Source: a virus
Direction: 5' to 3' (one strand)
DNA: 64,000 nucleotides
Virus record (IMG/VR): IMGVR_UViG_3300032516_000016
Location: 3,632 to 67,631 of that record
Part shown: positions 1 through 64,000 of the stretch, piece by piece
Numbering within the stretch: position 1 is the first letter of the stretch
Layout: every line of letters starts with the position of its first letter
Translations under genes and position numbers: made by a program
Notes under the pieces: model-generated
What the model was told of the DNA's origin: nothing
Databases searched by the model: none
What the model saw: only the letters and a program-made list of their open reading frames with translations

Positions 1-154
1 GGGTATGAAGACCGAGTTCGGATATCTCGTAGATATTCGAGTTTGGTCGTTCTCGTCGAGCACATCTTCGGCTCGTTCCCCTGGTGCAAGGATGGTCACT
101 ATCGTGCCCATCATGGTTTGGTTTTTCTTCCTCCCATTCACCCATGTTACATCA

Positions 155-1096
155 TCATTTTTCACGAACCATGTCATTTTGATACCACTCCACTGTTCTC
201 TTCACTGCCTCATGGATTGACACCTTCGGTGTCCATCCAGTCTGGTCTTTCAGTCTTCTGTTGTCTCCAATGTGCCTTTGCACATCGGCTGTGCGGGCTG
301 GTTTGCGAACTGGTCTGCCGTTGTATCCCATGTGCTTGCAGATTTCGTGGATCAGCCACTCTATCGTCGTTTCCCTGCCTGAGCAAGCGTTATAGCATCT
401 GCCGCGCACTCCGTGCGCGGCAATTGCGGTGGCCGCTTCTGCGATGTCGGTTGAGTACGCGTAATCCCGGCTCTGCTGCCCGGTTCCATGTATCTCAGGT
501 GCTTCTCCCCTCTGCAACTTGCGGATCGTCAACGGTATGACGCCAGCGTAGCTGGCGTCGTTTTGGCGTGGGCCTATGCAGTTGAATGGCCTGATGGTCA
601 CTGCATCCAGGTCGTAAGTGTACACCATCGAGTTGATCAGGTGATCACAAGCGGCCTTGCTCGCCGCGTAGGGCGTAGTCGGGTACAGCTCGTGGGACTC
701 ATCAATCAGCCCTTTCAGGGCTGTTCCGTAGACTTCGCTTGAACTGTATTGGATCATCCGGATCGATTTGTCTATGCAATAGTTCGCGATGGCCCAGGTT
801 GAGTAGACGTTGTTGTCCCACACGGTTCGTGGCTGGTCGAAGCTTTTCGGCAGCGGGTCCACGGCCAGGTTGAAGATCGTGTCAGGGGCGAAGTCGTCTA
901 TTGCTTTTGCATGGACCCCGAATGCAATTTGCACTGACTTCTTCCAGAATGCGATATCGTGGTGCTCGATGTTGTTTGTCTTGCCCAGGCGCAGGTCGTC
1001 GATGACGAGCAGTTTCGTGACACTGTCATCCACTAATTTGTCTACCAGTGTGCTGCCCAGGAATCCGGCGCCACCCGCCACGATTACGTTTTTCAC
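155..1096 (-). CDS. NAD-dependent epimerase/dehydratase (extended SDR, dTDP-glucose 4,6-dehydratase/UDP-glucose 4-epimerase-like)
   Basis: GGAGFLG Rossmann motif, SSSEVYG, catalytic YAASK, RPFNCIGP. Confidence 0.93.
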   Translation of the reverse strand: MKNVIVAGGAGFLGSTLVDKLVDDSVTKLLVIDDLRLGKTNNIEHHDIAFWKKSVQIAFGVHAKAIDDFAPDTIFNLAVDPLPKSFDQPRTVWDNNVYSTWAIANYCIDKSIRMIQYSSSEVYGTALKGLIDESHELYPTTPYAASKAACDHLINSMVYTYDLDAVTIRPFNCIGPRQNDASYAGVIPLTIRKLQRGEAPEIHGTGQQSRDYAYSTDIAEAATAIAAHGVRGRCYNACSGRETTIEWLIHEICKHMGYNGRPVRKPARTADVQRHIGDNRRLKDQTGWTPKVSIHEAVKRTVEWYQNDMVREK

Positions 1097-1341
1097 TTTT
1101 TCAACTCCTTGTCAGTCCTTTTCCATACAATTCTTGTCATTCCATTGGTGGTTAGCTTCTTCTCTGCCGGTGTCAATACTCTCATCGTTACGTAACCATG
1201 TTTTACCAGTTTCTTCAGATGCTTCTCTCCGGTGCCAGACGCAACTTTGGCTATCTTGAATATTTGGGTTGCTGACTGTTCCTTGTCGGATCGGCATGCA
1301 TCAAGTACGCGCTTCACACCTGAGCCTGGTAGGACTATCAT
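1093..1341 (-). CDS. small winged-helix DNA-binding protein
   Basis: ATQIFKIAKVASGTGEKHLKKLVKHGYV HTH-like pattern; overlaps neighbours in operon. Confidence 0.55.
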   Translation of the reverse strand: MIVLPGSGVKRVLDACRSDKEQSATQIFKIAKVASGTGEKHLKKLVKHGYVTMRVLTPAEKKLTTNGMTRIVWKRTDKELKK

Positions 1342-1646
1342 CTCCTTTTCCTCTGTGATTTCTTGGCTTCTTTCATCTTATCATTGCTCACCTTCGGGCA
1401 CGTAGCTAATGTGTAGACGGGCTTTAGCCCTTCTCTCAGTGCCCAGAAGTCAACATCCTCGTCGTGTTTCACTGAACAGTTGACCAGGCATTTGATGCAC
1501 TCCGTCTTGTGCTCAACTCGTTTCAACAGTGTCGCCGACGTGGCTATCCGCTTCTTGTAGGCCGATGGTTTCTCACGCACTTTCCGGTTGGTCGCTATTA
1601 TCATTTCCTGGCGAGCTTTCCCGGCTTCGTATGATAGGTCAACCAT
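1338..1646 (-). CDS. hypothetical basic Cys-containing protein
   Basis: ORF overlapping both neighbours; CxxCxxxC. Confidence 0.55.
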   Translation of the reverse strand: MVDLSYEAGKARQEMIIATNRKVREKPSAYKKRIATSATLLKRVEHKTECIKCLVNCSVKHDEDVDFWALREGLKPVYTLATCPKVSNDKMKEAKKSQRKRR

Positions 1647-2727
1647 GTATCGCCTCGTTGTTGATGCATGTCTCTAGCTCCTTTACTATGTGTTCTATCA
1701 TTTCCTCACTCATTCCTGCCCAAATGGGCAAGGCCAGAGCGGTTGCTGCTAATTCTTCACTAACCGGACATTCTTTCCCTCCCCAATTGTAGCTGCCAAC
1801 TTGACATTGAACACCATTTTCCAACATCCGTTTCATTACTAAATCGCGGTCTACTCCCTGTAACCTAATGACATATGACTGCCAATTGTGTCCTTCATGT
1901 GGTGCATCGGTTGGTAAAAAGATGTTGTTTTCATATAGTTGTGATTTTGTTATTAGATGGTCATAAGTCTTCGCGACTAAGGAGCGAAGACTTAGTATCT
2001 CATCCAATTTCTCCATTTGTGCTATTCCGATTGTTGCCTGTAAGTCTGATAGTTGAAAGTTTAGTCCGGAACTCACGAATTTACCAGTTTTATCCTTTCC
2101 AAACTGTCTTCCTTCAAGCACTTTTTCGTACAACTCCTCGTCGTCAGTACAAACCATGCCTCCGTGACCTGTCGTTACGATTTTTCGGCCATGGAAACTG
2201 AACACACACGTTCCCCGCCGTCCGACTTTCTCTCCCTTGTACTCTGATCCCAAAGCGCAGGCGGCATCTTCCAAAACGAACGCTTCGCGTTCGTTTGCAA
2301 GTTCCCGTACTTTATCCATGTCACATGAAAGGCCGAATTGATGGATTGGTATAATAGCATCTACATTGTGATCGATTGCTATTTTTGGTATCATATTATA
2401 TGTGTTAATGTCTACATCTAAGTTAGATGAAAATATTCCATATCGTTTTTCTTGTAATTTTCTCATTACCATTTGCACGGCAGGAAATGTAAATGCTGAT
2501 GTATATACACTAAAGAATTCATATTTTTTTTGTATTTCATCTAATGCTAAATAGAGTCCCGCAGTGCATGAGCTGACGGCTACTGCATACTTCGCGCCTA
2601 CGTACTTACGCACGATCTCCTCAAACTCCTCAACCTTCTTCCCGCTGCTGACCATCCCGCTCCTGAGCACCTCGCTTACTGCGAGGTGCTCTTGGTCGTT
2701 GAAGTACGGTTTGGCTAGTGGAATCAT
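1639..2727 (-). CDS. DegT/DnrJ/EryC1/StrS PLP-dependent sugar aminotransferase
   Basis: MIPLAKP start (ATG 2727), VSSCTAGL, LEDAACALG, SFHGRKIVTTGHGGM with PLP lysine. Confidence 0.93.
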   Translation of the reverse strand: MIPLAKPYFNDQEHLAVSEVLRSGMVSSGKKVEEFEEIVRKYVGAKYAVAVSSCTAGLYLALDEIQKKYEFFSVYTSAFTFPAVQMVMRKLQEKRYGIFSSNLDVDINTYNMIPKIAIDHNVDAIIPIHQFGLSCDMDKVRELANEREAFVLEDAACALGSEYKGEKVGRRGTCVFSFHGRKIVTTGHGGMVCTDDEELYEKVLEGRQFGKDKTGKFVSSGLNFQLSDLQATIGIAQMEKLDEILSLRSLVAKTYDHLITKSQLYENNIFLPTDAPHEGHNWQSYVIRLQGVDRDLVMKRMLENGVQCQVGSYNWGGKECPVSEELAATALALPIWAGMSEEMIEHIVKELETCINNEAIHG

Positions 2728-3107
2728 TTTGACACATCCTCTACAAAGAAGCAACCTAGTATCGTGTGATCATAAGCAGTTGCTGTGTCTATGTTTATTA
2801 TGATTTCAATTTCACTACTTGATACTAATCCTTCGTGTAGTGGTGTCATTCCTTCTGCTAATTGTACACTTTGTTCTAATAGTGTTTGTATCCTTCTTTT
2901 CGGCTCATCTGAATTTTTCCAACTGTGCATCACACGTATTGTTGCATTTACTCCTAATATGTTTACGTTTTTCAATTTCAACCATCTCAAAATGTCATAA
3001 CTCCAATTTTCATCGACATTATCACCAATTGGTAATTTGAAGATGATGTTATGTTGTGCATGATTGCATGCCGGTATTTCTATGTTGAATATATGTTGAT
3101 ACATCAT
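2724..3107 (-). CDS. hypothetical protein (AT-rich)
   Basis: ORF with ATGA overlaps on both sides. Confidence 0.5.
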   Translation of the reverse strand: MMYQHIFNIEIPACNHAQHNIIFKLPIGDNVDENWSYDILRWLKLKNVNILGVNATIRVMHSWKNSDEPKRRIQTLLEQSVQLAEGMTPLHEGLVSSSEIEIIINIDTATAYDHTILGCFFVEDVSK

Positions 3108-3280
3108 AGTCTTGACCCCATCGCAACCAACTGGTCCAGGGTGAACCCGCGCTTCTCGGCTTCTCGCATTAGTTCCACCAGTCCTCGCGCCAAGCTCTCG
3201 ATTGGCGCGTCTGGTAGGTCGAAATGGAAGCCTTGTGGGCCTTCGAAGGTAATCTCTGGTCTGTGGCAGGGTATTGTCAT
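3104..3280 (-). CDS. small hypothetical protein (58 aa, MTIPCHRPEITF..., not in ORF track)
   Basis: manually translated; fills the gap with ATGA overlaps at both ends. Confidence 0.55.
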   Translation of the reverse strand: MTIPCHRPEITFEGPQGFHFDLPDAPIESLARGLVELMREAEKRGFTLDQLVAMGSRL

Positions 3281-3609
3281 CGGTACATCACTTCCAAGGC
3301 ACGTATATCCGTTGTCGTCGGTGGCTGTTTCCCCCTGCCTGGCATCTTCACGAAGCCATGTCTGGAGCGTACCAGCGTGACCTCACCATCTTCGATCATT
3401 TTGGCAACGATTCGTAGCCCTCTCACTACCACCCCGATCTCATCGACCGGGGTGAGGCGCAAACCCTCGGGACCGATTAGCACTTCGATGAAGTGCTCAC
3501 AGGATTCACATTTTACGATGGATTTTTCTTCTTTCAGGTCTGTGTTGGTGTCCGGGGTTACAACGACGATTTGCTTACCGCAAGTTGGGCATAATGCGTT
3601 TGTTAGCAT
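3277..3609 (-). CDS. Zn-ribbon protein
   Basis: CPTC...CESC. Confidence 0.6.
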   Translation of the reverse strand: MLTNALCPTCGKQIVVVTPDTNTDLKEEKSIVKCESCEHFIEVLIGPEGLRLTPVDEIGVVVRGLRIVAKMIEDGEVTLVRSRHGFVKMPGRGKQPPTTTDIRALEVMYR

Positions 3610-3989
3610 TACACGAACTCCACTATGACATCTTCCTCTAGTATGTGCTTCACTTCGTTCAGCGTGTCCTTGAGTTCTCCTTCATGTACAATCGTCTTCG
3701 TGAGTTTGTACCATGGATCGCCGGTGCCAGGAACGGTGTTTTCCAACTCCTTGTCAAACTTCTCCTTCTTGATGGCGAGCTCTACCCGGATTGTTACGAT
3801 CACGTCGTTTGGGCAGATTTCGAATTTACCATCCTTCTTAATTGTCTCAATTGCCTCCTTCCCCAGTGACTTCACCTCCAGTTTAAAGTCGCCCTTTTGG
3901 GCGACTTTGAGGTGGTGGGTGTATTCGGTGCCATCCTTCTTCTCTTTCTTCGTGTGCCCGAGGGCGGTTACTAATCCTTTCAGTACCAT
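3609..3989 (-). CDS. hypothetical protein
   Basis: in operon, GGAGG RBS upstream. Confidence 0.6.
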   Translation of the reverse strand: MVLKGLVTALGHTKKEKKDGTEYTHHLKVAQKGDFKLEVKSLGKEAIETIKKDGKFEICPNDVIVTIRVELAIKKEKFDKELENTVPGTGDPWYKLTKTIVHEGELKDTLNEVKHILEEDVIVEFV

Positions 3990-3990
3990 G

Positions 3991-4737
3991 TTATTTCCTC
4001 CCGCAGAAGCAGAAATGCCTACCTAGGGTGCAAAGTTCCAGCATGTCATCGTACTCCAGTTGAAGTCGCTTCGCGACTTCTTTTGGATCTTGCATTTTGA
4101 TCTGGGTGAGAACGCGGGTGATGAAGTAGTAGATGCCTAGCGTGGATTGATGGGTGTTGTTGTTGAACTTTTTCCACACATGATCTATCACATCTTCATC
4201 CAGGTCCAGATTCTCTTTCATCAAGGTTAAGGGGGCCACGTCGAACATGGCACGCATTTTATCCAGCTGTTCCGTTCCTTCCGCCCTCCCTTCGCAGCAG
4301 ATGAAGTAACCACCCGGTGCTAATGCCTCCCAAATCGCATCTATTAATGCGATTTGATCGGCCTTTGTTGGCAGGTTGATCAGGCAGCGGGCTGAGATGA
4401 TCATGTCGTAAGTGTTTCGTTTTTCCAGTTCTCTTACATCCATTTGAGCGAAATGCAACTCTTCTTGTTCCAGTTGTTTTGCAAGGGTTATCATCTCCTC
4501 GGATGAATCGATGCCCCATGTCATTGATGCATAATTCGCCCATCTTCTCGTTCTCCGTCCGTTCCCGCATCCTACATCCAGTATGCGGTCAGGTTGGATC
4601 TGGTCAAGCGCACCCTCGATGAAATCATTCTCCAAATCGACCAGGGCATGGTCGGTGTGCGCACCGTACTCCGAGTCTCCGAACTCAAGTGCTTTCTTGT
4701 CCCATGGATTTTCGGTCATCGGCTTACCTTGGCACAT
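3991..4737 (-). CDS. class I SAM-dependent methyltransferase
   Basis: ILDVGCGNG motif I, GIDSS, YDMII, LAPGG. Confidence 0.9.
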   Translation of the reverse strand: MCQGKPMTENPWDKKALEFGDSEYGAHTDHALVDLENDFIEGALDQIQPDRILDVGCGNGRRTRRWANYASMTWGIDSSEEMITLAKQLEQEELHFAQMDVRELEKRNTYDMIISARCLINLPTKADQIALIDAIWEALAPGGYFICCEGRAEGTEQLDKMRAMFDVAPLTLMKENLDLDEDVIDHVWKKFNNNTHQSTLGIYYFITRVLTQIKMQDPKEVAKRLQLEYDDMLELCTLGRHFCFCGRK

Positions 4738-5155
4738 CTCCCAGGATGGCTGGCTTTTTGCCAGACTTGTACTCAGCTATCTCGGGGTCTATGCCGAATT
4801 TCATCATGTATTCGTACTTGTTGAACAACCCTGAGCCATTGCCTGGGCGATAGAGCGTGGTACCAGCTTGCGTGACGTGTCCGGCGGGCATCACCGCTTG
4901 CGTATCATCCAGCATCGGCACACATCCTTCGAGCCACCCGCCTTCGGCATCCATGGTTGCAATGAATTCCTTGAACAGCTCCTCGGTCGAGATGATGTCC
5001 GGTAGGATCATCACGTGACTGCATTCTGGACATCCTATCAATGCTTGATTTCCAGTTTGTTTTTTCCTTAATACAGCACGCTTCATTTTCTCATCATCTA
5101 ATACAACTTCTTTATCGCATCCCATGTTAGGGCAAAGTGTACGAATTGATTTCAT
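4724..5155 (-). CDS. Zn-binding hypothetical protein
   Basis: CPNMGC...CPEC. Confidence 0.6.
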   Translation of the reverse strand: MKSIRTLCPNMGCDKEVVLDDEKMKRAVLRKKQTGNQALIGCPECSHVMILPDIISTEELFKEFIATMDAEGGWLEGCVPMLDDTQAVMPAGHVTQAGTTLYRPGNGSGLFNKYEYMMKFGIDPEIAEYKSGKKPAILGDVPR

Positions 5156-5685
5156 ATCTCCACCATCTCCGTTCCTGACCAGGCATCATGTTCTTGCTTG
5201 TTGATCTTCGTTAGACGCGAACTAGCACGTTTCATCCATTTCACCATTTCCTGAAACATCTTCTCTTCTACAAGTTCACCTATACGTATGATTAGTGTAA
5301 CACTATCTGGTACTTTTAACAACACTTCGTTTCTATATGTTTTATGAAATGCTGGTTTATCATTTAGATATTTTTTTGGCAATTCCGTGATATCTAACAC
5401 ATTTTCGAATCCCAAAATCTTTCTCCACTTCACCTCATTCACCATAATCTTCTCAGTCAGTATCTTAGCAGATCTGGATTTCACAGGTTCCAAATCCTTC
5501 TCATCATACCACCACAAATCATGTTCTCCTTCTGCTTTAGGCACTTTTAGACCGATGGGTGATACTGGATTGTCATTAATTTCCTTTATTTCATATATAT
5601 TTCCTATCGTGTGTATCATTTCATGTACGTAATCGTTGTCATTCAAGGGAACACTTTTCACTCTGACCTTATCGCCTGCTTTCAT
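5152..5685 (-). CDS. hypothetical protein with SH3-like N-terminus
   Basis: MKAGDKVRVK...WWYDEKDLEPV pattern. Confidence 0.55.
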   Translation of the reverse strand: MKAGDKVRVKSVPLNDNDYVHEMIHTIGNIYEIKEINDNPVSPIGLKVPKAEGEHDLWWYDEKDLEPVKSRSAKILTEKIMVNEVKWRKILGFENVLDITELPKKYLNDKPAFHKTYRNEVLLKVPDSVTLIIRIGELVEEKMFQEMVKWMKRASSRLTKINKQEHDAWSGTEMVEI

Positions 5686-5695
5686 GTCATACCCC

Positions 5696-5725
5696 AGAGT
5701 CCCGGCCCCGCAGGGCCGGGACTCT
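5696..5725 (-). terminator. 13-bp stem hairpin with C(UGCG)G loop on the transcribed strand
   Basis: agagtcccggccc-cgca-gggccgggactct, directly after the stop of 5726..5962; no U tract, so function uncertain. Confidence 0.55.
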
Positions 5726-5962
5726 CTAGGCCACCACGAAGTTCTGCTTGATCTTCTTCTCTTTTACCAGAGTCTTGATCGCTACCTTTGCGACCCTGTC
5801 GCTTACCCCCGCGTTCACCAATTCGTCAATGGTGCCCTTGCCACCCATGATCAGCTCGAATACCTGGAACTTCTCGCTCCATGTTACGACGGGCGCTCTC
5901 TCTGTCGTTACCTTCGGTGCAGGTTGTGCAACCGGTTTCTTTGTCTCGAATTTAGCTTCCAT
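5726..5962 (-). CDS. small winged-helix-like protein
   Basis: GTIDELV...VAKVAIKTLVKEKKI. Confidence 0.5.
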   Translation of the reverse strand: MEAKFETKKPVAQPAPKVTTERAPVVTWSEKFQVFELIMGGKGTIDELVNAGVSDRVAKVAIKTLVKEKKIKQNFVVA

Positions 5963-6947
5963 TTTCCATCATCTCATTCCATCGCGCTAAGGCGTGCGTA
6001 TAGTCATAGTACTTTACTGAGTCCTGCGCGTTATCTGCGCATAGTTGCATGAACTCCCCATCGTTCAAGAGCTTGCGTAACAAGTTCTCCATCGTTTGGT
6101 CATCCACTGGGTCGCACACGAGCAACGGGAACAATCGACGCATTGCGGAGATCGTGTTGCTCCCCACGGTCGGCACGCCGAGCGCGGCGGCATCAACGAC
6201 GCCGCGTCCGTAGGTGTGCTGAGGTGTTACATCCATGTTAAGGTAGCTCTTTGCAAGTAGTTGCATGTAGTTAGGGTAATCCAACCGATCAACTATGTCA
6301 TCGAAGTATCCATCTATTGCAACTGGTGGTCTGCCATCCAGATGGAAGTTCATCAGTACTGTTGATAGCTCGAACTCTTTGCGCAGTTTTCTTGTAGCGT
6401 AGAATCCATATTCCCATGTATTTAGGTATCTGTGATGTTGACACGAGATTACATGAGCTTCTGGTACAGGCTTGCGATAGCATTTGGCAATTGTCCATAC
6501 ATCCACCGGATGAGGGATACACCAAATTTTTCGGCCAGTATGTCTTTCTAATCTACTAGCAGCAAATTCTTCTACATGGAATATAAAGTCAGCGCTCAAA
6601 GCCATCTTCTCGAATATGAAGAAGTCCATTGTCGAGAACATGTCAACAGCGTGATCCACGTTCATCACGATCTTGGTATCGGAGCTGCCCAGTACGTCGC
6701 GAATTGCCGCGACGTAGCTCGCGTTGCCAGGAGTGTAGTTGACGTGGATCACGTCATAGTGTTCCATGAATTCGCGAGTTAGGTTCGACGAAAATGTTCC
6801 TTCGCCTTCAAATCGCTTGAACACTTCGGTCCATGCGAACAGACCGCTCATCATTAGCGGCCATTTCTTCTGGCCGTCGTTCTCCGGTATAGTCGGATGC
6901 ATTACTCGACCTATTGGGTCGAGTCCTGAGAACAAGCAGTATTTCAT
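5952..6947 (-). CDS. GT-B (GT4-like) glycosyltransferase
   Basis: C-terminal HTYGRGVVDAAALGVPTVGS, a variant of the GT4 E-x7-E motif; IPHPVD. Confidence 0.75.
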   Translation of the reverse strand: MKYCLFSGLDPIGRVMHPTIPENDGQKKWPLMMSGLFAWTEVFKRFEGEGTFSSNLTREFMEHYDVIHVNYTPGNASYVAAIRDVLGSSDTKIVMNVDHAVDMFSTMDFFIFEKMALSADFIFHVEEFAASRLERHTGRKIWCIPHPVDVWTIAKCYRKPVPEAHVISCQHHRYLNTWEYGFYATRKLRKEFELSTVLMNFHLDGRPPVAIDGYFDDIVDRLDYPNYMQLLAKSYLNMDVTPQHTYGRGVVDAAALGVPTVGSNTISAMRRLFPLLVCDPVDDQTMENLLRKLLNDGEFMQLCADNAQDSVKYYDYTHALARWNEMMENGS

Positions 6948-7462
6948 TTAGTTCCTCCAAAATTCAGTCTAGCGAATTTTCCAAAGTGCAATGTTGCTGC
7001 TTCATCATACTTTTTTGCCGCGTCCAGTTCATTCTCGAAATATCCTAGATGAATTTTTTTATCATTTACTCTGATTTGTGCTGTCCAGTTATTACCTCGT
7101 TTATACCATGTCACTCCTTTGTATATTGAAGATACATGTAATTGTTTTTTTACATTTGAGCAATTTTCTTGATGAGTTGATAGACGTAAATTCGATATCG
7201 TGTTATTTAATGGATTTCCATCTATGTGATCAATTTCTAGTTCATGTGGTATTTCTTTATTTGTTTTTTGTTCCCATATAACACGATGTAATTTTATCGT
7301 GGTCGGTCTATTTGTTTCACTTATTAACCGTCTCCTTCCTACATAATATGATCCTTGATCATGATGTTTCATTGCTTGCCATTTCCATTGTGATAGATAA
7401 TCATATAATATATCATCTACCAATGTTGTTTTTTCTTGAGTTAATTTAATTTCCATCATCAA
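6944..7462 (-). CDS. HNH-AP2 homing endonuclease
   Basis: IDHIDGNPLNN...NLR; SIYKGV..W.AQI...LGYF...AAKKYD AP2 domain; AT-rich. Confidence 0.9.
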   Translation of the reverse strand: MMMEIKLTQEKTTLVDDILYDYLSQWKWQAMKHHDQGSYYVGRRRLISETNRPTTIKLHRVIWEQKTNKEIPHELEIDHIDGNPLNNTISNLRLSTHQENCSNVKKQLHVSSIYKGVTWYKRGNNWTAQIRVNDKKIHLGYFENELDAAKKYDEAATLHFGKFARLNFGGTK

Positions 7463-8397
7463 ATCCTACCTTTTAACGCCCAATTTATCCAATGCATCCA
7501 ACGTTTGCATACCACCTCAGCTTTATAATATCTTAATATACACTCTTTTCTACTGGTGGTGAACTCATGAGTTTTGTTTTTCTCTATAGTTATTGCTTCA
7601 CTTAATGCATCTTTTATTGATCCATTTGATCGTACATCCCCATTATATGATCTCGTGTAATCATATAATTCAGGATGTATAGAATAATACCAGGAGCTAT
7701 ATGGTCCCACTGGCGTTGAATCCATATAACATCCTTCCGCAGTATTCATCCCTGGTGCTTTGTACGGGCTAGGGGGGTCCAGGATGATGTGCGCCCTGGC
7801 CTTCGCGGCAATCGTGTCACGCCACGATTTACCGGACACCACCTCGAACTTGATGCTTAGTTCATCTATCTGCTTCTTGGCCTCTTCGATGAACTGTTGC
7901 TTCTTTGCGGTTACGGCGCAGCACACGGTAAGTTCCGAATTCTTCGGAATTCCTCGGGTCAAGGTATCGATCTCATCCACGTCGATGATCAGGCTTTCGA
8001 AGAATGCGGTTGCTATCAGGTTCGGGGTTATCGTTTGATCCGTGGCCGGGGGCACTATGAGCGTGTGGCCTCGGAGCTGGTTTACCAGGTTGCTCCCGGT
8101 TGCTGCACGCAGTGGCGATCCCAGGCCGTGAATGCACGAGTTTCGTGCATTCACGTACTTACGCAACTCGCCCCCGCCCAGGTACTGATCCTGCATGATG
8201 AAGAAGTCGGTGTTCTTGGCGAAATCAATTACTTCGTCATCGCTTACGTGCCCTGCTACCCAATCCGTCTTGTACCCCAGGTAGCTCTCGGCCATCGTTA
8301 GTGACTTGGCATCCCACCCCAAGTGATCACGCATGGCCTTGGCGAGTAGATAGCCCTGCGCACCGGAATCCATGCTTGAAATGTACAGTACCCTCAT
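7459..8397 (-). CDS. putative glycosyltransferase (GT-B-like)
   Basis: MRVLYISS N-terminus (ATGA overlap at 8394-8397), GMNTAEG motif, next to another GT. Confidence 0.6.
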   Translation of the reverse strand: MRVLYISSMDSGAQGYLLAKAMRDHLGWDAKSLTMAESYLGYKTDWVAGHVSDDEVIDFAKNTDFFIMQDQYLGGGELRKYVNARNSCIHGLGSPLRAATGSNLVNQLRGHTLIVPPATDQTITPNLIATAFFESLIIDVDEIDTLTRGIPKNSELTVCCAVTAKKQQFIEEAKKQIDELSIKFEVVSGKSWRDTIAAKARAHIILDPPSPYKAPGMNTAEGCYMDSTPVGPYSSWYYSIHPELYDYTRSYNGDVRSNGSIKDALSEAITIEKNKTHEFTTSRKECILRYYKAEVVCKRWMHWINWALKGRI

Positions 8398-8663
8398 GCC
8401 CAAGTCCATCCTTTTGCTTCCAGATCTTTGACCATCTGTATCTGTTCCGCGATTGACCATCTGTCCATGTCTATTTCACCGTGTGCAGTTCGTGTTTTGT
8501 ACCCAGACCAATCTTGTAAGTCATACTTTATCATCACGCTCGGAACGTAGCCGGTTGGCCGTATAGTCTCGAACTCTTTCCACGCCTCATCTATCGGCAA
8601 GCCCACGATCTTTACCTTTAGCACCATTGGTGTCCAGGTAGTAATGTGTTTTCTCATCGTCAT
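8394..8663 (-). CDS. hypothetical protein
   Basis: ATGA-coupled ORF. Confidence 0.5.
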   Translation of the reverse strand: MTMRKHITTWTPMVLKVKIVGLPIDEAWKEFETIRPTGYVPSVMIKYDLQDWSGYKTRTAHGEIDMDRWSIAEQIQMVKDLEAKGWTWA

Positions 8664-8911
8664 GTTTTCCTCGCATTTCGGTTCCTGTAGCATACTTTGA
8701 TCATCCTTCTCACGCACTCGAAGCTCTCCTCGATCTCCTCATCTTTAAGCTCGCGCGGCGGCAGTATCACAAGCAAATCAGTCTCCAGGATCTCCATGTT
8801 CTGCCCCGGCGTCACGCCTTCAGTTCTCACCCACTCCAGGGGTAATGCTATTCGCATTGACCCGCCACTTTTCACTGCATCTCTCTCATGTATCCTCATT
8901 AGTGTACCCAT
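8660..8911 (-). CDS. AbrB/MazE/SpoVT-type DNA-binding protein
   Basis: KSGGSMRIALPLEWVRTEGVTPGQ; first gene of the leftward operon. Confidence 0.8.
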   Translation of the reverse strand: MGTLMRIHERDAVKSGGSMRIALPLEWVRTEGVTPGQNMEILETDLLVILPPRELKDEEIEESFECVRRMIKVCYRNRNARKT

Positions 8912-8934
8912 AACTGTCTCCGCTTTACACACTA

Positions 8935-8985
8935 CTTGTTAGTATATAATGGTGTTCCTCGGTGTACCAAATAGCTAAATTCTAT
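8935..8985. promoter_or_regulatory. divergent archaeal promoter region
   Basis: AGTATATAAT TATA-like box between divergent operons. Confidence 0.5.
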
Positions 8986-9003
8986 CGATGTCAGTACACT
9001 TTT

Positions 9004-10029
9004 ATGTCTTTCGTAATGCCGCAACGGGCGAGGTACCCCCCAGAATCCGTCACGGAGGCCCAACGCACCATTGCCGTAGGAGTTGGCGATAGCCAACTCG
9101 CATCGTATCTGGTTGACCCGTTTTATGCTCAGGTTGAGCAGCTTCACTTCGATACGCTTACTGGTCCCGCTGACGTGATGATTGGTACTGATGGGTATGC
9201 CGAGAAGTTACGTATCCGCAATAACGCGATATTCCCGAATTGGAATCGCGAGTTTCCCGCGAAGATCGTTGCACAACGCAGCATCGAGATCCGGGCCAGG
9301 GCGCAGCTCGCTGCGATTGCGAACTTCTACAGCAGGTATAACATCACGGTCAGGCGACCCTACATTATTGACAAGATCATCATGGGTCTGGATCTCACGG
9401 CTGAAGAAGAGGATATTGCGGTGAACTTGCTCGGTGACAAGGCTAACCCGATTGACCTGTACGACAGGTTGAATATTGGTGTACTGCCGAACCAATCGTG
9501 CTTCAACTACATGAGCCTCCTGGGTGACGAGATCCTGGATACCTTTGATGACCAGATCTTCTCTGTCACGCGCACGATCGTGCCACTCGCTGCCTCCGAT
9601 AAGCCTCACGCTGCTCCCAACGTGGTTGGAAATTTCCTCAATCCGCCTTACCAGAAAGAGGTATGGGTGCTGCTCGGTGTCTGGATCGATTGGCCGCATT
9701 TGCCGGTCGCGAACGACTCGTACATCACTATTGACAGAGACGACGACTCGGACTATATGAAGCTTGATGTCACGGCTCTGCCTAGGAATCACCTTGTGCG
9801 GTGCTACGTTCCCTTCATAGAGGAGCTGCGGGTGTACCTGGAATCCGCCACCGGCTCGGCCACCGAAGACATAGGCGTAGGCTATGTTTACGGATGCCGC
9901 AACATGAGCATAATTGATCATGAGCTGTGGGATGTACCTTACAACTCGCAGGTTGAACGCAATGAGGCACTCAAGCTCGTTGAGCGGTATGGCATGAAGA
10001 ACATGATGAAGGCCGGTCTGGTGCTGTAA
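9004..10029 (+). CDS. putative virion structural protein (beta-rich)
   Basis: first gene of the plus-strand structural cluster; no recognised catalytic motif. Confidence 0.5.
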   Translation: MSFVMPQRARYPPESVTEAQRTIAVGVGDSQLASYLVDPFYAQVEQLHFDTLTGPADVMIGTDGYAEKLRIRNNAIFPNWNREFPAKIVAQRSIEIRARAQLAAIANFYSRYNITVRRPYIIDKIIMGLDLTAEEEDIAVNLLGDKANPIDLYDRLNIGVLPNQSCFNYMSLLGDEILDTFDDQIFSVTRTIVPLAASDKPHAAPNVVGNFLNPPYQKEVWVLLGVWIDWPHLPVANDSYITIDRDDDSDYMKLDVTALPRNHLVRCYVPFIEELRVYLESATGSATEDIGVGYVYGCRNMSIIDHELWDVPYNSQVERNEALKLVERYGMKNMMKAGLVL

Positions 10030-10031
10030 CT

Positions 10032-10484
10032 ATGGCTCTACCGCATCCAACTGCGAAGGAAGAGGCCAGCACCCCTCTTGTCGGCCATATTTTCTCTCGG
10101 TTTGATGTGATCCCTGCGTCTGGGGAAGTGTCATACTCGATCGCTAATGATAAGCGAGACGGGTTCGGTCGGCCTGGACGGACTGGGTATATCGTGAATG
10201 GGAGCATTGCGAATAATCTGTTCTTCCAAATCTCGTCGGATGGTGAGCAATTTTCCAACGAGATCACGTTGCCCGCGTTCGGTGCAGGGTTTCCGAATTT
10301 CGTTCGGATCATGTATGACGATGGTATCCTGATACACACGGTTCGATTCCGGGGCACCATCGGTCAGCCCTACGGGCTGGTCGTGGCACCTGGCCGGGAG
10401 CCGGAGGGGTTCATCCCGCAGTTCGCTCCGTCTCTTGGTGAAGCCGGGCCGCTTCGCAAGATGGGAAGGGGTAAAGTCAAGTGA
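10032..10484 (+). CDS. putative small beta-rich virion protein
   Basis: resembles next gene (D.R.GFG.P...I.N; DDG.LI; .LV..PG). Confidence 0.55.
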   Translation: MALPHPTAKEEASTPLVGHIFSRFDVIPASGEVSYSIANDKRDGFGRPGRTGYIVNGSIANNLFFQISSDGEQFSNEITLPAFGAGFPNFVRIMYDDGILIHTVRFRGTIGQPYGLVVAPGREPEGFIPQFAPSLGEAGPLRKMGRGKVK

Positions 10485-10912
10485 TCAAGAAGGTTGAATA
10501 CAGGCACAACCCGTTTGTGATCAACCGATATGCATTCAAGCTAGGTGGCCCTAACGACCTGTACCAGATCGATTTCATAGACGATCGCAAGCAGGGGTTT
10601 GGCGTGCCCGCCAAATCCCTTGTGATACAGAATATCGGAGGAGGGGTGGCAGGAGATTACCTTCACGTGCAGTATGCCGAGAAGAAGCAACACTTCAGCC
10701 CGGAAGTGTCCCTGTACGAAGGTGAGCGACTGATCATCAAGCCAGATGATGGCGTGCTGATAAGTTACGCCATCGTGTGGTCGGACAGCAGGGATCTCGC
10801 GTTCTCGCTCGTCGCGACTCCCGGCCTGTGGACCTGGAAGGAGCTGGTGGACTTGGGGTATATCAAGACCAGGGAAGTCACCGTCGATCCACTTAACGAG
10901 GTGGCATTTTAG
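10481..10912 (+). CDS. putative small beta-rich virion protein, paralog of 10032..10484
   Basis: DDRKQGFGVPA, DDGVLI, SLVATPG shared motifs. Confidence 0.55.
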   Translation: MIKKVEYRHNPFVINRYAFKLGGPNDLYQIDFIDDRKQGFGVPAKSLVIQNIGGGVAGDYLHVQYAEKKQHFSPEVSLYEGERLIIKPDDGVLISYAIVWSDSRDLAFSLVATPGLWTWKELVDLGYIKTREVTVDPLNEVAF

Positions 10913-11304
10913 TGGTCGAACTTGACTACTCGCCTGTGCGTCATCAAATTGATTCATTTGTGCAAAAGCCTACGGTGCTCACTACTCATGTAATCGCTGC
11001 ACCACTAGTTCACTCATTTACGTTGCCACTTGGTATCATACGTCATGTTCAAATAGTGTTTCCCATTGGATGCAATCGAAATGTTGTTATGCAAATATTT
11101 CATCACGGCAACCAATGGCTTCCTGGCAATTTGGCAAGCACATTTAGTGAGATGGGTCATAGTCATCCAATTGAATTGGACGTGTACCGAGATGTGTGGG
11201 AAGGTCAGACAGATTTTGAAATTCGTGCGTGGGGAAATGGTGCATGTTATTGCAATCATGCTATACATGTATATTTCACATGTGAATTATCCGAGGTGCT
11301 ATAA
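10912..11304 (+). CDS. putative virion surface protein, family A scaffold
   Basis: LPLGIIRHVQIVFPIGC...W.NG..NH motif shared with the next three genes. Confidence 0.6.
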   Translation: MVELDYSPVRHQIDSFVQKPTVLTTHVIAAPLVHSFTLPLGIIRHVQIVFPIGCNRNVVMQIFHHGNQWLPGNLASTFSEMGHSHPIELDVYRDVWEGQTDFEIRAWGNGACYCNHAIHVYFTCELSEVL

Positions 11305-11705
11305 TGGTACTCGATTTGCCGGATGGATATGTGCGTGGTAATAATGAAGTTGATAAGTATGCTAAGGTTCTTCAAGTACTTACTACTAATGTCGTCGGGT
11401 TAAAAGCTACTTCTACATTTGATCTACCAATTGGTATTCTTCGCCGGATTGAAATTTATTTTCCATATGGCTGCCTTTACCATTTGTTTGCTACTGTCCA
11501 TCAAGGCGCAACACTCGTTGTTCCTAATGCATTAAGTCCAGATATTTATGTAATTGGTAATGATAAATTATTTGTTTTTGATATGTTTAAGTATATCACT
11601 CCTGCAACGGTTTCATATACCATCAGTGGTTGGAATGATGGCACATGTAATTGGAATCATAATATAAATGTTAACATTTTGATTGAAAAAGTGGTGGTGC
11701 CGTAA
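11304..11705 (+). CDS. putative virion surface protein, family A scaffold (DLPD N-terminus)
   Basis: MVLDLPDGY; LPIGILRRIEIYFPYGC; GWNDG. Confidence 0.65.
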   Translation: MVLDLPDGYVRGNNEVDKYAKVLQVLTTNVVGLKATSTFDLPIGILRRIEIYFPYGCLYHLFATVHQGATLVVPNALSPDIYVIGNDKLFVFDMFKYITPATVSYTISGWNDGTCNWNHNINVNILIEKVVVP

Positions 11706-13000
11706 TGGTAAGTGACTTGCCAGATGGATATACACCGTTGAATAACCCAGTGGACAACTACGATTTCAACATTTCCGTTGCTCCCTCCGATGCCCTCGGC
11801 ATCAATTGGACTATTCGGGTGAGTGCCGCTGACAACTACTGGGCTTGCGTTTGCTACGGCAACGGCCTCTTCGTGGCCGTTTCGGTAACAGGCGTGGGTA
11901 ACAGGGTGATGACATCACCCGATGGCATCGTTTGGACAATACGGGTGAGCGCAGCCGATAATGATTGGTACAGCGTTTGCTATGGCAACGGCTTGTTCGT
12001 GGCAGTGGCGACGACCGGTGGTGCGAATCACGTGATGACCAGTGTGAATGGCATTGCTTGGACGTTGCAGGCTAGTGCAGCAGATATCGAGTGGCGGAGT
12101 GTCTGTTACGGAGGGGGGTTGTTTGTAGCTGTGGCACAGACCGGCGTAGGAAACCGTGTGATGACATCACCGGATGGGATCATCTGGACCATAGGTGTCA
12201 GCGCTGCTAACAACAATTGGGTCAGTGTCTGCTATGGGAACGGGATGTTCGTTGCAGTAGCGACGTCTGGTGCAGGCAACCGGGTTATGACCAGCACTAA
12301 CGGCTTGGCGTGGGTCATTCGTACCAGTGCCGCAAATAATGCCTGGCGCAGTGTCTGCTATGGCAATTGCCTGTTCGTCGCTGTCTCGACCACGGGAACT
12401 GCGCTTGTCGCAGATCGTGTGATGACATCTCCGGACGGCGTGTTGTGGACATTGCGTCTATGTGCTTCAACTAATCAATGGATAAGTGTCTGCTACGCCA
12501 ATGGCCTCTTCGTGGCTGTTGCGGGATCGGGTGTTGGCAATCGGGTGATGACATCTCCAGATGGTATCACGTGGACAACACGTGTCAACCCAGTTGATAA
12601 TGATTGGTATTTTGTCTGTTACGGCAATGGCGTGTTCGTGTCCGTTGCCAGCAATGGTGCTGGCAACAGGGCTATGTCTTCGAATATCAAGGTGCTTGCG
12701 ATCACCTTGCCAATTGGCATACTCAGACGGGTGATGATAGACTTCCCGGATGGATGCAACAACCGGATAAGGGTAAACGTGCTACATGGTGCTGTGCAGA
12801 TCATTCCGATTGATGTTGGTGGCGTGGGCACGTCGTATCACAGCTTTAACGATTTCATGCTCGACTTTAACACGTTCCGTGTCATCGGGCCAAGTGGCAC
12901 AGCGTTCACCCTCAACGGGTGGAATGACGGAGAAGCAGGAATCGATTGGTCACATGTGATATCGTTCACGTTCATGATTGAGAGGGTGTCAGTTCCGTGA
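11705..13000 (+). CDS. putative receptor-binding protein: 7-bladed beta-propeller inserted in the family A scaffold
   Basis: 7 x ~42-aa repeats W.SVCYGNGLFVAV...TSPDG..W (BNR/Asp-box-like), flanked by the two scaffold halves. Confidence 0.75.
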   Translation: MVSDLPDGYTPLNNPVDNYDFNISVAPSDALGINWTIRVSAADNYWACVCYGNGLFVAVSVTGVGNRVMTSPDGIVWTIRVSAADNDWYSVCYGNGLFVAVATTGGANHVMTSVNGIAWTLQASAADIEWRSVCYGGGLFVAVAQTGVGNRVMTSPDGIIWTIGVSAANNNWVSVCYGNGMFVAVATSGAGNRVMTSTNGLAWVIRTSAANNAWRSVCYGNCLFVAVSTTGTALVADRVMTSPDGVLWTLRLCASTNQWISVCYANGLFVAVAGSGVGNRVMTSPDGITWTTRVNPVDNDWYFVCYGNGVFVSVASNGAGNRAMSSNIKVLAITLPIGILRRVMIDFPDGCNNRIRVNVLHGAVQIIPIDVGGVGTSYHSFNDFMLDFNTFRVIGPSGTAFTLNGWNDGEAGIDWSHVISFTFMIERVSVP

Positions 13001-13006
13001 GGTTTT

Positions 13007-14317
13007 ATGGTCCGAGATCTTCCTGACAATTATAAGCAGGGTAACAATCTGCTCGATGTGTACCACCAGTCAGTTCCTGTAGCCGTAGCCAACAGTCCAG
13101 GCATCGCCTGGACTATTCGGGTGAGTGCGGCTGATAACAATTGGTACAGCGTTTGCTACGGTAACGGCCTCTTCGTGGCCGTGGCCAATACTGGCGTCGG
13201 AAACCGCGTGATGACCAGTCCTGACGGAATTGTGTGGACCATTCGGGTGAGTGCGGCTGATAATGATTGGCACCGTGTTTGCTACGGTAACGGCCTCTTC
13301 GTGGCCGTTGCTTACTCGGGCGTCGGAAACCGGGTGATGACCAGTCCTGACGGAATTGTGTGGACTCTTCGGGTGAGTGCAGCTGATAACAGTTGGCTCG
13401 GCGTATGCTACGGTAACGGCCTCTTTGTGGCCGTTGCCATTACTGGTGTCGGAAACCGCGTGATGACCAGTCCTGACGGAATTGTGTGGACTATTCGTGT
13501 GAGTGCGGCTGATAACAGTTGGTACAGCGTTTGCTACGGCAATGGCCTCTTCGTGGCCGTTGCTTACACGGGCGTCGGAAACCGGGTGATGACCAGTCCT
13601 GACGGAATTGTGTGGACTCTTCGGGTGAGTGCGGCTGATAACAATTGGCGGAGTGTTTGCTACGGTAACGGCCTCTTCGTGGCCGTGGCCAATACTGGCG
13701 TCGGAAACCGCGTGATGACCAGTCCTGACGGAATTGTGTGGACTCTTCGGGTGAGTGCGGCTGATAACAGTTGGCAGAGTGTTTGCTACGGTAACGGCCT
13801 CTTCGTGGCCGTTGCTTACTCGGGCGTCGGAAACCGCGTGATGACCAGTCCTGACGGAATTGTGTGGACTATTCGTGTGAGTGCGGCTGATAATGATTGG
13901 TTGGGTGTTTGCTACGGCAATGGCCTCTTCGTGGCCGTTGCTTACTCGGGCGTCGGAAACCGCGTGATGACCTCTAATTGCAAGAGTGTTACATTCACTC
14001 TACCAGTTGGCATCCTCCGGCATATCCTGGTATTCTTCCCTTCTGGTTGTCATGCGCAGGTGCAAGCATGTATCTACCATGGTGTGAACCAGATCTTACC
14101 GGTTGATTCGTTTCTCAATGGATCGAATACGAATTACTTAATGGGCGACGATCGATGGTGGGATGTTAAAGGGTTGTTCGAAGTGGTTAAGACTGGGAGC
14201 ACGACATTTACGATACATGCTTGGAACATTAACTACGCGAATGTGCTCGCGTGGATGACATATTATCAACATGTTATTGAGGTCTACTTCATGGTCGAGC
14301 GGGTGGTGGTTGTATGA
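13007..14317 (+). CDS. putative receptor-binding protein: 7 near-identical propeller blades inserted in the family A scaffold
   Basis: 7 x 42-aa repeats; same architecture as the upstream paralog. Confidence 0.75.
   Translation: MVRDLPDNYKQGNNLLDVYHQSVPVAVANSPGIAWTIRVSAADNNWYSVCYGNGLFVAVANTGVGNRVMTSPDGIVWTIRVSAADNDWHRVCYGNGLFVAVAYSGVGNRVMTSPDGIVWTLRVSAADNSWLGVCYGNGLFVAVAITGVGNRVMTSPDGIVWTIRVSAADNSWYSVCYGNGLFVAVAYTGVGNRVMTSPDGIVWTLRVSAADNNWRSVCYGNGLFVAVANTGVGNRVMTSPDGIVWTLRVSAADNSWQSVCYGNGLFVAVAYSGVGNRVMTSPDGIVWTIRVSAADNDWLGVCYGNGLFVAVAYSGVGNRVMTSNCKSVTFTLPVGILRHILVFFPSGCHAQVQACIYHGVNQILPVDSFLNGSNTNYLMGDDRWWDVKGLFEVVKTGSTTFTIHAWNINYANVLAWMTYYQHVIEVYFMVERVVVV
13109..13977 (+). repeat. 126-bp coding tandem repeat, about 6.9 copies
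   Basis: unit tggactattcgggtgagtgcggctgataac...gtgatgaccagtcctgacggaattgtg repeated almost identically. Confidence 0.95.
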
Positions 14318-14753
14318 GTGACCTACCGGATTTTATCAAGGCACCTCACCGGGCTTCGGTATGGCTCGAACCGGTCAGGTGCTAACAAGGGTGTATTATG
14401 ATGCGGATATCGCCACAGGTGTCACGCAGGTTAACACCACGGTTGTTAACCTGCTAGGCTACCTGTTCACGATTGATACGGTTCACCTGATGTCCAGGCG
14501 CATAGCCACGGCGTGGTTGAACAATGCACCATGGCGGTACATGATTGAGATCAACACTGTGTTCCCCCCCGCAGCGGCGGTGTGGAACACGTATTGGGCC
14601 GGCTATGTCGAAGGGTCGAAAACCCTTCGCCTGTCACACGTGACAGGCGCAGGGATACCTGATGTTTACTCGTTCAGGGAGACTATTATCAACGATACGT
14701 GGCAGACCAGGAATTTCAGGTCGATGCTGTACTACCTCTACAACGAGCGGTGA
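14314..14753 (+). CDS. family B virion protein interrupted by a -1 frameshift (candidate programmed frameshift)
   Basis: ATG 14314 gives MSDLPDF; a -1 shift at G_GAT_TTT continues YQGTSPGFGMARTGQV, matching paralogs at 14756 and 15441. Confidence 0.7.
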
Positions 14754-14755
14754 CG

Positions 14756-15448
14756 ATGAGCGATTTGCCCGACTTCTACCACGGAGTTTCCCCGGGGTAC
14801 CCTGTTAGCCGAAGTGGAATGCATCTTGAGCAGGTGTCATGGGCAGGAAATATCGCAGCCAGCTCGTACCAGTGCTTCACCTGGTTCCCGTTCGTGGCGT
14901 ACCGGATCACGACGACAGGAGCCACAACTGTCACCATAGGTGACGGTTTTGGGCCGTACTTTGTTGGCGCGTGCGCCGGGGCCGGGGTGTGGAACTTTGC
15001 GTTCACGCAGCCCAGGACTGGGTACCTGCGCTTGTCGTGGCTGGACTTTGCAGCCACGGTCGCAGGCACGTACCTCAAGGTCGAAGCGCTTCGGCGCAAT
15101 GGCACTACGTTTACAGTTATCTACGAAGGATTTGGGGGCGTGGGCTTTGGTATGGCAGGAGTGTACTACGCTGATGCCATGGGTATGGATTGGGGGCCGG
15201 ATAGTGTGCTCGTTCGCACTGATGCGCGTGGGCCTCAGAGGTATGAGACGTTCTTCGGCCTCGCGGGTCTCGTGTCGTACTACTCGAGTTTCCGGTATGA
15301 GTTGGAACGTGACCATTCGTTCGCGTTCAACACGAGTATAGGGTGTCCGAACTATGGGTTCAACGAGTGGATATATAACGATAACTGGAAGGCCAGGGCG
15401 TTTTCGCGCGTTTTCCGCTACACCTGGGATGAGGTGATGAATGTCTGA
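14756..15448 (+). CDS. family B virion protein with an inserted domain of roughly 90 aa
   Basis: MSDLPDFYHGVSPG; DSV...TDARGPQRY; YNDNW. Confidence 0.65.
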   Translation: MSDLPDFYHGVSPGYPVSRSGMHLEQVSWAGNIAASSYQCFTWFPFVAYRITTTGATTVTIGDGFGPYFVGACAGAGVWNFAFTQPRTGYLRLSWLDFAATVAGTYLKVEALRRNGTTFTVIYEGFGGVGFGMAGVYYADAMGMDWGPDSVLVRTDARGPQRYETFFGLAGLVSYYSSFRYELERDHSFAFNTSIGCPNYGFNEWIYNDNWKARAFSRVFRYTWDEVMNV

Positions 15449-15872
15449 TCTTTCGGATTTTCTGGGTGGCACCTCCCCAGGGTTTGGCAGGTTGAGGCAA
15501 GGGCAAGTTGTGACCATAAATGGTCAAATTGACCCTGTTTTCGGCTGGTCAGGGATCATCGCGCCTGGTGCTTCTGCGACTAACACTTTTCCGGTTGCTG
15601 CCGGGGTGCTTTTTCAGATCGATTCCGTCCAGCTCTGGACCGATGCAAAGGGGCCGCAGAGGTACGCGATCGAGGTCGAGTTCCTGGCTGCGCCAGGAAC
15701 GTGGCTGGTTTACTACTACGGGATCTACGAGTCCGACGCGGTAGTTCGCATCCAGCATGTCATGGGTTCATGGCTTGCCGGGGTGTCGCAGTGGCGAGAG
15801 ATTGTTTACAATGATAACTATGTTGACCGAAACTTTATATGTATTCGGACTGTAGTAACTAATGAGGCTTGA
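15441..15872 (+). CDS. family B virion protein
   Basis: MSDLSDFLGGTSPG; IDSV.L.TDAKGPQRY; YNDNY. Confidence 0.65.
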   Translation: MSDLSDFLGGTSPGFGRLRQGQVVTINGQIDPVFGWSGIIAPGASATNTFPVAAGVLFQIDSVQLWTDAKGPQRYAIEVEFLAAPGTWLVYYYGIYESDAVVRIQHVMGSWLAGVSQWREIVYNDNYVDRNFICIRTVVTNEA

Positions 15873-16093
15873 AGATGAAGAAGATGGTCAGGATTTCGGA
15901 CACGTCGGGTAAGGAATTGCCCGATGGGAGCGGGTATTTGAACATCACGATCGAGCGCAAAGGATATATGCTCGTGCGGGATGAGGGGAAGAATTTCATC
16001 GGCGGGCCTGTGGTGTTTCACATTGAGGCGGGTGATGAGGATAAGCTTGTGAAGTCACTGGTTTGGCAACAGATGGAGTCGATGCCTAGATGA
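15869..16093 (+). CDS. hypothetical protein
   Basis: coupled ORF in operon. Confidence 0.5.
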   Translation: MKMKKMVRISDTSGKELPDGSGYLNITIERKGYMLVRDEGKNFIGGPVVFHIEAGDEDKLVKSLVWQQMESMPR

Positions 16094-16512
16094 CGCAAGA
16101 ATTCTTGCGTCGAGTTGATGGATATAATTTCCCGTTTATTTGTTCTGTGAGTGCAAATGTTGCTAGAAATGCGTCATTAGTTAATAATGCACCTGCTGGT
16201 CCTGGTCGGATTGAGTCATTCACTATTGTAGTTGTGGATGTTGGTGATGCTACTACAAATAATAATAATTTGATCATTACTATTGATGGTGTTGTGGTGT
16301 TTGCGGGTGGTATTGGAGGGGTGGTACCTAAATATAGTAAACCCTATTGGTTTGGACCATTTACAGCAGGAAGAATTGGTACTGCTGATACAGCATTTGA
16401 AATATTGCTTAATCTGGATTATGAGTCATCAGCATCAGTTGCAATTCAGAATACCACATCTCCTGATCCATGTATATTTTATAGTACTATATTTGGTCGC
16501 CGGGGGTTGTAG
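16090..16512 (+). CDS. beta-rich hypothetical (putative virion) protein, AT-rich
   Basis: ATGA-coupled ORF. Confidence 0.55.
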   Translation: MTQEFLRRVDGYNFPFICSVSANVARNASLVNNAPAGPGRIESFTIVVVDVGDATTNNNNLIITIDGVVVFAGGIGGVVPKYSKPYWFGPFTAGRIGTADTAFEILLNLDYESSASVAIQNTTSPDPCIFYSTIFGRRGL

Positions 16513-16935
16513 ATGTCTACGATACGTGATGAGACACGAGATATGAGTGATCGGGACTTGTTGCTTTCGTTATATTCTTCTCAGCGGGAGGCTGAGGCCA
16601 AGTTTGATGAATTGTTTCGGCGAATGCTTGCTATTGAGGAGTTGGGGGCGGCGTTTGTGGAATTCAAGCATGATGCGCCAATGCTTGCTGCATTGGTGCA
16701 TAAGGAGATGCAGGATGAGATACGGGTCAGTGATGACCAGGTGTTTGAAGAGATTAAGAAGATTAATGATAGGCTTGCGATTTTCGACCTATCCGTGTGC
16801 TCAGTCCGGTGGTTGTGGGATAATAAGAAAATGGTAACCACGGTTATGATGTTCGTCTCTCTGTGGTTCTATGGTGTTGACGTGATTGCCCGATGGTCTC
16901 AGTGGACATTCTTTCCACCGGGGGTGGGGCCTTAG
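16513..16935 (+). CDS. coiled-coil protein with C-terminal hydrophobic helix (membrane/holin-like)
   Basis: MVTTVMMFVSLWFYGVDVI; last gene of the operon. Confidence 0.5.
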   Translation: MSTIRDETRDMSDRDLLLSLYSSQREAEAKFDELFRRMLAIEELGAAFVEFKHDAPMLAALVHKEMQDEIRVSDDQVFEEIKKINDRLAIFDLSVCSVRWLWDNKKMVTTVMMFVSLWFYGVDVIARWSQWTFFPPGVGP

Positions 16936-18296
16936 AGGATCACCAACTCCTCCTCGGGGAACATCTCCTTGATGATCTCCATGCGTCTCTGGCTATGGTC
17001 TCTGTGCCATCTGTGGCCGTAGTCGAGGAAATCGATGACAAGTGCTTCGCACTTGTCGTTGGATGCCGTCAAAACTCTTCCTAGCCTCTGCACGTAACTT
17101 GTCCAGCTCTGACCTCCCGCCGCGTTGATGATTACGTCCATGGTAGGGATGTCGACACCCTCGGAAAGTAGCGTCGATATGCAAATTTGTATTTTACCCG
17201 ATTTGAAATCCGCAAGCACGTGTTCACGTTTCGCAGATGTATCCTTTCCACATACGAAAACTGATCCGCTGATCAGTTTTGCTAGTTGCTTGCCATGTGA
17301 GATTCGGGTGACGTGGATGTAAATTTGTTTTCCTTCGGTTCGATATCCGTCTGCCACAAATGCTATCATCTGGTTCCGATCTTCATTTTGTACGATGCCT
17401 TTTGAGTATGCCTTTTCCCATTGTTCATAACCAGTGCCTTGTGTCACCTGGCATTTGAAGAATTTGAATATTGGTTTCACCAATATTCCACGGGTTATCA
17501 GTTCACGGATGCTGACGGGGTGTATGATTTGCCCTAGGGCACCAATGAATTTCTTGTCATCCCCGTCCTCTCGTCGAGGCGTCGCCGAGAGACCTAGGCG
17601 GTAGTGACTGTTGAGTTTCATCGCCACGGAGTTGAACATTTTTGAGCTGTAGTGATGGACTTCGTCCACCACCAAGAAGTCAAAGTTGAATTTCTCTCCT
17701 TTCTTGATCGCGTTGCTCAAGGTTTGGATCATTCCCACTGTGACATCTTTGATGTTACGTTCGGATTCCTTGATCCTTCCTGGTGTCACGCCGAGCTTTC
17801 TCCGGATCTCTTCTTCCCATTGCTTCATTAGCTCTTCGTTATGTACAACGATCAACGTCTTCACTCGAAGCTCGCTCGCGAGCTTCAGGGCTACGAAGGT
17901 TTTGCCACCACGTGTCGGTATGTGCAGGATGGTGCCCATGCCCTGGCGAAATGTTTGTAACACCTCCGTCACGGCGCGTCTCTGGTGCTCCCATGGCTCG
18001 GGTCCGAGCCATTTTAGGGGTACGGTTGGTGCTGGTGCTCGCTGGCCTGGGACATAGATGACCTCGTAACCAAGGTCATCAAGGATCTCAAGGGCTTCAG
18101 AAGTGAGTCCAACTGGGAAAAAGTAACTGCCGGATTTCTCATGAAGTTTGAATAGGTTTATGGTGTAAGGCGGGTTATTGTAACTTTCCATGGTGTAGCT
18201 CATCGTCTTATCCAATGAAGCTATCGCCACCGGCGATAGCTTGGTGTTGATCCAACAAAATGGCAAATTCCTAGATCCTTGTAATATCACTTTCAT
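16932..18296 (-). CDS. superfamily 2 DNA helicase (UvsW/XPB-like)
   Basis: PTRGGKT, VDEVHH, LSATP, EGVDIP, QRLGRVL. Confidence 0.93.
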   Translation of the reverse strand: MKVILQGSRNLPFCWINTKLSPVAIASLDKTMSYTMESYNNPPYTINLFKLHEKSGSYFFPVGLTSEALEILDDLGYEVIYVPGQRAPAPTVPLKWLGPEPWEHQRRAVTEVLQTFRQGMGTILHIPTRGGKTFVALKLASELRVKTLIVVHNEELMKQWEEEIRRKLGVTPGRIKESERNIKDVTVGMIQTLSNAIKKGEKFNFDFLVVDEVHHYSSKMFNSVAMKLNSHYRLGLSATPRREDGDDKKFIGALGQIIHPVSIRELITRGILVKPIFKFFKCQVTQGTGYEQWEKAYSKGIVQNEDRNQMIAFVADGYRTEGKQIYIHVTRISHGKQLAKLISGSVFVCGKDTSAKREHVLADFKSGKIQICISTLLSEGVDIPTMDVIINAAGGQSWTSYVQRLGRVLTASNDKCEALVIDFLDYGHRWHRDHSQRRMEIIKEMFPEEELVIL

Positions 18297-18314
18297 GTTC
18301 CCTCCAAATACTTA

Positions 18315-18342
18315 AGCGCGTCTCGCCGCAGCGAGACGCGCT
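18315..18342 (-). terminator. 12-bp stem hairpin with C(UGCG)G loop
   Basis: agcgcgtctcgc-cgca-gcgagacgcgct; a second hairpin lies at 18375-18399. Confidence 0.55.
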
Positions 18343-18424
18343 AGAGACGCGCTAGGTCAATGCCTCGATCAATTCGAGTTGCAATGCGATTGCAACTCGT
18401 GCTGATCGTTGTTCACATGAGTCA

Positions 18425-18970
18425 TCAGGCAGGGACTTTAACCTTTCTTCTAGGATTTCTATGTGCTTTAGCAACTTCAGGTTTTGGTTCATCTTTTGGT
18501 TCCTCCTGTTTCAACGGTTCGTAAGCCCTGCTCTGGAACTCGTATGAGTACGTGACATCTGTTGCACAGATGGCATTGGTCTTGGCTTTGCCGATCTCTG
18601 CCTCTACGATGCCCACTGGTATCTTGATCTTGCCTGTCTCGATCATCACATTGGCCTCCAGTGGGTATTGGTCAATGAACATCTTGGGCAGGATGGTTCT
18701 CACGGTTCTCTTGCTACGCAAGAGAACATTGGTGCCATCACGCACCATGTCCTTGGTGCCTTTGCTGAAGCGATCTGGCATCCAGGTGTTGATGGTTTCT
18801 GCAAGTGCAGTGGTGTTCGCCTTCAGATCTGCTTGTTCCTTTGCCAGCTCATCAGTCAATTCAAGGTATGCTTGAATTGCTTTGGATTGCTGTTGCATCG
18901 AGTCGAGATTGCGTTGCATTTTGGTAATTAGCTCGTGCTGTTTGCCTAGTTCTTTCATGGTTGGTGTCAT
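18425..18970 (-). CDS. coiled-coil hypothetical protein
   Basis: ORF in replication/recombination operon. Confidence 0.6.
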   Translation of the reverse strand: MTPTMKELGKQHELITKMQRNLDSMQQQSKAIQAYLELTDELAKEQADLKANTTALAETINTWMPDRFSKGTKDMVRDGTNVLLRSKRTVRTILPKMFIDQYPLEANVMIETGKIKIPVGIVEAEIGKAKTNAICATDVTYSYEFQSRAYEPLKQEEPKDEPKPEVAKAHRNPRRKVKVPA

Positions 18971-19500
18971 TTCATCAGCCCTTTCATCTTCTCGCGCATA
19001 GCAGTTTGCTTTATGCGGATTTCTTCGTCCGTTTCTGCGGGTGCGGTTTCCTCCGGTGCATCTGGTTCAGGGTTGTTGTCACTATCATCGTATGTAATGC
19101 CTTTCAGGATTGCTTGTGGGCCACCCAGATGTTCTACTATCATATCGATGTCATGTTCAGTTATGAACATGGCTCGGTCTACGGCTGCGTTCAGTGCTCT
19201 TGTACCTGCGAGTTGTGCAAAATGCTCTTGGCCTCCTTCGTGCATTTTGGTTGAAACGGATGCATATGCCGTGTGCTCCTTGCCATTGCGTGTTACAGTT
19301 GCTTTTGCTGCAACCAATACTTTGCCTGTTGGTGTCAGTGGTACTATGTGTGTTAGTTCAATGTTGTAAGTTAGATCGTATATCCTAATTGCATCAGTTG
19401 CAAAGTTCTTGTTGGTCGAGAATTTTTTGCTGGTCTTTGGTTTGTATAAATGATAGACTTCCCAAGGGAAGTCTACTAGATGGTCGGGTATTTTTGTCAC
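18967..19500 (-). CDS. putative Rad52/ERF-like single-strand annealing protein
   Basis: AKATV...TAYAS...AGTRALNAA pattern resembles the Rad52-fold hairpin-helix; genomic context. Confidence 0.4.
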   Translation of the reverse strand: MTKIPDHLVDFPWEVYHLYKPKTSKKFSTNKNFATDAIRIYDLTYNIELTHIVPLTPTGKVLVAAKATVTRNGKEHTAYASVSTKMHEGGQEHFAQLAGTRALNAAVDRAMFITEHDIDMIVEHLGGPQAILKGITYDDSDNNPEPDAPEETAPAETDEEIRIKQTAMREKMKGLMK

Positions 19501-19501
19501 T

Positions 19502-20815
19502 TTATCCCTTCCTCATATCCTCTATGATGCTTTCTACGATCTCCTTTTTCACCTTCTTTTTCTTCCCGTTGAGCATGATGTCACCCACTTTGAAGTTCTC
19601 TACCATGTCCTTAGTGGTGATCCCGTCTCGAAGGAACGCTGCGCGTTCCTTCTCGGAAAGGGCTTTCTGGGCACGCATGTTCACGAGCGTGATGATGTTC
19701 TCACGCACCGCGCTCTCTACTGGAGATAACTCATCGCTTTGCGATGAGTTTTCTGGTGTTGGTTTTTCTGGTGCTGGTTCGTTTGTCGCTGGTTCTACAT
19801 CGAGTGTCTGCTGCTCCTTGACCTTGGTGGACTTGATTTTTAGGTTCGAGGGGATGAGGAACACGCCGAAGGCTGACATCATTATCATGCCATTGTTCCT
19901 TTCCGTAGGCTCCTTGTCGATGGCAAAGATTCGTCCGACTACGACTACGTCGCGGTTGCGCAACATGCCTTCCAGGTATAGGGCTTGCTCCTCGGGTTCT
20001 GCGGATTCCTCGACCGCGCTCTTGCAAAGCTCGTCGATTTGAGGAATTGCAAGGGTTTTGCGTTGCAGATGCGATGCACCGATGTATACACGAATTGCTA
20101 TACCGTCCTCGGAGACGCCGTCGATGGTGAAAGTTGGCGCGAACTTTGGGGGCACTGCTTTCTTGTCATCATCCTGTTGCCAGATTGGTGTTGGTATCTT
20201 TTCTTCTCCTCCGTTGACCTTCTTCGAAGGGTTGTAGATGCGGCGGATTGGGAATTTCATGACCACGACCGAATCCTTGCGCGAATGCGCAAGGACATCT
20301 ACGGGTTCACGGATGATGCCCATTTCGGCCAGTTGCTCTAGGAACTCGGTCGGGTCAAGCTTCGCTTGACTCGTGACGTCGATGAGCCACCATTGCTTGC
20401 CGTATTCGTTTTCCTTCTCTGCGATCAAGCCCTCCATCATTGCCAGGTTCTCCAGTTTCGTGCTTCCGGAGTCATCAAGTTTTTTGATGGCCGGTGACCA
20501 GCCTACACGGATCTCCTTGTTACCCTCCGGTGTCACCAGGGCCATGGAGATGGGTATGTTCTTGCCCTTGACATCGGCGAAGCCAACGGTAAAACCGATG
20601 AACGGCTTGGCAGACTTCTGTTCCAGAAGTCTTTCGATCCAGTTCTTGACCTTTGGGATGGTGTATTCGATTTCCCAACCTGCATTCTTGTTGTAGACCG
20701 TGTTAATGATCTCCGCGACGTTGATGCCAAGGTTTGCGGCTTTCTCGACCTGGTCGTGGTACTGCTCCAGGACTTCGGCTTCGAAGTCCTGGTACGTGTA
20801 CTCCTGGGTCTTCAT
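19502..20815 (-). CDS. hypothetical protein, possible multi-OB-fold ssDNA-binding protein
   Basis: beta-rich, acidic linker, recombination context; fold inferred only. Confidence 0.4.
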   Translation of the reverse strand: MKTQEYTYQDFEAEVLEQYHDQVEKAANLGINVAEIINTVYNKNAGWEIEYTIPKVKNWIERLLEQKSAKPFIGFTVGFADVKGKNIPISMALVTPEGNKEIRVGWSPAIKKLDDSGSTKLENLAMMEGLIAEKENEYGKQWWLIDVTSQAKLDPTEFLEQLAEMGIIREPVDVLAHSRKDSVVVMKFPIRRIYNPSKKVNGGEEKIPTPIWQQDDDKKAVPPKFAPTFTIDGVSEDGIAIRVYIGASHLQRKTLAIPQIDELCKSAVEESAEPEEQALYLEGMLRNRDVVVVGRIFAIDKEPTERNNGMIMMSAFGVFLIPSNLKIKSTKVKEQQTLDVEPATNEPAPEKPTPENSSQSDELSPVESAVRENIITLVNMRAQKALSEKERAAFLRDGITTKDMVENFKVGDIMLNGKKKKVKKEIVESIIEDMRKG

Positions 20816-21072
20816 TTTTTCACCTTCTTTGTCTTTAGTTTTGCTTTTGCGTGTTTCTCCTTTGCAATCCGCGCCTTCGCCTCGGACTTGGGTCGTGGCG
20901 TTTTGCTGTATGGCATCCAGGGATGGACGGGACAGTTCCGATTGTTGCAGTCTTCTTTGCCGTCCGTGTAGTTCCCTTGGCAGTCACAGCACTTCGCACG
21001 CAGCGTGCGCGATGGCGTTAATTGTTTGCCTGCGAGGTATCTCGCCAGGTCTGCTGATCCTATTCCAGTCAT
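20812..21072 (-). CDS. small Cys-rich Zn-binding protein
   Basis: RAKCCDC...C...CPVHPW. Confidence 0.65.
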   Translation of the reverse strand: MTGIGSADLARYLAGKQLTPSRTLRAKCCDCQGNYTDGKEDCNNRNCPVHPWMPYSKTPRPKSEAKARIAKEKHAKAKLKTKKVKK

Positions 21073-21111
21073 TAATTTATCTCCATGTCAGTGTTTTATC
21101 TGTGCTTGTAT

Positions 21112-21660
21112 TTATTGCTGTTGGTTGTACAGGTCTAAGGTGAGTGCGATCGCCTTGAATTCGTCACTCTTTTTCAGCCAGATAATTGCGTCCGCGTGTC
21201 TGGCTAGATGCCATCCGATCATGAAAGCGTAGAGTGCGTCGTCGGACATCTCGCTAGTCAGAAGCTCTATCACGGCCACTGGGTTTGAGGTGGTCACGAT
21301 GTTCTCCATGGCGCTCGTGACTCGGTGAGCCAGCTCCTCGGATAATGTGATGGTCGGTTCGTAGTGTTTGTTCTTCTTTGCGCGAGCTGCGTTTACTCGA
21401 TCGACTTCGTCTCGGGGAGTTTTGGGCGGCGGTGATGGTGGTTCGTGTACTATTTTCCAGAGCTTGTCCCTGGTGTTGATGCTGATGTAGTTGTAGTAGT
21501 CGTCATTGATTCTTAGTACTGGTAGTAGGTCAGATTGTGAGTTTATTTCATCTGACGGGTTGTCACATATCGATTCCACAAATTCTATTTTCCATGTCTT
21601 TAGATGTGACCGAATGCTATCACATCGCTGGCTTTTCGGTATCGTAAAAAGTTCGATCAT
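21112..21660 (-). CDS. protein with N-terminal glutaredoxin/NrdH-like domain (SxxC)
   Basis: IELFTIPKSQRCDSIRSHL..WKIEFVE...LPVLRIND thioredoxin-fold pattern. Confidence 0.55.
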   Translation of the reverse strand: MIELFTIPKSQRCDSIRSHLKTWKIEFVESICDNPSDEINSQSDLLPVLRINDDYYNYISINTRDKLWKIVHEPPSPPPKTPRDEVDRVNAARAKKNKHYEPTITLSEELAHRVTSAMENIVTTSNPVAVIELLTSEMSDDALYAFMIGWHLARHADAIIWLKKSDEFKAIALTLDLYNQQQ

Positions 21661-21816
21661 AACTATCTCCATACGTTGAAGAATTCAAATTTTGCTCCAC
21701 CTTCAAAAAGTGTCGCGATCACGCGACACTTTCCGAGAGGCTGACCGCAACGCTTGCAGGTTGGTGGCTCGGGGTGTGCGTAATAGCGGCCACATTGACA
21801 GTACATTTACGCCTCT

Positions 21817-22437
21817 CTAATCGATCCCCGCCGTAGCGGGGATCGCATTCTTTACTTTCTCCTCTCCGAAATGTTTGGTGAGGAAGGTCATTGCTAGTTC
21901 TCTGTCGCCTCCTGTCAACTCCACGTATTCTTCGAGGGTTGCTTGGATTTCCATCTTCTCGCTTTTTGCATCCTTCGCCTTCTGCCAGCTCTCCCATATG
22001 CGAGCGGTGATCGAGTTTCGTGAGGAGATGTAGCTGTCGTACCTCCGTTTCCGGATGTCCCACTCCTGGTGCTTCTTGTTCCATTCGATCAGTTCGATGC
22101 CCTTTTCATTCACCTCGTCTTGGTGACACAGTTTTACCAGTACTACCCGATCTTCGATGTCCTCTGCGTATCGGATCTCCGATCCGACGCGCCAATCGTA
22201 GTTGTCTTTTTTCGGTTGCAAGGCGATGAACTGTTCAGCCTGCTTTTGCGTCTTGAAGTACACTGATCCGACGTTGTAGTACGTGGTCATGTGCATCTTT
22301 GGCATCGCCAGGTCGAAATCCCCGGGATGATCGGCTTTTCGTGTGCCGATTTCCATCAGTTCGATTTCAACCTGGTGTTGTATTTGCTCTTCTGTCATGC
22401 TGGCTTTTTCGTTGTCCGGTATTTCTTCAAATTTCAT
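21817..22437 (-). CDS. hypothetical protein
   Basis: ORF with RBS; C(UACG)G hairpin in its 3' end. Confidence 0.6.
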   Translation of the reverse strand: MKFEEIPDNEKASMTEEQIQHQVEIELMEIGTRKADHPGDFDLAMPKMHMTTYYNVGSVYFKTQKQAEQFIALQPKKDNYDWRVGSEIRYAEDIEDRVVLVKLCHQDEVNEKGIELIEWNKKHQEWDIRKRRYDSYISSRNSITARIWESWQKAKDAKSEKMEIQATLEEYVELTGGDRELAMTFLTKHFGEEKVKNAIPATAGID

Positions 22438-22956
22438 TCAAATCTCCCCCACTTGCGACATCGCAGCGGCGATGTCGCTATCTGTGAATCCCCAATTCTT
22501 TAGTTGCTTTGTGACCTCAGATTTTAGGTCTGTGATGATTTCTTGTTTGTACTCCTCCGATACGTCCGACTCGATTCCCCATAGTGAGTCCGTGATTTCG
22601 TGTTGTGCCCAATGATCGCCATCTTCTGAGATGGCGATCTTTGCGGTTACGATTACTCCTGTCATGCACCAATAACCGGCGTAGTAGTCAGCCAGGCGTT
22701 TCATGTCTTGGAGTACGTAGTGATAGTCAGCGCTTTTCAGAGAATCGTACTGAGCAAGAACTTCGTTCTTGCTCTCCGGAGTTACGTGTTCCCATGCTTT
22801 TGGGTTGTGGGGCCAGTGTTGTCCTGGGGTAAACCAATTGTCACCGTACTGGATGTCGAATGGTCTACGCGGGCCTTCGTGGAACTCGCCTAGCCAGGAG
22901 AGATCGGGGTCTTGGTCGAGTTTGGTTCGGATGGTTATCGAGTTAATGCGTTTCAT
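22438..22956 (-). CDS. hypothetical protein
   Basis: abutting ORF, GGAGG RBS. Confidence 0.65.
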   Translation of the reverse strand: MKRINSITIRTKLDQDPDLSWLGEFHEGPRRPFDIQYGDNWFTPGQHWPHNPKAWEHVTPESKNEVLAQYDSLKSADYHYVLQDMKRLADYYAGYWCMTGVIVTAKIAISEDGDHWAQHEITDSLWGIESDVSEEYKQEIITDLKSEVTKQLKNWGFTDSDIAAAMSQVGEI

Positions 22957-23657
22957 AGCGCCTCCAAAACCGAAGCTCGAAGCGCGGCTTCGAGCTTTGT
23001 GTTGAATTCCTCCTCGTGATGCTCCTGGGCGTATTCCACTATCTCGGAGTCGTCCATGTCATCCATTCCAACTGGACTTCGTTCGTCTACCAGTATGTCC
23101 AGGGCAACATCCAGTTCTACATCGTCTATCATGATGCCGTTGATCTGCTTGATGAGATATGACCACTCGGAGTACACGATGTTGCCATAGGTATAGGCTG
23201 CTTTGGCGGCTAGGGCACGATCCCACTCTAGACCATGCCATATGCCCGAGTCGGTTTCTTCGTGTCTGTAGAGGTCACTGAGGAGCTTTGTGGCTTCTTC
23301 GGTGCTGTAGCTGCGGTCCACGATGTTCTCGTGGAAGATGCTGTCGCCGTCCGTGTAGTCATTGTTCAGGTCATTGCTGGCTTCACCATCGTCGATGAGC
23401 TGCTGGACGATTTCGTCCATGAAGTAGTCTGTGATGAGCTCCTTGGCGTCATTATGGGCCTCGGTCTCGTAGTCGGTTTCCGGTTCTGGGGGTTCGTAGA
23501 TGGTGGCGCTCATGCGGTCGATGAAGTTGTGTAGTTTTTCGGCATCGTTTATTAATGTAGCAATGTCTGCCTCGAATTGCCATTTTGCATTTTGTTTTGC
23601 GTCCCATGATCTAAGTCCATCAGGGACTTGGATTTCGGTTTGTAGTATTACAATCAT
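22953..23657 (-). CDS. acidic hypothetical protein
   Basis: coupled ORF. Confidence 0.65.
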   Translation of the reverse strand: MIVILQTEIQVPDGLRSWDAKQNAKWQFEADIATLINDAEKLHNFIDRMSATIYEPPEPETDYETEAHNDAKELITDYFMDEIVQQLIDDGEASNDLNNDYTDGDSIFHENIVDRSYSTEEATKLLSDLYRHEETDSGIWHGLEWDRALAAKAAYTYGNIVYSEWSYLIKQINGIMIDDVELDVALDILVDERSPVGMDDMDDSEIVEYAQEHHEEEFNTKLEAALRASVLEAL

Positions 23658-23658
23658 T

Positions 23659-24315
23659 CTAAATCCACCACCTATTCTTTACTTCAGGATTCTTTTCTTC
23701 GTATTTCTTTCGTTTCTCGTAGTTTGAGCATTTGTCGTCTCGTTCGTAGTATTCATTTGGTATGTTTGGTTTGTCTACGGTTCCGAATTGTTCTTTGAAA
23801 CAACCACATGCCCAAATTCGTCCAAGTGGATCTATCATCATGTCGTCACAAACACATTCGTATTTGCGATAAGATTCTCCAACTTGGGTGCGTATTGCAC
23901 GCCCTTGTGGGATTGGTATATTAATGTTTCTGATCCACTTATTTTCTGCGAATACTTTGTACACACTATGGTCTACCATGTGGTTATCATGCCAATCATC
24001 TTGTGATAATTGGGCTGTGATTACTTCCTTTTTAGCCAATTTGGCTAATAATAGTGAATGTGATTTGATCGAGCCATTTGTGATGACATGTGGTCCCATG
24101 TCGTCTTGTGCTGCAATTACTTGCATCAGTATGTGTAGAAAATCTGGATGTAATGTTGGTTCACCGCCTCCAATTGTGTAATATTCTCCGGTGTCTTCTC
24201 CTAATTTCAGTGCTTTTAGTATGGTTTCTGTGGTTGCGTGTTTTCCACGTGGCCCACATGAGTAACAGCAATGTGCGCATCGCATGTTACATTTCGTGGT
24301 TATCTGAATATACAT
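23659..24315 (-). CDS. radical SAM protein (with SPASM/twitch-like Cys)
   Basis: CNMRCAHC CxxxCxxC, GGGEPTLHPDF, ITNG, C-terminal IDPLGRIWAC. Confidence 0.9.
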   Translation of the reverse strand: MYIQITTKCNMRCAHCCYSCGPRGKHATTETILKALKLGEDTGEYYTIGGGEPTLHPDFLHILMQVIAAQDDMGPHVITNGSIKSHSLLLAKLAKKEVITAQLSQDDWHDNHMVDHSVYKVFAENKWIRNINIPIPQGRAIRTQVGESYRKYECVCDDMMIDPLGRIWACGCFKEQFGTVDKPNIPNEYYERDDKCSNYEKRKKYEEKNPEVKNRWWI

Positions 24316-24339
24316 GGTTTCCTCCGCTCTTGCAATTGT

Positions 24340-25047
24340 TCATGTTTCCTCCTTTTTCACCCATACCCAAAAGTTTATGTCGAACTGGCCTACTTCGTAG
24401 GTGAATAGCAGGTCGCCTTGATCGCGGTATTTGTTGAACACGTCCTTGGGGTTGTCGGTCTGGCCGAGGTGCATGCCACTCTCGTACCTTTCGGCCTGCT
24501 TGATCCAGCCTAGTTCCGCTAGTCTGGATTCGGGTATGATGTTTGTGTTTACGGCCTTGGTGTATCGGTAGATGCATGAGTCGATGTACTCTTTCTCGAA
24601 GTCGGTTGCTATGCAGTTGCCGCATAGCGACTCGTTGTTGAGGATTGCGTACCTGGTCTTGTCGTTGTAGCTTGTGGGTGTTGTTCTGACCGCGTTGCCA
24701 CATGCTCCGCATGTGGTGAATTCGTCACTGAATCCCCAATCTAGGACGTCGTCGAGTTCGAAGAGGCCCTCAGGGACTGGGTAAAGGTGATATGCTTCCA
24801 GGCGCATATTTTGGAATGCATTTCGTCCTTGCAGGTTGTAGTAGGTGATTGCATTCTGGTAGTATGCCTCCGGTGCAATGGCTCGATTCAACTCGCGTTG
24901 AATCGTGGCGAGTTCTTGCCACGACTCGACGATCAGGAAGGGTTCGCCGGTTTCGGCGTCTTCGGTGAGGGTTGAGTTCAAGTTGTGTTGTTGCAGGATG
25001 TTGAATAGTTCTTGTCGTGCCATTAATTTGGTGTCATCATCTAACAT
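24340..25047 (-). CDS. hypothetical protein with Zn finger
   Basis: CGACG...LCGNC; RBS GGAGG before MLDDD. Confidence 0.65.
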   Translation of the reverse strand: MLDDDTKLMARQELFNILQQHNLNSTLTEDAETGEPFLIVESWQELATIQRELNRAIAPEAYYQNAITYYNLQGRNAFQNMRLEAYHLYPVPEGLFELDDVLDWGFSDEFTTCGACGNAVRTTPTSYNDKTRYAILNNESLCGNCIATDFEKEYIDSCIYRYTKAVNTNIIPESRLAELGWIKQAERYESGMHLGQTDNPKDVFNKYRDQGDLLFTYEVGQFDINFWVWVKKEET

Positions 25048-25129
25048 TCTGGTGATTCCTCCTTGTTTGGCTCCATCAGATAACATTTTTGGCTGAGGTT
25101 GACCGATGTGCTTGATACAGTTGGAAGTA

Positions 25130-25291
25130 TCATTGCATTTCCCTCAGTTGGGCAAGTAGATCTTGCATTCTTAGGATTGCATCGGGGTTTGTGAATTCGC
25201 CTCGCTCGTTTTTATTTGAGGTTGCGGTCACAGCTCGCATTGACTCCCGAATTTCATCAATTCTCATCAGATCATCTTGATTATTGTTCAT
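25130..25291 (-). CDS. small hypothetical protein (53 aa, not in ORF track)
   Basis: manually translated MNNNQDDLMRIDEIRE...; ATGA overlap. Confidence 0.45.
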   Translation of the reverse strand: MNNNQDDLMRIDEIRESMRAVTATSNKNERGEFTNPDAILRMQDLLAQLREMQ

Positions 25292-25512
25292 CTTATTTCC
25301 CACCACCCTCGTATCTCCTCGTCATAGTAGAGACTGTTCAATTCACCAGCACGAATATCGTTTGAAATGCACTCCCTGGCACGGTTTTCGCCTTGTTCTT
25401 GTAGTGTCGTTTTTAATTCATCATCGATTTCGGACTTAAATCCCCAATATCTAAGTTCAACTTCATGGCAACAAACATCTACTATAAATTCAATTGAGTT
25501 TTCTTCGGGCAT
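25288..25512 (-). CDS. acidic hypothetical protein
   Basis: RBS GAGGAG; coupled ORF. Confidence 0.55.
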   Translation of the reverse strand: MPEENSIEFIVDVCCHEVELRYWGFKSEIDDELKTTLQEQGENRARECISNDIRAGELNSLYYDEEIRGWWEIR

Positions 25513-25514
25513 AT

Positions 25515-25736
25515 TTACTCCTCATCAATTGATTCGGCGTCGGTCAGCTCGCCTTCATCATCGGACTCATCATCTTTTGAGGATAAGTCCAGCTCTTCGG
25601 TCTTTAGCCGTGCTTTTTCGTAAGCCTCATCATAACTGTCAGCTTCAACCACTTGTGTTGTTACTTTTGTTGTTGGGTCTAGGCATTCGCCATAGGTCAA
25701 GTTTGCGTTGTTGTTGGGATTAAATTTGATTGTCAT
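25515..25736 (-). CDS. acidic hypothetical protein
   Basis: GGAGGT RBS before MTIKF; VEADSYDEA motif. Confidence 0.5.
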   Translation of the reverse strand: MTIKFNPNNNANLTYGECLDPTTKVTTQVVEADSYDEAYEKARLKTEELDLSSKDDESDDEGELTDAESIDEE

Positions 25737-26088
25737 TAAAATACCTCCATAAAATCGCCAGGTTTGGCGGTTCAAGGTGACGGGTTAGCATGTTCACGAA
25801 GCGTTCAACCGAGGTTAACCAGGCTTGGTGCTGTTGTTTGTGATAGTAGATGTGTAGACGGGATGAGTAGGCGTTTCTACAACACCAATCGTTCGTATCT
25901 AGGGGGCAATAGTATATACAATTCATTGATATACAATTCATTGGTCTTCGGTGCTCGGCCAGGTAGTGACACAGGGCGCATGGTTGCCAATATCGAGGGT
26001 CCCATTCTCCGAGTGCCAAGATGCGTTTCCATTTGTCCAGCACTTCGTGCAGGACATGTTTTGGTATTTTGTCCAGGGTTAGATGCAT
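25720..26088 (-). CDS. Cys/His-rich hypothetical protein
   Basis: CALC...C...CPL...CC; AGGAG RBS. Confidence 0.55.
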   Translation of the reverse strand: MHLTLDKIPKHVLHEVLDKWKRILALGEWDPRYWQPCALCHYLAEHRRPMNCISMNCIYYCPLDTNDWCCRNAYSSRLHIYYHKQQHQAWLTSVERFVNMLTRHLEPPNLAILWRYFNDNQI

Positions 26089-26127
26089 GTTTCCTCCTTT
26101 AATCGTCCCGGCATAATTTCCATATTC

Positions 26128-26334
26128 TCACTTCTGCAATTTCTTACCTATTTGAAGAGAAAGCTCTTTCATGATTTTGCAACCAACTCTGATCGTTTCA
26201 AGCTTCGGCGGATTACAGTTTTTGGGAGCTTTTAAGAAGTTATCGACTGTAGCTGTATGCTGGTTTAACATCTGCTGAACTATGAGAGCTTGCTGTTTGG
26301 ACATTTCGATTTGCATTTTGACATTAGCTTCCAT
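26128..26334 (-). CDS. hypothetical protein
   Basis: GGAGGT RBS. Confidence 0.5.
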   Translation of the reverse strand: MEANVKMQIEMSKQQALIVQQMLNQHTATVDNFLKAPKNCNPPKLETIRVGCKIMKELSLQIGKKLQK

Positions 26335-26827
26335 GATTTTCTACCTCCAAATATGTATATGGGCAAGGATTTTCCTCGTCAAACCAATCATCGTCGAGAC
26401 AGTAGGTTTTGTACGGATGATTTGGGCCATCTGGGTTTATTTTTGTAGCACTCATCAGGTAACCTGCGCCTGGTGCGCAAGGAGAACATGGCGGGGCGAA
26501 AGTATAGAATGGTGATTTGATGACAAATAGATCCGGATCATCACAATCACCTTGAATGATGTAACCATCTTTTTCATATAACATTCTGGCATTGTCGTTT
26601 TCGTAATGATCGTTAAAATTTTCAGTTGCTGTTTTAATCAAATCCTCAATTGTACCCTCATCCAGATAGTCTGAGAGATTGGATATGGCTTCTGTTATCT
26701 CGTCGATAACTCCCTCATATGTCATGTCTTTTGCGTTCTCGTAAAACTCTTCAGCGTGGTTGAAGAGGTCGCGTTTTGGGATTACGCCGTAGTGTATTCC
26801 CTTTTCATCTTGATTGGATAGGATCAT
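26324..26827 (-). CDS. hypothetical protein
   Basis: CSPCAPGAG motif; coupled ORF. Confidence 0.6.
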   Translation of the reverse strand: MILSNQDEKGIHYGVIPKRDLFNHAEEFYENAKDMTYEGVIDEITEAISNLSDYLDEGTIEDLIKTATENFNDHYENDNARMLYEKDGYIIQGDCDDPDLFVIKSPFYTFAPPCSPCAPGAGYLMSATKINPDGPNHPYKTYCLDDDWFDEENPCPYTYLEVENHGS

Positions 26828-27093
26828 CTTAATTCCTCATTGGATTTTAATTTCCTTATGCTTATTCTTTTGAAAGATGGATCATCAAACAGATCTACCT
26901 CAACATGATGCCATTTTTGTAGGTTTCGAACACGATGATCAAGGTCATCTGGCCAGGTGCCACCCCAACAAGTGATTTTGATTTCGTTATCAAAAAATTG
27001 GATTTCAGATTCATCTGGTGCTATCCACCCGATAATTTTATTGACGAGATTCAGCTCATCACTGGTAATGGTCGTTTTTACTTCAATTCTCAT
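26824..27093 (-). CDS. hypothetical protein
   Basis: GAGGT RBS; coupled ORF. Confidence 0.55.
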   Translation of the reverse strand: MRIEVKTTITSDELNLVNKIIGWIAPDESEIQFFDNEIKITCWGGTWPDDLDHRVRNLQKWHHVEVDLFDDPSFKRISIRKLKSNEELR

Positions 27094-27110
27094 TTTGGTA
27101 ACCTCTTCAT

Positions 27111-27443
27111 TTAGTTCGCGAGTGTGGTGTATCCGAGGGTGCTGTTTTTGAATAGGACATCTCGGCGGTAGAACTGGCCGTTTAACCAGGTGTCACTGTA
27201 CCAGGCTTCGGCATCTTCCCATTGGTGGGTGCCGCTTACAATCTCACCATTTATGGTGAGGGTGTCTGCCATGGTCAACCCTTCAGATATGATGGTGACG
27301 TCACCATCATAGCTGATGTCGATGTCTATTGCGCTGGTGGCGTGTAGGTAGATCACCAGGATTACGAAGAGACCTACGCACCAGGCGGCGAAATTCAACA
27401 TGTCCTTTATCCAGGGGTTCATAGTTTCACTTCCGTTTTTCAT
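27111..27443 (-). CDS. secreted/membrane-anchored hypothetical protein
   Basis: N-terminal hydrophobic helix FAAWCVGLFVILVIYL. Confidence 0.55.
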   Translation of the reverse strand: MKNGSETMNPWIKDMLNFAAWCVGLFVILVIYLHATSAIDIDISYDGDVTIISEGLTMADTLTINGEIVSGTHQWEDAEAWYSDTWLNGQFYRRDVLFKNSTLGYTTLAN

Positions 27444-27638
27444 TGTATTTCCGATAAATGTCGATTGCTATAAGGGCGGCGATTGCAACGACTGTCCAAC
27501 CCGTTGCGATAAGTATTCCCATAGTACATACCTCGATTATCTCGTAGCATTGATTCATTTTATCACCTTCTATTATTCCCGTCAATCACCAGGGGGTGAG
27601 GTTGGTGACTGACGGGGGAATTGGAGGCATTATTATAA

Positions 27639-27992
27639 TTATTGTAGGGCTTTTTGCGGGCCTTCGCGCCACCGAAGGCCCTGTTGGTCAACGGCTGCGG
27701 CCAAATCGGCCCAGGTGGCGAAACGGGCCTGTGGGAGAGGCAGTTGGGCCGCGCCGTACAATGCGCCAATGCTCTGATTGCCCACCTCTAGCCAAACGTG
27801 TCCGGCTCCCGCCCATGACAGGCAATAGGTCACATTGAGGCCGCGCGCTTCCAGCTCGACACCGAGGGCTTCGGTGTCGGCCATGCAGCTGCCGGGCTGA
27901 GGGGATGCGTGGGCGACGATCGAGGCAAGAAGGGCCAAAGCGCCGACAAGGGCGACGGCGAGGAGGGCCGACTCCCAGTCTAGGTGGATCAT
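27639..27992 (-). CDS. signal-peptide protein, possible transglutaminase-like (Cys-His) fold
   Basis: hydrophobic N-terminus; C...L...G......GHVWLEV. Confidence 0.4.
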   Translation of the reverse strand: MIHLDWESALLAVALVGALALLASIVAHASPQPGSCMADTEALGVELEARGLNVTYCLSWAGAGHVWLEVGNQSIGALYGAAQLPLPQARFATWADLAAAVDQQGLRWREGPQKALQ

Positions 27993-28194
27993 ACGTTTAG
28001 ACTCCTGGCAAGAGCGCGAAGCGCGGCGGTGCGGGCGGGGTTGGGCCGGGGGTAGAGAAGCTGCTCGGACGGGTGTGGTAGGGCCGGTTCGATGGGGTAG
28101 GCGTATACGTCCGGATCTCCGCCACCGAGGGAGAGACGGCAGTTCGCCGGTGGGCTAGGGCGGGGCGGGGTGACGCGGTGAAAAGAGAGGGTCA

Positions 28195-28587
28195 TCACTC
28201 CCCCTCCGCTACGTAAAGCTCGAACATCCGGGCCGGGTTTTGCCCTGGCCTGGCGGGCAGTTCGCCGGTGTACTCGATCATGAGCAATTTCCCTTGCGGA
28301 TCGATGGCAGCGAGCTTGTTCCTGAGCACTGCACCGATGTTAAGTTTGAGGTGTTCGCCGGTCCTCTCGCCGGTATCCGTTGCAATGTCGAAACAGGCCA
28401 AATCGTACCGGTATTCCGTACCGTCCTCCTTCTTTTTCAGACCGGTGACGCGGGTCATAAGATACCCTACGAGGGTGTCACCGGGTTGCGGGTTCCAAAA
28501 TTCCGAGACCTTTTTAAAGGTCTTCTTGGCGGTCGCGATCTGTGTGGCGGGTGTTGGTTCCTCGATTCTGCTAAATTTCTTTGACAT
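28195..28587 (-). CDS. putative OB-fold ssDNA-binding protein
   Basis: FWNPQPGDTLVG...L...L.......I.Y.G........F pattern typical of viral SSBs. Confidence 0.55.
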   Translation of the reverse strand: MSKKFSRIEEPTPATQIATAKKTFKKVSEFWNPQPGDTLVGYLMTRVTGLKKKEDGTEYRYDLACFDIATDTGERTGEHLKLNIGAVLRNKLAAIDPQGKLLMIEYTGELPARPGQNPARMFELYVAEGE

Positions 28588-28599
28588 TTTCTTTCATCT

Positions 28600-29540
28600 C
28601 CTTCTGTTATCCTAGTCTATGCTTTGTTCAAGGTAGTATATATATGATGCATCCGCGCGATGTATGCGCGGTGCGAGAGGGTGGCACGCGGGTAGGGAAT
28701 CGGTAGCAGTGACGCAGCGGGCGGAGGGGATGCGCGAAGAAAAGGACGAAATTGAAGGGAAAAGGCACAGATGCACCTTTCCGGTGCGGCGCGTCGCTGC
28801 ATTGCGGTTTGCGGTCGGGCGGCGGGCCTGGGCGGGCGGCGGGCCTGGGCGGGTCGGAGGCGGGCCTAATATAGCCGCCCTTCGTGGCCATAGATACCGT
28901 CCGGGATGTCTCAAAATGTGATTAGATATATAAAGACTACAATATATACAAACCAATCCTGAGCGCGTCGCAACGCGCCGTCGGCGCCGCAGCGCTAGAA
29001 AAAATGCCGTATTCCAGGCATTTTTTCTATACGAACCCGGACGGTTACTTGTGGGTCAAGGGCTTCACGCCCTTGAGATGTTTCAGGGTCACTCTACAGT
29101 CAACTGGCTGCCGGCGGCGCTTTAGTGCGCCGCTACCACGTGCGTAGGCACGTATGCGTGAGGCACGTTGTTTTTTAGCCCGCGCGGCGAGTGAGCGCGC
29201 CCCCACCATAACGCGCGTTTCACCGCGCGCGGTCCCCCAACAGCATCGTAAGAGGAAAGTAGTAGTGATGATATAACTAGCGGCGGGGCGGCCCGCAGGG
29301 CCGACACGCCGACTATCTATATGCATCATCCTCTTCATATCTACATCTTCACCTTAATCTCTCCATCCCTTTCTGCATCTTGTCATCATATCTTATCTCA
29401 TTCTTCTATATCTTTCTCTTATCTCCTCACTCATCCTACATTTTAACAAAAACAATTTCTATTTACTTACTCTTACCACTATTTTAGGGCAGGGGCAATT
29501 CTAACACCCCAGTTTCTATAATATAACCACCGACACCTTT
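28600..29540. other. GC-rich, hairpin-dense non-coding control region followed by a nearly G-free pyrimidine tract (candidate origin or structured RNA)
   Basis: about 8 stem-loops, 17-bp tandem repeat with 7 GGG runs at 28817-28853, TATA-like boxes at ~28925-28949, C/T tract ~29325-29480. Confidence 0.55.
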
Positions 29541-29567
29541 ATGTATTATAGAAACCTATCATATATC

Positions 29568-30017
29568 ATGACATTTAAAGACCCTGAAGCAAAACGAGCA
29601 TATGCAAGAAAATACTACAAAGAACACCAAAAACATATAGATGCAACATTTAAAAAATGGAGACAAGGACCAGGCAAAACCACATTCACGGCATCTGTCA
29701 TAAAATGTCAAACTAGAAAAAGAACCAGAGTGAAAAAAGAAATATTCGAACACTACGGAGGGACACCACCAAAATGTGCATGTTGCGGTGAAACTATAAC
29801 AGGATTTTTAACACTTGATCACATAAACGGAGGAGGAACTAAACACAAAGCAAACGTTATGAAAATAAAAGGAGGTGGTAACGATTCACTCAAATATTAC
29901 AACTGGATTATTGATAACAAATTTCCAGCCATATATCAAATTTTATGCATGAACTGTAATTGGGGAAGAAGATTAGACGGTATTTGCCCACACAAAAAAG
30001 AACACCCTCCACTGTAA
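29568..30017 (+). CDS. HNH endonuclease (CxxC-HNH type)
   Basis: CACCGE...LTLDHING...QILCMNCN. Confidence 0.85.
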   Translation: MTFKDPEAKRAYARKYYKEHQKHIDATFKKWRQGPGKTTFTASVIKCQTRKRTRVKKEIFEHYGGTPPKCACCGETITGFLTLDHINGGGTKHKANVMKIKGGGNDSLKYYNWIIDNKFPAIYQILCMNCNWGRRLDGICPHKKEHPPL

Positions 30018-30829
30018 CCAACAACCATTTATCCTAGCACAGCACAGCACAGATTGCCGGGAGTTTCACCACCGTTTCGTTCATACACGTGGATCACCTC
30101 CGTGTCAAGCATTGGTCCCGGCAACTTCTCTTCTTCACCCAGATGCTCAACAGCACCAGGTCATACGTCAACCAACATCAGGCGACGTGAAACCACGCAT
30201 GGTTTCACGTTGCCTTGGAGCCTCCTTAAACTCCCGTTATACACTAGAACACAGGTCTAACATTCTTACCGTATTTTTGGTCCATCAATTCATTCGGATC
30301 ACGCATCTCGGACCACGTCGTCAACAATTATCAATCGTCGTTTCAACTGCGTATAACCCTTTCATATGCAACGTCAACAATTCTATTACCGATCCCATGC
30401 AACTAACTCCGACACGTACCCTTTCCCCTTCTCAAATCTCAACCCATGTTCATATTCTTATAGTCTTGACAACGATTTTCAAAAACGCGACATACAACAC
30501 AGCGTTTTAGTTCGTAGCAAATTGTTTAAGTATGCCCCCATAAAAAGTCAACACTTCCTGCTCGCACCTAGCCGCTATTGAAAAAAGAGCGGGCATAGCG
30601 ATTTTGGTACATGTAACTCGCAAAAAACGATATCAGCAAAAATGCAAAACGCCAAAGCCCAAAAGATTCGTATAGAAGAGAAGATTATTCAAAACGGGCC
30701 AAAACGCCTCAGAAACCACAATCGTAGATCCGTATCTGGAGGCGTCATCATGCGATGCAAGGTGTCATATAATTGTGTCAAAATCGCTATGCCCGCTCTT
30801 TTTTGGCATACAGGAGACCTCGACCGACA

Positions 30830-33800
30830 TCAGTTGCCATCGTTTTTTGGTGCCTTTTTGTGCTTTAATTTCACGATTCCCTTCGAAATTGTCGTGTCTG
30901 CCATCTTCCCAAACGCAATTGCAGTCACTGCTTTTGAAATTACGTTCATCTTCTCTCGCATCTTGTCTTTTATTTCGGTCGTGTCTATCCAACGCTTTGG
31001 CGCATCTCTCAACAGGTTTAGTATCATTTTCACGTTCGTGTCTATAGTTTCTTCATCAACTTCGTCATCAACAGTCATCATCGCGCTAAATATTTTTTCG
31101 TATGCTTTATCCTTCGTCGTTCCATGTTTCGTTATTTTTAACTCCGTTCCTGCTATCCTTGATTCACCTGCTATCCCAAGTTTTCGCAGTGTTCTCACAA
31201 TTCCTTTTGCGCTTGTCGTTGTTTTAATCATTCTTGCTTGCAAGTACTTTACTTTCCATTCTTCTCCTTCGGGTATCACTATCACCTTAGCGCGGTCGTC
31301 TCCTTGCTTCCTCGTCGGACTAATTCGCAACAACGAATTAGTTATCTCGTCTATGGTAATGCGTCTCTCTGTGTACTGGTCAACTACTGAGTAGAATGGC
31401 TGCGCAAAGTCGGTTCCAACCGCAATCATGACGTTGAACTGATCGACATCAAGTCCACGACTTATTTTTGACCCTGCGTAAAACACTGCAACCAATCCTG
31501 AAACGTGTATACGTTTTAATGCATGCTCTCCTTCAGATACACATTTGAATGTTCCATTTCCTATCGCTTTCATCATCACATCTTGTTCGTCTTCACTTCC
31601 TGTCAGTACCATCATAGGCACCATTATTTCTCCCTCGGAGCCACCTGAAAGTAGCTTCGCTACTTCAACGAGCTTGCGCTTCAACCTCCCTTTCTTCCCT
31701 CTCCCGTCCTGTTCTCCTTCCTCTCCTACCACAATTACTGTAAAATTGTCTTCGAATCCGAATTTTTCAATCTCTTTTATCTCTCCGCCCATCGTGTTGA
31801 TAAACAACTCGGCCCTGGCTGCTCCAATGATTACAACTTTCTCTGCCTTTTCCCACCATTTCATGTTCATCGTCGGTTTTCGTTCATCTGCCATCATGTA
31901 TATTTTCGACTTGAACCCGCGCGTCTTCACAGAAACTCGCTGATCCATGTACGGATACATCATGCATTTTACAACATCTCCAAACTTTATGTTGTCGTTG
32001 TCTCCGTATTCCTCGTCGTCTACGTTTGCATGTGTTGGTATCCAATCTTTCAAAATCGCGTCAATTCTTGACGCGATCTCGCTTATGGTGATTTTCTCGC
32101 CATCCAGATCTGCTATTGTATTCTGTAGTTCTGTTATTTTTAGTGCATATTGTGTCAATCGTGTTTTCTTTTGCCCTAGTATTTCTGCAACTCGTGTTTT
32201 GATGTCATTGGAATCAAGTGCTGTTTTAATGTGCGCTTTCCCATGTTCCATCGTTACTGTTGCAATTTCAATTGTTTGTGGATAAAAAAATGCCATGCAC
32301 GTGTCTTCATCTATCACGGTTAGTGCTCGGTCCCGGGCTTCCCCAATTCCATTGCTGTTTATGTTGTTTATTACAGTGAACTTGAATTTTGCAAATTCTT
32401 CCGCGAATTGTAATGTAAAGTACGGACACATAGTGTTTGGAACATTTTCTTTTGTTAGTATATTTTTTTCTTTCATCAGTTCACGTGTCTTTTTCTTTAG
32501 TCCGGACCACGTTTCCCCGATGTCATCTTTCTCTCGTGTTTGTATCGGTTTCATTATGCAGTGATTGCATTGCAGGTAGTCTTCTCCTTGCATTCTGCAA
32601 ATTCCTGGTTGCCTCTTTCCTTCTACATGTACGCACAATCGTGCTCCCATCTTAACTGCATTCGATAGCGCGTGTCTCACTATTTCGTGGTTTGGTGCGT
32701 AATAATTGCCTTCTCCTGTTTTGACCAAAAGTGCTGCTGCATCGTGTGTCTTTCCCGTTCTTGGTGACGCTATCCACAGTTCTGCCTTCCCTTCGGGAAG
32801 CGTTGTCGGAAGTTTATCTACGATTGTTCGTTTCTCTTGGGAAATCGTCGAGTGCGTTCGGGATGCGATAAGCCCTCTCCTCTCGGCTTCCCTGTAGATC
32901 TGCCTGTACTCGTCCTTCGTCAGTTTCCGTGATCCTGCTTCTTCGCATCTTAGAATCCCTATTTCCAGTGCTATCCATTCTCTCCAACCTCCTCCTGAAT
33001 CGTTATGTGCTCTACAGCACCACACGCCTCGCGACGGGTTTATGCTGAAGTTTCTGCTCGTTCCTCTGTCCTCCGCATGTGTCGCTCCGTGTAGTGGGTG
33101 CTCGCCCACGATCTCGTTTCCTTCCCGTTGCCCATGATCCGGTTTACAGATTTGTGCAAGATCTACGTCGTCTCCGTGATCTCGCTTCGCGAGATCACCG
33201 AGCGTGGCTTCTCGCACCTTAGGTTCTTTCTTCCTGAATACCACCCCGCATCCCGTAAGGATCTCTATGAGATCCTTTTCGGAGAGCTCGGTGACCGGGG
33301 CATCGTCGATAACCTGATACCGTTTGCCGCTCCTGTGCATAGAGCCTGGACCCACGGCGAACTGCCCCTGCGACAGCACCTCTCCGAGATGTAGTCGCTC
33401 GGTCGGATCGTGCATCAGTATTTTCTTCTTCATCCCGCGCACTATGTACCACCAGTGTTGCCCCTTCCCGGTTGCGATCGTGAAGGTCTTGGGCAACCGC
33501 TCCAGTACGCCTAGCTCCGCTAGGCGTGCCGGGTCATCGGCATCAAAACAGTGTAGGTCTCCAAATCCCGTCGCGACACCGTAGTCATTCCCTCCGCGCA
33601 GCCATCCCTTGATGGCTGCGTGTGTGGCAGGGTAGTTCGATTCGGTTGTCCATTTGGAGTCCAGTGGTTTTTTCCGTTCCTTTGCGGTCGTCGTCAGTCT
33701 AATGAACCTCGCACCGGGCAAGTTTGCAAGTTGGGGTGGAATTACTATAGGGGCGCAATCTTTAAGTATAATGGGCGAGAAAGTGTCTGTTGTCATACCG

Positions 33801-33850
33801 TCCTGGGTCGAGTCGTTCCTCTTCTCGGCCCTATCTTCTCCTTTCGTCAT
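30830..33850 (-). CDS. replication protein: bifunctional primase-polymerase + Zn finger + helicase-like domain
   Basis: KKP..W, YGVATG, FDADD, TGKGQHWWY, VGPGSMH (Prim-Pol); HPLH...WCCRAH; SPRTGKT, IDED, SRGLDV. Confidence 0.8.
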   Translation of the reverse strand: MTKGEDRAEKRNDSTQDGMTTDTFSPIILKDCAPIVIPPQLANLPGARFIRLTTTAKERKKPLDSKWTTESNYPATHAAIKGWLRGGNDYGVATGFGDLHCFDADDPARLAELGVLERLPKTFTIATGKGQHWWYIVRGMKKKILMHDPTERLHLGEVLSQGQFAVGPGSMHRSGKRYQVIDDAPVTELSEKDLIEILTGCGVVFRKKEPKVREATLGDLAKRDHGDDVDLAQICKPDHGQREGNEIVGEHPLHGATHAEDRGTSRNFSINPSRGVWCCRAHNDSGGGWREWIALEIGILRCEEAGSRKLTKDEYRQIYREAERRGLIASRTHSTISQEKRTIVDKLPTTLPEGKAELWIASPRTGKTHDAAALLVKTGEGNYYAPNHEIVRHALSNAVKMGARLCVHVEGKRQPGICRMQGEDYLQCNHCIMKPIQTREKDDIGETWSGLKKKTRELMKEKNILTKENVPNTMCPYFTLQFAEEFAKFKFTVINNINSNGIGEARDRALTVIDEDTCMAFFYPQTIEIATVTMEHGKAHIKTALDSNDIKTRVAEILGQKKTRLTQYALKITELQNTIADLDGEKITISEIASRIDAILKDWIPTHANVDDEEYGDNDNIKFGDVVKCMMYPYMDQRVSVKTRGFKSKIYMMADERKPTMNMKWWEKAEKVVIIGAARAELFINTMGGEIKEIEKFGFEDNFTVIVVGEEGEQDGRGKKGRLKRKLVEVAKLLSGGSEGEIMVPMMVLTGSEDEQDVMMKAIGNGTFKCVSEGEHALKRIHVSGLVAVFYAGSKISRGLDVDQFNVMIAVGTDFAQPFYSVVDQYTERRITIDEITNSLLRISPTRKQGDDRAKVIVIPEGEEWKVKYLQARMIKTTTSAKGIVRTLRKLGIAGESRIAGTELKITKHGTTKDKAYEKIFSAMMTVDDEVDEETIDTNVKMILNLLRDAPKRWIDTTEIKDKMREKMNVISKAVTAIAFGKMADTTISKGIVKLKHKKAPKNDGN

Positions 33851-33977
33851 ACCTTATCCTCTTGCAACTTCTTCCTTAAATCTTTACCCTAGCGCATCAG
33901 CAGGTACACCACGAAGGTGAACACTGCCGCCCAAAGCAGCCACCATGCTGCCAGGAATATGTTGCATGCACGTCGTG

Positions 33978-34589
33978 TCATTCCTTGTGCCACCTCCTTG
34001 ACAGCTCCAGGAACTTTGCTCCTTCGTCGCGAAGTTCCTCGTCATCCAGCTCAAGCACCTCGCGCTCGTCCCTCTGGAGCCTTATCACGAAACCTCGCTC
34101 CGCCTCGAAGCCTTCGCGAAGGCTTCCGACGTAGTACGCACCGAGCTGGAGTCGGTACTCCGGTCGCATGCGTTTTGATCCTTTGTAATCCCAAATTGCT
34201 TTGTACCCGTTCACATCTCCTCGTCCATCAAGTGTCCCTGCGAAAAACTCCCCTGGTTCATCGTGATGTATAACGTGCTCTAGCACCGGGTTAGGTGCGA
34301 TCGCGAGTCTCAGGCACTTGAACTGGTTCATCCTCCCTGACAGTTCGGCCATGGCATCCTTGGGCCAGTCGCACATCGGTAGTTCCTTGTCAAGCTCAAT
34401 CGGTACAGGTGACAGCTCGTTTGCCATGCACCAATGCATTAGTGATCCTAGCGTTTTCGCTCGGGTCGAGATGGCTTCGTGATCTGGTGTTCTGTTTCTC
34501 CACCCTTGCAAGCCTTCGGTGTCTTCCACCAACCTCAGAATCTCGGTAACGCGGGGGTAAGTCTTGCCGTTAAAAACGTAGAATGCCAT
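33978..34589 (-). CDS. PD-(D/E)xK (Cas4/RecB-like) exonuclease
   Basis: PRVTEIL, GSLMH, FAGTLD, WDYK, LQLGAY. Confidence 0.85.
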   Translation of the reverse strand: MAFYVFNGKTYPRVTEILRLVEDTEGLQGWRNRTPDHEAISTRAKTLGSLMHWCMANELSPVPIELDKELPMCDWPKDAMAELSGRMNQFKCLRLAIAPNPVLEHVIHHDEPGEFFAGTLDGRGDVNGYKAIWDYKGSKRMRPEYRLQLGAYYVGSLREGFEAERGFVIRLQRDEREVLELDDEELRDEGAKFLELSRRWHKE

Positions 34590-34742
34590 CTATCCTCTGC
34601 GAAACTCGTCTTCCTCTTCATCCCACCGCACGTCTATTCCCTCGTCAGCTAGTTCGGTTGTGATCAGCTTTCTCAGGTCTTCCTTTCCAGCGGGTAATTT
34701 CCATATCAGCTTGTTCAGTGCTGTCAGCAGCTCGTCTTCCAT
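34590..34742 (-). CDS. small acidic protein (50 aa, not in ORF track)
   Basis: manually translated MEDELLTALNKLIWKLP...; stop abuts the nuclease start. Confidence 0.55.
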   Translation of the reverse strand: MEDELLTALNKLIWKLPAGKEDLRKLITTELADEGIDVRWDEEEDEFRRG

Positions 34743-34743
34743 G

Positions 34744-34860
34744 TCAAACAGCCTTCTTCGCCTTTCTCCACGTTCTCGATTTGCAATCTGGGCAGGCCAC
34801 TGGCGTTTTCACCCTCGGCGACCACTTGTAGCCGCATCGTTGGCATTCACATATCTTCAT
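34744..34860 (-). CDS. Zn-ribbon microprotein (38 aa)
   Basis: MKICECQRCGYKWSPRVKTPVACPDCKSRTW. Confidence 0.7.
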   Translation of the reverse strand: MKICECQRCGYKWSPRVKTPVACPDCKSRTWRKAKKAV

Positions 34861-34946
34861 GCATATCTGGATGATCGTCGTCGTATTAATAGTTGTTTAT
34901 CAGTTGTGGCGACAGGGTTAAGTATTTGCCGCGCGTAGGTCGTCTT

Positions 34947-35342
34947 ATGTCAGATGTTAGTATTAGTGTCGATGTAGACAAGTACATACGCAGCTGCGTT
35001 GCGTATGTCCGGGTTGTGAAGATAAATTCGCCTCTACTCAATGAGAATGCTTGGCGCGGAGAGTGGAATTTTGAGCCGGTTCCCGGAAAACCTAATGTTC
35101 GCGTCGTGTTGAGGAGGGCTACAGATATTCTCCTAAAAACCAAGATATTACATGCGTATTTTAATCAGTTTGAGTGTCATTCCATCGAAGAAGGCGACGA
35201 GTATCCTCGTCGTTATTTCGAGTCTACGATGAGACTTGCGGGTGAGGGACTCAAAAATTATAATGATTGGGAGAGGGAGCACGTTGGTCAACGCGAGGCG
35301 TTGCTCGCTGCTTGGCATGGCAGGGATACTGTTACTATCTGA
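34947..35342 (+). CDS. hypothetical protein
   Basis: ORF downstream of a TTAAGTA box. Confidence 0.45.
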   Translation: MSDVSISVDVDKYIRSCVAYVRVVKINSPLLNENAWRGEWNFEPVPGKPNVRVVLRRATDILLKTKILHAYFNQFECHSIEEGDEYPRRYFESTMRLAGEGLKNYNDWEREHVGQREALLAAWHGRDTVTI

Positions 35343-36339
35343 ACCCCCTCAGTAGCATCGTTATTGCGATCGTTCCTTCTAGCCCTGCGCTCTCCGGTAT
35401 CGTCGCTTGTGTCTTGATCGTCTTCGACTCGCCTGCTGCCACGGTGGTGGCGAATTGTCGGTTCGGTTCGTGTGTCCAGGTGTTGCCATCGGCATCTGTG
35501 AATTTTACGCCGCAATACCCTTTCCACGGCGTTGTTTGCTCGTTCTTCACCATTATGCCGAACCATTGCGCCACCCCGACTTGAACGGTCGTTGGGCGTG
35601 CTGTTATCGGATTCCCAAGTCCGTCTCTCACGATCGTGATGCTCAGCGGCACGCCACCCTCTCCCTCTGGGGTTTCGGGGGTTTCGGTGGCGATTGCGTA
35701 CAAGGTGTACGTCTTGTTCAGTATCCCTCCCGCAGTCACGGTCTCCGTGACTGCGCGAGTGGTGTAGCCGGGCTTGCGCAGTTCGAAGGTCTTCAGGCCT
35801 GGGGATACTTCGATGAACGAGCTTGTTGCTCCGATCAAGGCCCCGTTCAGGTATACGCTTGCCGGTACGTTTGTCGAGAAGTTCACCCCTGTTATTCCCG
35901 GTTCCACTGGCTCGGTTGGCGTGATTGGCTCAGTGGAGGCGTATAGGGTGTACGACCTGTTCATGATGCTTCCTTCCACCAGTGTCTCGGTGACTGTGCG
36001 CGTCGTGTACCCTGTCTTGCGTAGTTCGAAGGTCTTCAGCCCAGGCGTGAGTTCGATGAATGAGTTCGTGGCTCCGATCTTCGCGCCGTCTAGGTACACG
36101 TCAGCAGTGACGTTCGTGGAGAAGTTTATGCCGGTCTTGGACGTTGTAGTCGTCGTTACATCACAGCTTGGCATCTCCACTCCGCTTGCTTTCATTATCC
36201 AATCCATGTCATCGAAATACAGGGTGAACGTGCCTGCGAGGTCGTCATCCATTGCCCGTACCCAGGAATATTCTGTGATCTTGCACCCAGTCCCAAATCT
36301 GCGCGCTAGCGCAGATTTGCGAGCTTCAGTTATCGTCAT
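35335..36339 (-). CDS. PEGA-domain x2 + Ig-like virion/surface protein
   Basis: two near-identical STNV.A.VYL.G..IG.T...PG......RK.GY units; C-terminal V.N....W.G Ig-like domain. Confidence 0.75.
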   Translation of the reverse strand: MTITEARKSALARRFGTGCKITEYSWVRAMDDDLAGTFTLYFDDMDWIMKASGVEMPSCDVTTTTTSKTGINFSTNVTADVYLDGAKIGATNSFIELTPGLKTFELRKTGYTTRTVTETLVEGSIMNRSYTLYASTEPITPTEPVEPGITGVNFSTNVPASVYLNGALIGATSSFIEVSPGLKTFELRKPGYTTRAVTETVTAGGILNKTYTLYAIATETPETPEGEGGVPLSITIVRDGLGNPITARPTTVQVGVAQWFGIMVKNEQTTPWKGYCGVKFTDADGNTWTHEPNRQFATTVAAGESKTIKTQATIPESAGLEGTIAITMLLRGFR

Positions 36340-37938
36340 AGCACCACCGTTCCCTGATCTACCATAAGCTTGGCACCTACAGTATCCCCGAGCACCAGTT
36401 TGCGTAGGTACTGCACATCTGCCTTAGAAGGTCTCTCGATCATGGTCTTGATCTCTGGCGTAGGCATCCTTCCGAGCGTTCTCCATGACGAATCCCCGGT
36501 GATGGTCTCCTTCACGGCGCAGTAAACGTACATGACGTGCGCATTGGTCAGGTTTGCCACTCCTCCGATCCCCGCAAGGAATGCGTTGATCTTGGTTGGC
36601 AATTTCGTTAGCGTCACCTGTTTCGTCACCGGGTACTTGTCAATTGCTACCACGAAGCTCTCTGTCTGGTACCCTGCCTTGTTCACCGTGATTACGTACT
36701 CTCCGAGCTTCATCGTGATCTTCTCGTTCGACTTGCCTACCTGCTTGCCATCTGCTACGATGTCAGCATCCTTCACGGCTCCGGTGTCTATGAATAGGGT
36801 GTTCTCGGTGATGCTTTCGTCTTCCCTACCGCCTCCGCCTCCGCCGCCCCCGCCGCCCCCGCCGCCGCCACCTCCGCCTCCTTCCTCGGCCACCGGGTTG
36901 CATTCACTTCCTTCACATGACCATAGCGGGTTTCCTGATATTGCGGGTGCTATATCGGTTAGGAATTGGTTTCTTAATGCTTCTTCTTCGGCAGAGCCTG
37001 GTACCGCGTTTTGTGTATCTTCGGCTAACTTTAGTAACAATTTTGCATATGCTTCCTTGTTTAATCTCAATTTTGACCCATATTTTCCGAAAGGAATAAC
37101 TTGTTGTATGTATCCATCTTCTTCTGCTCCTGTTCTCATCTTCATTGTTACCAAGTCGAATACTGCTCCGTTGAAGTCACTGGTCGGCTGTGTGTGTACT
37201 TTTCCCATGCCATCTGTCCACATGATGTCGGTGCCTCCGGCTTGTATTGACCATTTGCTAGAGTCTACGTTTCTCATATCCCCGTAGAATTTGTTGTAGG
37301 GTTCGTTGCCAGGAGTTGATCCAGGTATCTTGTCAAGTTCGAATTGTGTCATCCCTCCCAGTCCCAGGGTGTCACGCATCGCCACCAGCATCAAGTTGTC
37401 ATCTTTTACTGCCTGCTCGTACTCTGCTGTCCCTGGTGTCAGCAGTTTCCCATTTGCGTCCTTTTTCACCGGGTTATTTGCTTGTGCTGTCACATCTGCT
37501 ACGAATTGTTTTGCATTAGGGTTTCCTTGTGTTAGCGAGTCTTTGAATGCTTTTGCTCCTTCTGGTGTTTCGAAGTTTACTTTCGAGTTTGGTCCTCCGA
37601 ATGGCGTTGTCATATCACGTAGGTTTACACCTTGTTTTGCAAATGCATCGCTTAGTTTTTGGATTGTGTTCAGCCCTGTTCTCACCAGCTCGTCAACTCC
37701 GAATGGTGAATTTGGTTCCGCAGATTTTTGCACGATGCTGCTTGCGGCAGCATCGGCTGTTTCGAAGCTGCTTATGCCCAGGGCACCGACGAGTGCGGTG
37801 TCGCTCACGGTTCCTGCTACAATGTCTTCTTTTATGTCAGTCGGTGGCAGCAGCTCCATTGCACCAGCGTCGCTGTATCCTAGTGCTTTCATGTCAGCCA
37901 TGTATTTATCGTATCCAGCTCTGGTCAGTTTACACGCC
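36336..37938 (-). CDS. PEGA-domain protein with poly-Gly linker
   Basis: run of about 18 Gly, then A.I..DGK.VG......GEY.ITVNKAGY PEGA motif; start uncertain. Confidence 0.7.
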
Positions 37939-37941
37939 ATT

Positions 37942-40818
37942 TTAAGCACCTTCGCAGTAAGCTTCGTATAATGCTCGTTGAGTTGTCGGTTTGTCTACAG
38001 TTGCGGCATTATCGATATCTTGTCTAGTTATCGTTTTGTCTTGAACTCCTTGTGCTATGTATGGTTTCAGTTTTTCCTTGAATCGGCTCTCGTCTTGTCC
38101 TTTTATATCGGACATTGATTGCCCGGTATCTAACATTTCTTTGACATATGTGTCTCTTTGTGCTGCTTCCGTGTTTATGTCTCTTAACTCTTGGTAGGAT
38201 GGTACGTAGTTTTCGGTTTTCATTTTTTCTTTTATTTTCTCTACATACGGATCGCCTGTTGCTACTGTTGTGCTTCCCCCGCCCCCGCCGCCCCCGCCTG
38301 TGGGCGTGGGCGATCCGGCTCCGGTCCCTTTTGTGTATGTCCATCTCCCGGTCACTGGATCTTGTGTCATTGTGCTTCCTATTTTTTCATTTTCTGCTAT
38401 TTGGGCGTCGTCTAAGCCCATGTTTTTTAGTGCCGCTTTTTGCGCGTCGGAGTATTTTACGGTGGTCGGTGTTCTTGTTCCCGCTGGTGTGGTTGGTTTG
38501 TTCAGGTGTGTGTCACCCCATTTAAGTATATCCTCGCGTGTTGATTTTCCTTCTTGTCCGATGTATTTTTGTAAAACTTCCAGTCCTATTCCTGACAGAT
38601 TTGCAGTTGTTAAATCGTCTAGGGTTCCTATCGTTTTATCATTCTTTATTCTGTAATATAGTATTGCTGCTTGTTGCGGTGTTAGCTCTTTCCCCGTTGC
38701 CGGGTCTATTACCCCGGTTGGTTCAGTGCCGAATATCTTGTCTCCCCATTTCTCTATCCATGCTCGGTCTTTTGATTTTAGTAAGTTGTATGGGTTGTTC
38801 AGGTAATCGGCTTCTAGTTCGATGTCAGTTTTTGCTCTCCATCCCCGCCTATCCTTGTCGTCCCAAACGATTAACCCTTTCGCGTCCAGTGCTACGCCGA
38901 TGTCTTTTAGTCTCATTTCTTTTCCGAATGATAGGATTATAGCGTATCCTGCACCTCCTCCCATCATGTTAAACCACGTTCCGTAGTATGGTATGGATAG
39001 TATGAATTCGTATACTTCTTTGTTTTTGTCTAAAATATTCATTATTAATTCCATTGTTGCTTTTGACGTTGGGTCTAAGTCTTTTAGGAATGCTGCTTTA
39101 AGTTGTTCTATAGTTAGTTTATCTTGTGTTATTGAACTGTATCCGAACATGTTTTCAAATATTTGTTGTAATCCTGCTGTTGCATACATGTAGCCTAGCA
39201 TTGGTAATGTCAGTCCAAGCACTGTTCCCCATTTCAGTCCTGTTTTTGTGTATGATCTCCATCTACTTTGAGTTACTATTCTCATTGCGTCTTCGGTTTT
39301 CAGTGCATTTATTGGAGAGACTGCGTTTCGTATTTTGCTCCATCCTTCTACTGACACCTTGTCAAGTAGTTTCCCTAGTTGTTCAATGTTTTCTGGTGTT
39401 ATTTGTTTTCCTGCTGTTATATCGTCCATGAATTTGGTTTCATCATCATTTGGTAGGTTTCGCCAAAATTTACTTCCTTTCTCACTTGCTATTTTGTCTA
39501 CTTCTGCTAAGTTGTTTTCTGCTTTTCTTTTTATTACTGCATCTGCTACATCTCTGCCACCAAGTTTGTCAGTTTTTATCCGGTCGAATTCCGCTACTGC
39601 GTTCTTTTCACTTAGTGTTGTGTAGTCATATGTTTTTACGTACTTCGCTTCTCTCTCTGCGGTTGCAACGGTTTCGCCGTTTATCTTCTTGTTAATCAGT
39701 TGATCACTCAGTTTTCTTTGCGTTGCTGGTGGCACGAATTCGTCGTCTTTGAGTGTTGCTGCTTTTGCAAGGTTTTCTTCTTCTTTCGTCAGGACTCCGG
39801 TGGAGTCCAAGAGGTTGTTTGCGATCTGTTTGTCTTTGGGGTCCAGGTTTGCGAGCAAGCGTTCCGCTTGCTCTGCGGTTTTTTCAAGTCCTGGTCTGTC
39901 TGCGGCTTTTGCGATTGTTGTTTCAAGCATTTGCTTGGTTGCTTGGGTGTTGGTGAAGATCTCCTGGGCTTTTTCCAGGTCTTCTGTTGTTACTGGGTGT
40001 CTTCCTAGTTTCTTTTTCATTATGTCATAAATTGGTCTATCATTTAGCATTGACATAAGCCGTACATCGTTGTCTGCAATCATTTCCCAATGGTCAAGGT
40101 TGCTTATGTCTGCGCGTATCAGTATACCTTCTGATAAGATTGTATCAATTTCTTGTTTTAAGTTTGTTCCTTCCATGGTTGTTGCGTGTTGTAGTTTTGC
40201 TTGTATCTTTCCAAGTCGTTCAGTTTTGTACGTGTTTTCTATTATTCTTGCTGCGTCACCCGTTACTCCTGTTCCTGCCAGTCGATCTCTCACGAAGTCT
40301 CGTATTTCTGCAAATTCGCTCGTGTCCAGGTTTCTCACGTATGTCCTCACGTATCCATCGTTCATGTAGTACATGAATTCGGCATATGGTGAGCTTGGGT
40401 CGGTTGCAGTTTTTATTTTGTTCAGTTTTTTAGTTGCTGCTGCTTGTAGTACATCATTCATTTCAGTGGCTGCTATTCGTTGTGTGTTTACTTGTTCTCG
40501 TATCGGGTCAAGTATCTGGTCCAATATGCTTTTTCCTCTGTCATTTGGTGTGCTTCCTGATCCTGTTATGGTGCGCTTTGGTGGTTCTATTGGTTCTCCT
40601 CCTGTGGATGATACTTTTTTAAATGTTTTTGCTTTTTTCTGTTCTAGTTTTTCGGTGGCGATGGCTTTTTTTTCCGTTGTTGTCATTCTGGTAGCATCTG
40701 CTGTTTTTGGTATATCTTGTGTAACTTCTCTTGCTGCTGGCGTCGTTGCCTGTTCTCCTATGTTTGCTACCTTTTCTCCTATCGCCCTCCATGTATCACA
40801 TGCTTTATTGTCAGCCAT
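37942..40818 (-). CDS. large helical putative virion protein with membrane segments
   Basis: 958-aa ORF; hydrophobic WGTVLGLTLPMLGYMYA; GGTGA RBS. Confidence 0.65.
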   Translation of the reverse strand: MADNKACDTWRAIGEKVANIGEQATTPAAREVTQDIPKTADATRMTTTEKKAIATEKLEQKKAKTFKKVSSTGGEPIEPPKRTITGSGSTPNDRGKSILDQILDPIREQVNTQRIAATEMNDVLQAAATKKLNKIKTATDPSSPYAEFMYYMNDGYVRTYVRNLDTSEFAEIRDFVRDRLAGTGVTGDAARIIENTYKTERLGKIQAKLQHATTMEGTNLKQEIDTILSEGILIRADISNLDHWEMIADNDVRLMSMLNDRPIYDIMKKKLGRHPVTTEDLEKAQEIFTNTQATKQMLETTIAKAADRPGLEKTAEQAERLLANLDPKDKQIANNLLDSTGVLTKEEENLAKAATLKDDEFVPPATQRKLSDQLINKKINGETVATAEREAKYVKTYDYTTLSEKNAVAEFDRIKTDKLGGRDVADAVIKRKAENNLAEVDKIASEKGSKFWRNLPNDDETKFMDDITAGKQITPENIEQLGKLLDKVSVEGWSKIRNAVSPINALKTEDAMRIVTQSRWRSYTKTGLKWGTVLGLTLPMLGYMYATAGLQQIFENMFGYSSITQDKLTIEQLKAAFLKDLDPTSKATMELIMNILDKNKEVYEFILSIPYYGTWFNMMGGGAGYAIILSFGKEMRLKDIGVALDAKGLIVWDDKDRRGWRAKTDIELEADYLNNPYNLLKSKDRAWIEKWGDKIFGTEPTGVIDPATGKELTPQQAAILYYRIKNDKTIGTLDDLTTANLSGIGLEVLQKYIGQEGKSTREDILKWGDTHLNKPTTPAGTRTPTTVKYSDAQKAALKNMGLDDAQIAENEKIGSTMTQDPVTGRWTYTKGTGAGSPTPTGGGGGGGGSTTVATGDPYVEKIKEKMKTENYVPSYQELRDINTEAAQRDTYVKEMLDTGQSMSDIKGQDESRFKEKLKPYIAQGVQDKTITRQDIDNAATVDKPTTQRALYEAYCEGA

Positions 40819-40959
40819 CTCATTTCACCATCCCAATCGTCATCACAGGCAACTCCTGAGCCTGCCCCGAAGGGGCAGGCTCAAAAGGCTCGTGGGTCAT
40901 CTTCTTCTTCAGCTCGTTCAGGCGTCTGCCGTAGGCCAGGAAATCAATTTTCTTCATGG

Positions 40960-43900
40960 TCAGGCTCCCAGGTTCATTGTGGGTAGCACTTTTGGTTTTG
41001 CCCCCGTTGTCCAGAATGGGTCTACTCGCCCCGTTGCTAGTACCGATTCATTTGCACCAAGTGCGGCTGCTTTTGATATTGATGTGTTCAGCCCTGGCGT
41101 TGGTCCTTCGAATATGGTTGTTATCGTTGTGCTTGTTGGTACTGTTGTTACCAGTTTTTTGCCTAAGTCGTATTGCATTATCAGTTGCTGTTCACCGGTT
41201 TTCATTTCTTGCATTGCTTCAATGGTGTATTCGTATTTTCCTAATTTCATCGATGTTCCTGTTATGTCTGTTCCTGTCTCTCCTGTTTGACCTGTCTGTG
41301 GTTCTACTAGTGTGCTTTCGTATATCGGTGTCGTTTTTCCTGTCTTTGGGTCAACATAACTTCCTATCTGTTTATTCGTATTTTCCACTTTTATTAATGC
41401 GTGCCCTAGTGGATCCCCCGGTTGCAAGGCTGCACCTGTCGGTGCTTTGGTTATTGTTGCTATTACTGTCACGATTTTTGCTTGCAACCCTTTGTTGTTT
41501 AGTGTGCTATCCGAGTTTATCAGGTTTGCTCCTTTTATTGCGAAGTCTTGGCAGTTGTTTTGATTGGTGGTTAGTGATTCCAGGTCTCCTTCCACGTATG
41601 CTTGTCCTGGTATGTTGCTTTCCATTAATTTGTCATAAGCCGGTAAAATGTTTATGTTTATAAATTCGTATCCTTCTTCGGTTCGTCTTTTTTCTCCTAC
41701 AACTGGTACTGTTTTTGGTCCTACTGGTACGATTTCCATCCAGGTGTCGTCTCCTTTGTCGTATAGGTATTTCTTTCCCTCTGCGGTTTGTGTTGATGCC
41801 AGTAATGCACCTGCCGCGAGCGCGCCTACGCCGACGGCAGCTATCTTCGCTCCACTGCCGCCACCTCCTGACGCGAACCCTGCGCATCCTCCGGTTAGTG
41901 GTGTCTCGTCGGCGCATTTCGTCATTTCATCTTCGATGTTCTTTCGGAAGGCATCTCGTTCAGCTTTCAGTGCCGCTCGTTCGGCGTCCGTTCCGTGTAG
42001 AGCGACTTCGTCGCTCTGCTTCATCAGCATGTTTGCGTATTCGTCGTATATTCGTGTCTTTCGTGCCACGTCGTCGGTTAGGCCCAGGGCATCTTCGACT
42101 AGTGCTCGGTCTGCGAAGAGCTTCTTGGTGTCTGCTGGTGACAGCATTTTGCCTGTTTCCAGGTTTGTGAGTGCCCCCCGTAACCCTTTCTGTTCTAGCT
42201 GACGCATTGCGTCAGCTCGTCGGGCATCTTTCATCCCATCAATCACGTTCTGGGGTACGCCATGTGCCTTCAGCTCGTCAAGTTGCCTGATTGGTATGTC
42301 CGGCGTCGCTGCTCGTGCGCGGGTCACTTCTACGTTCTTTAGCTTGCTCGCCGCAGTCTGGTAATCCAGCTTCTTCACCGATGTCATCGCATCTGCGATG
42401 ACTCGTTCCTCTACCTTGGCGGCGACGGCAGTATTTGTCCACGCTTTCACTGGGGCGGGCACGTTTTTCCAAGCCTGGCTTTCGGTTATTGCTTTCACGA
42501 CGGTTGGGTTATCAGCGTTATCCATCATCCGTTTCACGGCATTGGCGCTTTCCGGGTTCACACGTTGCAGGGTCGCCATATCCGTGGATTCAAGTGTCAC
42601 CTTCTCCAGTCTGCTCGCAGTAGCCCGTTGTGCCACTGCCGAAGGCAGTGGCACTGAGGTTGCTGGTTTGGTCACTGCTTTGACTTCTGCTTCTACAATG
42701 TCGATGTTTTGGTCAATTTTTGTTGGTGTTATTAGCTCATCTTGCTTGATGATTGCTTTTAGGTCTTTTATTTGGGTGTCAATTGCTTTTATAGTATTGA
42801 CGTTGGTTGCGGAGGTGGGTAGTTGTCGTTTTGTGTTTTCGAGTGTTGCAATTTCTTCGTTTATCGTCGTCTTAATCTCTGGTCCTAGTGACTTTTGGTT
42901 CACGTAGTCGATTGTGAATTTCTTTGATGCGTCGGTTTGCTCGATCATTGTCGCAGGTCTTATCGTGATTGTGTCTTTTCCTACAGTTTCGATCTTTACT
43001 GTTCCTGCTCCTGGCAAGGTGTAGATCTTGTTTGTGTTCACGTATTTTTGCAAGTCTGCTGCATCTGCTTGTGGCACTTTTATCGTAGTTTGCGCTGTAT
43101 CTCCTATTCGTATGGTGTTTTTGAACTTTTCGACATCTATTGGGTCTGCGGTTTTGATTACTGGCAGTATCTCTGAGGTTGTCTTCGCTGGCTTTATCCA
43201 TATATTTTCCAGTTCCTGGACAATCTTGGGTCTGATTACTGGATCTGCTGCTAATGCGATGGTTTTCACTTCTGCTCTGGTAACTGGTATTTTTCCTGTT
43301 CCCACTATGGCATCTAGCTTTATTGCAATCAGTTTTGGCTCATTCTTGCTTTCTTTTGCTACAATTGCCATCGCTTCTGTTGCAATGTTTTGATTTGTTG
43401 TACCGAGGTTGATAATTGTTTTTGGTTGTATTATGGCTCCTGCACTTATTGGTGTTTTCCTGAGTAGTGCTGCTGCGACCGATTCACCTATTGATATTTC
43501 TCCAAAGTTAACATTTACTGGTAATTTTATGTTTACTGATGCTAATTCTTTTGCTACCAAGTCGGCGAATTTTGCACTTTTTGCAACTTTTCCCAGTGCT
43601 GCAAATTCTTTAATTATTAATCTGGCTGCATCAGTCTCGAAACCTAATATTCCACCTGATCCTATTGCGATCAAGCCGTCCACTAGTGGGTTTCCTGTGA
43701 TTTTAGTATTTAGTATCTCTTTCGATCCACCTACAATTTTTTCCCATGTTTGCCCATCGTAGATGGTAGCCATGTTTGCTCTGACTGTTGGGTCAGTTAG
43801 TACGTTTGCTATTCCGTTCTCACCAATGGTGTTTGCTACAACTCCTCCCCAATGTCCGTTCAGGTCTCGTGCGAGTATTTGTTTATTGAAGGTTGGTATA

Positions 43901-45990
43901 TTTTTTATTCCTTCATCTGTCGTGTACACCAGGTAGTCCATCGTTGTTGGTGTTACTATTCCGTTCTTCTTGTCTTTAACTATTTTATTTACTGTTGCTA
44001 CTCCGGCGTCAGTTAGTCTCAGCACTGGCATTGTTACCACTTGTGTCTGTGCAGTTTGTCCGGTTGGTATTTCTATTCCAGTTTTTTTCTGTATTCCTAT
44101 CGTTGTTGTAACTTCGTCTTGTTGCAATAGTCCATTTCTCAAGTTTATGTCCTTGTCCATGTCATATACGTTGTTCTGATACCATGCTAATGCTTGGTTT
44201 ATGAATGAATCTTTTGGTAGTAGTGATGTTCTCATATCTTCGTTGGTGATGGGCTTTACTACTGTGCTGCTATATTCGTTTGCAAAAGTTCCTTCTTTGA
44301 TTTTTCCTGTCCATGTTGTTTCTCGTTGTAGTTGCTGTGGTGCTACTTTTTTTGCCTCGTTTATGTATTGCTCCGTTGATACTTGTTTTGCTGTTTTTCC
44401 TGCTAACATCGGATTTATTATGTCTTGAATGTTTTGTGGTAATATGTTTATGTTTTGTGGTGTCGTCGTGTCCCGTCCTTGTGGTGCCATCATCTTTTGT
44501 TGTGTTGGTGTCAGTTGTGCGATATTGTCTTCGAATTTGATTGTTCCTAATCCTTCTATTGTTTTCGATGTGTATGTTGGTGTTCTTAATGGTGTTTCTG
44601 TTCCTCCTATTGCTTTTATTCCGTATTCGCTTGTGTATGGATCACCGTCAGCGTCCACTCCGGTTACTATTTCTGATAATCTTATTCTGCTTTCTGGTTG
44701 TTGTGCATGTAATATGTTAAATGCTTTCTGCGCGTCTTCCCTTGTTACGTATTTGAATGCTTGTTGTTTGCTATAGGGATCGGTTAGTTCTACTCTAAAT
44801 TGTCCGGTTGGTGTTTGTGCTGGTAGTGCTACTGGTGTTACTGGCGTGCTTCCCTTCATCTGTATATCTGCATCGAACGTGAGCATTCGCACAGGGGTCG
44901 GTTTGGTTGGTGCTGGCGCAGGTTTCGTTATCGCTTGTGTCCCGATCACGCCTTCCTTGAGCATTGGTGTGGGTATCTTCGCCGTCACCTTTGGGTTCTC
45001 CATCTTATACTCAAGCATTGCCTGAACTACGGTCTTGCCGTCCACTTTTTTCTCACTCACCAGCTCTCCGGTGTCGCGCTCTGTGGTGCCTATGAACTTT
45101 TTATCTGTGAGCCACGCTTTCATGCCAGGGTCAATTTTCGTGGTGTCATACACCATGCGCGAAGCTGGTGTAATGGTTTGTGCAACCGTCGGCATGAAGG
45201 TCTCTACCTTGAACCCTTTGTCTATCACCATCGTCTTCATCAGGTCTTTTGTCGCGATGGCTGAAGCGTCGAATCGCAGGTTCAGTGGGTTCATCAGGTT
45301 TTCATCGATCTTCATTATCTTGTTCATCGGATTTTCCCATTTCAGGTTCAGCATGCTTGATAGCACGACTCGGTCGTTCTGGTTTGTGATTCCTGTTAGT
45401 TGTGCTACGTTGGCTCCCATGTTCTCAAGTGCGGCTGATTTGATGGTAAGCTTGATGTCCTGGCCCGCCCTGTCCAGTCCTTCGAAGGAGTTATTTTTAA
45501 TTATGTTCCCCATGTCATGTGCAATTTGTATTCCTTGAAATTGTTTGCCTGCTAGTGCATTTGTGATGCTTGATGCCAGGTTTAGTTTTGCTGTTTTCAG
45601 TGGCGTGTCTATGTCAGTGGTCAGTATTGTCTTGAAATTGCCTAGTGTTGTTTCTATCAGTTTTGTCATTGCTGGAGAGGTAATTTTTGTGGCACCTATC
45701 TTCTTCAGTTCCGTGTTCAGCTTCAAGCCTTCAAGTTCTATCTTCGGGAACGTTACGTTCAGTATCTTGTTGTCCCATCCTTTTGCAACATTTGCTAGAT
45801 TGTTGCCTATGTTTGTGAATACTGGTGTTATTGCTTTCACTGTTGGCGCGCTTATCTTAGGTGAAGAGGATATGTTTTTCCATACGGTGGTGTCGTTTTT
45901 GAAGTTGATGGTTGTGTAATTAGTGAATTTCGGCGCTGTATATGGTACGTTGGGCTTGAACTTGATCGAACTCAAATTTGGTAGGGCCAT
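40960..45990 (-). CDS. very large putative virion protein with C-terminal papain/transglutaminase-like domain
   Basis: about 1676 aa from ATG 45990 with GGTGAT RBS; NCQDFA...GHA...VEPQTG after a hydrophobic segment. Confidence 0.65.
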   Translation of the reverse strand: MALPNLSSIKFKPNVPYTAPKFTNYTTINFKNDTTVWKNISSSPKISAPTVKAITPVFTNIGNNLANVAKGWDNKILNVTFPKIELEGLKLNTELKKIGATKITSPAMTKLIETTLGNFKTILTTDIDTPLKTAKLNLASSITNALAGKQFQGIQIAHDMGNIIKNNSFEGLDRAGQDIKLTIKSAALENMGANVAQLTGITNQNDRVVLSSMLNLKWENPMNKIMKIDENLMNPLNLRFDASAIATKDLMKTMVIDKGFKVETFMPTVAQTITPASRMVYDTTKIDPGMKAWLTDKKFIGTTERDTGELVSEKKVDGKTVVQAMLEYKMENPKVTAKIPTPMLKEGVIGTQAITKPAPAPTKPTPVRMLTFDADIQMKGSTPVTPVALPAQTPTGQFRVELTDPYSKQQAFKYVTREDAQKAFNILHAQQPESRIRLSEIVTGVDADGDPYTSEYGIKAIGGTETPLRTPTYTSKTIEGLGTIKFEDNIAQLTPTQQKMMAPQGRDTTTPQNINILPQNIQDIINPMLAGKTAKQVSTEQYINEAKKVAPQQLQRETTWTGKIKEGTFANEYSSTVVKPITNEDMRTSLLPKDSFINQALAWYQNNVYDMDKDINLRNGLLQQDEVTTTIGIQKKTGIEIPTGQTAQTQVVTMPVLRLTDAGVATVNKIVKDKKNGIVTPTTMDYLVYTTDEGIKNIPTFNKQILARDLNGHWGGVVANTIGENGIANVLTDPTVRANMATIYDGQTWEKIVGGSKEILNTKITGNPLVDGLIAIGSGGILGFETDAARLIIKEFAALGKVAKSAKFADLVAKELASVNIKLPVNVNFGEISIGESVAAALLRKTPISAGAIIQPKTIINLGTTNQNIATEAMAIVAKESKNEPKLIAIKLDAIVGTGKIPVTRAEVKTIALAADPVIRPKIVQELENIWIKPAKTTSEILPVIKTADPIDVEKFKNTIRIGDTAQTTIKVPQADAADLQKYVNTNKIYTLPGAGTVKIETVGKDTITIRPATMIEQTDASKKFTIDYVNQKSLGPEIKTTINEEIATLENTKRQLPTSATNVNTIKAIDTQIKDLKAIIKQDELITPTKIDQNIDIVEAEVKAVTKPATSVPLPSAVAQRATASRLEKVTLESTDMATLQRVNPESANAVKRMMDNADNPTVVKAITESQAWKNVPAPVKAWTNTAVAAKVEERVIADAMTSVKKLDYQTAASKLKNVEVTRARAATPDIPIRQLDELKAHGVPQNVIDGMKDARRADAMRQLEQKGLRGALTNLETGKMLSPADTKKLFADRALVEDALGLTDDVARKTRIYDEYANMLMKQSDEVALHGTDAERAALKAERDAFRKNIEDEMTKCADETPLTGGCAGFASGGGGSGAKIAAVGVGALAAGALLASTQTAEGKKYLYDKGDDTWMEIVPVGPKTVPVVGEKRRTEEGYEFININILPAYDKLMESNIPGQAYVEGDLESLTTNQNNCQDFAIKGANLINSDSTLNNKGLQAKIVTVIATITKAPTGAALQPGDPLGHALIKVENTNKQIGSYVDPKTGKTTPIYESTLVEPQTGQTGETGTDITGTSMKLGKYEYTIEAMQEMKTGEQQLIMQYDLGKKLVTTVPTSTTITTIFEGPTPGLNTSISKAAALGANESVLATGRVDPFWTTGAKPKVLPTMNLGA

Positions 45991-45996
45991 ACCAAC

Positions 45997-46021
45997 ATTT
46001 ATCACCTGGAAGGTGATAAAT
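45997..46021. promoter_or_regulatory. inverted repeat made of two back-to-back Shine-Dalgarno sites
   Basis: atttatcacct-gga-aggtgataaat between divergent ATGs at 45990 and 46028. Confidence 0.65.
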
Positions 46022-46027
46022 ATTCGC

Positions 46028-47209
46028 ATGGTTACTGGATATGTTGATCCGGTCGTTGCAGAGGGCCATCAGCGTCTGAGGGACATCGAGGGTGATATAA
46101 AAGAGGTCACTGGTATCCTTACTATGGCTCAGGTTGATGAGCAGTACAATAAACCGGTGATGGATTATTACCTCGCGGCCAAGGAGCGCATCCAGGCAAT
46201 CCGTGGATATCTCAAGGCATTTGAGGATTACTACGAGCTTAACAAGGTTAAGCTCGTTGAAGAGGTTTATTTCGTAAACATCATCAATTCCATCGAACTC
46301 CAGCTCGATGCTATGGAGAACAATCTGGTTATTCCGGCGATAACGTTTGCTGGTGTTGAAGAAGCTATGCGCGATTCAGTGGATTCGACTGGATTTGAGC
46401 GGCGCGTCGTTGTCTCCAAGGTTGATGACGGTGACACATTCTGGTTCAAGGATGAGGATGATAAGGAAGTTCCTGTCAGGATGGCTGGCATTGATGCTGC
46501 GGAGGGTGGAACTGAACGTGGCAAGATCGCGAAGAAGTTCCTTAGTGATTTGATTCTCGGCAAGGAAGTTGTTCTCAAGCTTGACAAGCATACTCCGGTT
46601 GAGACGTTTGGCAGGTTGCTTGCGGTTGTGTTCCTTGGTTCGTTGGACGTTAACGTCCATATGGTCGCTTCGTGTATGGCAGCGCCGCTCACCAAGTTTG
46701 GCAGGCATCACTACCTTGACATGGATCAGCTCAAGCTTGCGGGCGAGAAGTGCTCCATGGGTTGGCCCGAGGAAGCGATGCTTCACGTTTTCACCAAGCC
46801 TGAGCGGTGCATGGTGTTTATCGATGGCAAGGACACTGGACAGCTCACCGGGCGCGGTGAGCTGCGGGTGCCGGTGGGCAGGCATCGGTTGACGTTTGTG
46901 AAGATAGGGTTTGGTGCTTTGAATGTCGATGTGGACTTCGAGGTTTATAAGATTTATGATCTTACTTATGAGCTTCAGAAACTCGGCGCGACTGATGGTC
47001 TTGTTCGTGTTAGTGCTGTTTCGGATGGTTGTGATGTCTCTGCGATAGTGCTCGTGGATGAGGTGCCGCAGGGGTTGTCTCCGGTTATTCTCACGTTGCC
47101 CGTTGATGTCGCGACGCGCGTTGGCATTGTCACGTCTTCGCGAGATCCTGTGTATCGCGAGGTTACTGCGAAGTTGGGTGAGATTGTGCAAGTTGATGTT
47201 GAGTTCTAG
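46028..47209 (+). CDS. thermonuclease (SNase) domain + PEGA-domain protein
   Basis: VDDGDT, VRMAGIDAAE, FGRLLAVV; C-terminal P....VFIDG..TG PEGA. Confidence 0.85.
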   Translation: MVTGYVDPVVAEGHQRLRDIEGDIKEVTGILTMAQVDEQYNKPVMDYYLAAKERIQAIRGYLKAFEDYYELNKVKLVEEVYFVNIINSIELQLDAMENNLVIPAITFAGVEEAMRDSVDSTGFERRVVVSKVDDGDTFWFKDEDDKEVPVRMAGIDAAEGGTERGKIAKKFLSDLILGKEVVLKLDKHTPVETFGRLLAVVFLGSLDVNVHMVASCMAAPLTKFGRHHYLDMDQLKLAGEKCSMGWPEEAMLHVFTKPERCMVFIDGKDTGQLTGRGELRVPVGRHRLTFVKIGFGALNVDVDFEVYKIYDLTYELQKLGATDGLVRVSAVSDGCDVSAIVLVDEVPQGLSPVILTLPVDVATRVGIVTSSRDPVYREVTAKLGEIVQVDVEF

Positions 47210-47220
47210 GATGTGTTAAT

Positions 47221-47574
47221 ATGGTAAATCATGACGCGACGGCGGTAATAAACGTCATAAATTCTGGTATCGGTAACTTTACCAGCAAGAATAGCGAGTT
47301 GATCACCAAGCTCTTGTCTGATCAGGCGGAGCTTCTGTCGGACATTGACAAGATGCAGAGTCATAACATTAAGGCCGGGTTCCTGCCTGATGATGGTGAT
47401 GATATCAAGAAGTTCGTGGCCGAGATACTTGAAGAGGTTACTGTCAACCTTGGCGAGCTTCAGAATAGCATTGCTGCGTGGGCCGGATCGGTTAACGTTG
47501 TCGTTGATGCGCCTGGCATAATGCGTGTGGACAAGAGTATGGAGCCTGATAAGGAGATGGTAAAGAGTGGTTGA
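47221..47574 (+). CDS. hypothetical protein
   Basis: in operon. Confidence 0.55.
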   Translation: MVNHDATAVINVINSGIGNFTSKNSELITKLLSDQAELLSDIDKMQSHNIKAGFLPDDGDDIKKFVAEILEEVTVNLGELQNSIAAWAGSVNVVVDAPGIMRVDKSMEPDKEMVKSG

Positions 47575-47794
47575 TGAGGTTGTTGATGGGTCTGAGCGCA
47601 ATGAGTTTATATCACTCATTGATAAGCTCGATGGGTTTAAGCGATATACGCTTGTCATTCCGATGGAGCTGTGTTTCATTTTCGTCGTTTTGATCATGGT
47701 TTTGCAGGGTAAGGTTACGGAAGCGTTAGCAGCGGCTTCGGGGGTTTTTGGGGTAATGGTGGGGTACTACTTTGGTGTGCAAAAAAATATGTAA
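47567..47794 (+). CDS. small two-TM membrane protein (holin-like)
   Basis: two hydrophobic helices ending VGYYFG. Confidence 0.55.
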   Translation: MVDEVVDGSERNEFISLIDKLDGFKRYTLVIPMELCFIFVVLIMVLQGKVTEALAAASGVFGVMVGYYFGVQKNM

Positions 47795-47797
47795 GTG

Positions 47798-47833
47798 AGT
47801 TTCCCGCTGCGGCGGGAAACTTATTAGTTTTTT
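47798..47833 (+). terminator. C(UGCG)G hairpin followed by a T-rich tract
   Basis: agtttcccgc-tgcg-gcgggaaact then tattagtttttt. Confidence 0.7.
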
Positions 47834-47873
47834 AGCGTGTTCTTTATATACTTGTAAGTACATGCTATTAGGT

Positions 47874-48020
47874 ATGGAACTACCTACTTTAGAATGTAAG
47901 CGTTGTGGTCATAAATGGCATCCTCGTCGCGATCAGTTGCCTGCTGTTTGTCCTAATCTTAAGTGCAAGTCTTCGTATTGGAATAGAGAGCGTCGTGTTC
48001 CTCGTAAGGTTGTGGTGTGA
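47874..48020 (+). CDS. Zn-ribbon microprotein (48 aa, not in ORF track)
   Basis: MELPTLECKRCGHKWHPRRDQLPAVCPNLKCKSSYW; TTTATATA box about 25 bp upstream. Confidence 0.75.
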   Translation: MELPTLECKRCGHKWHPRRDQLPAVCPNLKCKSSYWNRERRVPRKVVV

Positions 48021-48495
48021 ATATGGTATGTGTTGGTTTTCATCATAGTGAAGAGTCTAAAGCAAAAATATCTGCTTCCAAGCGTGGTGAAAATTGTACT
48101 GCTTCTACTAGGGCTAAGTTGTCTGTTGCTGCTCGTGGTCGATTATGTTCTGATGAAACTCGTGCTAAGATATCAGCGTCTGAAAGTGGTGAAAACCATT
48201 ATAATTATGGTAAGCATAGGTCAGATGATACTAAAGCTAAGTTGTCTGTTGCTAATAAGGGTAAACATATATCTGATGAACATAAGGCCAAGATAGTAGC
48301 CGCGCTTGTTGGAAGACCGTGTTCTGATGAGACCAAAGCTAAAATGGCGTCTACTAAAGTAGGTGATAAAAATCCTAATTATGGTAAACGTTTATCGGAT
48401 GAAACTTGTCATAAGATGTCTGTTGCTCGTACAGGTTATAAAAATCCACAGTGGCGTGGTGGTATTAGTTTTGAACCTTATTGTCCTAAATTTAA
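48017..48495 (+). pseudogene. NUMOD3-repeat homing-endonuclease-like gene, no nuclease domain, with IS insertion at its 3' end
   Basis: repeated S.ET.AK.S motifs, then WRGGISFEPYCPKF, then the IS left end. Confidence 0.6.
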
Positions 48496-48633
48496 CTCTT
48501 GGGATTGCGAAGGGCAAAGCGGGAAGTCCCTATCCTTTAGGGTAGGGATGAAAGCGAAGCCCTTTGCGCATGTTTCTGCTAACGGAAATCTATTTATACT
48601 TAGCAATAGGTTATGTATATTTGGTGATAACCT

Positions 48634-49590
48634 ATGCTAATGGTGGGATCATTGTTTGCGGGGATCGGTGGATTCGAACTTGGATTAGAACGGACCGGGG
48701 GATTCGAAACCAAATGGCAATGTGAAATAGATCCCTTCTGTCAGAAGGTATTAGCAAAGCATTGGCCCAACGTGACGCGATTCGCGGATATCAAAGAGAT
48801 GAATGAGGTTCCTTATGTTGATGTCATTTGCGGGGGATTCCCATGCCAGCCCGTCTCCTGTGCGGGTAAAAGGAAAGGCTCGGAAGACAAAAGATGGCTC
48901 TGGCCGGAATTCTACAGAATCGTTTGCGAAGTTAGGCCAGAATGGGTCTTGGTTGAAAACGTGCCCGGATTGCTTAGTGCAAAAGACGCTGATGGAATCA
49001 AAGGAAGACTTTTTGCCGGAATACTGCGAGACCTGGCCGCAAGCGGGTATGATGCGGAATGGAATATCGTATCGGCGACCAGTGTTGGAGCACCGCACCT
49101 CAGGAGAAGAGTGTTCATCATCGGGCGAAAAATGGACAACGCCCTGCGCGGGGGATACCAGGTCAGTGACAGGAGCACTCAGGCCAAGCAGGATAGCGAC
49201 TGGCAGGAAGACAGATTATTTTGCGCGGCAGGTTCTGATGTGGCCCACACCCAATGTACCGAACGGTGGCCGGAAGGTTCCAGACGATGCGAAATGGCAC
49301 GGCAAGACGACCGCTTACAAGGGCGGGAAGAAGATTCAGGTGGGTTTGAACTCAGCAGTCAAGATGTGGCCAACACCATGCAGCCGAGATTGGAAGAGCG
49401 GAGCCGGATCTTCTCCGAGAGAGGGACACGCACCACCATTAACGGATGTGATTGGTGGGCAGTTGAACCCGGCATGGGTCGAGTGGCTCATGGGGTTCCC
49501 GCCAGGGTGGACCGACTTAGAAGCCTCGGAAACGCCATAGTTCCTCAATGCGCGGAGTTCGTTGGTAGATGTGTGTTGGGGTGCTATTGA
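48634..49590 (+). CDS. dcm: C5 cytosine DNA methyltransferase, alpha-type polypeptide (motifs I-VIII and X)
   Basis: SLFAGIGG, GGFPCQ, ENV, RRRVF, LGNAIVP. Confidence 0.93.
   Translation: MLMVGSLFAGIGGFELGLERTGGFETKWQCEIDPFCQKVLAKHWPNVTRFADIKEMNEVPYVDVICGGFPCQPVSCAGKRKGSEDKRWLWPEFYRIVCEVRPEWVLVENVPGLLSAKDADGIKGRLFAGILRDLAASGYDAEWNIVSATSVGAPHLRRRVFIIGRKMDNALRGGYQVSDRSTQAKQDSDWQEDRLFCAAGSDVAHTQCTERWPEGSRRCEMARQDDRLQGREEDSGGFELSSQDVANTMQPRLEERSRIFSERGTRTTINGCDWWAVEPGMGRVAHGVPARVDRLRSLGNAIVPQCAEFVGRCVLGCY
48815..49540 (+). CDS. nested alternative-frame methyltransferase beta-type polypeptide (WPTP repeats + motif IX)
   Basis: long overlapping ORF with GAGGT RBS; W(T/P)TP x3; LNPAWVEWLMGFP motif IX, which is absent from the main frame. 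Confidence 0.7.
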   Translation: MLMSFAGDSHASPSPVRVKGKARKTKDGSGRNSTESFAKLGQNGSWLKTCPDCLVQKTLMESKEDFLPEYCETWPQAGMMRNGISYRRPVLEHRTSGEECSSSGEKWTTPCAGDTRSVTGALRPSRIATGRKTDYFARQVLMWPTPNVPNGGRKVPDDAKWHGKTTAYKGGKKIQVGLNSAVKMWPTPCSRDWKSGAGSSPREGHAPPLTDVIGGQLNPAWVEWLMGFPPGWTDLEASETP

Positions 49591-50027
49591 TGAAATATAA
49601 ATTGGATCGCGGCGCGCATTCCGTCTATTCACTACATTACCATCTGGTAATTGTGGTGAAGTACAGACGAAAAGCCCTGTATGACGAGGTTATCAGGGAG
49701 CGTCTCAAGAATATTATTTGGGAAATGTCAGACGCTCTTGGTATTGAGATCCTGGCACAAGAACCAGCGGAGGATCACATGCATATCCTCTTCAAATGTG
49801 CTCCCACCACAGACCTAACCAAAGTCGTAAACAGCATCAAGGGTGCGAGTTCGCGCCGGATCAGGCAGGAATTTCCCCAAACCAAGCAATTCCTTTGGGG
49901 CGATTCTTTCTGGTCAGATAGCTACTTCATAGCTTCAACTGGCCAGGTATCTCTCGATGTACTGATGCGGTATGTAGAGGGCCAGATGGAAAAGGTAGAA
50001 CAGGAGAAACGAATCCCTACCCTTTAG
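49590..50027 (+). CDS. tnpA: IS200/IS605 Y1 (HUH) transposase
   Basis: HYHLVIVVKYRR, DHMHIL HUH motif, KGASSR, FWSDSYF, YVEGQ. Confidence 0.95.
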   Translation: MKYKLDRGAHSVYSLHYHLVIVVKYRRKALYDEVIRERLKNIIWEMSDALGIEILAQEPAEDHMHILFKCAPTTDLTKVVNSIKGASSRRIRQEFPQTKQFLWGDSFWSDSYFIASTGQVSLDVLMRYVEGQMEKVEQEKRIPTL

Positions 50028-50077
50028 GGTAGGGTTGTTCAAGTGAGGAGCATTAGCTCCTCATTATGTCAAGTTTT

Positions 50078-50317
50078 TTACTTCTTTCGTTTCTGGGCGA
50101 GGCATCCATTCATGCTGACTACTCTGGCGTTGCCCTTAAGACCCACAGTGGCTGAAGCGCAAGCCCGGGCGTCAGCTCCCATAGTTCCTGCATAAGTTTC
50201 CAGGTGGCGGGGTGTTACACCAGGCGGAAAAGAGCGTCTGGCGAAGTAGATACTACCTTTGCGGGGCGATTTCTTTATAATTATATTTCCCATTTCACTC
50301 AAAGTTGGTGCTGGCAT
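50078..50317 (-). CDS. small basic protein (putative nucleic-acid-binding virion core protein)
   Basis: K/R-rich 79 aa; own TATTTATA box and GGAGG RBS. Confidence 0.55.
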   Translation of the reverse strand: MPAPTLSEMGNIIIKKSPRKGSIYFARRSFPPGVTPRHLETYAGTMGADARACASATVGLKGNARVVSMNGCLAQKRKK

Positions 50318-50386
50318 TTATATCAATCCTCCAAACGTATCATTCACACCAACATATAAATACAGTTTGTCTAAAAAAGTTATCCT

Positions 50387-50414
50387 AGGCGTGATCGCCG
50401 CAGCGATCACGCCT
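50387..50414 (-). terminator. C(UGCG)G hairpin followed by a U tract
   Basis: aggcgtgatcgc-cgca-gcgatcacgcct 2 nt after the stop; minus-strand tttttt follows. Confidence 0.7.
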
Positions 50415-50416
50415 CT

Positions 50417-50764
50417 CTATTCGATCGATTCCATGAATATTGTGCCGAATAAGCTGTCAATTTCAGTTATTATTGTTGTTCCCAACTCAAGTATCTCTTC
50501 GCCGTCCTCGGTCTGTAGGTGTAGCGTTCCGTTGCCGATTATCGTATTTTCAAGTGCATATTTTTTGGTTTTTCGATTGTGCGTTATATACCCTTCAGTT
50601 GACATATTGCCAAGGCGATAGCGTATTTTGTTGCAAAATTTGCGCATTTGCTGATCTGTCACCTTTGTGTTTGCTTCCTTGTGTATCTGCTCCGCGATCT
50701 CCCACGTAGTCTTTGGGTTATCGATCAAGCACCAAAGTATGGCCTTATCCAGTACGTCTTGCAT
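50417..50764 (-). CDS. winged-helix DNA-binding protein
   Basis: KTTWEIAEQI...IRYRLGNM..EGYI. Confidence 0.65.
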   Translation of the reverse strand: MQDVLDKAILWCLIDNPKTTWEIAEQIHKEANTKVTDQQMRKFCNKIRYRLGNMSTEGYITHNRKTKKYALENTIIGNGTLHLQTEDGEEILELGTTIITEIDSLFGTIFMESIE

Positions 50765-50978
50765 TTTTTCTCCGTTTTGCTAGGTGCTCTCTCACCATAT
50801 CAGCGCATTGGGGGTGATCGTGCTCTTCAAGCTTCTCTGCCAGGGCTTCCGCCGATTTGTGCAGTTGCGGGATCACGGCGGCTGGCATTTTCGGGTTGTT
50901 CAGCATCTCGATCATGGCGCGTCTCCGCTTTGACCAGTTGCTGATGTCCACGTCAAATGACCAGTCACGGCAGTTCAC
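50745..50978 (-). CDS. hypothetical protein
   Basis: coupled ORF. Confidence 0.5.
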   Translation of the reverse strand: MNCRDWSFDVDISNWSKRRRAMIEMLNNPKMPAAVIPQLHKSAEALAEKLEEHDHPQCADMVREHLAKRRKNARRTG

Positions 50979-51289
50979 CCTACCTCAGCTCCGTGGTTAG
51001 GTTCTTGTTTGCTGTTCATTATGTCGCGCATTGCGGTCTGCATCTCTGTCTCTTTCTTCATGTACTTGTCGTGGTCAGTTTGCACGTCCCGATGCTTCAC
51101 CTCACCCATGAAGAAGTTGGCTGGAAATGCGAGTTCTTCGCAAAATGTTCCGTCGTCACCTAGCTTTCTGCAAACGAGCACGCCGGTCAGTGGATCGAAT
51201 GCGCGATAGTCACATTCGTAGGATTGGCATGCTTCAAAATCTGTTGCCTCTCCACCGAGCATGTAGTATATTGTGTACTTATGTTGCAT
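50975..51289 (-). CDS. hypothetical protein
   Basis: ATG 51289 overlaps the upstream stop. Confidence 0.5.
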   Translation of the reverse strand: MQHKYTIYYMLGGEATDFEACQSYECDYRAFDPLTGVLVCRKLGDDGTFCEELAFPANFFMGEVKHRDVQTDHDKYMKKETEMQTAMRDIMNSKQEPNHGAEVG

Positions 51290-52152
51290 TACTCTTTCCT
51301 CACAAACATGTTCGGGTTTTCGAATTTGTAATGCGCCAGCTCCTCCTCGAATGTGGTCGGTATCCCCTTGCCTTCCTTCGCGCACATCTTGGATGCAATG
51401 GCGAAGCGCACGCGCACTTCGTGCTCTGGCAGTGCGCCGACGGGCAAGGCGGTCGCCGGGATCGTCTTCAAGCATGTGTGGTATGCATCGGATTTGCGAG
51501 GTGGTGGCTCAGCAGGTTCGTCGGTTGGTTCCTGGCCGTCGATTTGGCCTGTTGCCGAGTACTCGTCAACCTTTTGGATGAACTTCTCGATTCTCTTGGT
51601 CCTTTCTTTCGCTTTCTGTTTCTCCAGTTCGCATTCGTCAGCATCAATTTCGCAAAGCTTCCCCAGGTAGTCCATGCGCAGTCGCTCGGTTGCGAGCAAG
51701 TTCTGGCACATTTCGCATTCGCTTTCATTTGCCTTGGTCGTGAGCACTTCTGCGGCATCCTCGATCTTGCCCTTTTCCATCAGCTTCTCAGCTTTCTTGA
51801 ATACTCCCATCAGTTCTAGAAGCATTGGATTCTGGATCTCCCAACTCGAAGAGTTCGCCTTCTGTGAGTTCGCCGGAGGCGAACTCGTGTTGACCTTCAG
51901 CTTCCATGCTGTGATGTACTCTGGGGTGACGAAAAGGTGACATGTGCATGCGGCTTCTTTGTGTCTGTCTTCCTGGATGGCTCGCTGCGCTTCGCCGGTG
52001 GCTTGCGAGCATGGGCATATGCGGTAGTCGTCACAGGGGCATTTGCCTCCACGTGAGTTCAGAAGGCTCACGAAATGGTCGATGTCGCGATCTGGGTGTA
52101 GGTAGAATCCGTTTGTTACTGCGAACAGTTCCAGGTCTTCGCGAGTTGTCAC
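51289..52152 (-). CDS. ferredoxin-thioredoxin reductase catalytic-subunit-like protein with C-terminal extension
   Basis: CPC...ICPC...CTCHLFV [4Fe-4S]/disulfide signature. Confidence 0.75.
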   Translation of the reverse strand: MTTREDLELFAVTNGFYLHPDRDIDHFVSLLNSRGGKCPCDDYRICPCSQATGEAQRAIQEDRHKEAACTCHLFVTPEYITAWKLKVNTSSPPANSQKANSSSWEIQNPMLLELMGVFKKAEKLMEKGKIEDAAEVLTTKANESECEMCQNLLATERLRMDYLGKLCEIDADECELEKQKAKERTKRIEKFIQKVDEYSATGQIDGQEPTDEPAEPPPRKSDAYHTCLKTIPATALPVGALPEHEVRVRFAIASKMCAKEGKGIPTTFEEELAHYKFENPNMFVRKE

Positions 52153-52154
52153 GG

Positions 52155-52547
52155 TTATACCTTCCGTTCCTCGACCGCTTGTCTGAACATTCCCATCAAA
52201 TCTTCGGGTATTTCTCTGCCTTCAGCCATCATTTCTTCGACCAGTTCGATGGTTGCACGCTTGGTTATTACGTTGAAGTTAATTGCATGTTTCTTCAGCG
52301 CGCCTGGGCCGTCAGGGTATCTTAGTGTGTCCTTGATCAGTTCGACCTCTGATTCGATCTTCTCTGGATCGAGTAGACTTGTCCATTCTTTGCAGCTTTT
52401 TTTCTGCTTTTCGTCTTCCATCAGCTCACAAGCAGTGATGGCAGCGCCATAGGCTGTGAGCAATCCTGCTGTCATTTCACATTTGTCACATTTTTCTTTT
52501 GGTGGTTCAGGTTTGTGTTCAGTTTTAATTATATCGTTTTCTTCCAT
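52155..52547 (-). CDS. Cys-containing helical hypothetical protein
   Basis: CDKC...C...C. Confidence 0.55.
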   Translation of the reverse strand: MEENDIIKTEHKPEPPKEKCDKCEMTAGLLTAYGAAITACELMEDEKQKKSCKEWTSLLDPEKIESEVELIKDTLRYPDGPGALKKHAINFNVITKRATIELVEEMMAEGREIPEDLMGMFRQAVEERKV

Positions 52548-52595
52548 ATTGGTATTTGCAGTGTTTTTTCTATATCTTTCTGTTGGTTGAAATTG

Positions 52596-52886
52596 TCATA
52601 GTCTCACCTGTCCCGTCCTTATCATGTGCAACAGGATTGGGACACTTTCGGTTTTTCCGAAAGTGTCTGAGAGCTGATCGAGCAGTACGTGCAAAAATGC
52701 TGCTTCTCCGGCCATGATGTCACCAGTTGTGCGGGTTATCATTTGCACAGTTCGCATGTCGTGAAAGTAGATTCGGTGATTAGATTGTAAAAATGGTTGA
52801 TAAGAATCCATGAAGTCATGAACTTGTGAAAACTTGCGGCCAAGCACGATCAGGTCGATGATCTCGTGCAGCTCATGAGACGGCAT
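52596..52886 (-). CDS. His-rich putative metal-binding/HD-like protein
   Basis: H..H, VH.FMD, HR..FHD, LH.LLD. Confidence 0.55.
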   Translation of the reverse strand: MPSHELHEIIDLIVLGRKFSQVHDFMDSYQPFLQSNHRIYFHDMRTVQMITRTTGDIMAGEAAFLHVLLDQLSDTFGKTESVPILLHMIRTGQVRL

Positions 52887-53411
52887 TCAAGTTGCTCCTA
52901 GCTGCCTTGAAATCTCAATGATCACTGAAGAACAGCAATAAGCCCACATATAGTAAGGAGTTGCACTTTTTATCATCTCCTTTTCCACGAGCAATGGTGC
53001 GTATTTTTCAGCGAGTTTTGCGATCTCTACCGGTATCACGCTTGATACCGGGATTGTCCTTTTCCCAGGGTAGTACTCCATCGTCTTTTTGTGCGTACTT
53101 GCCTGTTTCACCTTCTTCCGTCTAACCAGGAATCGCGTCAACTCCGGATTAGGGGCGGTACGCCCCTGAATCGCCATGTCTAGTGCTATGATTTTGGCGA
53201 TGATGCAGTACTGAAGGATGGAGTAACTTGTGTTCGCATTTATCAGCCCACGCGCCTCCATGATGGGACCAACGGTCTCCATCATGTTGATTACGTCTTC
53301 TGGAAGTTCTGTTGATATTGCTATTGATCGTGTGCTACTTTTTGCCAGATCCCAAACTGAACGAGATTTGCCGGTTTTTTGAAATTTCTCCATATGCAAT
53401 GAACTTCTCAT
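52887..53411 (-). CDS. internally duplicated ribbon-helix-helix-like regulator
   Basis: two similar units (ISTELPEDV...GLI...YSILQYCI and VSSVIPVEI...EMI...YYMWAYCC); start set at MRSS to avoid divergent overlap. Confidence 0.5.
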   Translation of the reverse strand: MRSSLHMEKFQKTGKSRSVWDLAKSSTRSIAISTELPEDVINMMETVGPIMEARGLINANTSYSILQYCIIAKIIALDMAIQGRTAPNPELTRFLVRRKKVKQASTHKKTMEYYPGKRTIPVSSVIPVEIAKLAEKYAPLLVEKEMIKSATPYYMWAYCCSSVIIEISRQLGAT

Positions 53412-53466
53412 GTTTCTATGTACCGCGAGGTAACTATTTAATCTTGTCGAGCGCAAATGTTCGTAC

Positions 53467-54690
53467 ATGGCAACAAAAGCAGCAACTCCTCCTGAAGCAT
53501 CCGGCTCGTCGAAAGCTGTTCGTGATGCAGTAGCATTGTCAAAAGAGTCAAGCAGTGATTCTCCTGATGGATCGTTAGGTAAATTGAGTGAACAATTGAT
53601 CAAGTCGATGGCAAATGATGTGGCGTTCATGCAGGTCCAATCTCAAAAGGATACGATAGAGGCTAATTCGTTAGAGGCCAAGAAGAAGAAGCTTGTTATG
53701 GAGCAGGAGATCGGGCAACTGGAGCAGAAATCGCGGATTTCTGCTCCTGTGGCGGGGTTGGGTGGTTTTGCGGGTGTCGGTCCCATTGGTATGCAGCAGC
53801 TACAGGGTGGTAATGCTGAGGTCATTAAGGCGGCGCTTAGTGCGTTGGAGAGTGATGAGGCCAGGCTCAAGTACCTCGATGCCAATAAGCACCTCCTCTA
53901 CGGAGGTGCTCCTGGGATGGATGCTTTTGCATCTCTCGTACCCAAGAAGCCTGAGAATGGGGGTAGTGAGATTGCAGGCATTCTCGCCGGGTTGGCGCAG
54001 ATGCAGCTTGCACAGGGTCAGGAGCAGCGTAACAGCTTGTACGCTGCATTCGATCTCCAGTCCAAACTCAAGCCGTCCACTCCTGTGGGCGGCAATGGTG
54101 GGGTTGGTCAGAGCGAAGACACCAAGCTCATGGTTGCAGCGATGCTCAAGTTGGCTGAATCGTTTGCGGGTGGGCAGAATCAGATGCAACAGCAGATAGC
54201 GCAGATCCGGGATGAGAAGGTTAAGAGTGAACAGATGTTGTGGGAGAAGTACTTCGAAGCTCAGAGGCAGGCTGATGATGAAAGGCGCAAGAATCAGGAA
54301 GAGCGGTATCTCGGCCAGATCGGTGGTCTTCAGGAGAAGCTTGAGAAGTTGGAGCGTTCTCGTCTTGACGAGGGCGGGGTCCGGGGTGAGCTGGCGCAGC
54401 TTCGCAACTTGATGGAGAAGGGCAAGGAGTTCGGGTTGAATCTGACGAATAAAACGCCAGACGAGGATCGTGCGCAGAGGGAGTACGACCTGGAGCTTGC
54501 AAGGCTTAACATGCAAAAGGAGATGATGGTTCATCAGCAGGAATCGGATAAGGAGAGGATGATGCTGTTTAATAACAAGGTTACAGCATTTGGTTCTATT
54601 CTCGCGCTTGGGTATGATGCAATGCAGGCTAAAAAGAAATTGCAGAAGGCGAATCCGCAAACAGTTAACAGTCTCGGGGCGGGCATATGA
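53467..54690 (+). CDS. Gln/Glu-rich coiled-coil protein (possible scaffold/assembly factor)
   Basis: long heptad-rich ORF heading a plus-strand operon. Confidence 0.6.
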   Translation: MATKAATPPEASGSSKAVRDAVALSKESSSDSPDGSLGKLSEQLIKSMANDVAFMQVQSQKDTIEANSLEAKKKKLVMEQEIGQLEQKSRISAPVAGLGGFAGVGPIGMQQLQGGNAEVIKAALSALESDEARLKYLDANKHLLYGGAPGMDAFASLVPKKPENGGSEIAGILAGLAQMQLAQGQEQRNSLYAAFDLQSKLKPSTPVGGNGGVGQSEDTKLMVAAMLKLAESFAGGQNQMQQQIAQIRDEKVKSEQMLWEKYFEAQRQADDERRKNQEERYLGQIGGLQEKLEKLERSRLDEGGVRGELAQLRNLMEKGKEFGLNLTNKTPDEDRAQREYDLELARLNMQKEMMVHQQESDKERMMLFNNKVTAFGSILALGYDAMQAKKKLQKANPQTVNSLGAGI

Positions 54691-55022
54691 GCGAAGCTTT
54701 CTACTCGCTGCTCGGCCAGGTTGATTCTCACTTCCCTCCGACTGAGGTTGCTCGGTCATTCGTTGATAAGTATGTCATGATGGATGCGCCTGCTATTCAT
54801 TCTACGCTCGTGCGTCTTCCCATGGTCAAGCATACGCTTCCTATGCTACGCGATTTCGTTTCTGATATGGAGCGTGGGGAGATTGCAAAAGAATTAATAG
54901 CATCATTGGACATACATTACCATGAGTTGCTTGAGGAGATAAACAAAGATGAAAAGAAGCGTGCATTGTTCCGGGGAACATTGTCTCTTGTTCTCGATGA
55001 TCTCACCGGGGTGGCAAGATGA
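54687..55022 (+). CDS. hypothetical protein
   Basis: ATGA-coupled. Confidence 0.6.
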   Translation: MSEAFYSLLGQVDSHFPPTEVARSFVDKYVMMDAPAIHSTLVRLPMVKHTLPMLRDFVSDMERGEIAKELIASLDIHYHELLEEINKDEKKRALFRGTLSLVLDDLTGVAR

Positions 55023-55813
55023 TTACTAGACCATCTGGACGCGACCCTGGGAGTTACAAGTTTAATGTTGTTGATGCCGGAAGTATGTGGCGTGTGTTGG
55101 TTCGTCCTGATATTACTGATTATAAAGAGATGAAATATCCTGGTTTTAATTGTGCTTTCGGCATTGATCTCAATACTGGAGCGCATGTTGTCGTGTACTT
55201 GGATTACTACAAGGCGGCATATGACAAAGCTGATCTCGAAGATCCCACCAGTCCTATTGGTCAGTCAATTAAGGCGAAGATTGATAAATGCCTTATCTGC
55301 AACACCATGGACCAGATGAGTGACGATATCCAGCCACCCACTAAGGCACTGGCTCCACGGGCACCGGCGAGCGCGCCGGTGCCTGTGCCTGCGGTGTCCT
55401 CGGGTGATTTCGTTATGCCCAGGTACATCCCCGCGCTCACGTCCATAGGGCAGAAGGTTTTTTGCACCAAGTTTGGTGGCGTTGCCTCGTCCGTCGTTCT
55501 CTCCATGGTCGCGGATCTCCTTGCCGGGTGGAGTAGTGACCCCGGCCAGAAATCTGCTTTCAGGCAGATCTCTGACCAGTACGTCGAGCAGATGGGATTG
55601 TGCGATGAGAAGGATATTGCGTTGCTTAAGGGGGATATCGGGAGGTTGTATGACACCTGGCAGAAGGATGGGGATATCTTCAAGGCTGTTAAGCAGGGCA
55701 TGTTCAAGGATGTTGCCGAGGCTCTGAAGGACCAGGGTGTACAGGTCAATGCGATGAAGAATACCACGTATTCGTTGTCAGCTCGCCCATTCCGCAGATC
55801 ATCAGCAGATTGA
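55019..55813 (+). CDS. hypothetical protein ending in SSAD
   Basis: ATGA-coupled; Pro/Ala linker. Confidence 0.65.
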   Translation: MITRPSGRDPGSYKFNVVDAGSMWRVLVRPDITDYKEMKYPGFNCAFGIDLNTGAHVVVYLDYYKAAYDKADLEDPTSPIGQSIKAKIDKCLICNTMDQMSDDIQPPTKALAPRAPASAPVPVPAVSSGDFVMPRYIPALTSIGQKVFCTKFGGVASSVVLSMVADLLAGWSSDPGQKSAFRQISDQYVEQMGLCDEKDIALLKGDIGRLYDTWQKDGDIFKAVKQGMFKDVAEALKDQGVQVNAMKNTTYSLSARPFRRSSAD

Positions 55814-55814
55814 G

Positions 55815-58004
55815 GTGTCTATGGCTTGGACACCTCCAAATTCTACGGTTTGGTTATTGTATGGTAGTACTCATTTTTATCCAGGCGTATTGTATCCTCC
55901 TATATCGTATTGGCAGGATGGTGTTCTAAGGATTTGGCCTGCAGAATGTGGATCGGATGGTTTTGGTGTTAAGTGTATTCAAAAAACCTGGCCCAATGGT
56001 TATGTTGAATGCATTGGTAAACGTCCCATTTTACCGTTTATTGTTGGCGGTTACACGTTATCGGCGTCATTTCCATATTATTTGATTTATGCGTATGCTA
56101 ATCAGTTGTATAATGTTCAAATTGAAATTGCTAAAACAGTGTTTCGTGATTATATTAATTTGAAAACGGTTGAAACGGTCAATTATATTAATTCATTGGT
56201 TGCTCCTGTTGATATTCAGTCGAATCTTGATAACTTTGATAGTAAACTTGCTGAGAGATTTGCTTTATATAAGTCATTAGTTGCAACGTCTGATTCGTCT
56301 GATAATTGGTCATATTCAGATGCTGCTAAGTCGGTGTATACGCCTATTCTCGATGATGCTAATGCTATGTGGTTATGGTGGGTTAATGGACCCACGCGGG
56401 ATCAGTATTGTTATGGAAGTCTTGGATGTACTTATGTTACTGATGATCCCACTGCTGCTGGTGATATTCGGTTTGAAGGCGTTGTAATACCAAGGCGTGT
56501 ATTTTCGGCTTATAACACTGAAATGAGTCAATTGTATAATGGGTTTTTTTCGTATATTAATACATTATTGTCTTCATCAATTACATCTGTTATAAATGCG
56601 ATGAATGCGGCGTCAGCCGCTATCGCGGCTGCCAAGAGCGCACGCTGCATCACCCGCGTCGCTGCTGCGATGCGGGTGATGGATGCGGATTTGGCTACGT
56701 TTAGCCCCTACGTTGACTCGGCCACGTCCGAGGCGACCAGCGCAATTAATGCGCTGGTCGCGCCTGGTGTTATCGAGTCGCATCTTGGTGATTATGATTC
56801 TCTTTCCGCAGGTATCCTTGCTACGTACCACTTTAAGGTGGCGCTTCCGGATGCTACGGGCAACTGGGGATACTCCGCAGAGGCCACTGCCAGGTACACC
56901 AGGATTGTGACCGAGTCACAATCTCGGGTACTTGGGTCGATTAACGCTGCCGGGTGTCAGACACAGGCTGAGATTGATGCCGCCAGCTCATCAGTTACCA
57001 AAAAGGTAACTGATGCTTTTGCCTCGTGGGGCACATTGCTCACGTCATCGGTCACTGCACTCTCCCAGGCACTCAACGCCGCTACTGCGGCGTTGATTGT
57101 GGCAGTCAACGCCGCTGCGGCGGCGTTGATTGTGGCAGGATCTGGTGCGTTGCGTGTTCGGGTGGACTCGGCCAAGCGGGTGTATAAGGCTGCGGTGGAC
57201 TTGTTCATTGATTCGACTATTGCTAATGACATGAATGCGAAGGTGACTGCACAGGTTGATCCGGTGCTCGCCCGAGTTCCTTTGCTCGTTGACTCGTACA
57301 CTGCGCAGGTGGTATCGATAAGTTTCATGGATTCACCGAATTTTCGAAACCAAATTCGCACCATCAGCTCTGATGGTGTGAAGGTTGTGGATGATGGTGT
57401 TGCGGCTGCGGAAACCGTGTTCAATGGTATCTCAAGCTACTGGCTCGAAGGTGAGCCTAGCCTGGCGGATAGCCGTTTGTCCTCTGCGTTCACTGAGTTC
57501 AGTAACACTATCGGCTCGTACCCGGATACTGTTGACAACCGTGCCTACGTCACCTCAGCCGTTGACGAAGTCAACGGCTACGCGGGGGGTAAGATAAGGC
57601 AGCTTGAGACGTTTATCGAATCTGCGAACCTTGCATTCAAGCAGAAGGTGTATGATGTTCGCGTTGCTGCTTACAAAAAGATAAATGATTATATAATGGG
57701 ACGGCCTATTGTACGGTTGACAGGCAAGTTTTCGATCCCGGTTATCAACTGGTCGGGCACGAGTCGTCTTGGTGTTGAGGTCAAGAATGTTGGAAAGGTT
57801 GCGTGGCATGGATGGTTTGGGTGGAAGTTCATTGATTCGAGTAACAAGGTGTACGTGTACGACCCTACGCCGACCATCGCGCCGATGGTCGGAGCGGGGG
57901 AGACTGTGATGATAACCGTTGATGTGCCTTTTGGCACGTTGTTCCCCTATGGCCCGCCTGGTGATCTGCGTGCGCGGTTGATACCTACGGCTGGTGGTGG
58001 CTGA
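55815..58004 (+). CDS. large Ala-rich putative virion protein with internal duplication and C-terminal Ig-like domain
   Basis: IN.LVAP..I.S.L...D..NW.YS unit twice; RPIVR...V.N.GKV.W.G. Confidence 0.65.
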   Translation: MSMAWTPPNSTVWLLYGSTHFYPGVLYPPISYWQDGVLRIWPAECGSDGFGVKCIQKTWPNGYVECIGKRPILPFIVGGYTLSASFPYYLIYAYANQLYNVQIEIAKTVFRDYINLKTVETVNYINSLVAPVDIQSNLDNFDSKLAERFALYKSLVATSDSSDNWSYSDAAKSVYTPILDDANAMWLWWVNGPTRDQYCYGSLGCTYVTDDPTAAGDIRFEGVVIPRRVFSAYNTEMSQLYNGFFSYINTLLSSSITSVINAMNAASAAIAAAKSARCITRVAAAMRVMDADLATFSPYVDSATSEATSAINALVAPGVIESHLGDYDSLSAGILATYHFKVALPDATGNWGYSAEATARYTRIVTESQSRVLGSINAAGCQTQAEIDAASSSVTKKVTDAFASWGTLLTSSVTALSQALNAATAALIVAVNAAAAALIVAGSGALRVRVDSAKRVYKAAVDLFIDSTIANDMNAKVTAQVDPVLARVPLLVDSYTAQVVSISFMDSPNFRNQIRTISSDGVKVVDDGVAAAETVFNGISSYWLEGEPSLADSRLSSAFTEFSNTIGSYPDTVDNRAYVTSAVDEVNGYAGGKIRQLETFIESANLAFKQKVYDVRVAAYKKINDYIMGRPIVRLTGKFSIPVINWSGTSRLGVEVKNVGKVAWHGWFGWKFIDSSNKVYVYDPTPTIAPMVGAGETVMITVDVPFGTLFPYGPPGDLRARLIPTAGGG

Positions 58005-59239
58005 TGCCAGTTGCTAAGGTTACCGAGTCTGGTCCGTTTCTCGCCGGATTGCTTACCGCGTTCCAGAATGCCGTTAACGCGGCAAAGGCTAAGTACATCA
58101 GTGATTTTGCTTCTGCTCGGACTTTTTATGAAGAGAAGTTTGCGCTTGGGTTGCCAGCGGCTAATGCATACTTCACTGAGCATCCTGTGGGCGCTGTCGC
58201 GTACAGCCAGGATTTCCTAACGTTGCTTTCTGAGACCAAGGAAGCGGCGACGATGACGCTTGAGAACATCGTGTCCGAGGGCACGGTTGGGTACAACACG
58301 ATGGTTGCGAATGCGAACCTCGACTACTCGAATGCTCTTAACCAGGCTTATGAAGATTTTAACTTCGCTCTCAACAGCTCTTACATAGCTGATCCTACGT
58401 TCAACTTGCAGTATTTCCGCTACGCAGGTGCGACCGCCGTCGCGACTGCCAGGACGTTGGTGTCGATCAAGAATGCGTCTGGCAAGTACTTGGGCATCTC
58501 TCCGGTTGTGTGCTCAATGGATTCCACCGGAAAGAACGTATGCAGCTTCAGTCTCCCTGCGGTTGCATTATTCGACGAGTTGTCGTACAAGACTATGTTC
58601 ACAGTCGTTGACCTCGGCAGTGGCAAGTTCGCTTACAAGCATGTAAGTGGTCGGTATTTGGGTGTTGATGCTGGCGCTCTGGTGCTCAAGAGCACTGGGA
58701 TAGGTACAGGGGCAATCTTCACGGTAGTGGCTAATGGAGGTGACAGTTTCACGCTTGGCACATCAGGTACGTTTACGATTTCAGGTGTTAGCTACAAGAG
58801 CTTGATGACGATCTTCATGGACACGGTGGCCGCAGATGTCGATAAGGTGTCACAGGATTCGATGGACGAGTTCACCGCGGCAGACAATGCGATAAAAATC
58901 GCATTGTCCGGGGTGCTGCGGTCATTCGTGTACAACCGGCCTATCGTCCGGTTCACTGGCGTGGGGCACAAACCAGTTAACGGCATCGTTTTCGATGACG
59001 TTAACTCGTTTGGGTTCGAGATCGAGAACATTGGCAAGGTGCTGTGGCAGGGGAAGGTGTCTCTGAAGGTTAAGGATCAGTATCAAAAGTCTATCACTAG
59101 CTCTTCTGTGCAGGTGTCGTCGTTATTGCCTGGCGAGAAACGCATGATTAGCATGTCAGTCAGTATCCCCAAGGTTGATCCGGTTACTGGGTACAACTTT
59201 GGTTCTAAGATATCAACGCTTATCAAGTTTGAATCGTGA
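58004..59239 (+). CDS. putative virion protein with fascin/beta-trefoil-like insert and C-terminal Ig-like domain
   Basis: VSIKNASGKYL, FAYKHVSGRYL; RPIVR...IENIGKVLWQG. Confidence 0.6.
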   Translation: MPVAKVTESGPFLAGLLTAFQNAVNAAKAKYISDFASARTFYEEKFALGLPAANAYFTEHPVGAVAYSQDFLTLLSETKEAATMTLENIVSEGTVGYNTMVANANLDYSNALNQAYEDFNFALNSSYIADPTFNLQYFRYAGATAVATARTLVSIKNASGKYLGISPVVCSMDSTGKNVCSFSLPAVALFDELSYKTMFTVVDLGSGKFAYKHVSGRYLGVDAGALVLKSTGIGTGAIFTVVANGGDSFTLGTSGTFTISGVSYKSLMTIFMDTVAADVDKVSQDSMDEFTAADNAIKIALSGVLRSFVYNRPIVRFTGVGHKPVNGIVFDDVNSFGFEIENIGKVLWQGKVSLKVKDQYQKSITSSSVQVSSLLPGEKRMISMSVSIPKVDPVTGYNFGSKISTLIKFES

Positions 59240-59781
59240 GGAATGTTATGGTTGAAGAAGAGATTGAGTTGCCATCGTTTGGCTCAAAGGTTCCATCACC
59301 GTTGTCTGGTGATTCAGGCGAGGTGCTGGCTAATTTGGCATCAAATGTATTTGATTCTGGCGTCGTTCCATCGGCTGAAGTGTCTGGTGGCGGGTTTGGT
59401 GCAGTTCCCACGCCCGGTGAAATTTCATCTGGCGACATAGGCATTGGTGAGACCACGGTACTTCCGTCGCTTGCGGGTGGCACGTTCTCCAAGGGTCTCT
59501 CTGCGTCTGCATCAGCGCAGACGCCTTCGGCGTCTGCGCTTAAGGGTGAACCCACCATGAGTCAGGTCGATAAGGTTTATGATGCCACGAATACGTGTAG
59601 GAGCAATGCCGAGATCGTTAAGCTCACAGGTCTGGACCTCGCCACGGTAGCGACATGCGTAGCATGGCTCGTGAAGAAGGGTTGGATCGTGATGGATGAC
59701 AATAAGCGCTCATGCTCCATCGAGGCTATGGGCAAGTTGAAGACGAAGCTTGCTAAGATTTGCGATTTGTGTGCTAGGTGA
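59236..59781 (+). CDS. low-complexity N-terminus + winged-helix C-terminus
   Basis: AEIVKLTGLDLATV...L.KKGWI. Confidence 0.6.
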   Translation: MRNVMVEEEIELPSFGSKVPSPLSGDSGEVLANLASNVFDSGVVPSAEVSGGGFGAVPTPGEISSGDIGIGETTVLPSLAGGTFSKGLSASASAQTPSASALKGEPTMSQVDKVYDATNTCRSNAEIVKLTGLDLATVATCVAWLVKKGWIVMDDNKRSCSIEAMGKLKTKLAKICDLCAR

Positions 59782-59890
59782 TTTATGATGTCCGAAACTG
59801 AGTTATCCAGGAAACAGAAAGAACTTGATGAGGAACTGAGACGAGCTGCTGAGAATGCCATAAGAGAAGAACAACAGCGGAGGAAATGAT

Positions 59891-61240
59891 ATGGTATCTC
59901 AATTTTTTAAACCAACGACATATGCACCGATAACTTTTAAACAGTCGACTAATGTAACACCAGGAAAACTCGGTTTCACAGTTCCAGGCATAACACCCAA
60001 AACGACCTACAATTATACCCCGTCAACAAAACCAATCAATATCACCAAGATGCCAACACTACAAATTTCTAAATACACCATTCCGACAGCAGTGAAATTG
60101 AAAACTGATCCAAATAAACTGATAGCAGATGTCAACAATATGCTAAACACGATAAGCAAAAATGTTATCACTACGCATATACAAGCTCAGGACAATATAC
60201 TGAAAGCAACGTTGAAATCTACCTCGTCCGAGGCCATAAAGATAAACGATACGTTGAAAACTGTGTTGGGTACATTGACACCAGGTGCGACGAACAATCA
60301 AATTAAGACTAATGTGAATGCGATACTGAATCTGCAAACTAACCTTGATAAGCTAACGGTAGCATCCTCCGCATTCTCCATAGCTCCGCAGATAAAGGCC
60401 ATTTCTGATAGTGGTCGCGCAGCGATTGCACATGTCACTAACAACATGAATACGTTACTCACAAGATTCGACTCTGATATCTCTGCATTAAAATCTACGG
60501 AGATAAACACACCACAACAGAAAGCACATCTAAACAACTTGATGGCACAGCTCGACAGTAATAAGAAAATTTTAATGGATGAAGGTAAAAGCACGATTAC
60601 TAAGTTGTCAGAACTTACCAAGAACAATATCACGGAATTGCAGAACATGAACAAAGTAAGACTCAAAGTTATGTCTGCTGGTTCAGAGGTTCGTGCTGAT
60701 ATTGTTGGTGAGATGATAACTCCGCGATCGGCACCATTATTATTACCTATAAAAATTGTAAAAGCTAGTGAGATGGCATATGATATACTCACAATGCCAA
60801 AAGATTTTAGAACATATGTAGAGCAACGGTTTGGCATAACACCTACCGAAGCTCGATCTGGGTTTCTTGCTACAACAAAGCGTTCTCTAGATGGTAAGGA
60901 GACGATGTTTCAATATGCTATAAAGTGGTCATTTGCCGATAGAGCCAATGCTGTGTATCCGATATTAGCAGTAGCACCACGCGATACAATGATTTTGCCA
61001 TCGCCTTGGAAACCACCAGTAGATTATCCTCCTAAACGTTCTGTTCAACCTCCGGTTTATGTGCCTCCTAAGCCAGTTAAAGTGCAAATGGATATTGGTG
61101 AAAGTAATGGCGGTGGTAGTTCTGGCGGGAGAATTATTACAGTTAAACTAGATTCTGCTAATGCTTATATGAAAGCACATCCAGAAGCTCGTGCGAAAGA
61201 TGTACCACAACAATTTCAAAGACCATCTTCAGCAGACTGA
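59891..61240 (+). CDS. Thr/Lys/Asn-rich helical protein ending in SSAD
   Basis: 449-aa ORF with GGAGG RBS; followed by a 14-bp hairpin. Confidence 0.7.
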   Translation: MVSQFFKPTTYAPITFKQSTNVTPGKLGFTVPGITPKTTYNYTPSTKPINITKMPTLQISKYTIPTAVKLKTDPNKLIADVNNMLNTISKNVITTHIQAQDNILKATLKSTSSEAIKINDTLKTVLGTLTPGATNNQIKTNVNAILNLQTNLDKLTVASSAFSIAPQIKAISDSGRAAIAHVTNNMNTLLTRFDSDISALKSTEINTPQQKAHLNNLMAQLDSNKKILMDEGKSTITKLSELTKNNITELQNMNKVRLKVMSAGSEVRADIVGEMITPRSAPLLLPIKIVKASEMAYDILTMPKDFRTYVEQRFGITPTEARSGFLATTKRSLDGKETMFQYAIKWSFADRANAVYPILAVAPRDTMILPSPWKPPVDYPPKRSVQPPVYVPPKPVKVQMDIGESNGGGSSGGRIITVKLDSANAYMKAHPEARAKDVPQQFQRPSSAD

Positions 61241-61265
61241 GTCCTCGCTTCGCGAGGACTCAGTC
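61235..61265. terminator. 14-bp hairpin between convergent genes
   Basis: gactgagtcctcgc-ttc-gcgaggactcagtc. Confidence 0.65.
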
Positions 61266-61278
61266 CGCCGAGCTTTTC

Positions 61279-61794
61279 TTATTGGAAGTTTGTTGAACAG
61301 TATTCACCGTGTATTTTTCTTGCTGCATTGTCATATGCTATAGCAGCATCTATTTCGTTTATGAAATTGCCTATTGATATCTTTTTTCGTTGTATATATA
61401 TTAATGCTCTCCATTTATTTGATGTTTTGCATAATGACACTCCTCTGTATTTACTTGTTTTTTGTATGCTTGGTTTTCGCGTGTTTCTGTGATTTTCGCT
61501 TGTGGTTGCTATTCTTATATTGCATCTTCTGTTATCCAACCCATCGTGATTGATGTGATCAGTTTCTTCGTATTGTGTCAGTTTCCGTTTTATTATTCTT
61601 TCTAGTATTAATCTGTGTATAAACACATTTATTCGTTTGTTATTTTCATTACGTTCATGTCTTGTCGCATACCATAATCTGTTAGATTCCGATCCCTTTT
61701 TCACTGTACACCATTTAACTATTGCTAAATCCGAATCAATTTCGTCCACAACTGTATGTTTTCCTTGGCTTAGTTGTATTATCATGTTTTTCAA
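61279..61794 (-). CDS. HNH-AP2 homing endonuclease
   Basis: TDHINHDGLDNRRCNIR; SKYRGV...AAIAYD. Confidence 0.9.
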   Translation of the reverse strand: MKNMIIQLSQGKHTVVDEIDSDLAIVKWCTVKKGSESNRLWYATRHERNENNKRINVFIHRLILERIIKRKLTQYEETDHINHDGLDNRRCNIRIATTSENHRNTRKPSIQKTSKYRGVSLCKTSNKWRALIYIQRKKISIGNFINEIDAAIAYDNAARKIHGEYCSTNFQ

Positions 61795-61973
61795 TCCGCG
61801 CTACTTTTTTTCAGGCTTTGTTTCTTTGGATGTAATTGCATCCATTCTTGTATGTATGGTTTTAGTACTCCATTTATTCCCCCTTTTATTCGGTATTCAG
61901 TTACTCTTTCTTTGAATGCCCACGCGTCTTCTTCAGGTATAGTTGCATATACATGTTTAATGTTTTTCATCAT
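61791..61973 (-). CDS. ribbon-helix-helix-like small regulator ending in SSAD
   Basis: KHVYATIPEE...FK..V; divergent from the putative capsid promoter. Confidence 0.55.
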   Translation of the reverse strand: MMKNIKHVYATIPEEDAWAFKERVTEYRIKGGINGVLKPYIQEWMQLHPKKQSLKKSSAD

Positions 61974-62086
61974 AGTGTTATTGTATTCTTATTGTTATAA
62001 ATACTTATCGTATGATACTGTATCTTATTTAAATACTAACCGTGTTAGAATGTAAACATAAAACTGTATCGTGAGGTTGAAAAGAT

Positions 62087-63280
62087 ATGGGTGCATTTAG
62101 AAGGGGCTTTGTTGACTTCTACTTTAATTTTACCCTGTCGCCTTCGACTGCGGGATCTCAGGTGCGAACTGGCGGAACTGCTAACTATGGTTGGCAAGCC
62201 GAGAACCAGACAAGTACCACGGATTACGTGCTCGCTAACGACGAGGTGCTAGATATTGAAGGAGTCGAGGTAATCGGGCCGAATACGCTAGGTCTTAGAG
62301 ATAAGATCAAGTCTGTGCGACTGATTATCGATGGTAAAGAGAATGAGAATATCACGTTTAACGAGTTGAACGCGCCAGCTATGATCCTGGGTGAATCCAA
62401 TTGCGCACCACAAATGCGTGATGGATCTACGTGTATTAACCTGGGTAGGTCGATTCTCGCGCCAGGTGGCCTGGCCGCAGGGTCTATGCCATGGTCCTGC
62501 TGCCCGAAGGTGGGCAATGGAGAGAAGTTGGCAATAGAGGTCAATTTCCCGCCAGCAGCCGAAGGCGGTGTGGCGAACATTACGCAGAATATGCGTGTGC
62601 GTGTCCACTACTGCAAGGTCAAGGGGGAGCCGAAGCTGTTGGAAGTGCTTCAGCGCAACGGATTCTTGAACAACAACAACCAGGTTGTTCAGCAGTTCGA
62701 TATCGGTGATGTCGAGACTTCCGACGTAATGCCAATGCAGTCCTTCACCAAGCTCACGCCTGAGAGCGGCGCATTCAAGCTTGAGGATTGGAACACGCTT
62801 CTGGGTGGCAATGACGTGGATAAGCCGTATGTTGAGAACTTTATCCAGTACAGCCAAAACGCTTTCACCACGACTCCTAACCAGTGGTTCGAGTTGACCC
62901 AGGAAGGAAACAGAGTCGTGAACAATGAACAGCATTTCAAGTGGAATCCTGGAAAGTTTGAGGCTTACAAGATCGAGTATGCTGGTATCTTGTCCCATCC
63001 GAATCTGCATGATGTCAGGTTCTGGCAAGCCGGTCGCCCGTTCGAAACGGTGTACCGCGTGGACCCGGACATTAACACGATACTCATGCCCAGGGATCGC
63101 GGCTTGGTGGCCGATCACAGGTATGGTCCGTTCCAGATGCCCAGGCCAATCTGGGGATGGAATGAAACGATTGCTATCCAGGCAAGGGATGATGGTACTG
63201 CAATTCCGGCGTGGTCTGCAACTAACCTCGGCTTCTTGATTGGTATCTGGGGGAAGCACTTCAAGATCAAAGGTGCGTGA
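62087..63280 (+). CDS. probable major capsid protein (possibly double jelly-roll)
   Basis: 397-aa beta-rich ORF after a TTTAAATA box and GAGGT RBS, heading a structural operon; fold is inference only. Confidence 0.45.
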   Translation: MGAFRRGFVDFYFNFTLSPSTAGSQVRTGGTANYGWQAENQTSTTDYVLANDEVLDIEGVEVIGPNTLGLRDKIKSVRLIIDGKENENITFNELNAPAMILGESNCAPQMRDGSTCINLGRSILAPGGLAAGSMPWSCCPKVGNGEKLAIEVNFPPAAEGGVANITQNMRVRVHYCKVKGEPKLLEVLQRNGFLNNNNQVVQQFDIGDVETSDVMPMQSFTKLTPESGAFKLEDWNTLLGGNDVDKPYVENFIQYSQNAFTTTPNQWFELTQEGNRVVNNEQHFKWNPGKFEAYKIEYAGILSHPNLHDVRFWQAGRPFETVYRVDPDINTILMPRDRGLVADHRYGPFQMPRPIWGWNETIAIQARDDGTAIPAWSATNLGFLIGIWGKHFKIKGA

Positions 63281-63282
63281 CC

Positions 63283-63702
63283 ATGACGCTCGCTATCTGG
63301 GATATTACGACTATTACCAGTAATGCTTTGAATCTTCACTTCGGCATTTCTGCCAGATGGGAAGAGATCCCGGATATGTTCCCGCCAATCGGATTCATGT
63401 TTACTTCGACTACGCCTGCTGCTAGGGCACAGCTAAGTACATATGGTCTGTTTGTCGAGTACGTGGGAACAACTAGTGCTGCCATGGCTGGTAGTAAGGC
63501 AATGGGCATGCCACATTTCCGACCAATGCGTGTCCGAGCTTATCAGAAAGGCACTCGCTGGTTCATCATCGGTAGTCAGGCTGCTGCGGGATCGGGTCTC
63601 ATCGATGCGAACCTTACGTGTACACCGACCATAGCATATCCGATCAAGAGGTTGATCTTGTACTACAGGGCATTAGACGAGTCCGGGGAGGTGCCAGCAT
63701 GA
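63283..63702 (+). CDS. putative minor virion protein
   Basis: coupled to the capsid-like gene; duplicated downstream. Confidence 0.6.
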   Translation: MTLAIWDITTITSNALNLHFGISARWEEIPDMFPPIGFMFTSTTPAARAQLSTYGLFVEYVGTTSAAMAGSKAMGMPHFRPMRVRAYQKGTRWFIIGSQAAAGSGLIDANLTCTPTIAYPIKRLILYYRALDESGEVPA

Positions 63703-64000
63703 CACTAGCTATTTGGGATATTACGACCATTACCAGCGTTGCTGCGAATACGCATTTCGGCGTCATTGGTCGATGGGAAGAGATTCCTGACATGTATCCA
63801 CCAATCGGGTTCATGTTCACCTCGACCACGCCCGCAGCCAGAGCGCAGAGAAGCTCGTATGGTCTCTTTCTGGAGTTTGAATGTTCCACCAGCAACACTG
63901 TTGCCGCTGCGGCACCTGGTAGTGGCATGGTTAAACATGTCCCGATTAGAGTGCTGTCGTACCAGAAGGGCACTCGGTGGTTCAGGATACAGGCTCCATT
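63699..64000 (+). CDS. tandem paralog of 63283..63702 (truncated by window end)
   Basis: MTLAIWDITTITS...RWEEIPDM.PPIGFMFTSTTPAARAQ shared; ATGA overlap. Confidence 0.75.
   Translation, partial: MTLAIWDITTITSVAANTHFGVIGRWEEIPDMYPPIGFMFTSTTPAARAQRSSYGLFLEFECSTSNTVAAAAPGSGMVKHVPIRVLSYQKGTRWFRIQAP

Follow-up and report, generated by a model that had tools for sequence, protein, structure and literature searches.

A genome-wide load of perfect hairpins in an uncultured virus, with a gene-end class bearing UGCG loops

The contig IMGVR_UViG_3300032516_000016, from an uncultured virus (67.6 kb, probably circular), carries a genome-wide and lineage-wide load of perfect hairpins of about 10 bp, and the hairpins with UNCG loops reported in a preliminary description are the gene-end fraction of this load. 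We analysed a window of 64,000 nt (positions 3,632–67,631 of the contig; window numbering is used unless otherwise stated) and searched exhaustively for perfect inverted repeats with a stem of at least 8 bp and a loop of 3–8 nt. The contig has 104 such hairpins compared with 5.3 ± 2.5 in 30 dinucleotide shuffles, and 54 compared with 0.27 for stems of at least 10 bp; the enumeration against shuffled sequence that the preliminary description had proposed therefore placed inverted repeats far above the null. Every coordinate of the hairpins it reported was confirmed by sequence reading and by the exhaustive search (Table 1). These hairpins are real, but as a full picture they amount to about eight of the 104, the remainder lying mostly within ORFs and carrying other loops. 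Our preferred reading, held tentatively, is that the hairpins are kept at the nucleic-acid level, as RNA elements at gene ends and as single-stranded DNA (ssDNA) structures within genes; the division between an RNA layer and a DNA layer is our inference.

Table 1. Hairpins and genes of the window discussed in the text
Feature	Position	Strand	Remarks
Perfect-hairpin population	1..64000	.	99 in window, 5 in preceding 3.6 kb of contig
13-bp C(UGCG)G hairpin	5696..5725	-	Plus-strand loop CGCA; sequence reading, inverted-repeat search
10-bp GAA-loop hairpin in helicase gene	17466..17488	-	Kept at orthologous L003:8428
11-bp hairpin in helicase gene	18218..18242	-	9-bp hairpin of other sequence at same place in L003
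12-bp C(UGCG)G hairpin	18315..18342	-	Plus-strand loop CGCA; sequence reading, inverted-repeat search
11-bp hairpin, CGC loop	18375..18399	-	Shares intergenic stretch with 18315-18342
11-bp intragenic hairpin over conserved peptide ..DFEAEVL..	20767..20792	-	Relatives have near-identical peptide, no perfect stem
11-bp hairpin, UGAU loop	21707..21732	-	Runs into T5 run; loop common to three relatives' hairpins
10-bp C(UACG)G hairpin	21822..21845	-	Ends 2 nt before stop of ORF 21817-22437
Two UGCG hairpins in tandem	28963..28978 (6 bp), 28984..28995 (4 bp)	-	Upstream of ORF 28612-28956; sequence reading
11-bp hairpin	30185..30210	.	Loop CGCA on plus (UGCG on minus), A-T closing pair
1006-aa protein, N-terminal primase-polymerase (AEP) domain	30830..33850	-	PF09250, E 1e-12
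12-bp hairpin, triloop GAA (plus)/UUC (minus)	40857..40883	.	Inside small ORF 40820-40957
10-bp C(UGCG)G hairpin	47798..47821	+	3 nt after stop codon
IS200/IS605-family Y1 HUH transposase	49590..50027	+	Start overlaps stop of C5 DNA methylase gene
12-bp C(UGCG)G hairpin	50387..50414	-	2 nt after stop of ORF 50417-50764; plus-strand loop CGCA
One 10-bp stem twice, loops UACU and UGCG	57073..57129	+	33-nt tandem repeat in ORF 55815-58004
Longest stem, 14 bp, loop TTC (plus)/GAA (minus)	61235..61265	.	Between convergent genes 59891-61240 and 61279-61794

Hairpins are far denser in the virus than in ordinary genomes: 1.54 per kb compared with 0.21 per kb in 401 kb of prokaryote loci, an excess of 7-fold for stems of at least 8 bp and 23-fold for stems of at least 10 bp; over lambda, N4 and STSV1 the corresponding excesses are 3- to 7-fold and 6- to 40-fold. 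By the definition of a published survey the virus has 21.9 IR bp per kb against a viral mean of 1.93, and our literature searches found no description of such a perfect-hairpin load. Stems range from 8 to 14 bp, the excess being concentrated at 9–11 bp, and loops are mostly of 3–4 nt. The excess is shared by nine relatives, metagenome contigs (L001–L009) with about 60% protein identity to the virus and 0.97 hairpins per kb.

Most of the load lies within genes, with 82 of the 104 hairpins (79%) assigned as intragenic by home-made gene calls. After within-gene shuffling of synonymous codons the number in ORFs fell to 5.1 ± 2.2, showing that the excess depends on synonymous codons and that the intragenic hairpins are written through codon choice. 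Density is 1.39 per kb within ORFs and about 2.4 per kb outside them, the latter figure including the gene-end class; spacing is Poisson-like (CV 1.09; mean gap about 650 nt), and the first 30 nt of genes are depleted (1 hairpin compared with 4.3 expected). Imperfect stems are few: 16 have one internal mismatch, and many of these are 3–4-bp extensions of perfect stems. The stems of the contig are unrelated to one another, except for a pair with similar stems and a stem duplicated in tandem.

The gene-end set comprises five GC-rich C(UGCG)G hairpins and one C(UACG)G hairpin, all on the transcribed strand and, save the one that ends just before its stop, 0–9 nt past a stop codon; hairpin midpoints fall 0–30 nt after stops in 10 cases compared with 4.0 ± 2.1 expected. 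One C(UGCG)G hairpin is outside the window at genome positions 655–680 (window -2977..-2952), and its stem resembles that at 5696, so that the preliminary description of the stems as unrelated is right for most of them but not for this one. The hairpin at 5696–5725 begins right after the stop of a 78-aa ORF (5726–5962), with its 3' end 10 nt ahead of the ATG of ORF 5152–5685; that at 18315–18342 lies 18 nt ahead of the helicase-gene ATG and is followed by a GGAGGG Shine-Dalgarno-like box. Both had been described as lacking U tracts and sitting shortly before the next start codon, which sequence reading bore out. Ten bases of the 5' arm at 18315–18342 recur directly upstream, and in a variant contig a change at 18340 gives a G.U pair solely in the sense RNA. 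Both 47798–47821 and 50387–50414 are followed by a T6 run, beyond which lies a TATA-like TTTATATA box in the first case and a TTTATAT box in the second; such TATA-like promoter boxes suggest an archaeal host. The hairpin at 30185–30210 extends to 30180–30215 through one G.T on the plus strand only, which leaves its strand ambiguous. At 40857–40883, where a UUCG loop on the minus strand had been proposed, a hairpin does exist, but its simplest fold is 12 bp with a 3-nt loop and UUCG needs a register shift. The 5' arm of the 61235–61265 hairpin contains the stop codon of the plus-strand gene 59891–61240.

Of the 39 four-base loops on stems of at least 8 bp, six read TGCG along the sense strand, far more than the background frequency of that 4-mer (0.385%) would give (P about 1e-8), and one reads CGCA. 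The loop enrichment anticipated earlier is therefore clear, whereas the strand bias is suggestive only: UGCG follows the gene strand in a ratio of 6:1, but with seven cases the sign test gives P = 0.125, and Fisher's test on plus-gene blocks (TGCG-on-plus 2, CGCA-on-plus 0) and minus-gene blocks (0 and 4), with 30185 omitted, gives P = 0.067. A preference for UGCG as a general signal did not hold up, as most loops of the virus are other than UNCG and the gene ends of relatives mostly carry UGAU, a loop outside the extra-stable UNCG class; UGCG is accordingly not a family-wide signal. UGAU caps four hairpins of 10–11 bp, one in the window (21707) and three in relatives, with L004:928 and L007:6516 at or just past a gene end and L006:3716 apparently an in-frame intragenic insertion.

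The cUNCGg loop is an extra-stable RNA tetraloop found at the 3' ends of transcripts and in intercistronic stretches, and archaea do not need hairpins for transcription termination. Gene-end position, strand and the G.U pair at 18340 agree with an element that acts in RNA, at the 3' end or between cistrons. About ten gene-end hairpins, of which the UGCG/UACG ones are oriented with the upstream gene, most likely work in the transcript, where they may shield the upstream message by capping its 3' end, or may flag a site of processing or attenuation between cistrons; where oligo-U is present (47798 and 50387), it would carry out termination itself. These hairpins resemble bacterial cUNCGg terminator or stabiliser hairpins in their GC-rich stem, C-G closure, UGCG/UACG loop, transcribed strand and place beside a stop codon. 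They differ in that oligo-U follows two of the five UGCG hairpins, the other three having no U tract, in that relatives mostly use UGAU, and in that the host is perhaps archaeal; in addition, there is no general excess of terminator-like sites, with 16 in the 44–64 kb region compared with 19.3 in its shuffles.

The preliminary description had put forward an RNA-level punctuation system, which suits the gene-end subset by its strand, its nearness to stop codons and the G.U pair at 18340; as a general description it is not supported, since 82 of the hairpins are intragenic and bear no sense-strand signature. The wider proposal, that all hairpins including the intragenic ones act in RNA as exonuclease barriers or processing marks on viral messages, can draw on the direction and position of the gene-end class, the depletion in the first 30 nt of genes, the classical RNA stability features of C-G closure and UNCG loops, and the mean RNA folding energy of the stems (-14.9 kcal/mol). 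We nevertheless consider it improbable. G.U-containing stems number 28 on the sense strand and 33 on the antisense, and the sense strand has the better energy in 13 of the 82 intragenic hairpins and the antisense also in 13, albeit by nearest-neighbour models without a GNA-triloop term, which makes the lack of energy bias weak evidence. Further, the sense strand is enriched not only in GAA loops but also in the complementary TTC, a hairpin in relative L001 has two G.U pairs replaced by Watson-Crick pairs, and the GNA triloop is, in the available text of one report, a motif of DNA and not of RNA (PMC13037366).

Intragenic loops are mostly of 3 nt, and 24 of the 38 triloops are GNA or TNC; both are enriched on the sense strand, with GNA in 16 of 38 (background 8.6%) and TNC in 8 of 38 (background 6.7%). 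The closing pair is C-G in 59 of the 104 hairpins, and GC content is 75, 75 and 63% at the three pairs next to the loop, compared with about 50% further out. By these features the roughly 80 intragenic hairpins would appear to follow the design of DNA mini-hairpins. The passages available to us describe d(GCGNAGC) mini-hairpins as much more stable than the RNA counterparts and as lying at primase entry sites on ssDNA (PMC13037366), and as binding SSB poorly (PMC13037366, PMC8567376); d(GCGNAGC)/d(GCGNNAGC) mini-hairpins are placed there at the G4, St-1 and alpha3 origins, at RSF1010 ssiA with RepB' and at N4 early promoters (PMC13037366). The virus shares with them the C-G-closed GNA triloops and GC-rich apex, and encodes an AEP-superfamily primase as in the case of RepB'. 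However, the known mini-hairpins occupy one to three non-coding sites per replicon with conserved flanks, whereas the virus has about 100, mostly intragenic and with unrelated stems.

About eighty strand-symmetric intragenic hairpins most likely matter, or arise, in ssDNA at the replication stage, a role for which the primase-polymerase and the base skew provide the context: the AEP protein is the sole polymerase-like protein recognised in the virus, and the plus strand has an excess of T at four-fold sites whichever way the genes run, giving a single skew polarity genome-wide. The hairpins might serve as SSB-free landmarks or priming sites, or be self-maintaining products of hairpin-templated correction. 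A specific form of this, that SSB-free hairpins on displaced or lagging ssDNA are dispersed initiation signals at which the primase-polymerase starts the complementary strand about every 0.6 kb, is in our estimation rather unlikely. In its favour are the primase-polymerase itself, the uniform skew, a design like that of G4-type origins and of RSF1010 ssiA as used by the AEP-type primase RepB' (in the available portions of PMC13037366 and PMC8567376), and the clustering of GNA orientation (P 0.005–0.036) into two domains of the genome that match neither gene strand nor base skew. The stems, however, have no sequence in common, and one-third of the triloops and the majority of the four-base loops have no stable-loop motif of the DNA type. 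Of the stable GNA loops, 18 are on the minus strand and 6 on the plus; should the T-rich plus strand be the one exposed, most of them would lie on the opposite strand, which speaks against the DNA layer, and the skew keeps its sign where GNA orientation flips.

Comparison with relatives showed both conservation and turnover. The 17466–17488 hairpin differs from its counterpart in L003 (67% protein identity) by a compensatory A-T to T-A change, and other compensatory orthologous pairs are L001:2254 with L003:6072 and L005:328 with L002, L003 and L008; like the scarcity of imperfect stems, these changes count in favour of maintenance. Most window hairpins are missing at the orthologous place in relatives, indicating fast turnover, and some altered amino acids in a conserved protein. 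L001:1553 and the corresponding L002 sequence (94.6% identical) have six differences within 29 nt, all synonymous, with the peptide TELARQAHV kept; five of the six each repair a separate stem pair, three in the left arm and two in the right, and two G.U pairs are swapped for Watson-Crick pairs. In this one case the aligned sequences show that a hairpin arose through synonymous substitutions in both of its arms. Spread through coding regions, use of synonymous sites and co-varying pairs are also traits of the ordered genome structure of RNA and ssDNA viruses, although in the accounts available that structure is dense and imperfect, with G.U/G.T pairs and bulges, whereas here discrete perfect stems of 8–14 bp occur in a 68-kb DNA genome.

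Fast turnover would also be compatible with a mutational by-product, in which intrastrand template switching (quasi-palindrome correction) makes and re-perfects repeats that have no function of their own, perhaps aided by a primase-polymerase replicase and long-lived ssDNA, with only protein-sparing variants surviving. We regard this as somewhat unlikely, though several observations speak for it: perfect stems with few imperfect ones, Poisson-like spacing, neither a strand nor a G.U signature, a trait common to relatives, and 3–4-nt loops with a GC-rich apex and stable GNA turn, as a fold-back 3' end needs. Such switching also yields perfect short-spacer inverted repeats and can mimic compensatory change, and as far as the available text goes it is an established mutation class (PMC7202029, PMC8604942); it is known at hotspots, however, and not as filling viral genes. 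For 22 window hairpins the arm asymmetry of changes relative to relatives was 30, compared with 35.6 ± 5.9 for even changes and 71 ± 8.6 predicted by a simple one-arm overwrite, which is thereby rejected. The sole observed birth altered both arms and synonymous sites only, the density within ORFs is near that outside although random overwrites in genes would mostly be harmful, and some hairpins changed residues of a conserved protein.

Y1 HUH transposases act on ssDNA hairpins, and the virus encodes one, with two perfect hairpins (50015–50034 and 50044–50063) adjoining the 3' end of its gene. A mobile palindromic element, whether REP/RAYT-like or consisting of in-frame modules like the Rickettsia palindromic elements (RPE) and perhaps spread by this transposase, would likewise give dispersed hairpins, some of them intragenic. 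REP and RPE are sequence families inserted as modules, whereas the stems here are unrelated and built in place by substitutions; the window hairpins compared with orthologues align gap-free, which points to their having been made in place, and most are intragenic. A mobile or repeated-element origin is largely refuted by the unrelated stems, and we consider it extremely improbable. The transposase scores 142 bits as IS200 type (cut-off 55) and 33 bits as REP-associated type (cut-off 80), and the sequences flanking the hairpins showed neither common cleavage motifs nor signatures of target sites. Two hairpins of relatives do look like additions, L006:3716 resembling an in-frame insertion and L007:6516 being extra sequence at the 3' end of a gene.

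The contig from which the window (bases 3632-67631) is taken is 67,631 bases long and has 26 identical bases in common at its two ends, the pattern that a circular genome opened at an arbitrary position would give; the virus genome is probably circular. An exhaustive search of the whole contig for perfect inverted repeats with loops of 3-8 nt, with thirty dinucleotide-preserving shuffles as the null, found 104 perfect hairpins with stems of at least 8 bp (5.3 ± 2.5 in shuffles) and 54 with stems of at least 10 bp (0.27 in shuffles), the largest excess being at stems of 9-11 bp. Loops were of 3 nt in 38 of the 104 and of 4 nt in 39. The preliminary description had singled out dispersed hairpins with UNCG loops, and all of these were recovered by sequence reading and by the search, with stem lengths and loops as described; only the UUCG loop at 40857 requires a register shift, its simple form being a 12-bp stem with a three-base loop.

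Hairpin density on the contig was 1.54 per kb (stem of at least 8 bp) and 0.80 per kb (at least 10 bp), compared with 0.21 and 0.035 per kb for 401 kb of unrelated prokaryote loci, 0.21 and 0.02 for lambda, 0.30 and 0.02 for N4 and 0.46 and 0.14 for STSV1. Under the definition of a published survey (perfect inverted repeats, arms of at least 10, spacer 0-8) the contig has 21.9 IR bp per kb; the means quoted in that survey are 1.93 for viruses, 3.14 for bacteria and 1.23 for archaea, and its perfect inverted repeats are described as mainly intergenic (PMC13155455). On our own ORF calls, which also underlie strand assignment, 82 of the 104 hairpins lie wholly in ORFs, 20 lie between ORFs and two run across a gene end. 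Their spacing is Poisson-like (CV 1.09), and the intragenic hairpins are evenly distributed along genes, with the first 30 nt hairpin-poor (one versus 4.3 expected). When synonymous codons were shuffled within each gene, keeping the protein and the codon usage of the gene, 5.1 ± 2.2 intragenic hairpins were obtained against the 82 observed, and 0.93 against 40 for stems of at least 10 bp. Loop reading frames favour registers that pair third codon positions with constrained positions (for triloops, 16 and 13 versus 6). An assembly artefact was ruled out, as ORFs run through the hairpins and independent assemblies show the same trait. Literature searches turned up no description of a large DNA virus whose genes hold perfect hairpins in many-fold excess; supplementary tables of the inverted-repeat survey, and of a 2026 preprint on pervasive hairpins whose subject is RNA viruses and pararetroviruses, may list outliers.

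The conserved 437-aa protein has eight homologues with 52-61% identity and is encoded on eight metagenome contigs and one MAG contig that are colinear with the window at 15-26 kb. These relatives (L001-L009; positions within them are given after a colon) have 36-42% G+C and 0.97 perfect hairpins per kb. Codon-aware alignment showed that most window hairpins lack a perfect counterpart at the orthologous place in the relatives. Window hairpins in the 15-26 kb region align gap-free to the orthologues and so were made in place by substitution, not insertion, which removes in-frame RPE-like modules as an explanation; only L006:3716 and L007:6516, both in relatives, look inserted. At least four orthologous hairpins carry compensatory changes, among them A-T to T-A between window 17466 and L003:8428 in the helicase gene, G-C to A-T between L001:2254 and L003:6072, and C-G to T-A between L005:328 and its counterparts in L002, L003, L008 and L009, where L007 has an A.C mismatch; L007:7441 and L008:1312 share a stem and differ in the loop. 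In having coding-region structure beyond protein and codon usage, with co-varying pairs, these genomes resemble the ordered structure of viral genomes.

The birth of one hairpin could be followed between L001 and L002, which are 94.6% identical over 2 kb. L001 has a 9-bp hairpin at 1553-1573; the corresponding stretch is no more than a weak quasi-palindrome in L002, and likewise in L003, a more distant relative. L001 and L002 differ here at six sites within 29 nt, with about 1.6 expected; five of the six differences restore Watson-Crick pairing, each at a separate pair (two of which were G.T), with three of the repairs in the left arm and two in the right arm, and all six are synonymous, TELARQAHV being encoded by L001, L002 and L003 alike. 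A single template-switch overwrite per hairpin was rejected, since both arms had changed at this site and since, in 22 window hairpins scored per arm for differences from the majority base of the relatives, the summed arm asymmetry was 30, where one-arm overwrite predicts 71 ± 8.6 and random placement 35.6 ± 5.9; changes are thus even on both arms. Imperfect stems are rare, with 16 having one internal mismatch and at least 10 pairs in total, many of which are 3-4-bp extensions of perfect stems, and pairing is somewhat raised 2-6 positions outside the perfect core. The even changes on the two arms, the synonymous birth and the scarcity of imperfect stems together indicate that hairpins are actively kept perfect, which could be achieved by selection on point mutations or by repeated two-way correction within the hairpin. 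The hairpin excess, its maintenance at the nucleic-acid level and its family-wide occurrence are well supported.

A REP/RAYT system was considered, given repeated hairpins and a transposase of the Y1 HUH class, and was rejected: the stems are unrelated, 82 of the 104 hairpins are intragenic and there is no conserved flank motif. The transposase scores 33 bits as a RAYT against a cut-off of 80, and 142 bits as IS200. A search for flanking motifs gave only weak C...G complementarity 4-6 nt outside the stems. N4-type promoters, which are short hairpins with conserved flanks used by the virion RNA polymerase, differ in this respect from the hairpins here, and such a role is unlikely because about 80 hairpins lie inside genes, in both orientations.

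The idea of RNA punctuation put forward in the preliminary description was not supported for the intragenic majority, as these hairpins carry no sense-strand signature. By nearest-neighbour energies the sense strand was better in 13 of the 82, the antisense strand in 13 and the two were equal in 56; stems with G.U pairs numbered 28 sense and 33 antisense, with no sense excess. Sense-strand GNA makes up 16 of the 38 triloops (background 8.6%, P 3e-8) and sense-strand TNC, its complement, a further 8 (background 6.7%, P 0.003), so that 24 of 38 are of one type or the other; GAA (11) and TTC (4) are each several-fold above their own background. The enrichment of both GNA and TNC argues for a property of DNA and not of a single transcript. 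The closing pair is 5'-C...G-3' in 59 of the 104 hairpins, the three apical pairs are 75, 75 and 63% G+C compared with about 50% further out, and GCGAAGC occurs 8 and 10 times on the two strands (2.2 and 5.3 in shuffles). According to a 2026 review, the d(GCGNAGC) mini-hairpin, a C-G-closed GNA triloop on a GC-rich stem, is exceptionally stable as DNA, far less stable as RNA, and binds SSB poorly; sites named for it are G4-type phage primase entry, RSF1010 ssiA (with the AEP-type primase RepB') and the N4 early promoters (PMC13037366). As a set, the hairpins here share the triloop, the C-G closure and the GC-rich apex of these DNA mini-hairpins. Extrusion of cruciforms from duplex DNA is helped by an AT-rich apex; the GC-rich one here fits folding from a single strand. 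Taken together, this favours a DNA-level phenomenon of a single-strand stage over an mRNA one for the intragenic hairpins.

Genes and hairpins referred to by position, in window coordinates unless marked as genome (whole-contig) coordinates
Feature	Coordinates	Strand	Remarks
Sugar-modifying enzymes (cluster)	155-6947	-	NAD-dependent epimerase/dehydratase, DegT-type aminotransferase, methyltransferase, weak glycosyltransferase match
Putative homing-type genes	6944-7462; 61279-61794; 48017-48640	-; -; +	Two HNH-AP2 endonucleases (one is 61279-61794) and a protein with three NUMOD3 motifs
Conserved 437-aa protein	19502-20815
Primase-polymerase (AEP)	30830-33850		Fused into 1006-aa protein; family match
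XPB/Rad25-like SF2 helicase			Family match
Cas4-like nuclease			Family match
Radical-SAM protein			Family match
PEGA-domain proteins, 334 and 537 aa	35335-37949	-	Side by side; adjoin 958-aa and 1689-aa ORFs
C5 cytosine DNA methylase	48634-49590	+	Stop overlapped by transposase ATG
IS200/IS605-family Y1 HUH transposase	49590-50027	+	HUH and Tyr motifs present
Two perfect 8-bp hairpins	50015-50063		After Y1 transposase gene
C(UGCG)G hairpin	655-680 (genome)		Starts 0 nt after stop codon; just outside window; sequence resembles 5696
C(UGCG)G hairpin	5696		Starts 0 nt after stop codon
C(UGCG)G hairpin	18315		Starts 9 nt after stop codon
C(UGCG)G hairpin	47798	+	Starts 3 nt after stop codon
C(UGCG)G hairpin	50387	-	Starts 2 nt after stop codon
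C(UACG)G hairpin	21822		Ends 2 nt ahead of stop codon
UNCG hairpin	57106		Inside ORF
UGCG-type loop, A-T closure	30185	ambiguous
UGAU hairpin	21707-21732

Searches of ten ORFs against Pfam and PHROGs, the 1689-aa and 958-aa ORFs included, gave only the gene matches in the table, and these two ORFs matched no family; of the further ORFs searched, most likewise had no match, and no terminase, portal or capsid gene was recognised among the ORFs searched. Structure prediction for the 437-aa protein was unusable (mean pLDDT 42), and no Rfam family reached its gathering score in the window. The sugar gene cluster suggests that the virus modifies glycans, the PEGA-domain proteins may be virion or surface proteins, and the HNH-AP2 and NUMOD3 genes point to scattered selfish genes of the homing-endonuclease type. 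The transposase, whose start overlaps the methylase stop, resembles an operon member rather than a free-standing insertion sequence. TTTATA-type boxes lie 25-60 nt upstream of the start of several genes, together with GGAGG-like ribosome sites, and sigma-70-like promoters are not enriched (25 versus 27.9); an archaeal host is plausible. No close relatives of the virus were found in the phage collection or the viral contig set. Among genome contigs there was one related contig of 2.5 kb, binned with a Saccharibacteria MAG, a bin membership too weak to take Saccharibacteria as the host, and matches to the DegT-type aminotransferase, at no more than 32% identity and spread over many phyla, were uninformative as to host.

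The proposal of RNA punctuation survives for the hairpins at gene ends. Ten hairpin midpoints fall within 0-30 nt after stop codons, versus 4.0 ± 2.1 (Poisson P 0.008), and the five C(UGCG)G hairpins, whose UNCG loops have C-G closure, are all placed in this way. Sense-strand TGCG accounts for 6 of the 39 four-base loops (background 0.385%, P about 1e-8) and its complement for one, the ambiguous 30185. Loop orientation had been said to flip with the direction of transcription; six hairpins are in the sense orientation and one is ambiguous, and the match to gene strand holds even between the unlike neighbours 47798 and 50387, but with n=7 the statistics are only suggestive (sign test P 0.125, Fisher P 0.067; P 0.07-0.13). 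The UGCG preference, seen in this virus, is not a habit of the family, since four hairpins of 10-11 bp have a UGAU loop instead: window 21707-21732, L004:928 just after a stop codon, L007:6516 at a gene 3' end and L006:3716, an in-frame insertion within a gene. Three of these four have C-G closure and two have UGAUGA across loop and stem, and UGAU may be a family-level gene-end loop distinct from UGCG.

Intrinsic termination by hairpin and U-tract does not describe the gene-end hairpins as a class. A U run directly follows a GC-rich hairpin only at 47798, 50387 and 21707; T6 and then a TATA-like box come after 47798 and 50387, whereas a T run is missing after 5696, 18315 and genome 655, and the start of the next gene is 10-18 nt beyond 5696 and 18315. 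Terminator-like sites are not enriched at 44-64 kb (16 versus 19.3 ± 4.4 in shuffles). An RNA role in 3'-end protection or intercistronic punctuation is the best reading of this set and, judged from position and loop, a fairly probable one; oligo-U would do the terminating where it is present. The gene-end C(UGCG)G set offers candidates for elements at transcript 3' ends, in a host domain that is not expected to have hairpins of this kind.

The strand composition bears on the single-strand stage proposed for the intragenic hairpins. At four-fold sites the sense strand has 41% A and 12% T in minus-strand genes, and 19% A and 28% T in plus-strand genes, so the plus strand is T-rich and A-poor throughout the contig. 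Bidirectional replication from one origin would not be expected to give a single-polarity skew of this kind all round the circle. The skew suggests different treatment of one strand along its whole length, as happens in strand-displacement or rolling-circle replication; primase-polymerases and Y1 HUH nucleases are enzyme classes that work on single-stranded DNA. Among triloops of GNA/TNC type, GNA is on the plus strand in five of six in a 17-kb stretch at 40.86-57.6 kb (40857-57579); elsewhere on the circle, 17 of 18 have it on the minus strand. Permutation P values, allowing for choice of the best interval, were 0.036, 0.005 and 0.011 for stems of at least 8, 7 and 6 bp, respectively. The two domains do not follow gene orientation, there is no switch of base skew at their boundaries, and no matching polarity was seen in the purine content of the loops outside the GNA/TNC class. 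These domains were found post hoc and are a lead.

Two readings of the intragenic hairpins fit these observations and are not separable by them. The hairpins may have a selected function, as priming sites or SSB-free landmarks on single-stranded DNA, or they may be a self-maintaining by-product of hairpin-templated correction. If selected, they would show that the genes of a large DNA genome can double as carriers of a structural code, one whose pull extends to codon choice and even to amino acids, and would offer a handle on the replication or expression strategy of an uncultured, probably archaeal virus group. As a by-product, they would illustrate how template-directed correction of hairpins can shape coding sequence in nature, on a larger scale than has been reported. 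In both cases, hairpin density provides a simple means of recognising relatives. In the fullest form of the selected reading, a family of large DNA viruses, probably archaeal, would select genome-wide for about 1.5 perfect DNA mini-hairpins per kb, conserved genes included, with amino-acid changes as the price; long single-stranded DNA would occur as a replication intermediate, and on it the hairpins would be structure-defined, sequence-independent entry or priming sites for the viral primase-polymerase; the two-domain GNA polarity would mark replication direction; and the separate, oriented C(UGCG)G set would punctuate transcripts. That all of these hold jointly we regard as improbable.

The virus sequence is present in DNA runs labelled as sediment metagenome; at least one fifth of the words sampled from it was present in eight DNA runs, and no RNA run was among those listed. 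Contigs of four DNA runs were compared over 5600-25599. Among the 40 differences listed, out of more than 1000, is one at 18340, in one variant contig, which gives G.U in the sense RNA and A.C in the antisense. Read on the minus strand, the 18315 hairpin has ten bases of its 5' arm repeated directly upstream, at 18343-18354, so that its 3' arm (18315-18326) could pair with either copy. In the N-terminal part of the helicase gene, variant contigs of three other runs have some 80-90 bases (18056-18148) swapped for diverged sequence of the same length, a hypervariable patch that takes in the hairpin at 18057-18080.

What the first reader, a model, noticed from the sequence alone, without database searches (positions are those of the whole stretch)
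48496..50042. IS200/IS605 transposon carrying a DNA cytosine methyltransferase in place of TnpB
Seen: a 1,547-bp unit bounded by twin hairpins, with its own TATA box and RBS, holding dcm translationally coupled (TGATG) to tnpA, whose stop lies in the right hairpin. Known (IS608 rules): the tetranucleotide 5' of each hairpin guides cleavage. Here GAAT (50011-50014) predicts TCAA, found at 50039-50042, and AAGT (48524-48527) predicts TTnA, found as TTAA at 48492-48495. Inference: an intact peel-and-paste element whose cargo is an epigenetic or anti-restriction enzyme rather than an RNA-guided nuclease. I do not recall a described element with this layout.
Basis: partly seen in the sequence, partly recalled or inferred. 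Interest (0 to 1): 0.82.

Follow-up and report, generated by a model that had tools for sequence, protein, structure and literature searches.

The report
Methylase-carrying jumping gene in archaeal virus
A small single-strand "peel-and-paste" jumping gene in a virus of methane-making archaea has lost its usual RNA-guided nuclease and instead carries a DNA-methylating enzyme, and its closest relatives carry other swapped-in genes, so this normally cargo-free family can ferry genes.

Summary
48496-50042 is a complete IS200/IS605-family element with twin subterminal hairpins. It sits just after TTAA and ends in TCAA. It holds a C5 DNA methyltransferase gene (PF00145) whose stop overlaps the start of a Y1/HUH tnpA (PF01797). 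There is no tnpB anywhere in the 67.6-kb virus.

Relatives fix the ends. TTAA lies at the left boundary in 101 of 106 loci that carry this left end. The right-end guide and cleavage site covary (GAAT/TCAA against GAAG/TCAC). 31 of 34 genome hits are Methanotrichaceae.

The normal form is LE-tnpA-tnpB-RE. A sister lineage (TnpA 91-95% identical) has no tnpB. It carries different genes between the shared leader and tnpA: this methylase, a second unrelated C5 methylase, and unknown ORFs. One such cargo element lies at two unrelated sites with homology ending exactly at both ends, so this layout moves as a unit.

Movement of this copy is not shown: it is single-copy and four contig-only runs gave no empty site. 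The one paper found on the point calls cargo in this family rare. This scan noted similar cargo-carrying IS200-type elements on other DNA (unchecked notes).

Side finding: the middle of the methylase gene evolves as if read in the +1 frame.

The parts
48492..48495 (+). TTAA target / left cleavage site, retained in the left flank
   Evidence: TTAA lies at the expected boundary in 101 of 106 loci carrying this left end, 99 of them as TTAAC.
48496..48633 (+). Left end (LE) plus leader. It holds guide-position AAGT (48524-48527), the subterminal hairpin (48528-48547), an outer stem (48506-48515 with 48559-48570), TATA-like TATTTATA (48592-48599) and GGTGAT (48623-48628).
   Evidence: It aligns to the LE and tnpA leader of canonical relatives right up to the start codon.
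48634..49590 (+). Cargo gene for an orphan C5 DNA cytosine methyltransferase. The annotated frame gives 318 aa with motifs I, IV, VI, VIII and X.
   Evidence: PF00145 E 6.7e-49 on residues 3-187. phrog_363 E 1.7e-80. M.HhaI 10mh E 4.9e-19 on residues 6-168. Full-length relatives are 56-62% identical. It is the only PF00145 match in the virus.
48803..49540 (+). Open +1 frame nested in dcm. It reads as WPTP repeats plus a motif-IX-like LNPxWVEWLMGFPxGWT. It is probably the selected reading of the middle and target-recognition part.
   Evidence: phrog_1008 E 4.5e-27. 3327 database proteins match it. The codon-position test on relatives points to the +1 frame here.
49590..50027 (+). tnpA, a Y1/HUH single-strand transposase of 145 aa. 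Its start overlaps the dcm stop (TGATG). Its stop lies in the right hairpin.
   Evidence: PF01797 E 1.1e-41. ISDra2 TnpA 2xm3 E 2.1e-24 and IS608 TnpA 2a6m E 4.6e-22. HUH (H-M-H) and the Tyr of S-Y-F align with those of ISDra2. It is the only PF01797 match in the virus.
50011..50042 (+). Right end (RE). It holds guide GAAT (50011-50014), the hairpin (50015-50034) and the cleavage site TCAA (50039-50042).
   Evidence: GAAT/TCAA are the same letters as IS608 GR/CR (Fig. 1 legend of PMC5934647). They covary with GAAG/TCAC in canonical relatives.
48017..48495 (+). Host-virus gene hit by the insertion, a NUMOD3-repeat protein. The insertion changes its last residue and adds 48 residues read from the LE.
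   Evidence: PF07460 E 5.1e-37. The ORF now runs to 48640. Without 48496-50042 the frame ends two codons later, at the TGA at 50044-50046 (read).
50045..50079 (+). Right flank with a 7-bp hairpin (50045-50051 with 50056-50062) and a T6 run (50074-50079). It would sit just after the NUMOD3 gene's stop in the empty site.
   Evidence: Read directly.

Best explanation
48496-50042 is a complete member of the IS200/IS605 family of single-strand 'peel-and-paste' transposons. It is inserted 3' of TTAA in the last codons of a NUMOD3-repeat gene. The carrier is a complete 67.6-kb virus with terminal repeats, most likely of Methanotrichaceae (Methanothrix/Methanocrinis).

It belongs to a small lineage derived from, or sister to, ordinary LE-tnpA-tnpB-RE elements of these archaea. 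This lineage has lost tnpB, and with it most of the 3' region that in canonical relatives runs from tnpB into the RE. It holds one or two passenger genes between the LE promoter/leader and tnpA. Here the passenger is an orphan phage-type C5 DNA methyltransferase.

Shown:
- the anatomy, both ends, and the target rule;
- the family relationships;
- that cargo differs between sister elements;
- that a cargo-bearing sister form lies at two unrelated sites with homology ending at both ends.

Inferred:
- A promoter in the LE leader (TATA-like box plus GGTGAT) transcribes cargo and tnpA as one unit.
- TnpA is made by termination-reinitiation at TGATG, so transposase output is tied to cargo translation.
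- TnpA dimers bind the two top-strand hairpins. AAGT pairs with TTAA and GAAT pairs with TCAA to place the cuts. The element leaves as a single-strand circle and re-enters 3' of another TTAA.
- The methylase modifies the DNA of whatever replicon carries it and shields it from host restriction. This would give the carrier virus a reason to keep an element that lacks TnpB-mediated retention.
For: Structure:
- Searches show the ends, the genes and the aligned catalytic motifs.

Ends fixed by relatives:
- L007 and L008 are identical copies in one contig. Their flanks diverge just before TTAAC and just after TTCAC.
- All 6 aligned elements and all 8 follow TTAA. So do 101 of 106 LE-bearing loci.
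- The RE guide and cleavage site covary: GAAT/TCAA in the window and L004, GAAG/TCAC in 4 canonical elements. This matches the IS608 rule quoted in PMC5934647.
- Hairpin stems and the LE outer stem carry compensatory changes.

Empty site:
- Removing 48496-50042 lets the NUMOD3 ORF end two codons later, directly before a hairpin and a T6 run.

Lineage, from 79 LE occurrences (4 are duplicates of the same contigs):
- 28 have tnpA (26 intact or cut by the contig end, 2 remnants) directly behind the leader.
- 19 have tnpB directly behind the leader.
- 5 have cargo then tnpA: the window, L004, L094, L119 and L124, with TnpA 91-95% identical to the window.
- 1 is probably cargo-type (L125).
- 17 are too short to classify.
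- 5 have no hit.

Tree and cargo:
- 20 canonical TnpAs form a 100/99 clade. The 4 full-length cargo TnpAs lie outside it.
- The L119 cargo is a different C5 methyltransferase (PF00145 34.5 bits against a cutoff of 22; phrog_363 E 9.8e-31). It is alignable with the window's enzyme only over the first ~90 residues at 27% identity.
- The window, L119 and L124 share a near-identical leader, and each has a different cargo. The cargo starts at the leader's start-codon position in the window and L124, and 3 nt later in L119. Homology resumes at the tnpA start.
- The cargo stop overlaps the tnpA start in the window (TGATG) and in L004, L094 and L119 (ATGA).

Mobility of the layout:
- L094 and L004 share homology only from LE to RE (1154-2741 against 3139-4453) and have unrelated flanks.

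No TnpB or known RNA:
- PF07282 finds nothing in the virus (0 of 1 record), while the control rings in 8 of 14 genomes.
- No Rfam match in 48000-50500.

Host:
- 31 of 34 genome contigs with this LE are Methanotrichaceae.

Not an assembly chimera:
- Independent contigs of run X1 cross the LE junction (47300-49493) and the RE junction (49467-51200) without a mismatch.
- X2 and X3 contigs bridge 49390-49504 and 49478-49683.

Hints of other contexts for this same element:
- An X3 contig is letter-perfect over 48491-48654 but has 199 unlike letters before 48491.
- An X2 contig ends exactly at 50042.
Against: - The element is single-copy in the virus.
- No joint 48495/50043 was seen in 4 runs, but all were contigs, which drop rare variants.
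- No second full copy exists in the protein collection. The nearest Dcm is 61% identical.
- No close copy exists in IMG/VR. The best Dcm match there is 35-39% identical.
- No close relative of the virus was found to show an empty site. NUMOD3 relatives are at most 56% identical over short segments, and 41% in the best-scoring match.
- The two X2/X3 hints rest on 4-5x contigs whose unlike parts I could not read.
- The methylase's middle third is predicted disordered in the annotated frame (pLDDT about 40 for residues 171-297). It evolves as if read in the +1 frame. How an active enzyme is made is therefore unknown, and its activity and target are untested.
- Translational coupling, promoter use and any anti-restriction benefit are inference.
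Confidence: 0.85

Rival explanations
1. It is a fixed relic. The element inserted once, lost tnpB, and is now an immobile resident of this virus. The methylase and tnpA persist only as ordinary viral genes, or tnpA is on its way to decay.
For: - It is single-copy.
- No empty-site joint was seen in 4 runs.
- No second copy of this dcm element is in the protein collection or IMG/VR.
- Coupling to the cargo may keep TnpA very low.
Against: - TnpA is full length with HUH and Tyr in place, and is 93-96% identical to sister TnpAs.
- Both ends keep their hairpins and the guide/cleavage pairs.
- The sister cargo form sits at two unrelated sites.
- An X3 contig carries the identical LE and dcm start behind different DNA.
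Confidence: 0.25
2. The methylase serves the transposon rather than the virus. It would act as a retention or regulation module, for example by marking the ends or the donor site, or as the modification half of an addiction pair with a host nuclease. It would not be anti-restriction cargo.
For: - It is the first gene of the element's own operon and is coupled to tnpA.
- Two of the five or six cargo types are C5 methylases.
- Other notes of this scan report methylases paired with IS200-type TnpA on other DNA (unchecked).
Against: - Sister elements with near-identical TnpA and ends carry unrelated ORFs with no methylase. A methylase is therefore not needed for this transposase.
- 0 of 83 viral loci with relatives of this methylase have a Y1 tnpA within 2.5 kb.
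Confidence: 0.12
3. It is an assembly artefact. A repeated IS and a conserved methylase segment were stitched into the virus contig, so the unit does not exist as drawn.
For: The ~100-nt stretch 49396-49526 has word depth 63-258 against about 10 or less for most of its surroundings. Run X1's contigs break there with only a 27-nt overlap.
Against: - Both junctions with virus DNA are crossed by mismatch-free contigs of similar depth (9.9 and 10.8).
- Other runs' contigs bridge the high-depth stretch.
- The dcm ORF is continuous and collinear with full-length relatives.
- The two flanks rebuild one ORF end plus a hairpin.
Confidence: 0.03

Closest known systems
IS608 (Helicobacter pylori) and ISDra2 (Deinococcus radiodurans), the studied IS200/IS605 models
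   Same: - Y1/HUH TnpA (E 4.6e-22 and 2.1e-24 to their solved structures).
- Subterminal hairpins instead of terminal inverted repeats.
- Insertion 3' of a fixed tetranucleotide.
- A guide tetranucleotide 5' of each hairpin. The right-end pair GAAT/TCAA is letter for letter that of IS608.
   Different: - The target is TTAA with guide AAGT, not TTAC with AAAG.
- There is no tnpB.
- A passenger gene sits between the leader and tnpA.
- The host is an archaeal virus.
IS200 group (tnpA-only members of the family)
   Same: Only tnpA lies between the two hairpin ends, and there is no RNA-guided nuclease.
   Different: - It carries a 957-bp passenger gene upstream of tnpA in the same operon.
- By TnpA and LE sequence its nearest relatives are tnpA-tnpB elements.
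Canonical Methanotrichaceae IS605-type elements (for example loci L006, L007, L149)
   Same: - The same LE (77-92% over the aligned LE stretches).
- The same TTAA target.
- The same hairpin type.
- TnpA is 78-83% identical.
   Different: - They carry tnpB (395 aa; PF01385, PF07282, PF12323).
- They end in TCAC with guide GAAG.
- They have no cargo.
Transporter IS (tIS): IS derivatives with passenger genes
   Same: A passenger gene lies inside the IS ends and can be lost only by events other than transposition (definition in PMC9330008). Solitary M genes flanked by IS have been reported; the passage that says so (PMC2853133) cites the IS1595-family paper among its references.
   Different: - The IS-flanked M genes in that passage are a different arrangement; that tIS described so far are mostly of DDE families is my recollection, not from a call.
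- For IS200/IS605 the only statement found is that cargo is rare and was previously unknown. It lists helicase, WhiA-like and HTH genes alongside TnpB (PMC10691335).
- No methylase and no TnpB-less cargo form is mentioned in the passages I read.

Membership tests
IS200/IS605 family | Y1 (HUH) transposase of the PF01797 type | tested here: met
   PF01797 E 1.1e-41 over profile 1-121 of 121. Matches to solved TnpA of ISDra2 and IS608.
IS200/IS605 family | HUH metal-binding motif and catalytic tyrosine present | tested here: met
   H-M-H aligns with H-V-H of ISDra2 TnpA. The Tyr of S-Y-F aligns with that of S-Y-C (alignment). That these are the catalytic residues is recalled knowledge of ISDra2.
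IS200/IS605 family | Subterminal imperfect palindromes at both ends, with no terminal inverted repeats | tested here: met
   Hairpins at 48528-48547 and 50015-50034 lie in direct orientation (D2). Folds.
IS200/IS605 family | Insertion 3' of a specific short sequence without target duplication | tested here: met
   TTAA precedes the LE in 101 of 106 loci. The right flank (GTGAG...) does not repeat it.
IS200/IS605 family | Guide tetranucleotide 5' of each hairpin matching the cleavage site | tested here: met
   GAAT/TCAA in the window and L004 against GAAG/TCAC in L006, L007, L008 and L009. AAGT/TTAA holds at all aligned left ends. The rule is taken from PMC5934647. Pairing itself was not assayed.
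IS200/IS605 family | Demonstrated excision or integration through a single-strand circle | not testable with these tools
   Only contigs were available. No joint 48495/50043 in 4 runs.
IS605 group (tnpA plus tnpB) | TnpB / OrfB RNA-guided nuclease gene inside the ends | tested here: not met
   There is no room between tnpA and the RE. PF07282 gives 0 matches in the whole virus, and the control rings in 8 of 14 genomes.
C5 DNA cytosine methyltransferase (PF00145) | Catalytic motifs I, IV (PCQ), VI (ENV), VIII and X in one reading frame | tested here: met
   F-A-G-I-G-G, G-F-P-C-Q, E-N-V, R-R-R-V-F and G-N-A-I-V-P all lie in the 318-aa frame. Model pLDDT is above 85 for residues 1-170 and 93-97 for 301-318.
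C5 DNA cytosine methyltransferase (PF00145) | Folded target-recognition domain and motif IX between motifs VIII and X | tested here: inconclusive
   - In the annotated frame residues 171-297 have pLDDT about 40.
- The +1 frame carries a motif-IX-like sequence and is the frame under selection in relatives.
- Its model is only locally confident and matched no solved fold.
Transporter IS (tIS) | Passenger gene unrelated to transposition lying within the IS ends | tested here: met
   dcm lies between LE and tnpA. Homology between the sister elements L094 and L004 covers cargo and ends only.

The most novel reading that the evidence does not exclude
Viruses of Methanotrichaceae host a lineage of IS200-type transposons that gave up the RNA-guided nuclease TnpB and became a cassette platform. 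A constant frame (left end with promoter and ribosome site, tnpA, right end) accepts interchangeable genes at or within 3 nt of the leader's start-codon position. These include two unrelated DNA methylases and several unknown proteins. The element pays for its keep with carrier-beneficial cargo instead of nuclease-driven retention, and it shuttles DNA-modification and perhaps counter-defence genes between viruses.
Probability: 0.4. Interest if true: 0.75.

Novelty: new variant of a known kind. Interest (0 to 1): 0.62.

Why it matters
IS200/IS605 elements are the textbook minimal transposons and the home of TnpB, the ancestor of Cas12. They are generally treated as cargo-free. The one relevant statement I found (PNAS 2023, PMC10691335, passage read) says cargo was previously unknown and is seen only on rare occasions.

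This case offers three things.
- **A clean natural example.** The nuclease is gone and a gene useful to the carrier has been installed in the transposase operon. Sister elements show that the cargo slot is reused.
- **A testable contrast.** Two ways for a cut-and-paste single-strand transposon to persist can be compared: homing by TnpB, or benefit to the carrier.
- **A route for gene spread.** It points to a way methylases and unknown small genes could move among viruses of the globally important acetoclastic methanogens, whose viruses are barely known.

The compact frame could also serve as a small single-strand DNA insertion vehicle for archaea.

Tried and rejected
**Empty site**
- Relatives of the NUMOD3 gene in IMG/VR were too distant to show an uninterrupted homologous site: 30 loci, 28-56% identity over best segments, 41% for the best-scoring match.
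- Laying 4 runs gave no joint across 48495/50043. All were contigs, so this says little.
- I did not search with a reconstructed empty-site string, because that would be a joined sequence.

**More copies**
- The right-end pattern specific to the cargo lineage found only the L004 contig in IMG/VR.
- The Dcm protein found only 3 distant loci there.

**Function of the other cargos**
- Pfam, PHROGs and PADLOC found nothing for the L004/L094, L124 and L125 ORFs.
- The Atlas gave no usable hit.
- The L094 220-aa protein has only 15 relatives, none with an informative name.

**Virus identity**
- Pfam on 10 large ORFs gave only a helicase, a prim-pol, PEGA and SNase domains.
- Flanks of the cargo loci share nothing convincing with the window. 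There were only short summed HSPs.

**Fold of the +1-frame product**
- Foldseek against the PDB gave no match at E <= 0.001.
- VIA wide gave one row at Z 2.1.
- A PDB sequence search with that part gave only a chance hit at E 1.3.

**Pseudogene idea**
- I first thought dcm was a double-frameshift pseudogene. I rejected this because the 318-aa frame is collinear with thousands of relatives and the two-frame pattern is family-wide.

**Literature**
- Six searches found no description of a methylase-carrying or TnpB-less cargo IS200/IS605 element.
- ISfinder/TnPedia, subscription papers (for example the IS1595 paper) and all supplements were out of reach. A prior description there cannot be excluded.

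**Context of the nearest Dcm relatives**
Full report
**Setting**

The window is bases 3632-67631 of a 67,631-bp IMG/VR virus record with direct terminal repeats, rated complete. Few of its large ORFs have recognisable domains: a helicase, a prim-pol, PEGA and SNase. The element occurs once in it. The virus has exactly one Y1 transposase match and one C5 methyltransferase match, both inside the element. It has no TnpB-type domain, and the same search rings in 8 of 14 control genomes.

**The observation**

- TTAA lies at 48492-48495 and AAGT at 48524-48527.
- The left hairpin is 48528-48547.
- GAAT lies at 50011-50014.
- The right hairpin is 50015-50034.
- TCAA lies at 50039-50042.

The two ends form a 24-nt direct repeat that is 92% alike. 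Each folds as single-stranded DNA better than shuffles (z -2.2 and -2.6).

Pfam calls dcm (48634-49590) a C5 methylase and the next ORF a Y1 transposase. The dcm stop and the tnpA start overlap in TGATG. The tnpA stop lies in the right hairpin. TnpA aligns with the solved TnpA of ISDra2 (E 2.1e-24) and IS608 (E 4.6e-22), with the HUH histidines and the tyrosine in register.

**Boundaries and target**

Scans found many relatives:
- a protein scan with TnpA;
- a hairpin pattern;
- a left-end pattern in viral contigs (7 loci), metagenome contigs (67 loci) and genome contigs (34 loci).

Two identical copies in one viral contig (L007, L008) diverge just before TTAAC on the left and just after TTCAC on the right. 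TTAA lies at the expected boundary in 101 of 106 loci with enough flank.

The four letters 5' of the right hairpin and the last four letters of the element change together. They are GAAT with TCAA in the window and L004, and GAAG with TCAC in L006, L007, L008 and L009. IS608 uses GR GAAT with CR TCAA, and GL AAAG with CL TTAC (Fig. 1 legend of PMC5934647, passages read). Here the left pair is AAGT with TTAA. The hairpin stems and an outer LE stem also show compensatory changes between relatives.

Taking 48496-50042 out lets the NUMOD3-repeat ORF (PF07460) end two codons later, at the TGA at 50044-50046. A 7-bp hairpin and a T6 run follow directly. With the element present, that ORF reads 48 extra residues into the LE.

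**What the element is related to**

The ordinary form in this group is LE-tnpA-tnpB-RE. TnpB has 395 aa and carries PF01385, PF07282 and PF12323. The window's LE aligns with the LE and tnpA leader of these elements right up to the start codon. So dcm begins where tnpA normally begins, and tnpA follows it.

The 79 LE occurrences examined (4 duplicate the same contigs) fall into these classes:

| Class | Count |
|---|---|
| tnpA directly behind the leader (2 of them remnants) | 28 |
| tnpB directly behind the leader | 19 |
| Too short to classify | 17 |
| No hit in 1 kb or more | 5 |
| Cargo then tnpA (window, L004, L094, L119, L124) | 5 |
| Probably cargo-type, contig ends before tnpA (L125) | 1 |

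The cargo-type TnpAs are 91-95% identical to the window's. The canonical full-length ones are 78-83% identical.

In a tree of 25 TnpA rows, the 20 canonical ones form a clade with 100/99 support. The four full-length cargo rows lie outside it with the distant L010. Whether the cargo rows are themselves a clade depends on the root and is not resolved.

The 34 genome-contig loci split as follows:
- 11 have tnpA behind the leader;
- 16 have tnpB behind the leader;
- 4 are too short;
- 3 have other content;
- none is cargo-type.

31 of the 34 come from Methanothrix, Methanocrinis or unnamed Methanotrichaceae. This points to that family as the home of the element and the likely host of the virus.

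**The cargo slot**

- The window, L119 and L124 share nearly the same leader ending in GGTGATAACCT. The cargo starts at that start-codon position in the window and L124, and 3 nt later in L119. Each cargo is different, and homology resumes at the tnpA start.
- L004, L094 and L125 share a second leader variant.
- L119 carries a 208-aa C5 methylase (PF00145 34.5 bits against a cutoff of 22; phrog_363 E 9.8e-31). It aligns with the window's enzyme only over the first ~90 residues at 27% identity.
- L094 carries a 107-aa and a 220-aa ORF. L004 carries an 85% identical copy of the latter, fused to the first 17 codons of the former.
- L124 carries 128-aa and 65-aa ORFs.
- None of these ORFs matches Pfam, PHROGs or PADLOC. 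The 220-aa protein has 15 relatives in the protein collection.
- In the window, L004, L094 and L119 the cargo stop overlaps the tnpA start (TGATG or ATGA).

**Does the layout move?**

L094 and L004 are alike only from the left end to the right end (1154-2741 against 3139-4453). Both follow TTTAA and end in TTCAA. Their flanks share nothing. The cargo-bearing form has therefore been placed at two sites as one unit.

For the dcm copy itself the evidence is thin. It is single-copy. The nearest Dcm in 5.8 billion clusters is 61% identical. No close copy is in IMG/VR. None of 83 viral loci with relatives of this methylase has a Y1 tnpA within 2.5 kb.

Laying Logan contigs of four runs gave no joint across the element. 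It did give four useful things:
- X1 contigs cross both junctions without a mismatch.
- X2 and X3 contigs bridge the high-depth conserved stretch inside dcm.
- An X3 contig of 363 nt matches 48491-48654 letter for letter (LE plus the first 21 nt of dcm) after 199 letters unlike the window.
- An X2 contig of 467 nt ends exactly at 50042.

The last two are hints of other contexts at 4-5x depth, not proof.

**Mechanism proposed**

Shown:
- the parts, their order, and the target rule;
- the covariation at the right end;
- loss of tnpB;
- exchange of cargo;
- relocation of a sister cargo element.

Inferred from IS608 and ISDra2 biology (PMC5934647):
- TnpA acts on the top strand.
- AAGT/TTAA and GAAT/TCAA place the cuts.
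- The intermediate is a single-strand circle.

Inferred from the sequence:
- One transcript starts at the LE TATA-like box.
- TnpA is made by reinitiation after the cargo.

Inference only:
- The methylase protects the carrier's DNA from restriction. This would select for keeping an element that cannot home back with TnpB.

**Known and new**

[quoted passage not shown] A 2026 preprint treats Arc as an accessory protein of IS605 elements (passages read). The tIS concept and IS-flanked solitary methylase genes are on record (passages in PMC9330008, and PMC2853133). My six searches found no methylase-carrying or TnpB-less cargo member of this family. ISfinder, subscription papers and supplements were not available.

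Notes of this scan, unchecked by me, report comparable cargo-carrying IS200-type elements on other DNA, including methylase carriers in phages and DPANN viruses. The theme seems wider than this window.

I class it as a new variant of a known kind.

**Side finding: the two-frame methylase**

Sequence and database evidence:
- In the annotated frame only residues 3-187 match PF00145.
- The +1 frame (ORF 48803-49540) reads as WPTP repeats and a motif-IX-like sequence.
- That frame matches phrog_1008 'DNA methyltransferase' (E 4.5e-27) and 3327 database proteins, nearly all without a Pfam domain among the 120 listed.
- In 66 of 82 viral relatives the motif is present in the +1 frame. It is present in 0 of 82 in each of the other two frames.

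Codon-position test in 18 pairs of related genes, counted by codon position of the annotated frame:

| Region | Substitutions at positions 1, 2, 3 |
|---|---|
| N-terminal part | 410, 258, 823 |
| Middle | 293, 112, 97 |
| WW..RL segment | 11, 3, 3 |
| Motif X to the end | 1, 2, 13 |

The wobble position therefore shifts to the +1 frame in the middle and shifts back before motif X. The pairs share loci, and the last two counts are small.

Structure predictions agree only in part:
- In the annotated frame, pLDDT is above 85 for residues 1-170 and 93-97 for 301-318, but about 40 for 171-297.
- In the +1 frame, pLDDT is 89-93 at residues 161-180 and 70-75 at 201-240.
- The +1-frame model has no fold match.

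Whether two polypeptides or shifted translation make the enzyme is open. It means the cargo's activity cannot be taken for granted.

Noticed in passing
window 48803-49590 (and loci L002, L003, L168-L250): Two-frame methylase family.
- The middle third of this C5 methylase gene and of its viral relatives carries its conserved reading (WPTP repeats, motif-IX-like LNPxWVEWLMGFPxGWT) in the +1 frame. Motifs I-VIII and X are in the annotated frame.
- Substitutions by codon position of the annotated frame are 410/258/823 in the N-part, 293/112/97 in the middle and 1/2/13 at motif X.
- The motif is in the +1 frame in 66 of 82 loci.
- phrog_1008 and 3327 database proteins are calls of that frame.
- Both frames stay open. 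Two polypeptides or recoding are not distinguished.
   Followed up: partly
window 49396-49526: This ~100-nt stretch is the only part of the region conserved at DNA level with Mycobacterium, Microcystis and Acinetobacter phage methylase genes (75-84% identity). It has word depth 63-258 against about 10 or less for most of its surroundings in four metagenome runs. That fits a segment constrained in two frames.
   Followed up: partly
window 48017-48640: The NUMOD3-repeat gene hit by the insertion has no recognisable nuclease domain in this ORF. A 52-aa zinc-ribbon-like ORF (47862-48020) abuts its start. The insertion swaps its last residue and adds 48 residues from the LE.
   Followed up: no
proteins P0003, P0012, P0028: Relatives of the methylase about 500 aa long carry an insertion of roughly 190 residues. 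It lies exactly inside the conserved WW..EP..G / GVP.RVDRL segment. It may be an intein or another mobile insert in the two-frame region.
   Followed up: no
L159 and L161 (one Methanothrix genome), L105: Here the left end is followed by at least 260 nt that are near-identical between L159 and L161 (one differing letter seen) and contain no tnpA or tnpB. L105 has related content. These may be non-autonomous derivatives of the same IS.
   Followed up: no
L147 (2.6-kb contig of a Dehalococcoidia MAG): It carries a Methanotrichaceae-type tnpA-tnpB element. Over the 135 aligned residues its TnpA is identical to five metagenome copies. This is probably a binning error rather than transfer.
   Followed up: no
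window 48506-48515 with 48559-48570: An outer stem encloses the left hairpin. It keeps pairing through a two-sided change: AAGGGC/GCCCTT in the cargo lineage against AAGGAC/GTCCTT in canonical elements. The left hairpin keeps one T.G position in all copies.
   Followed up: partly
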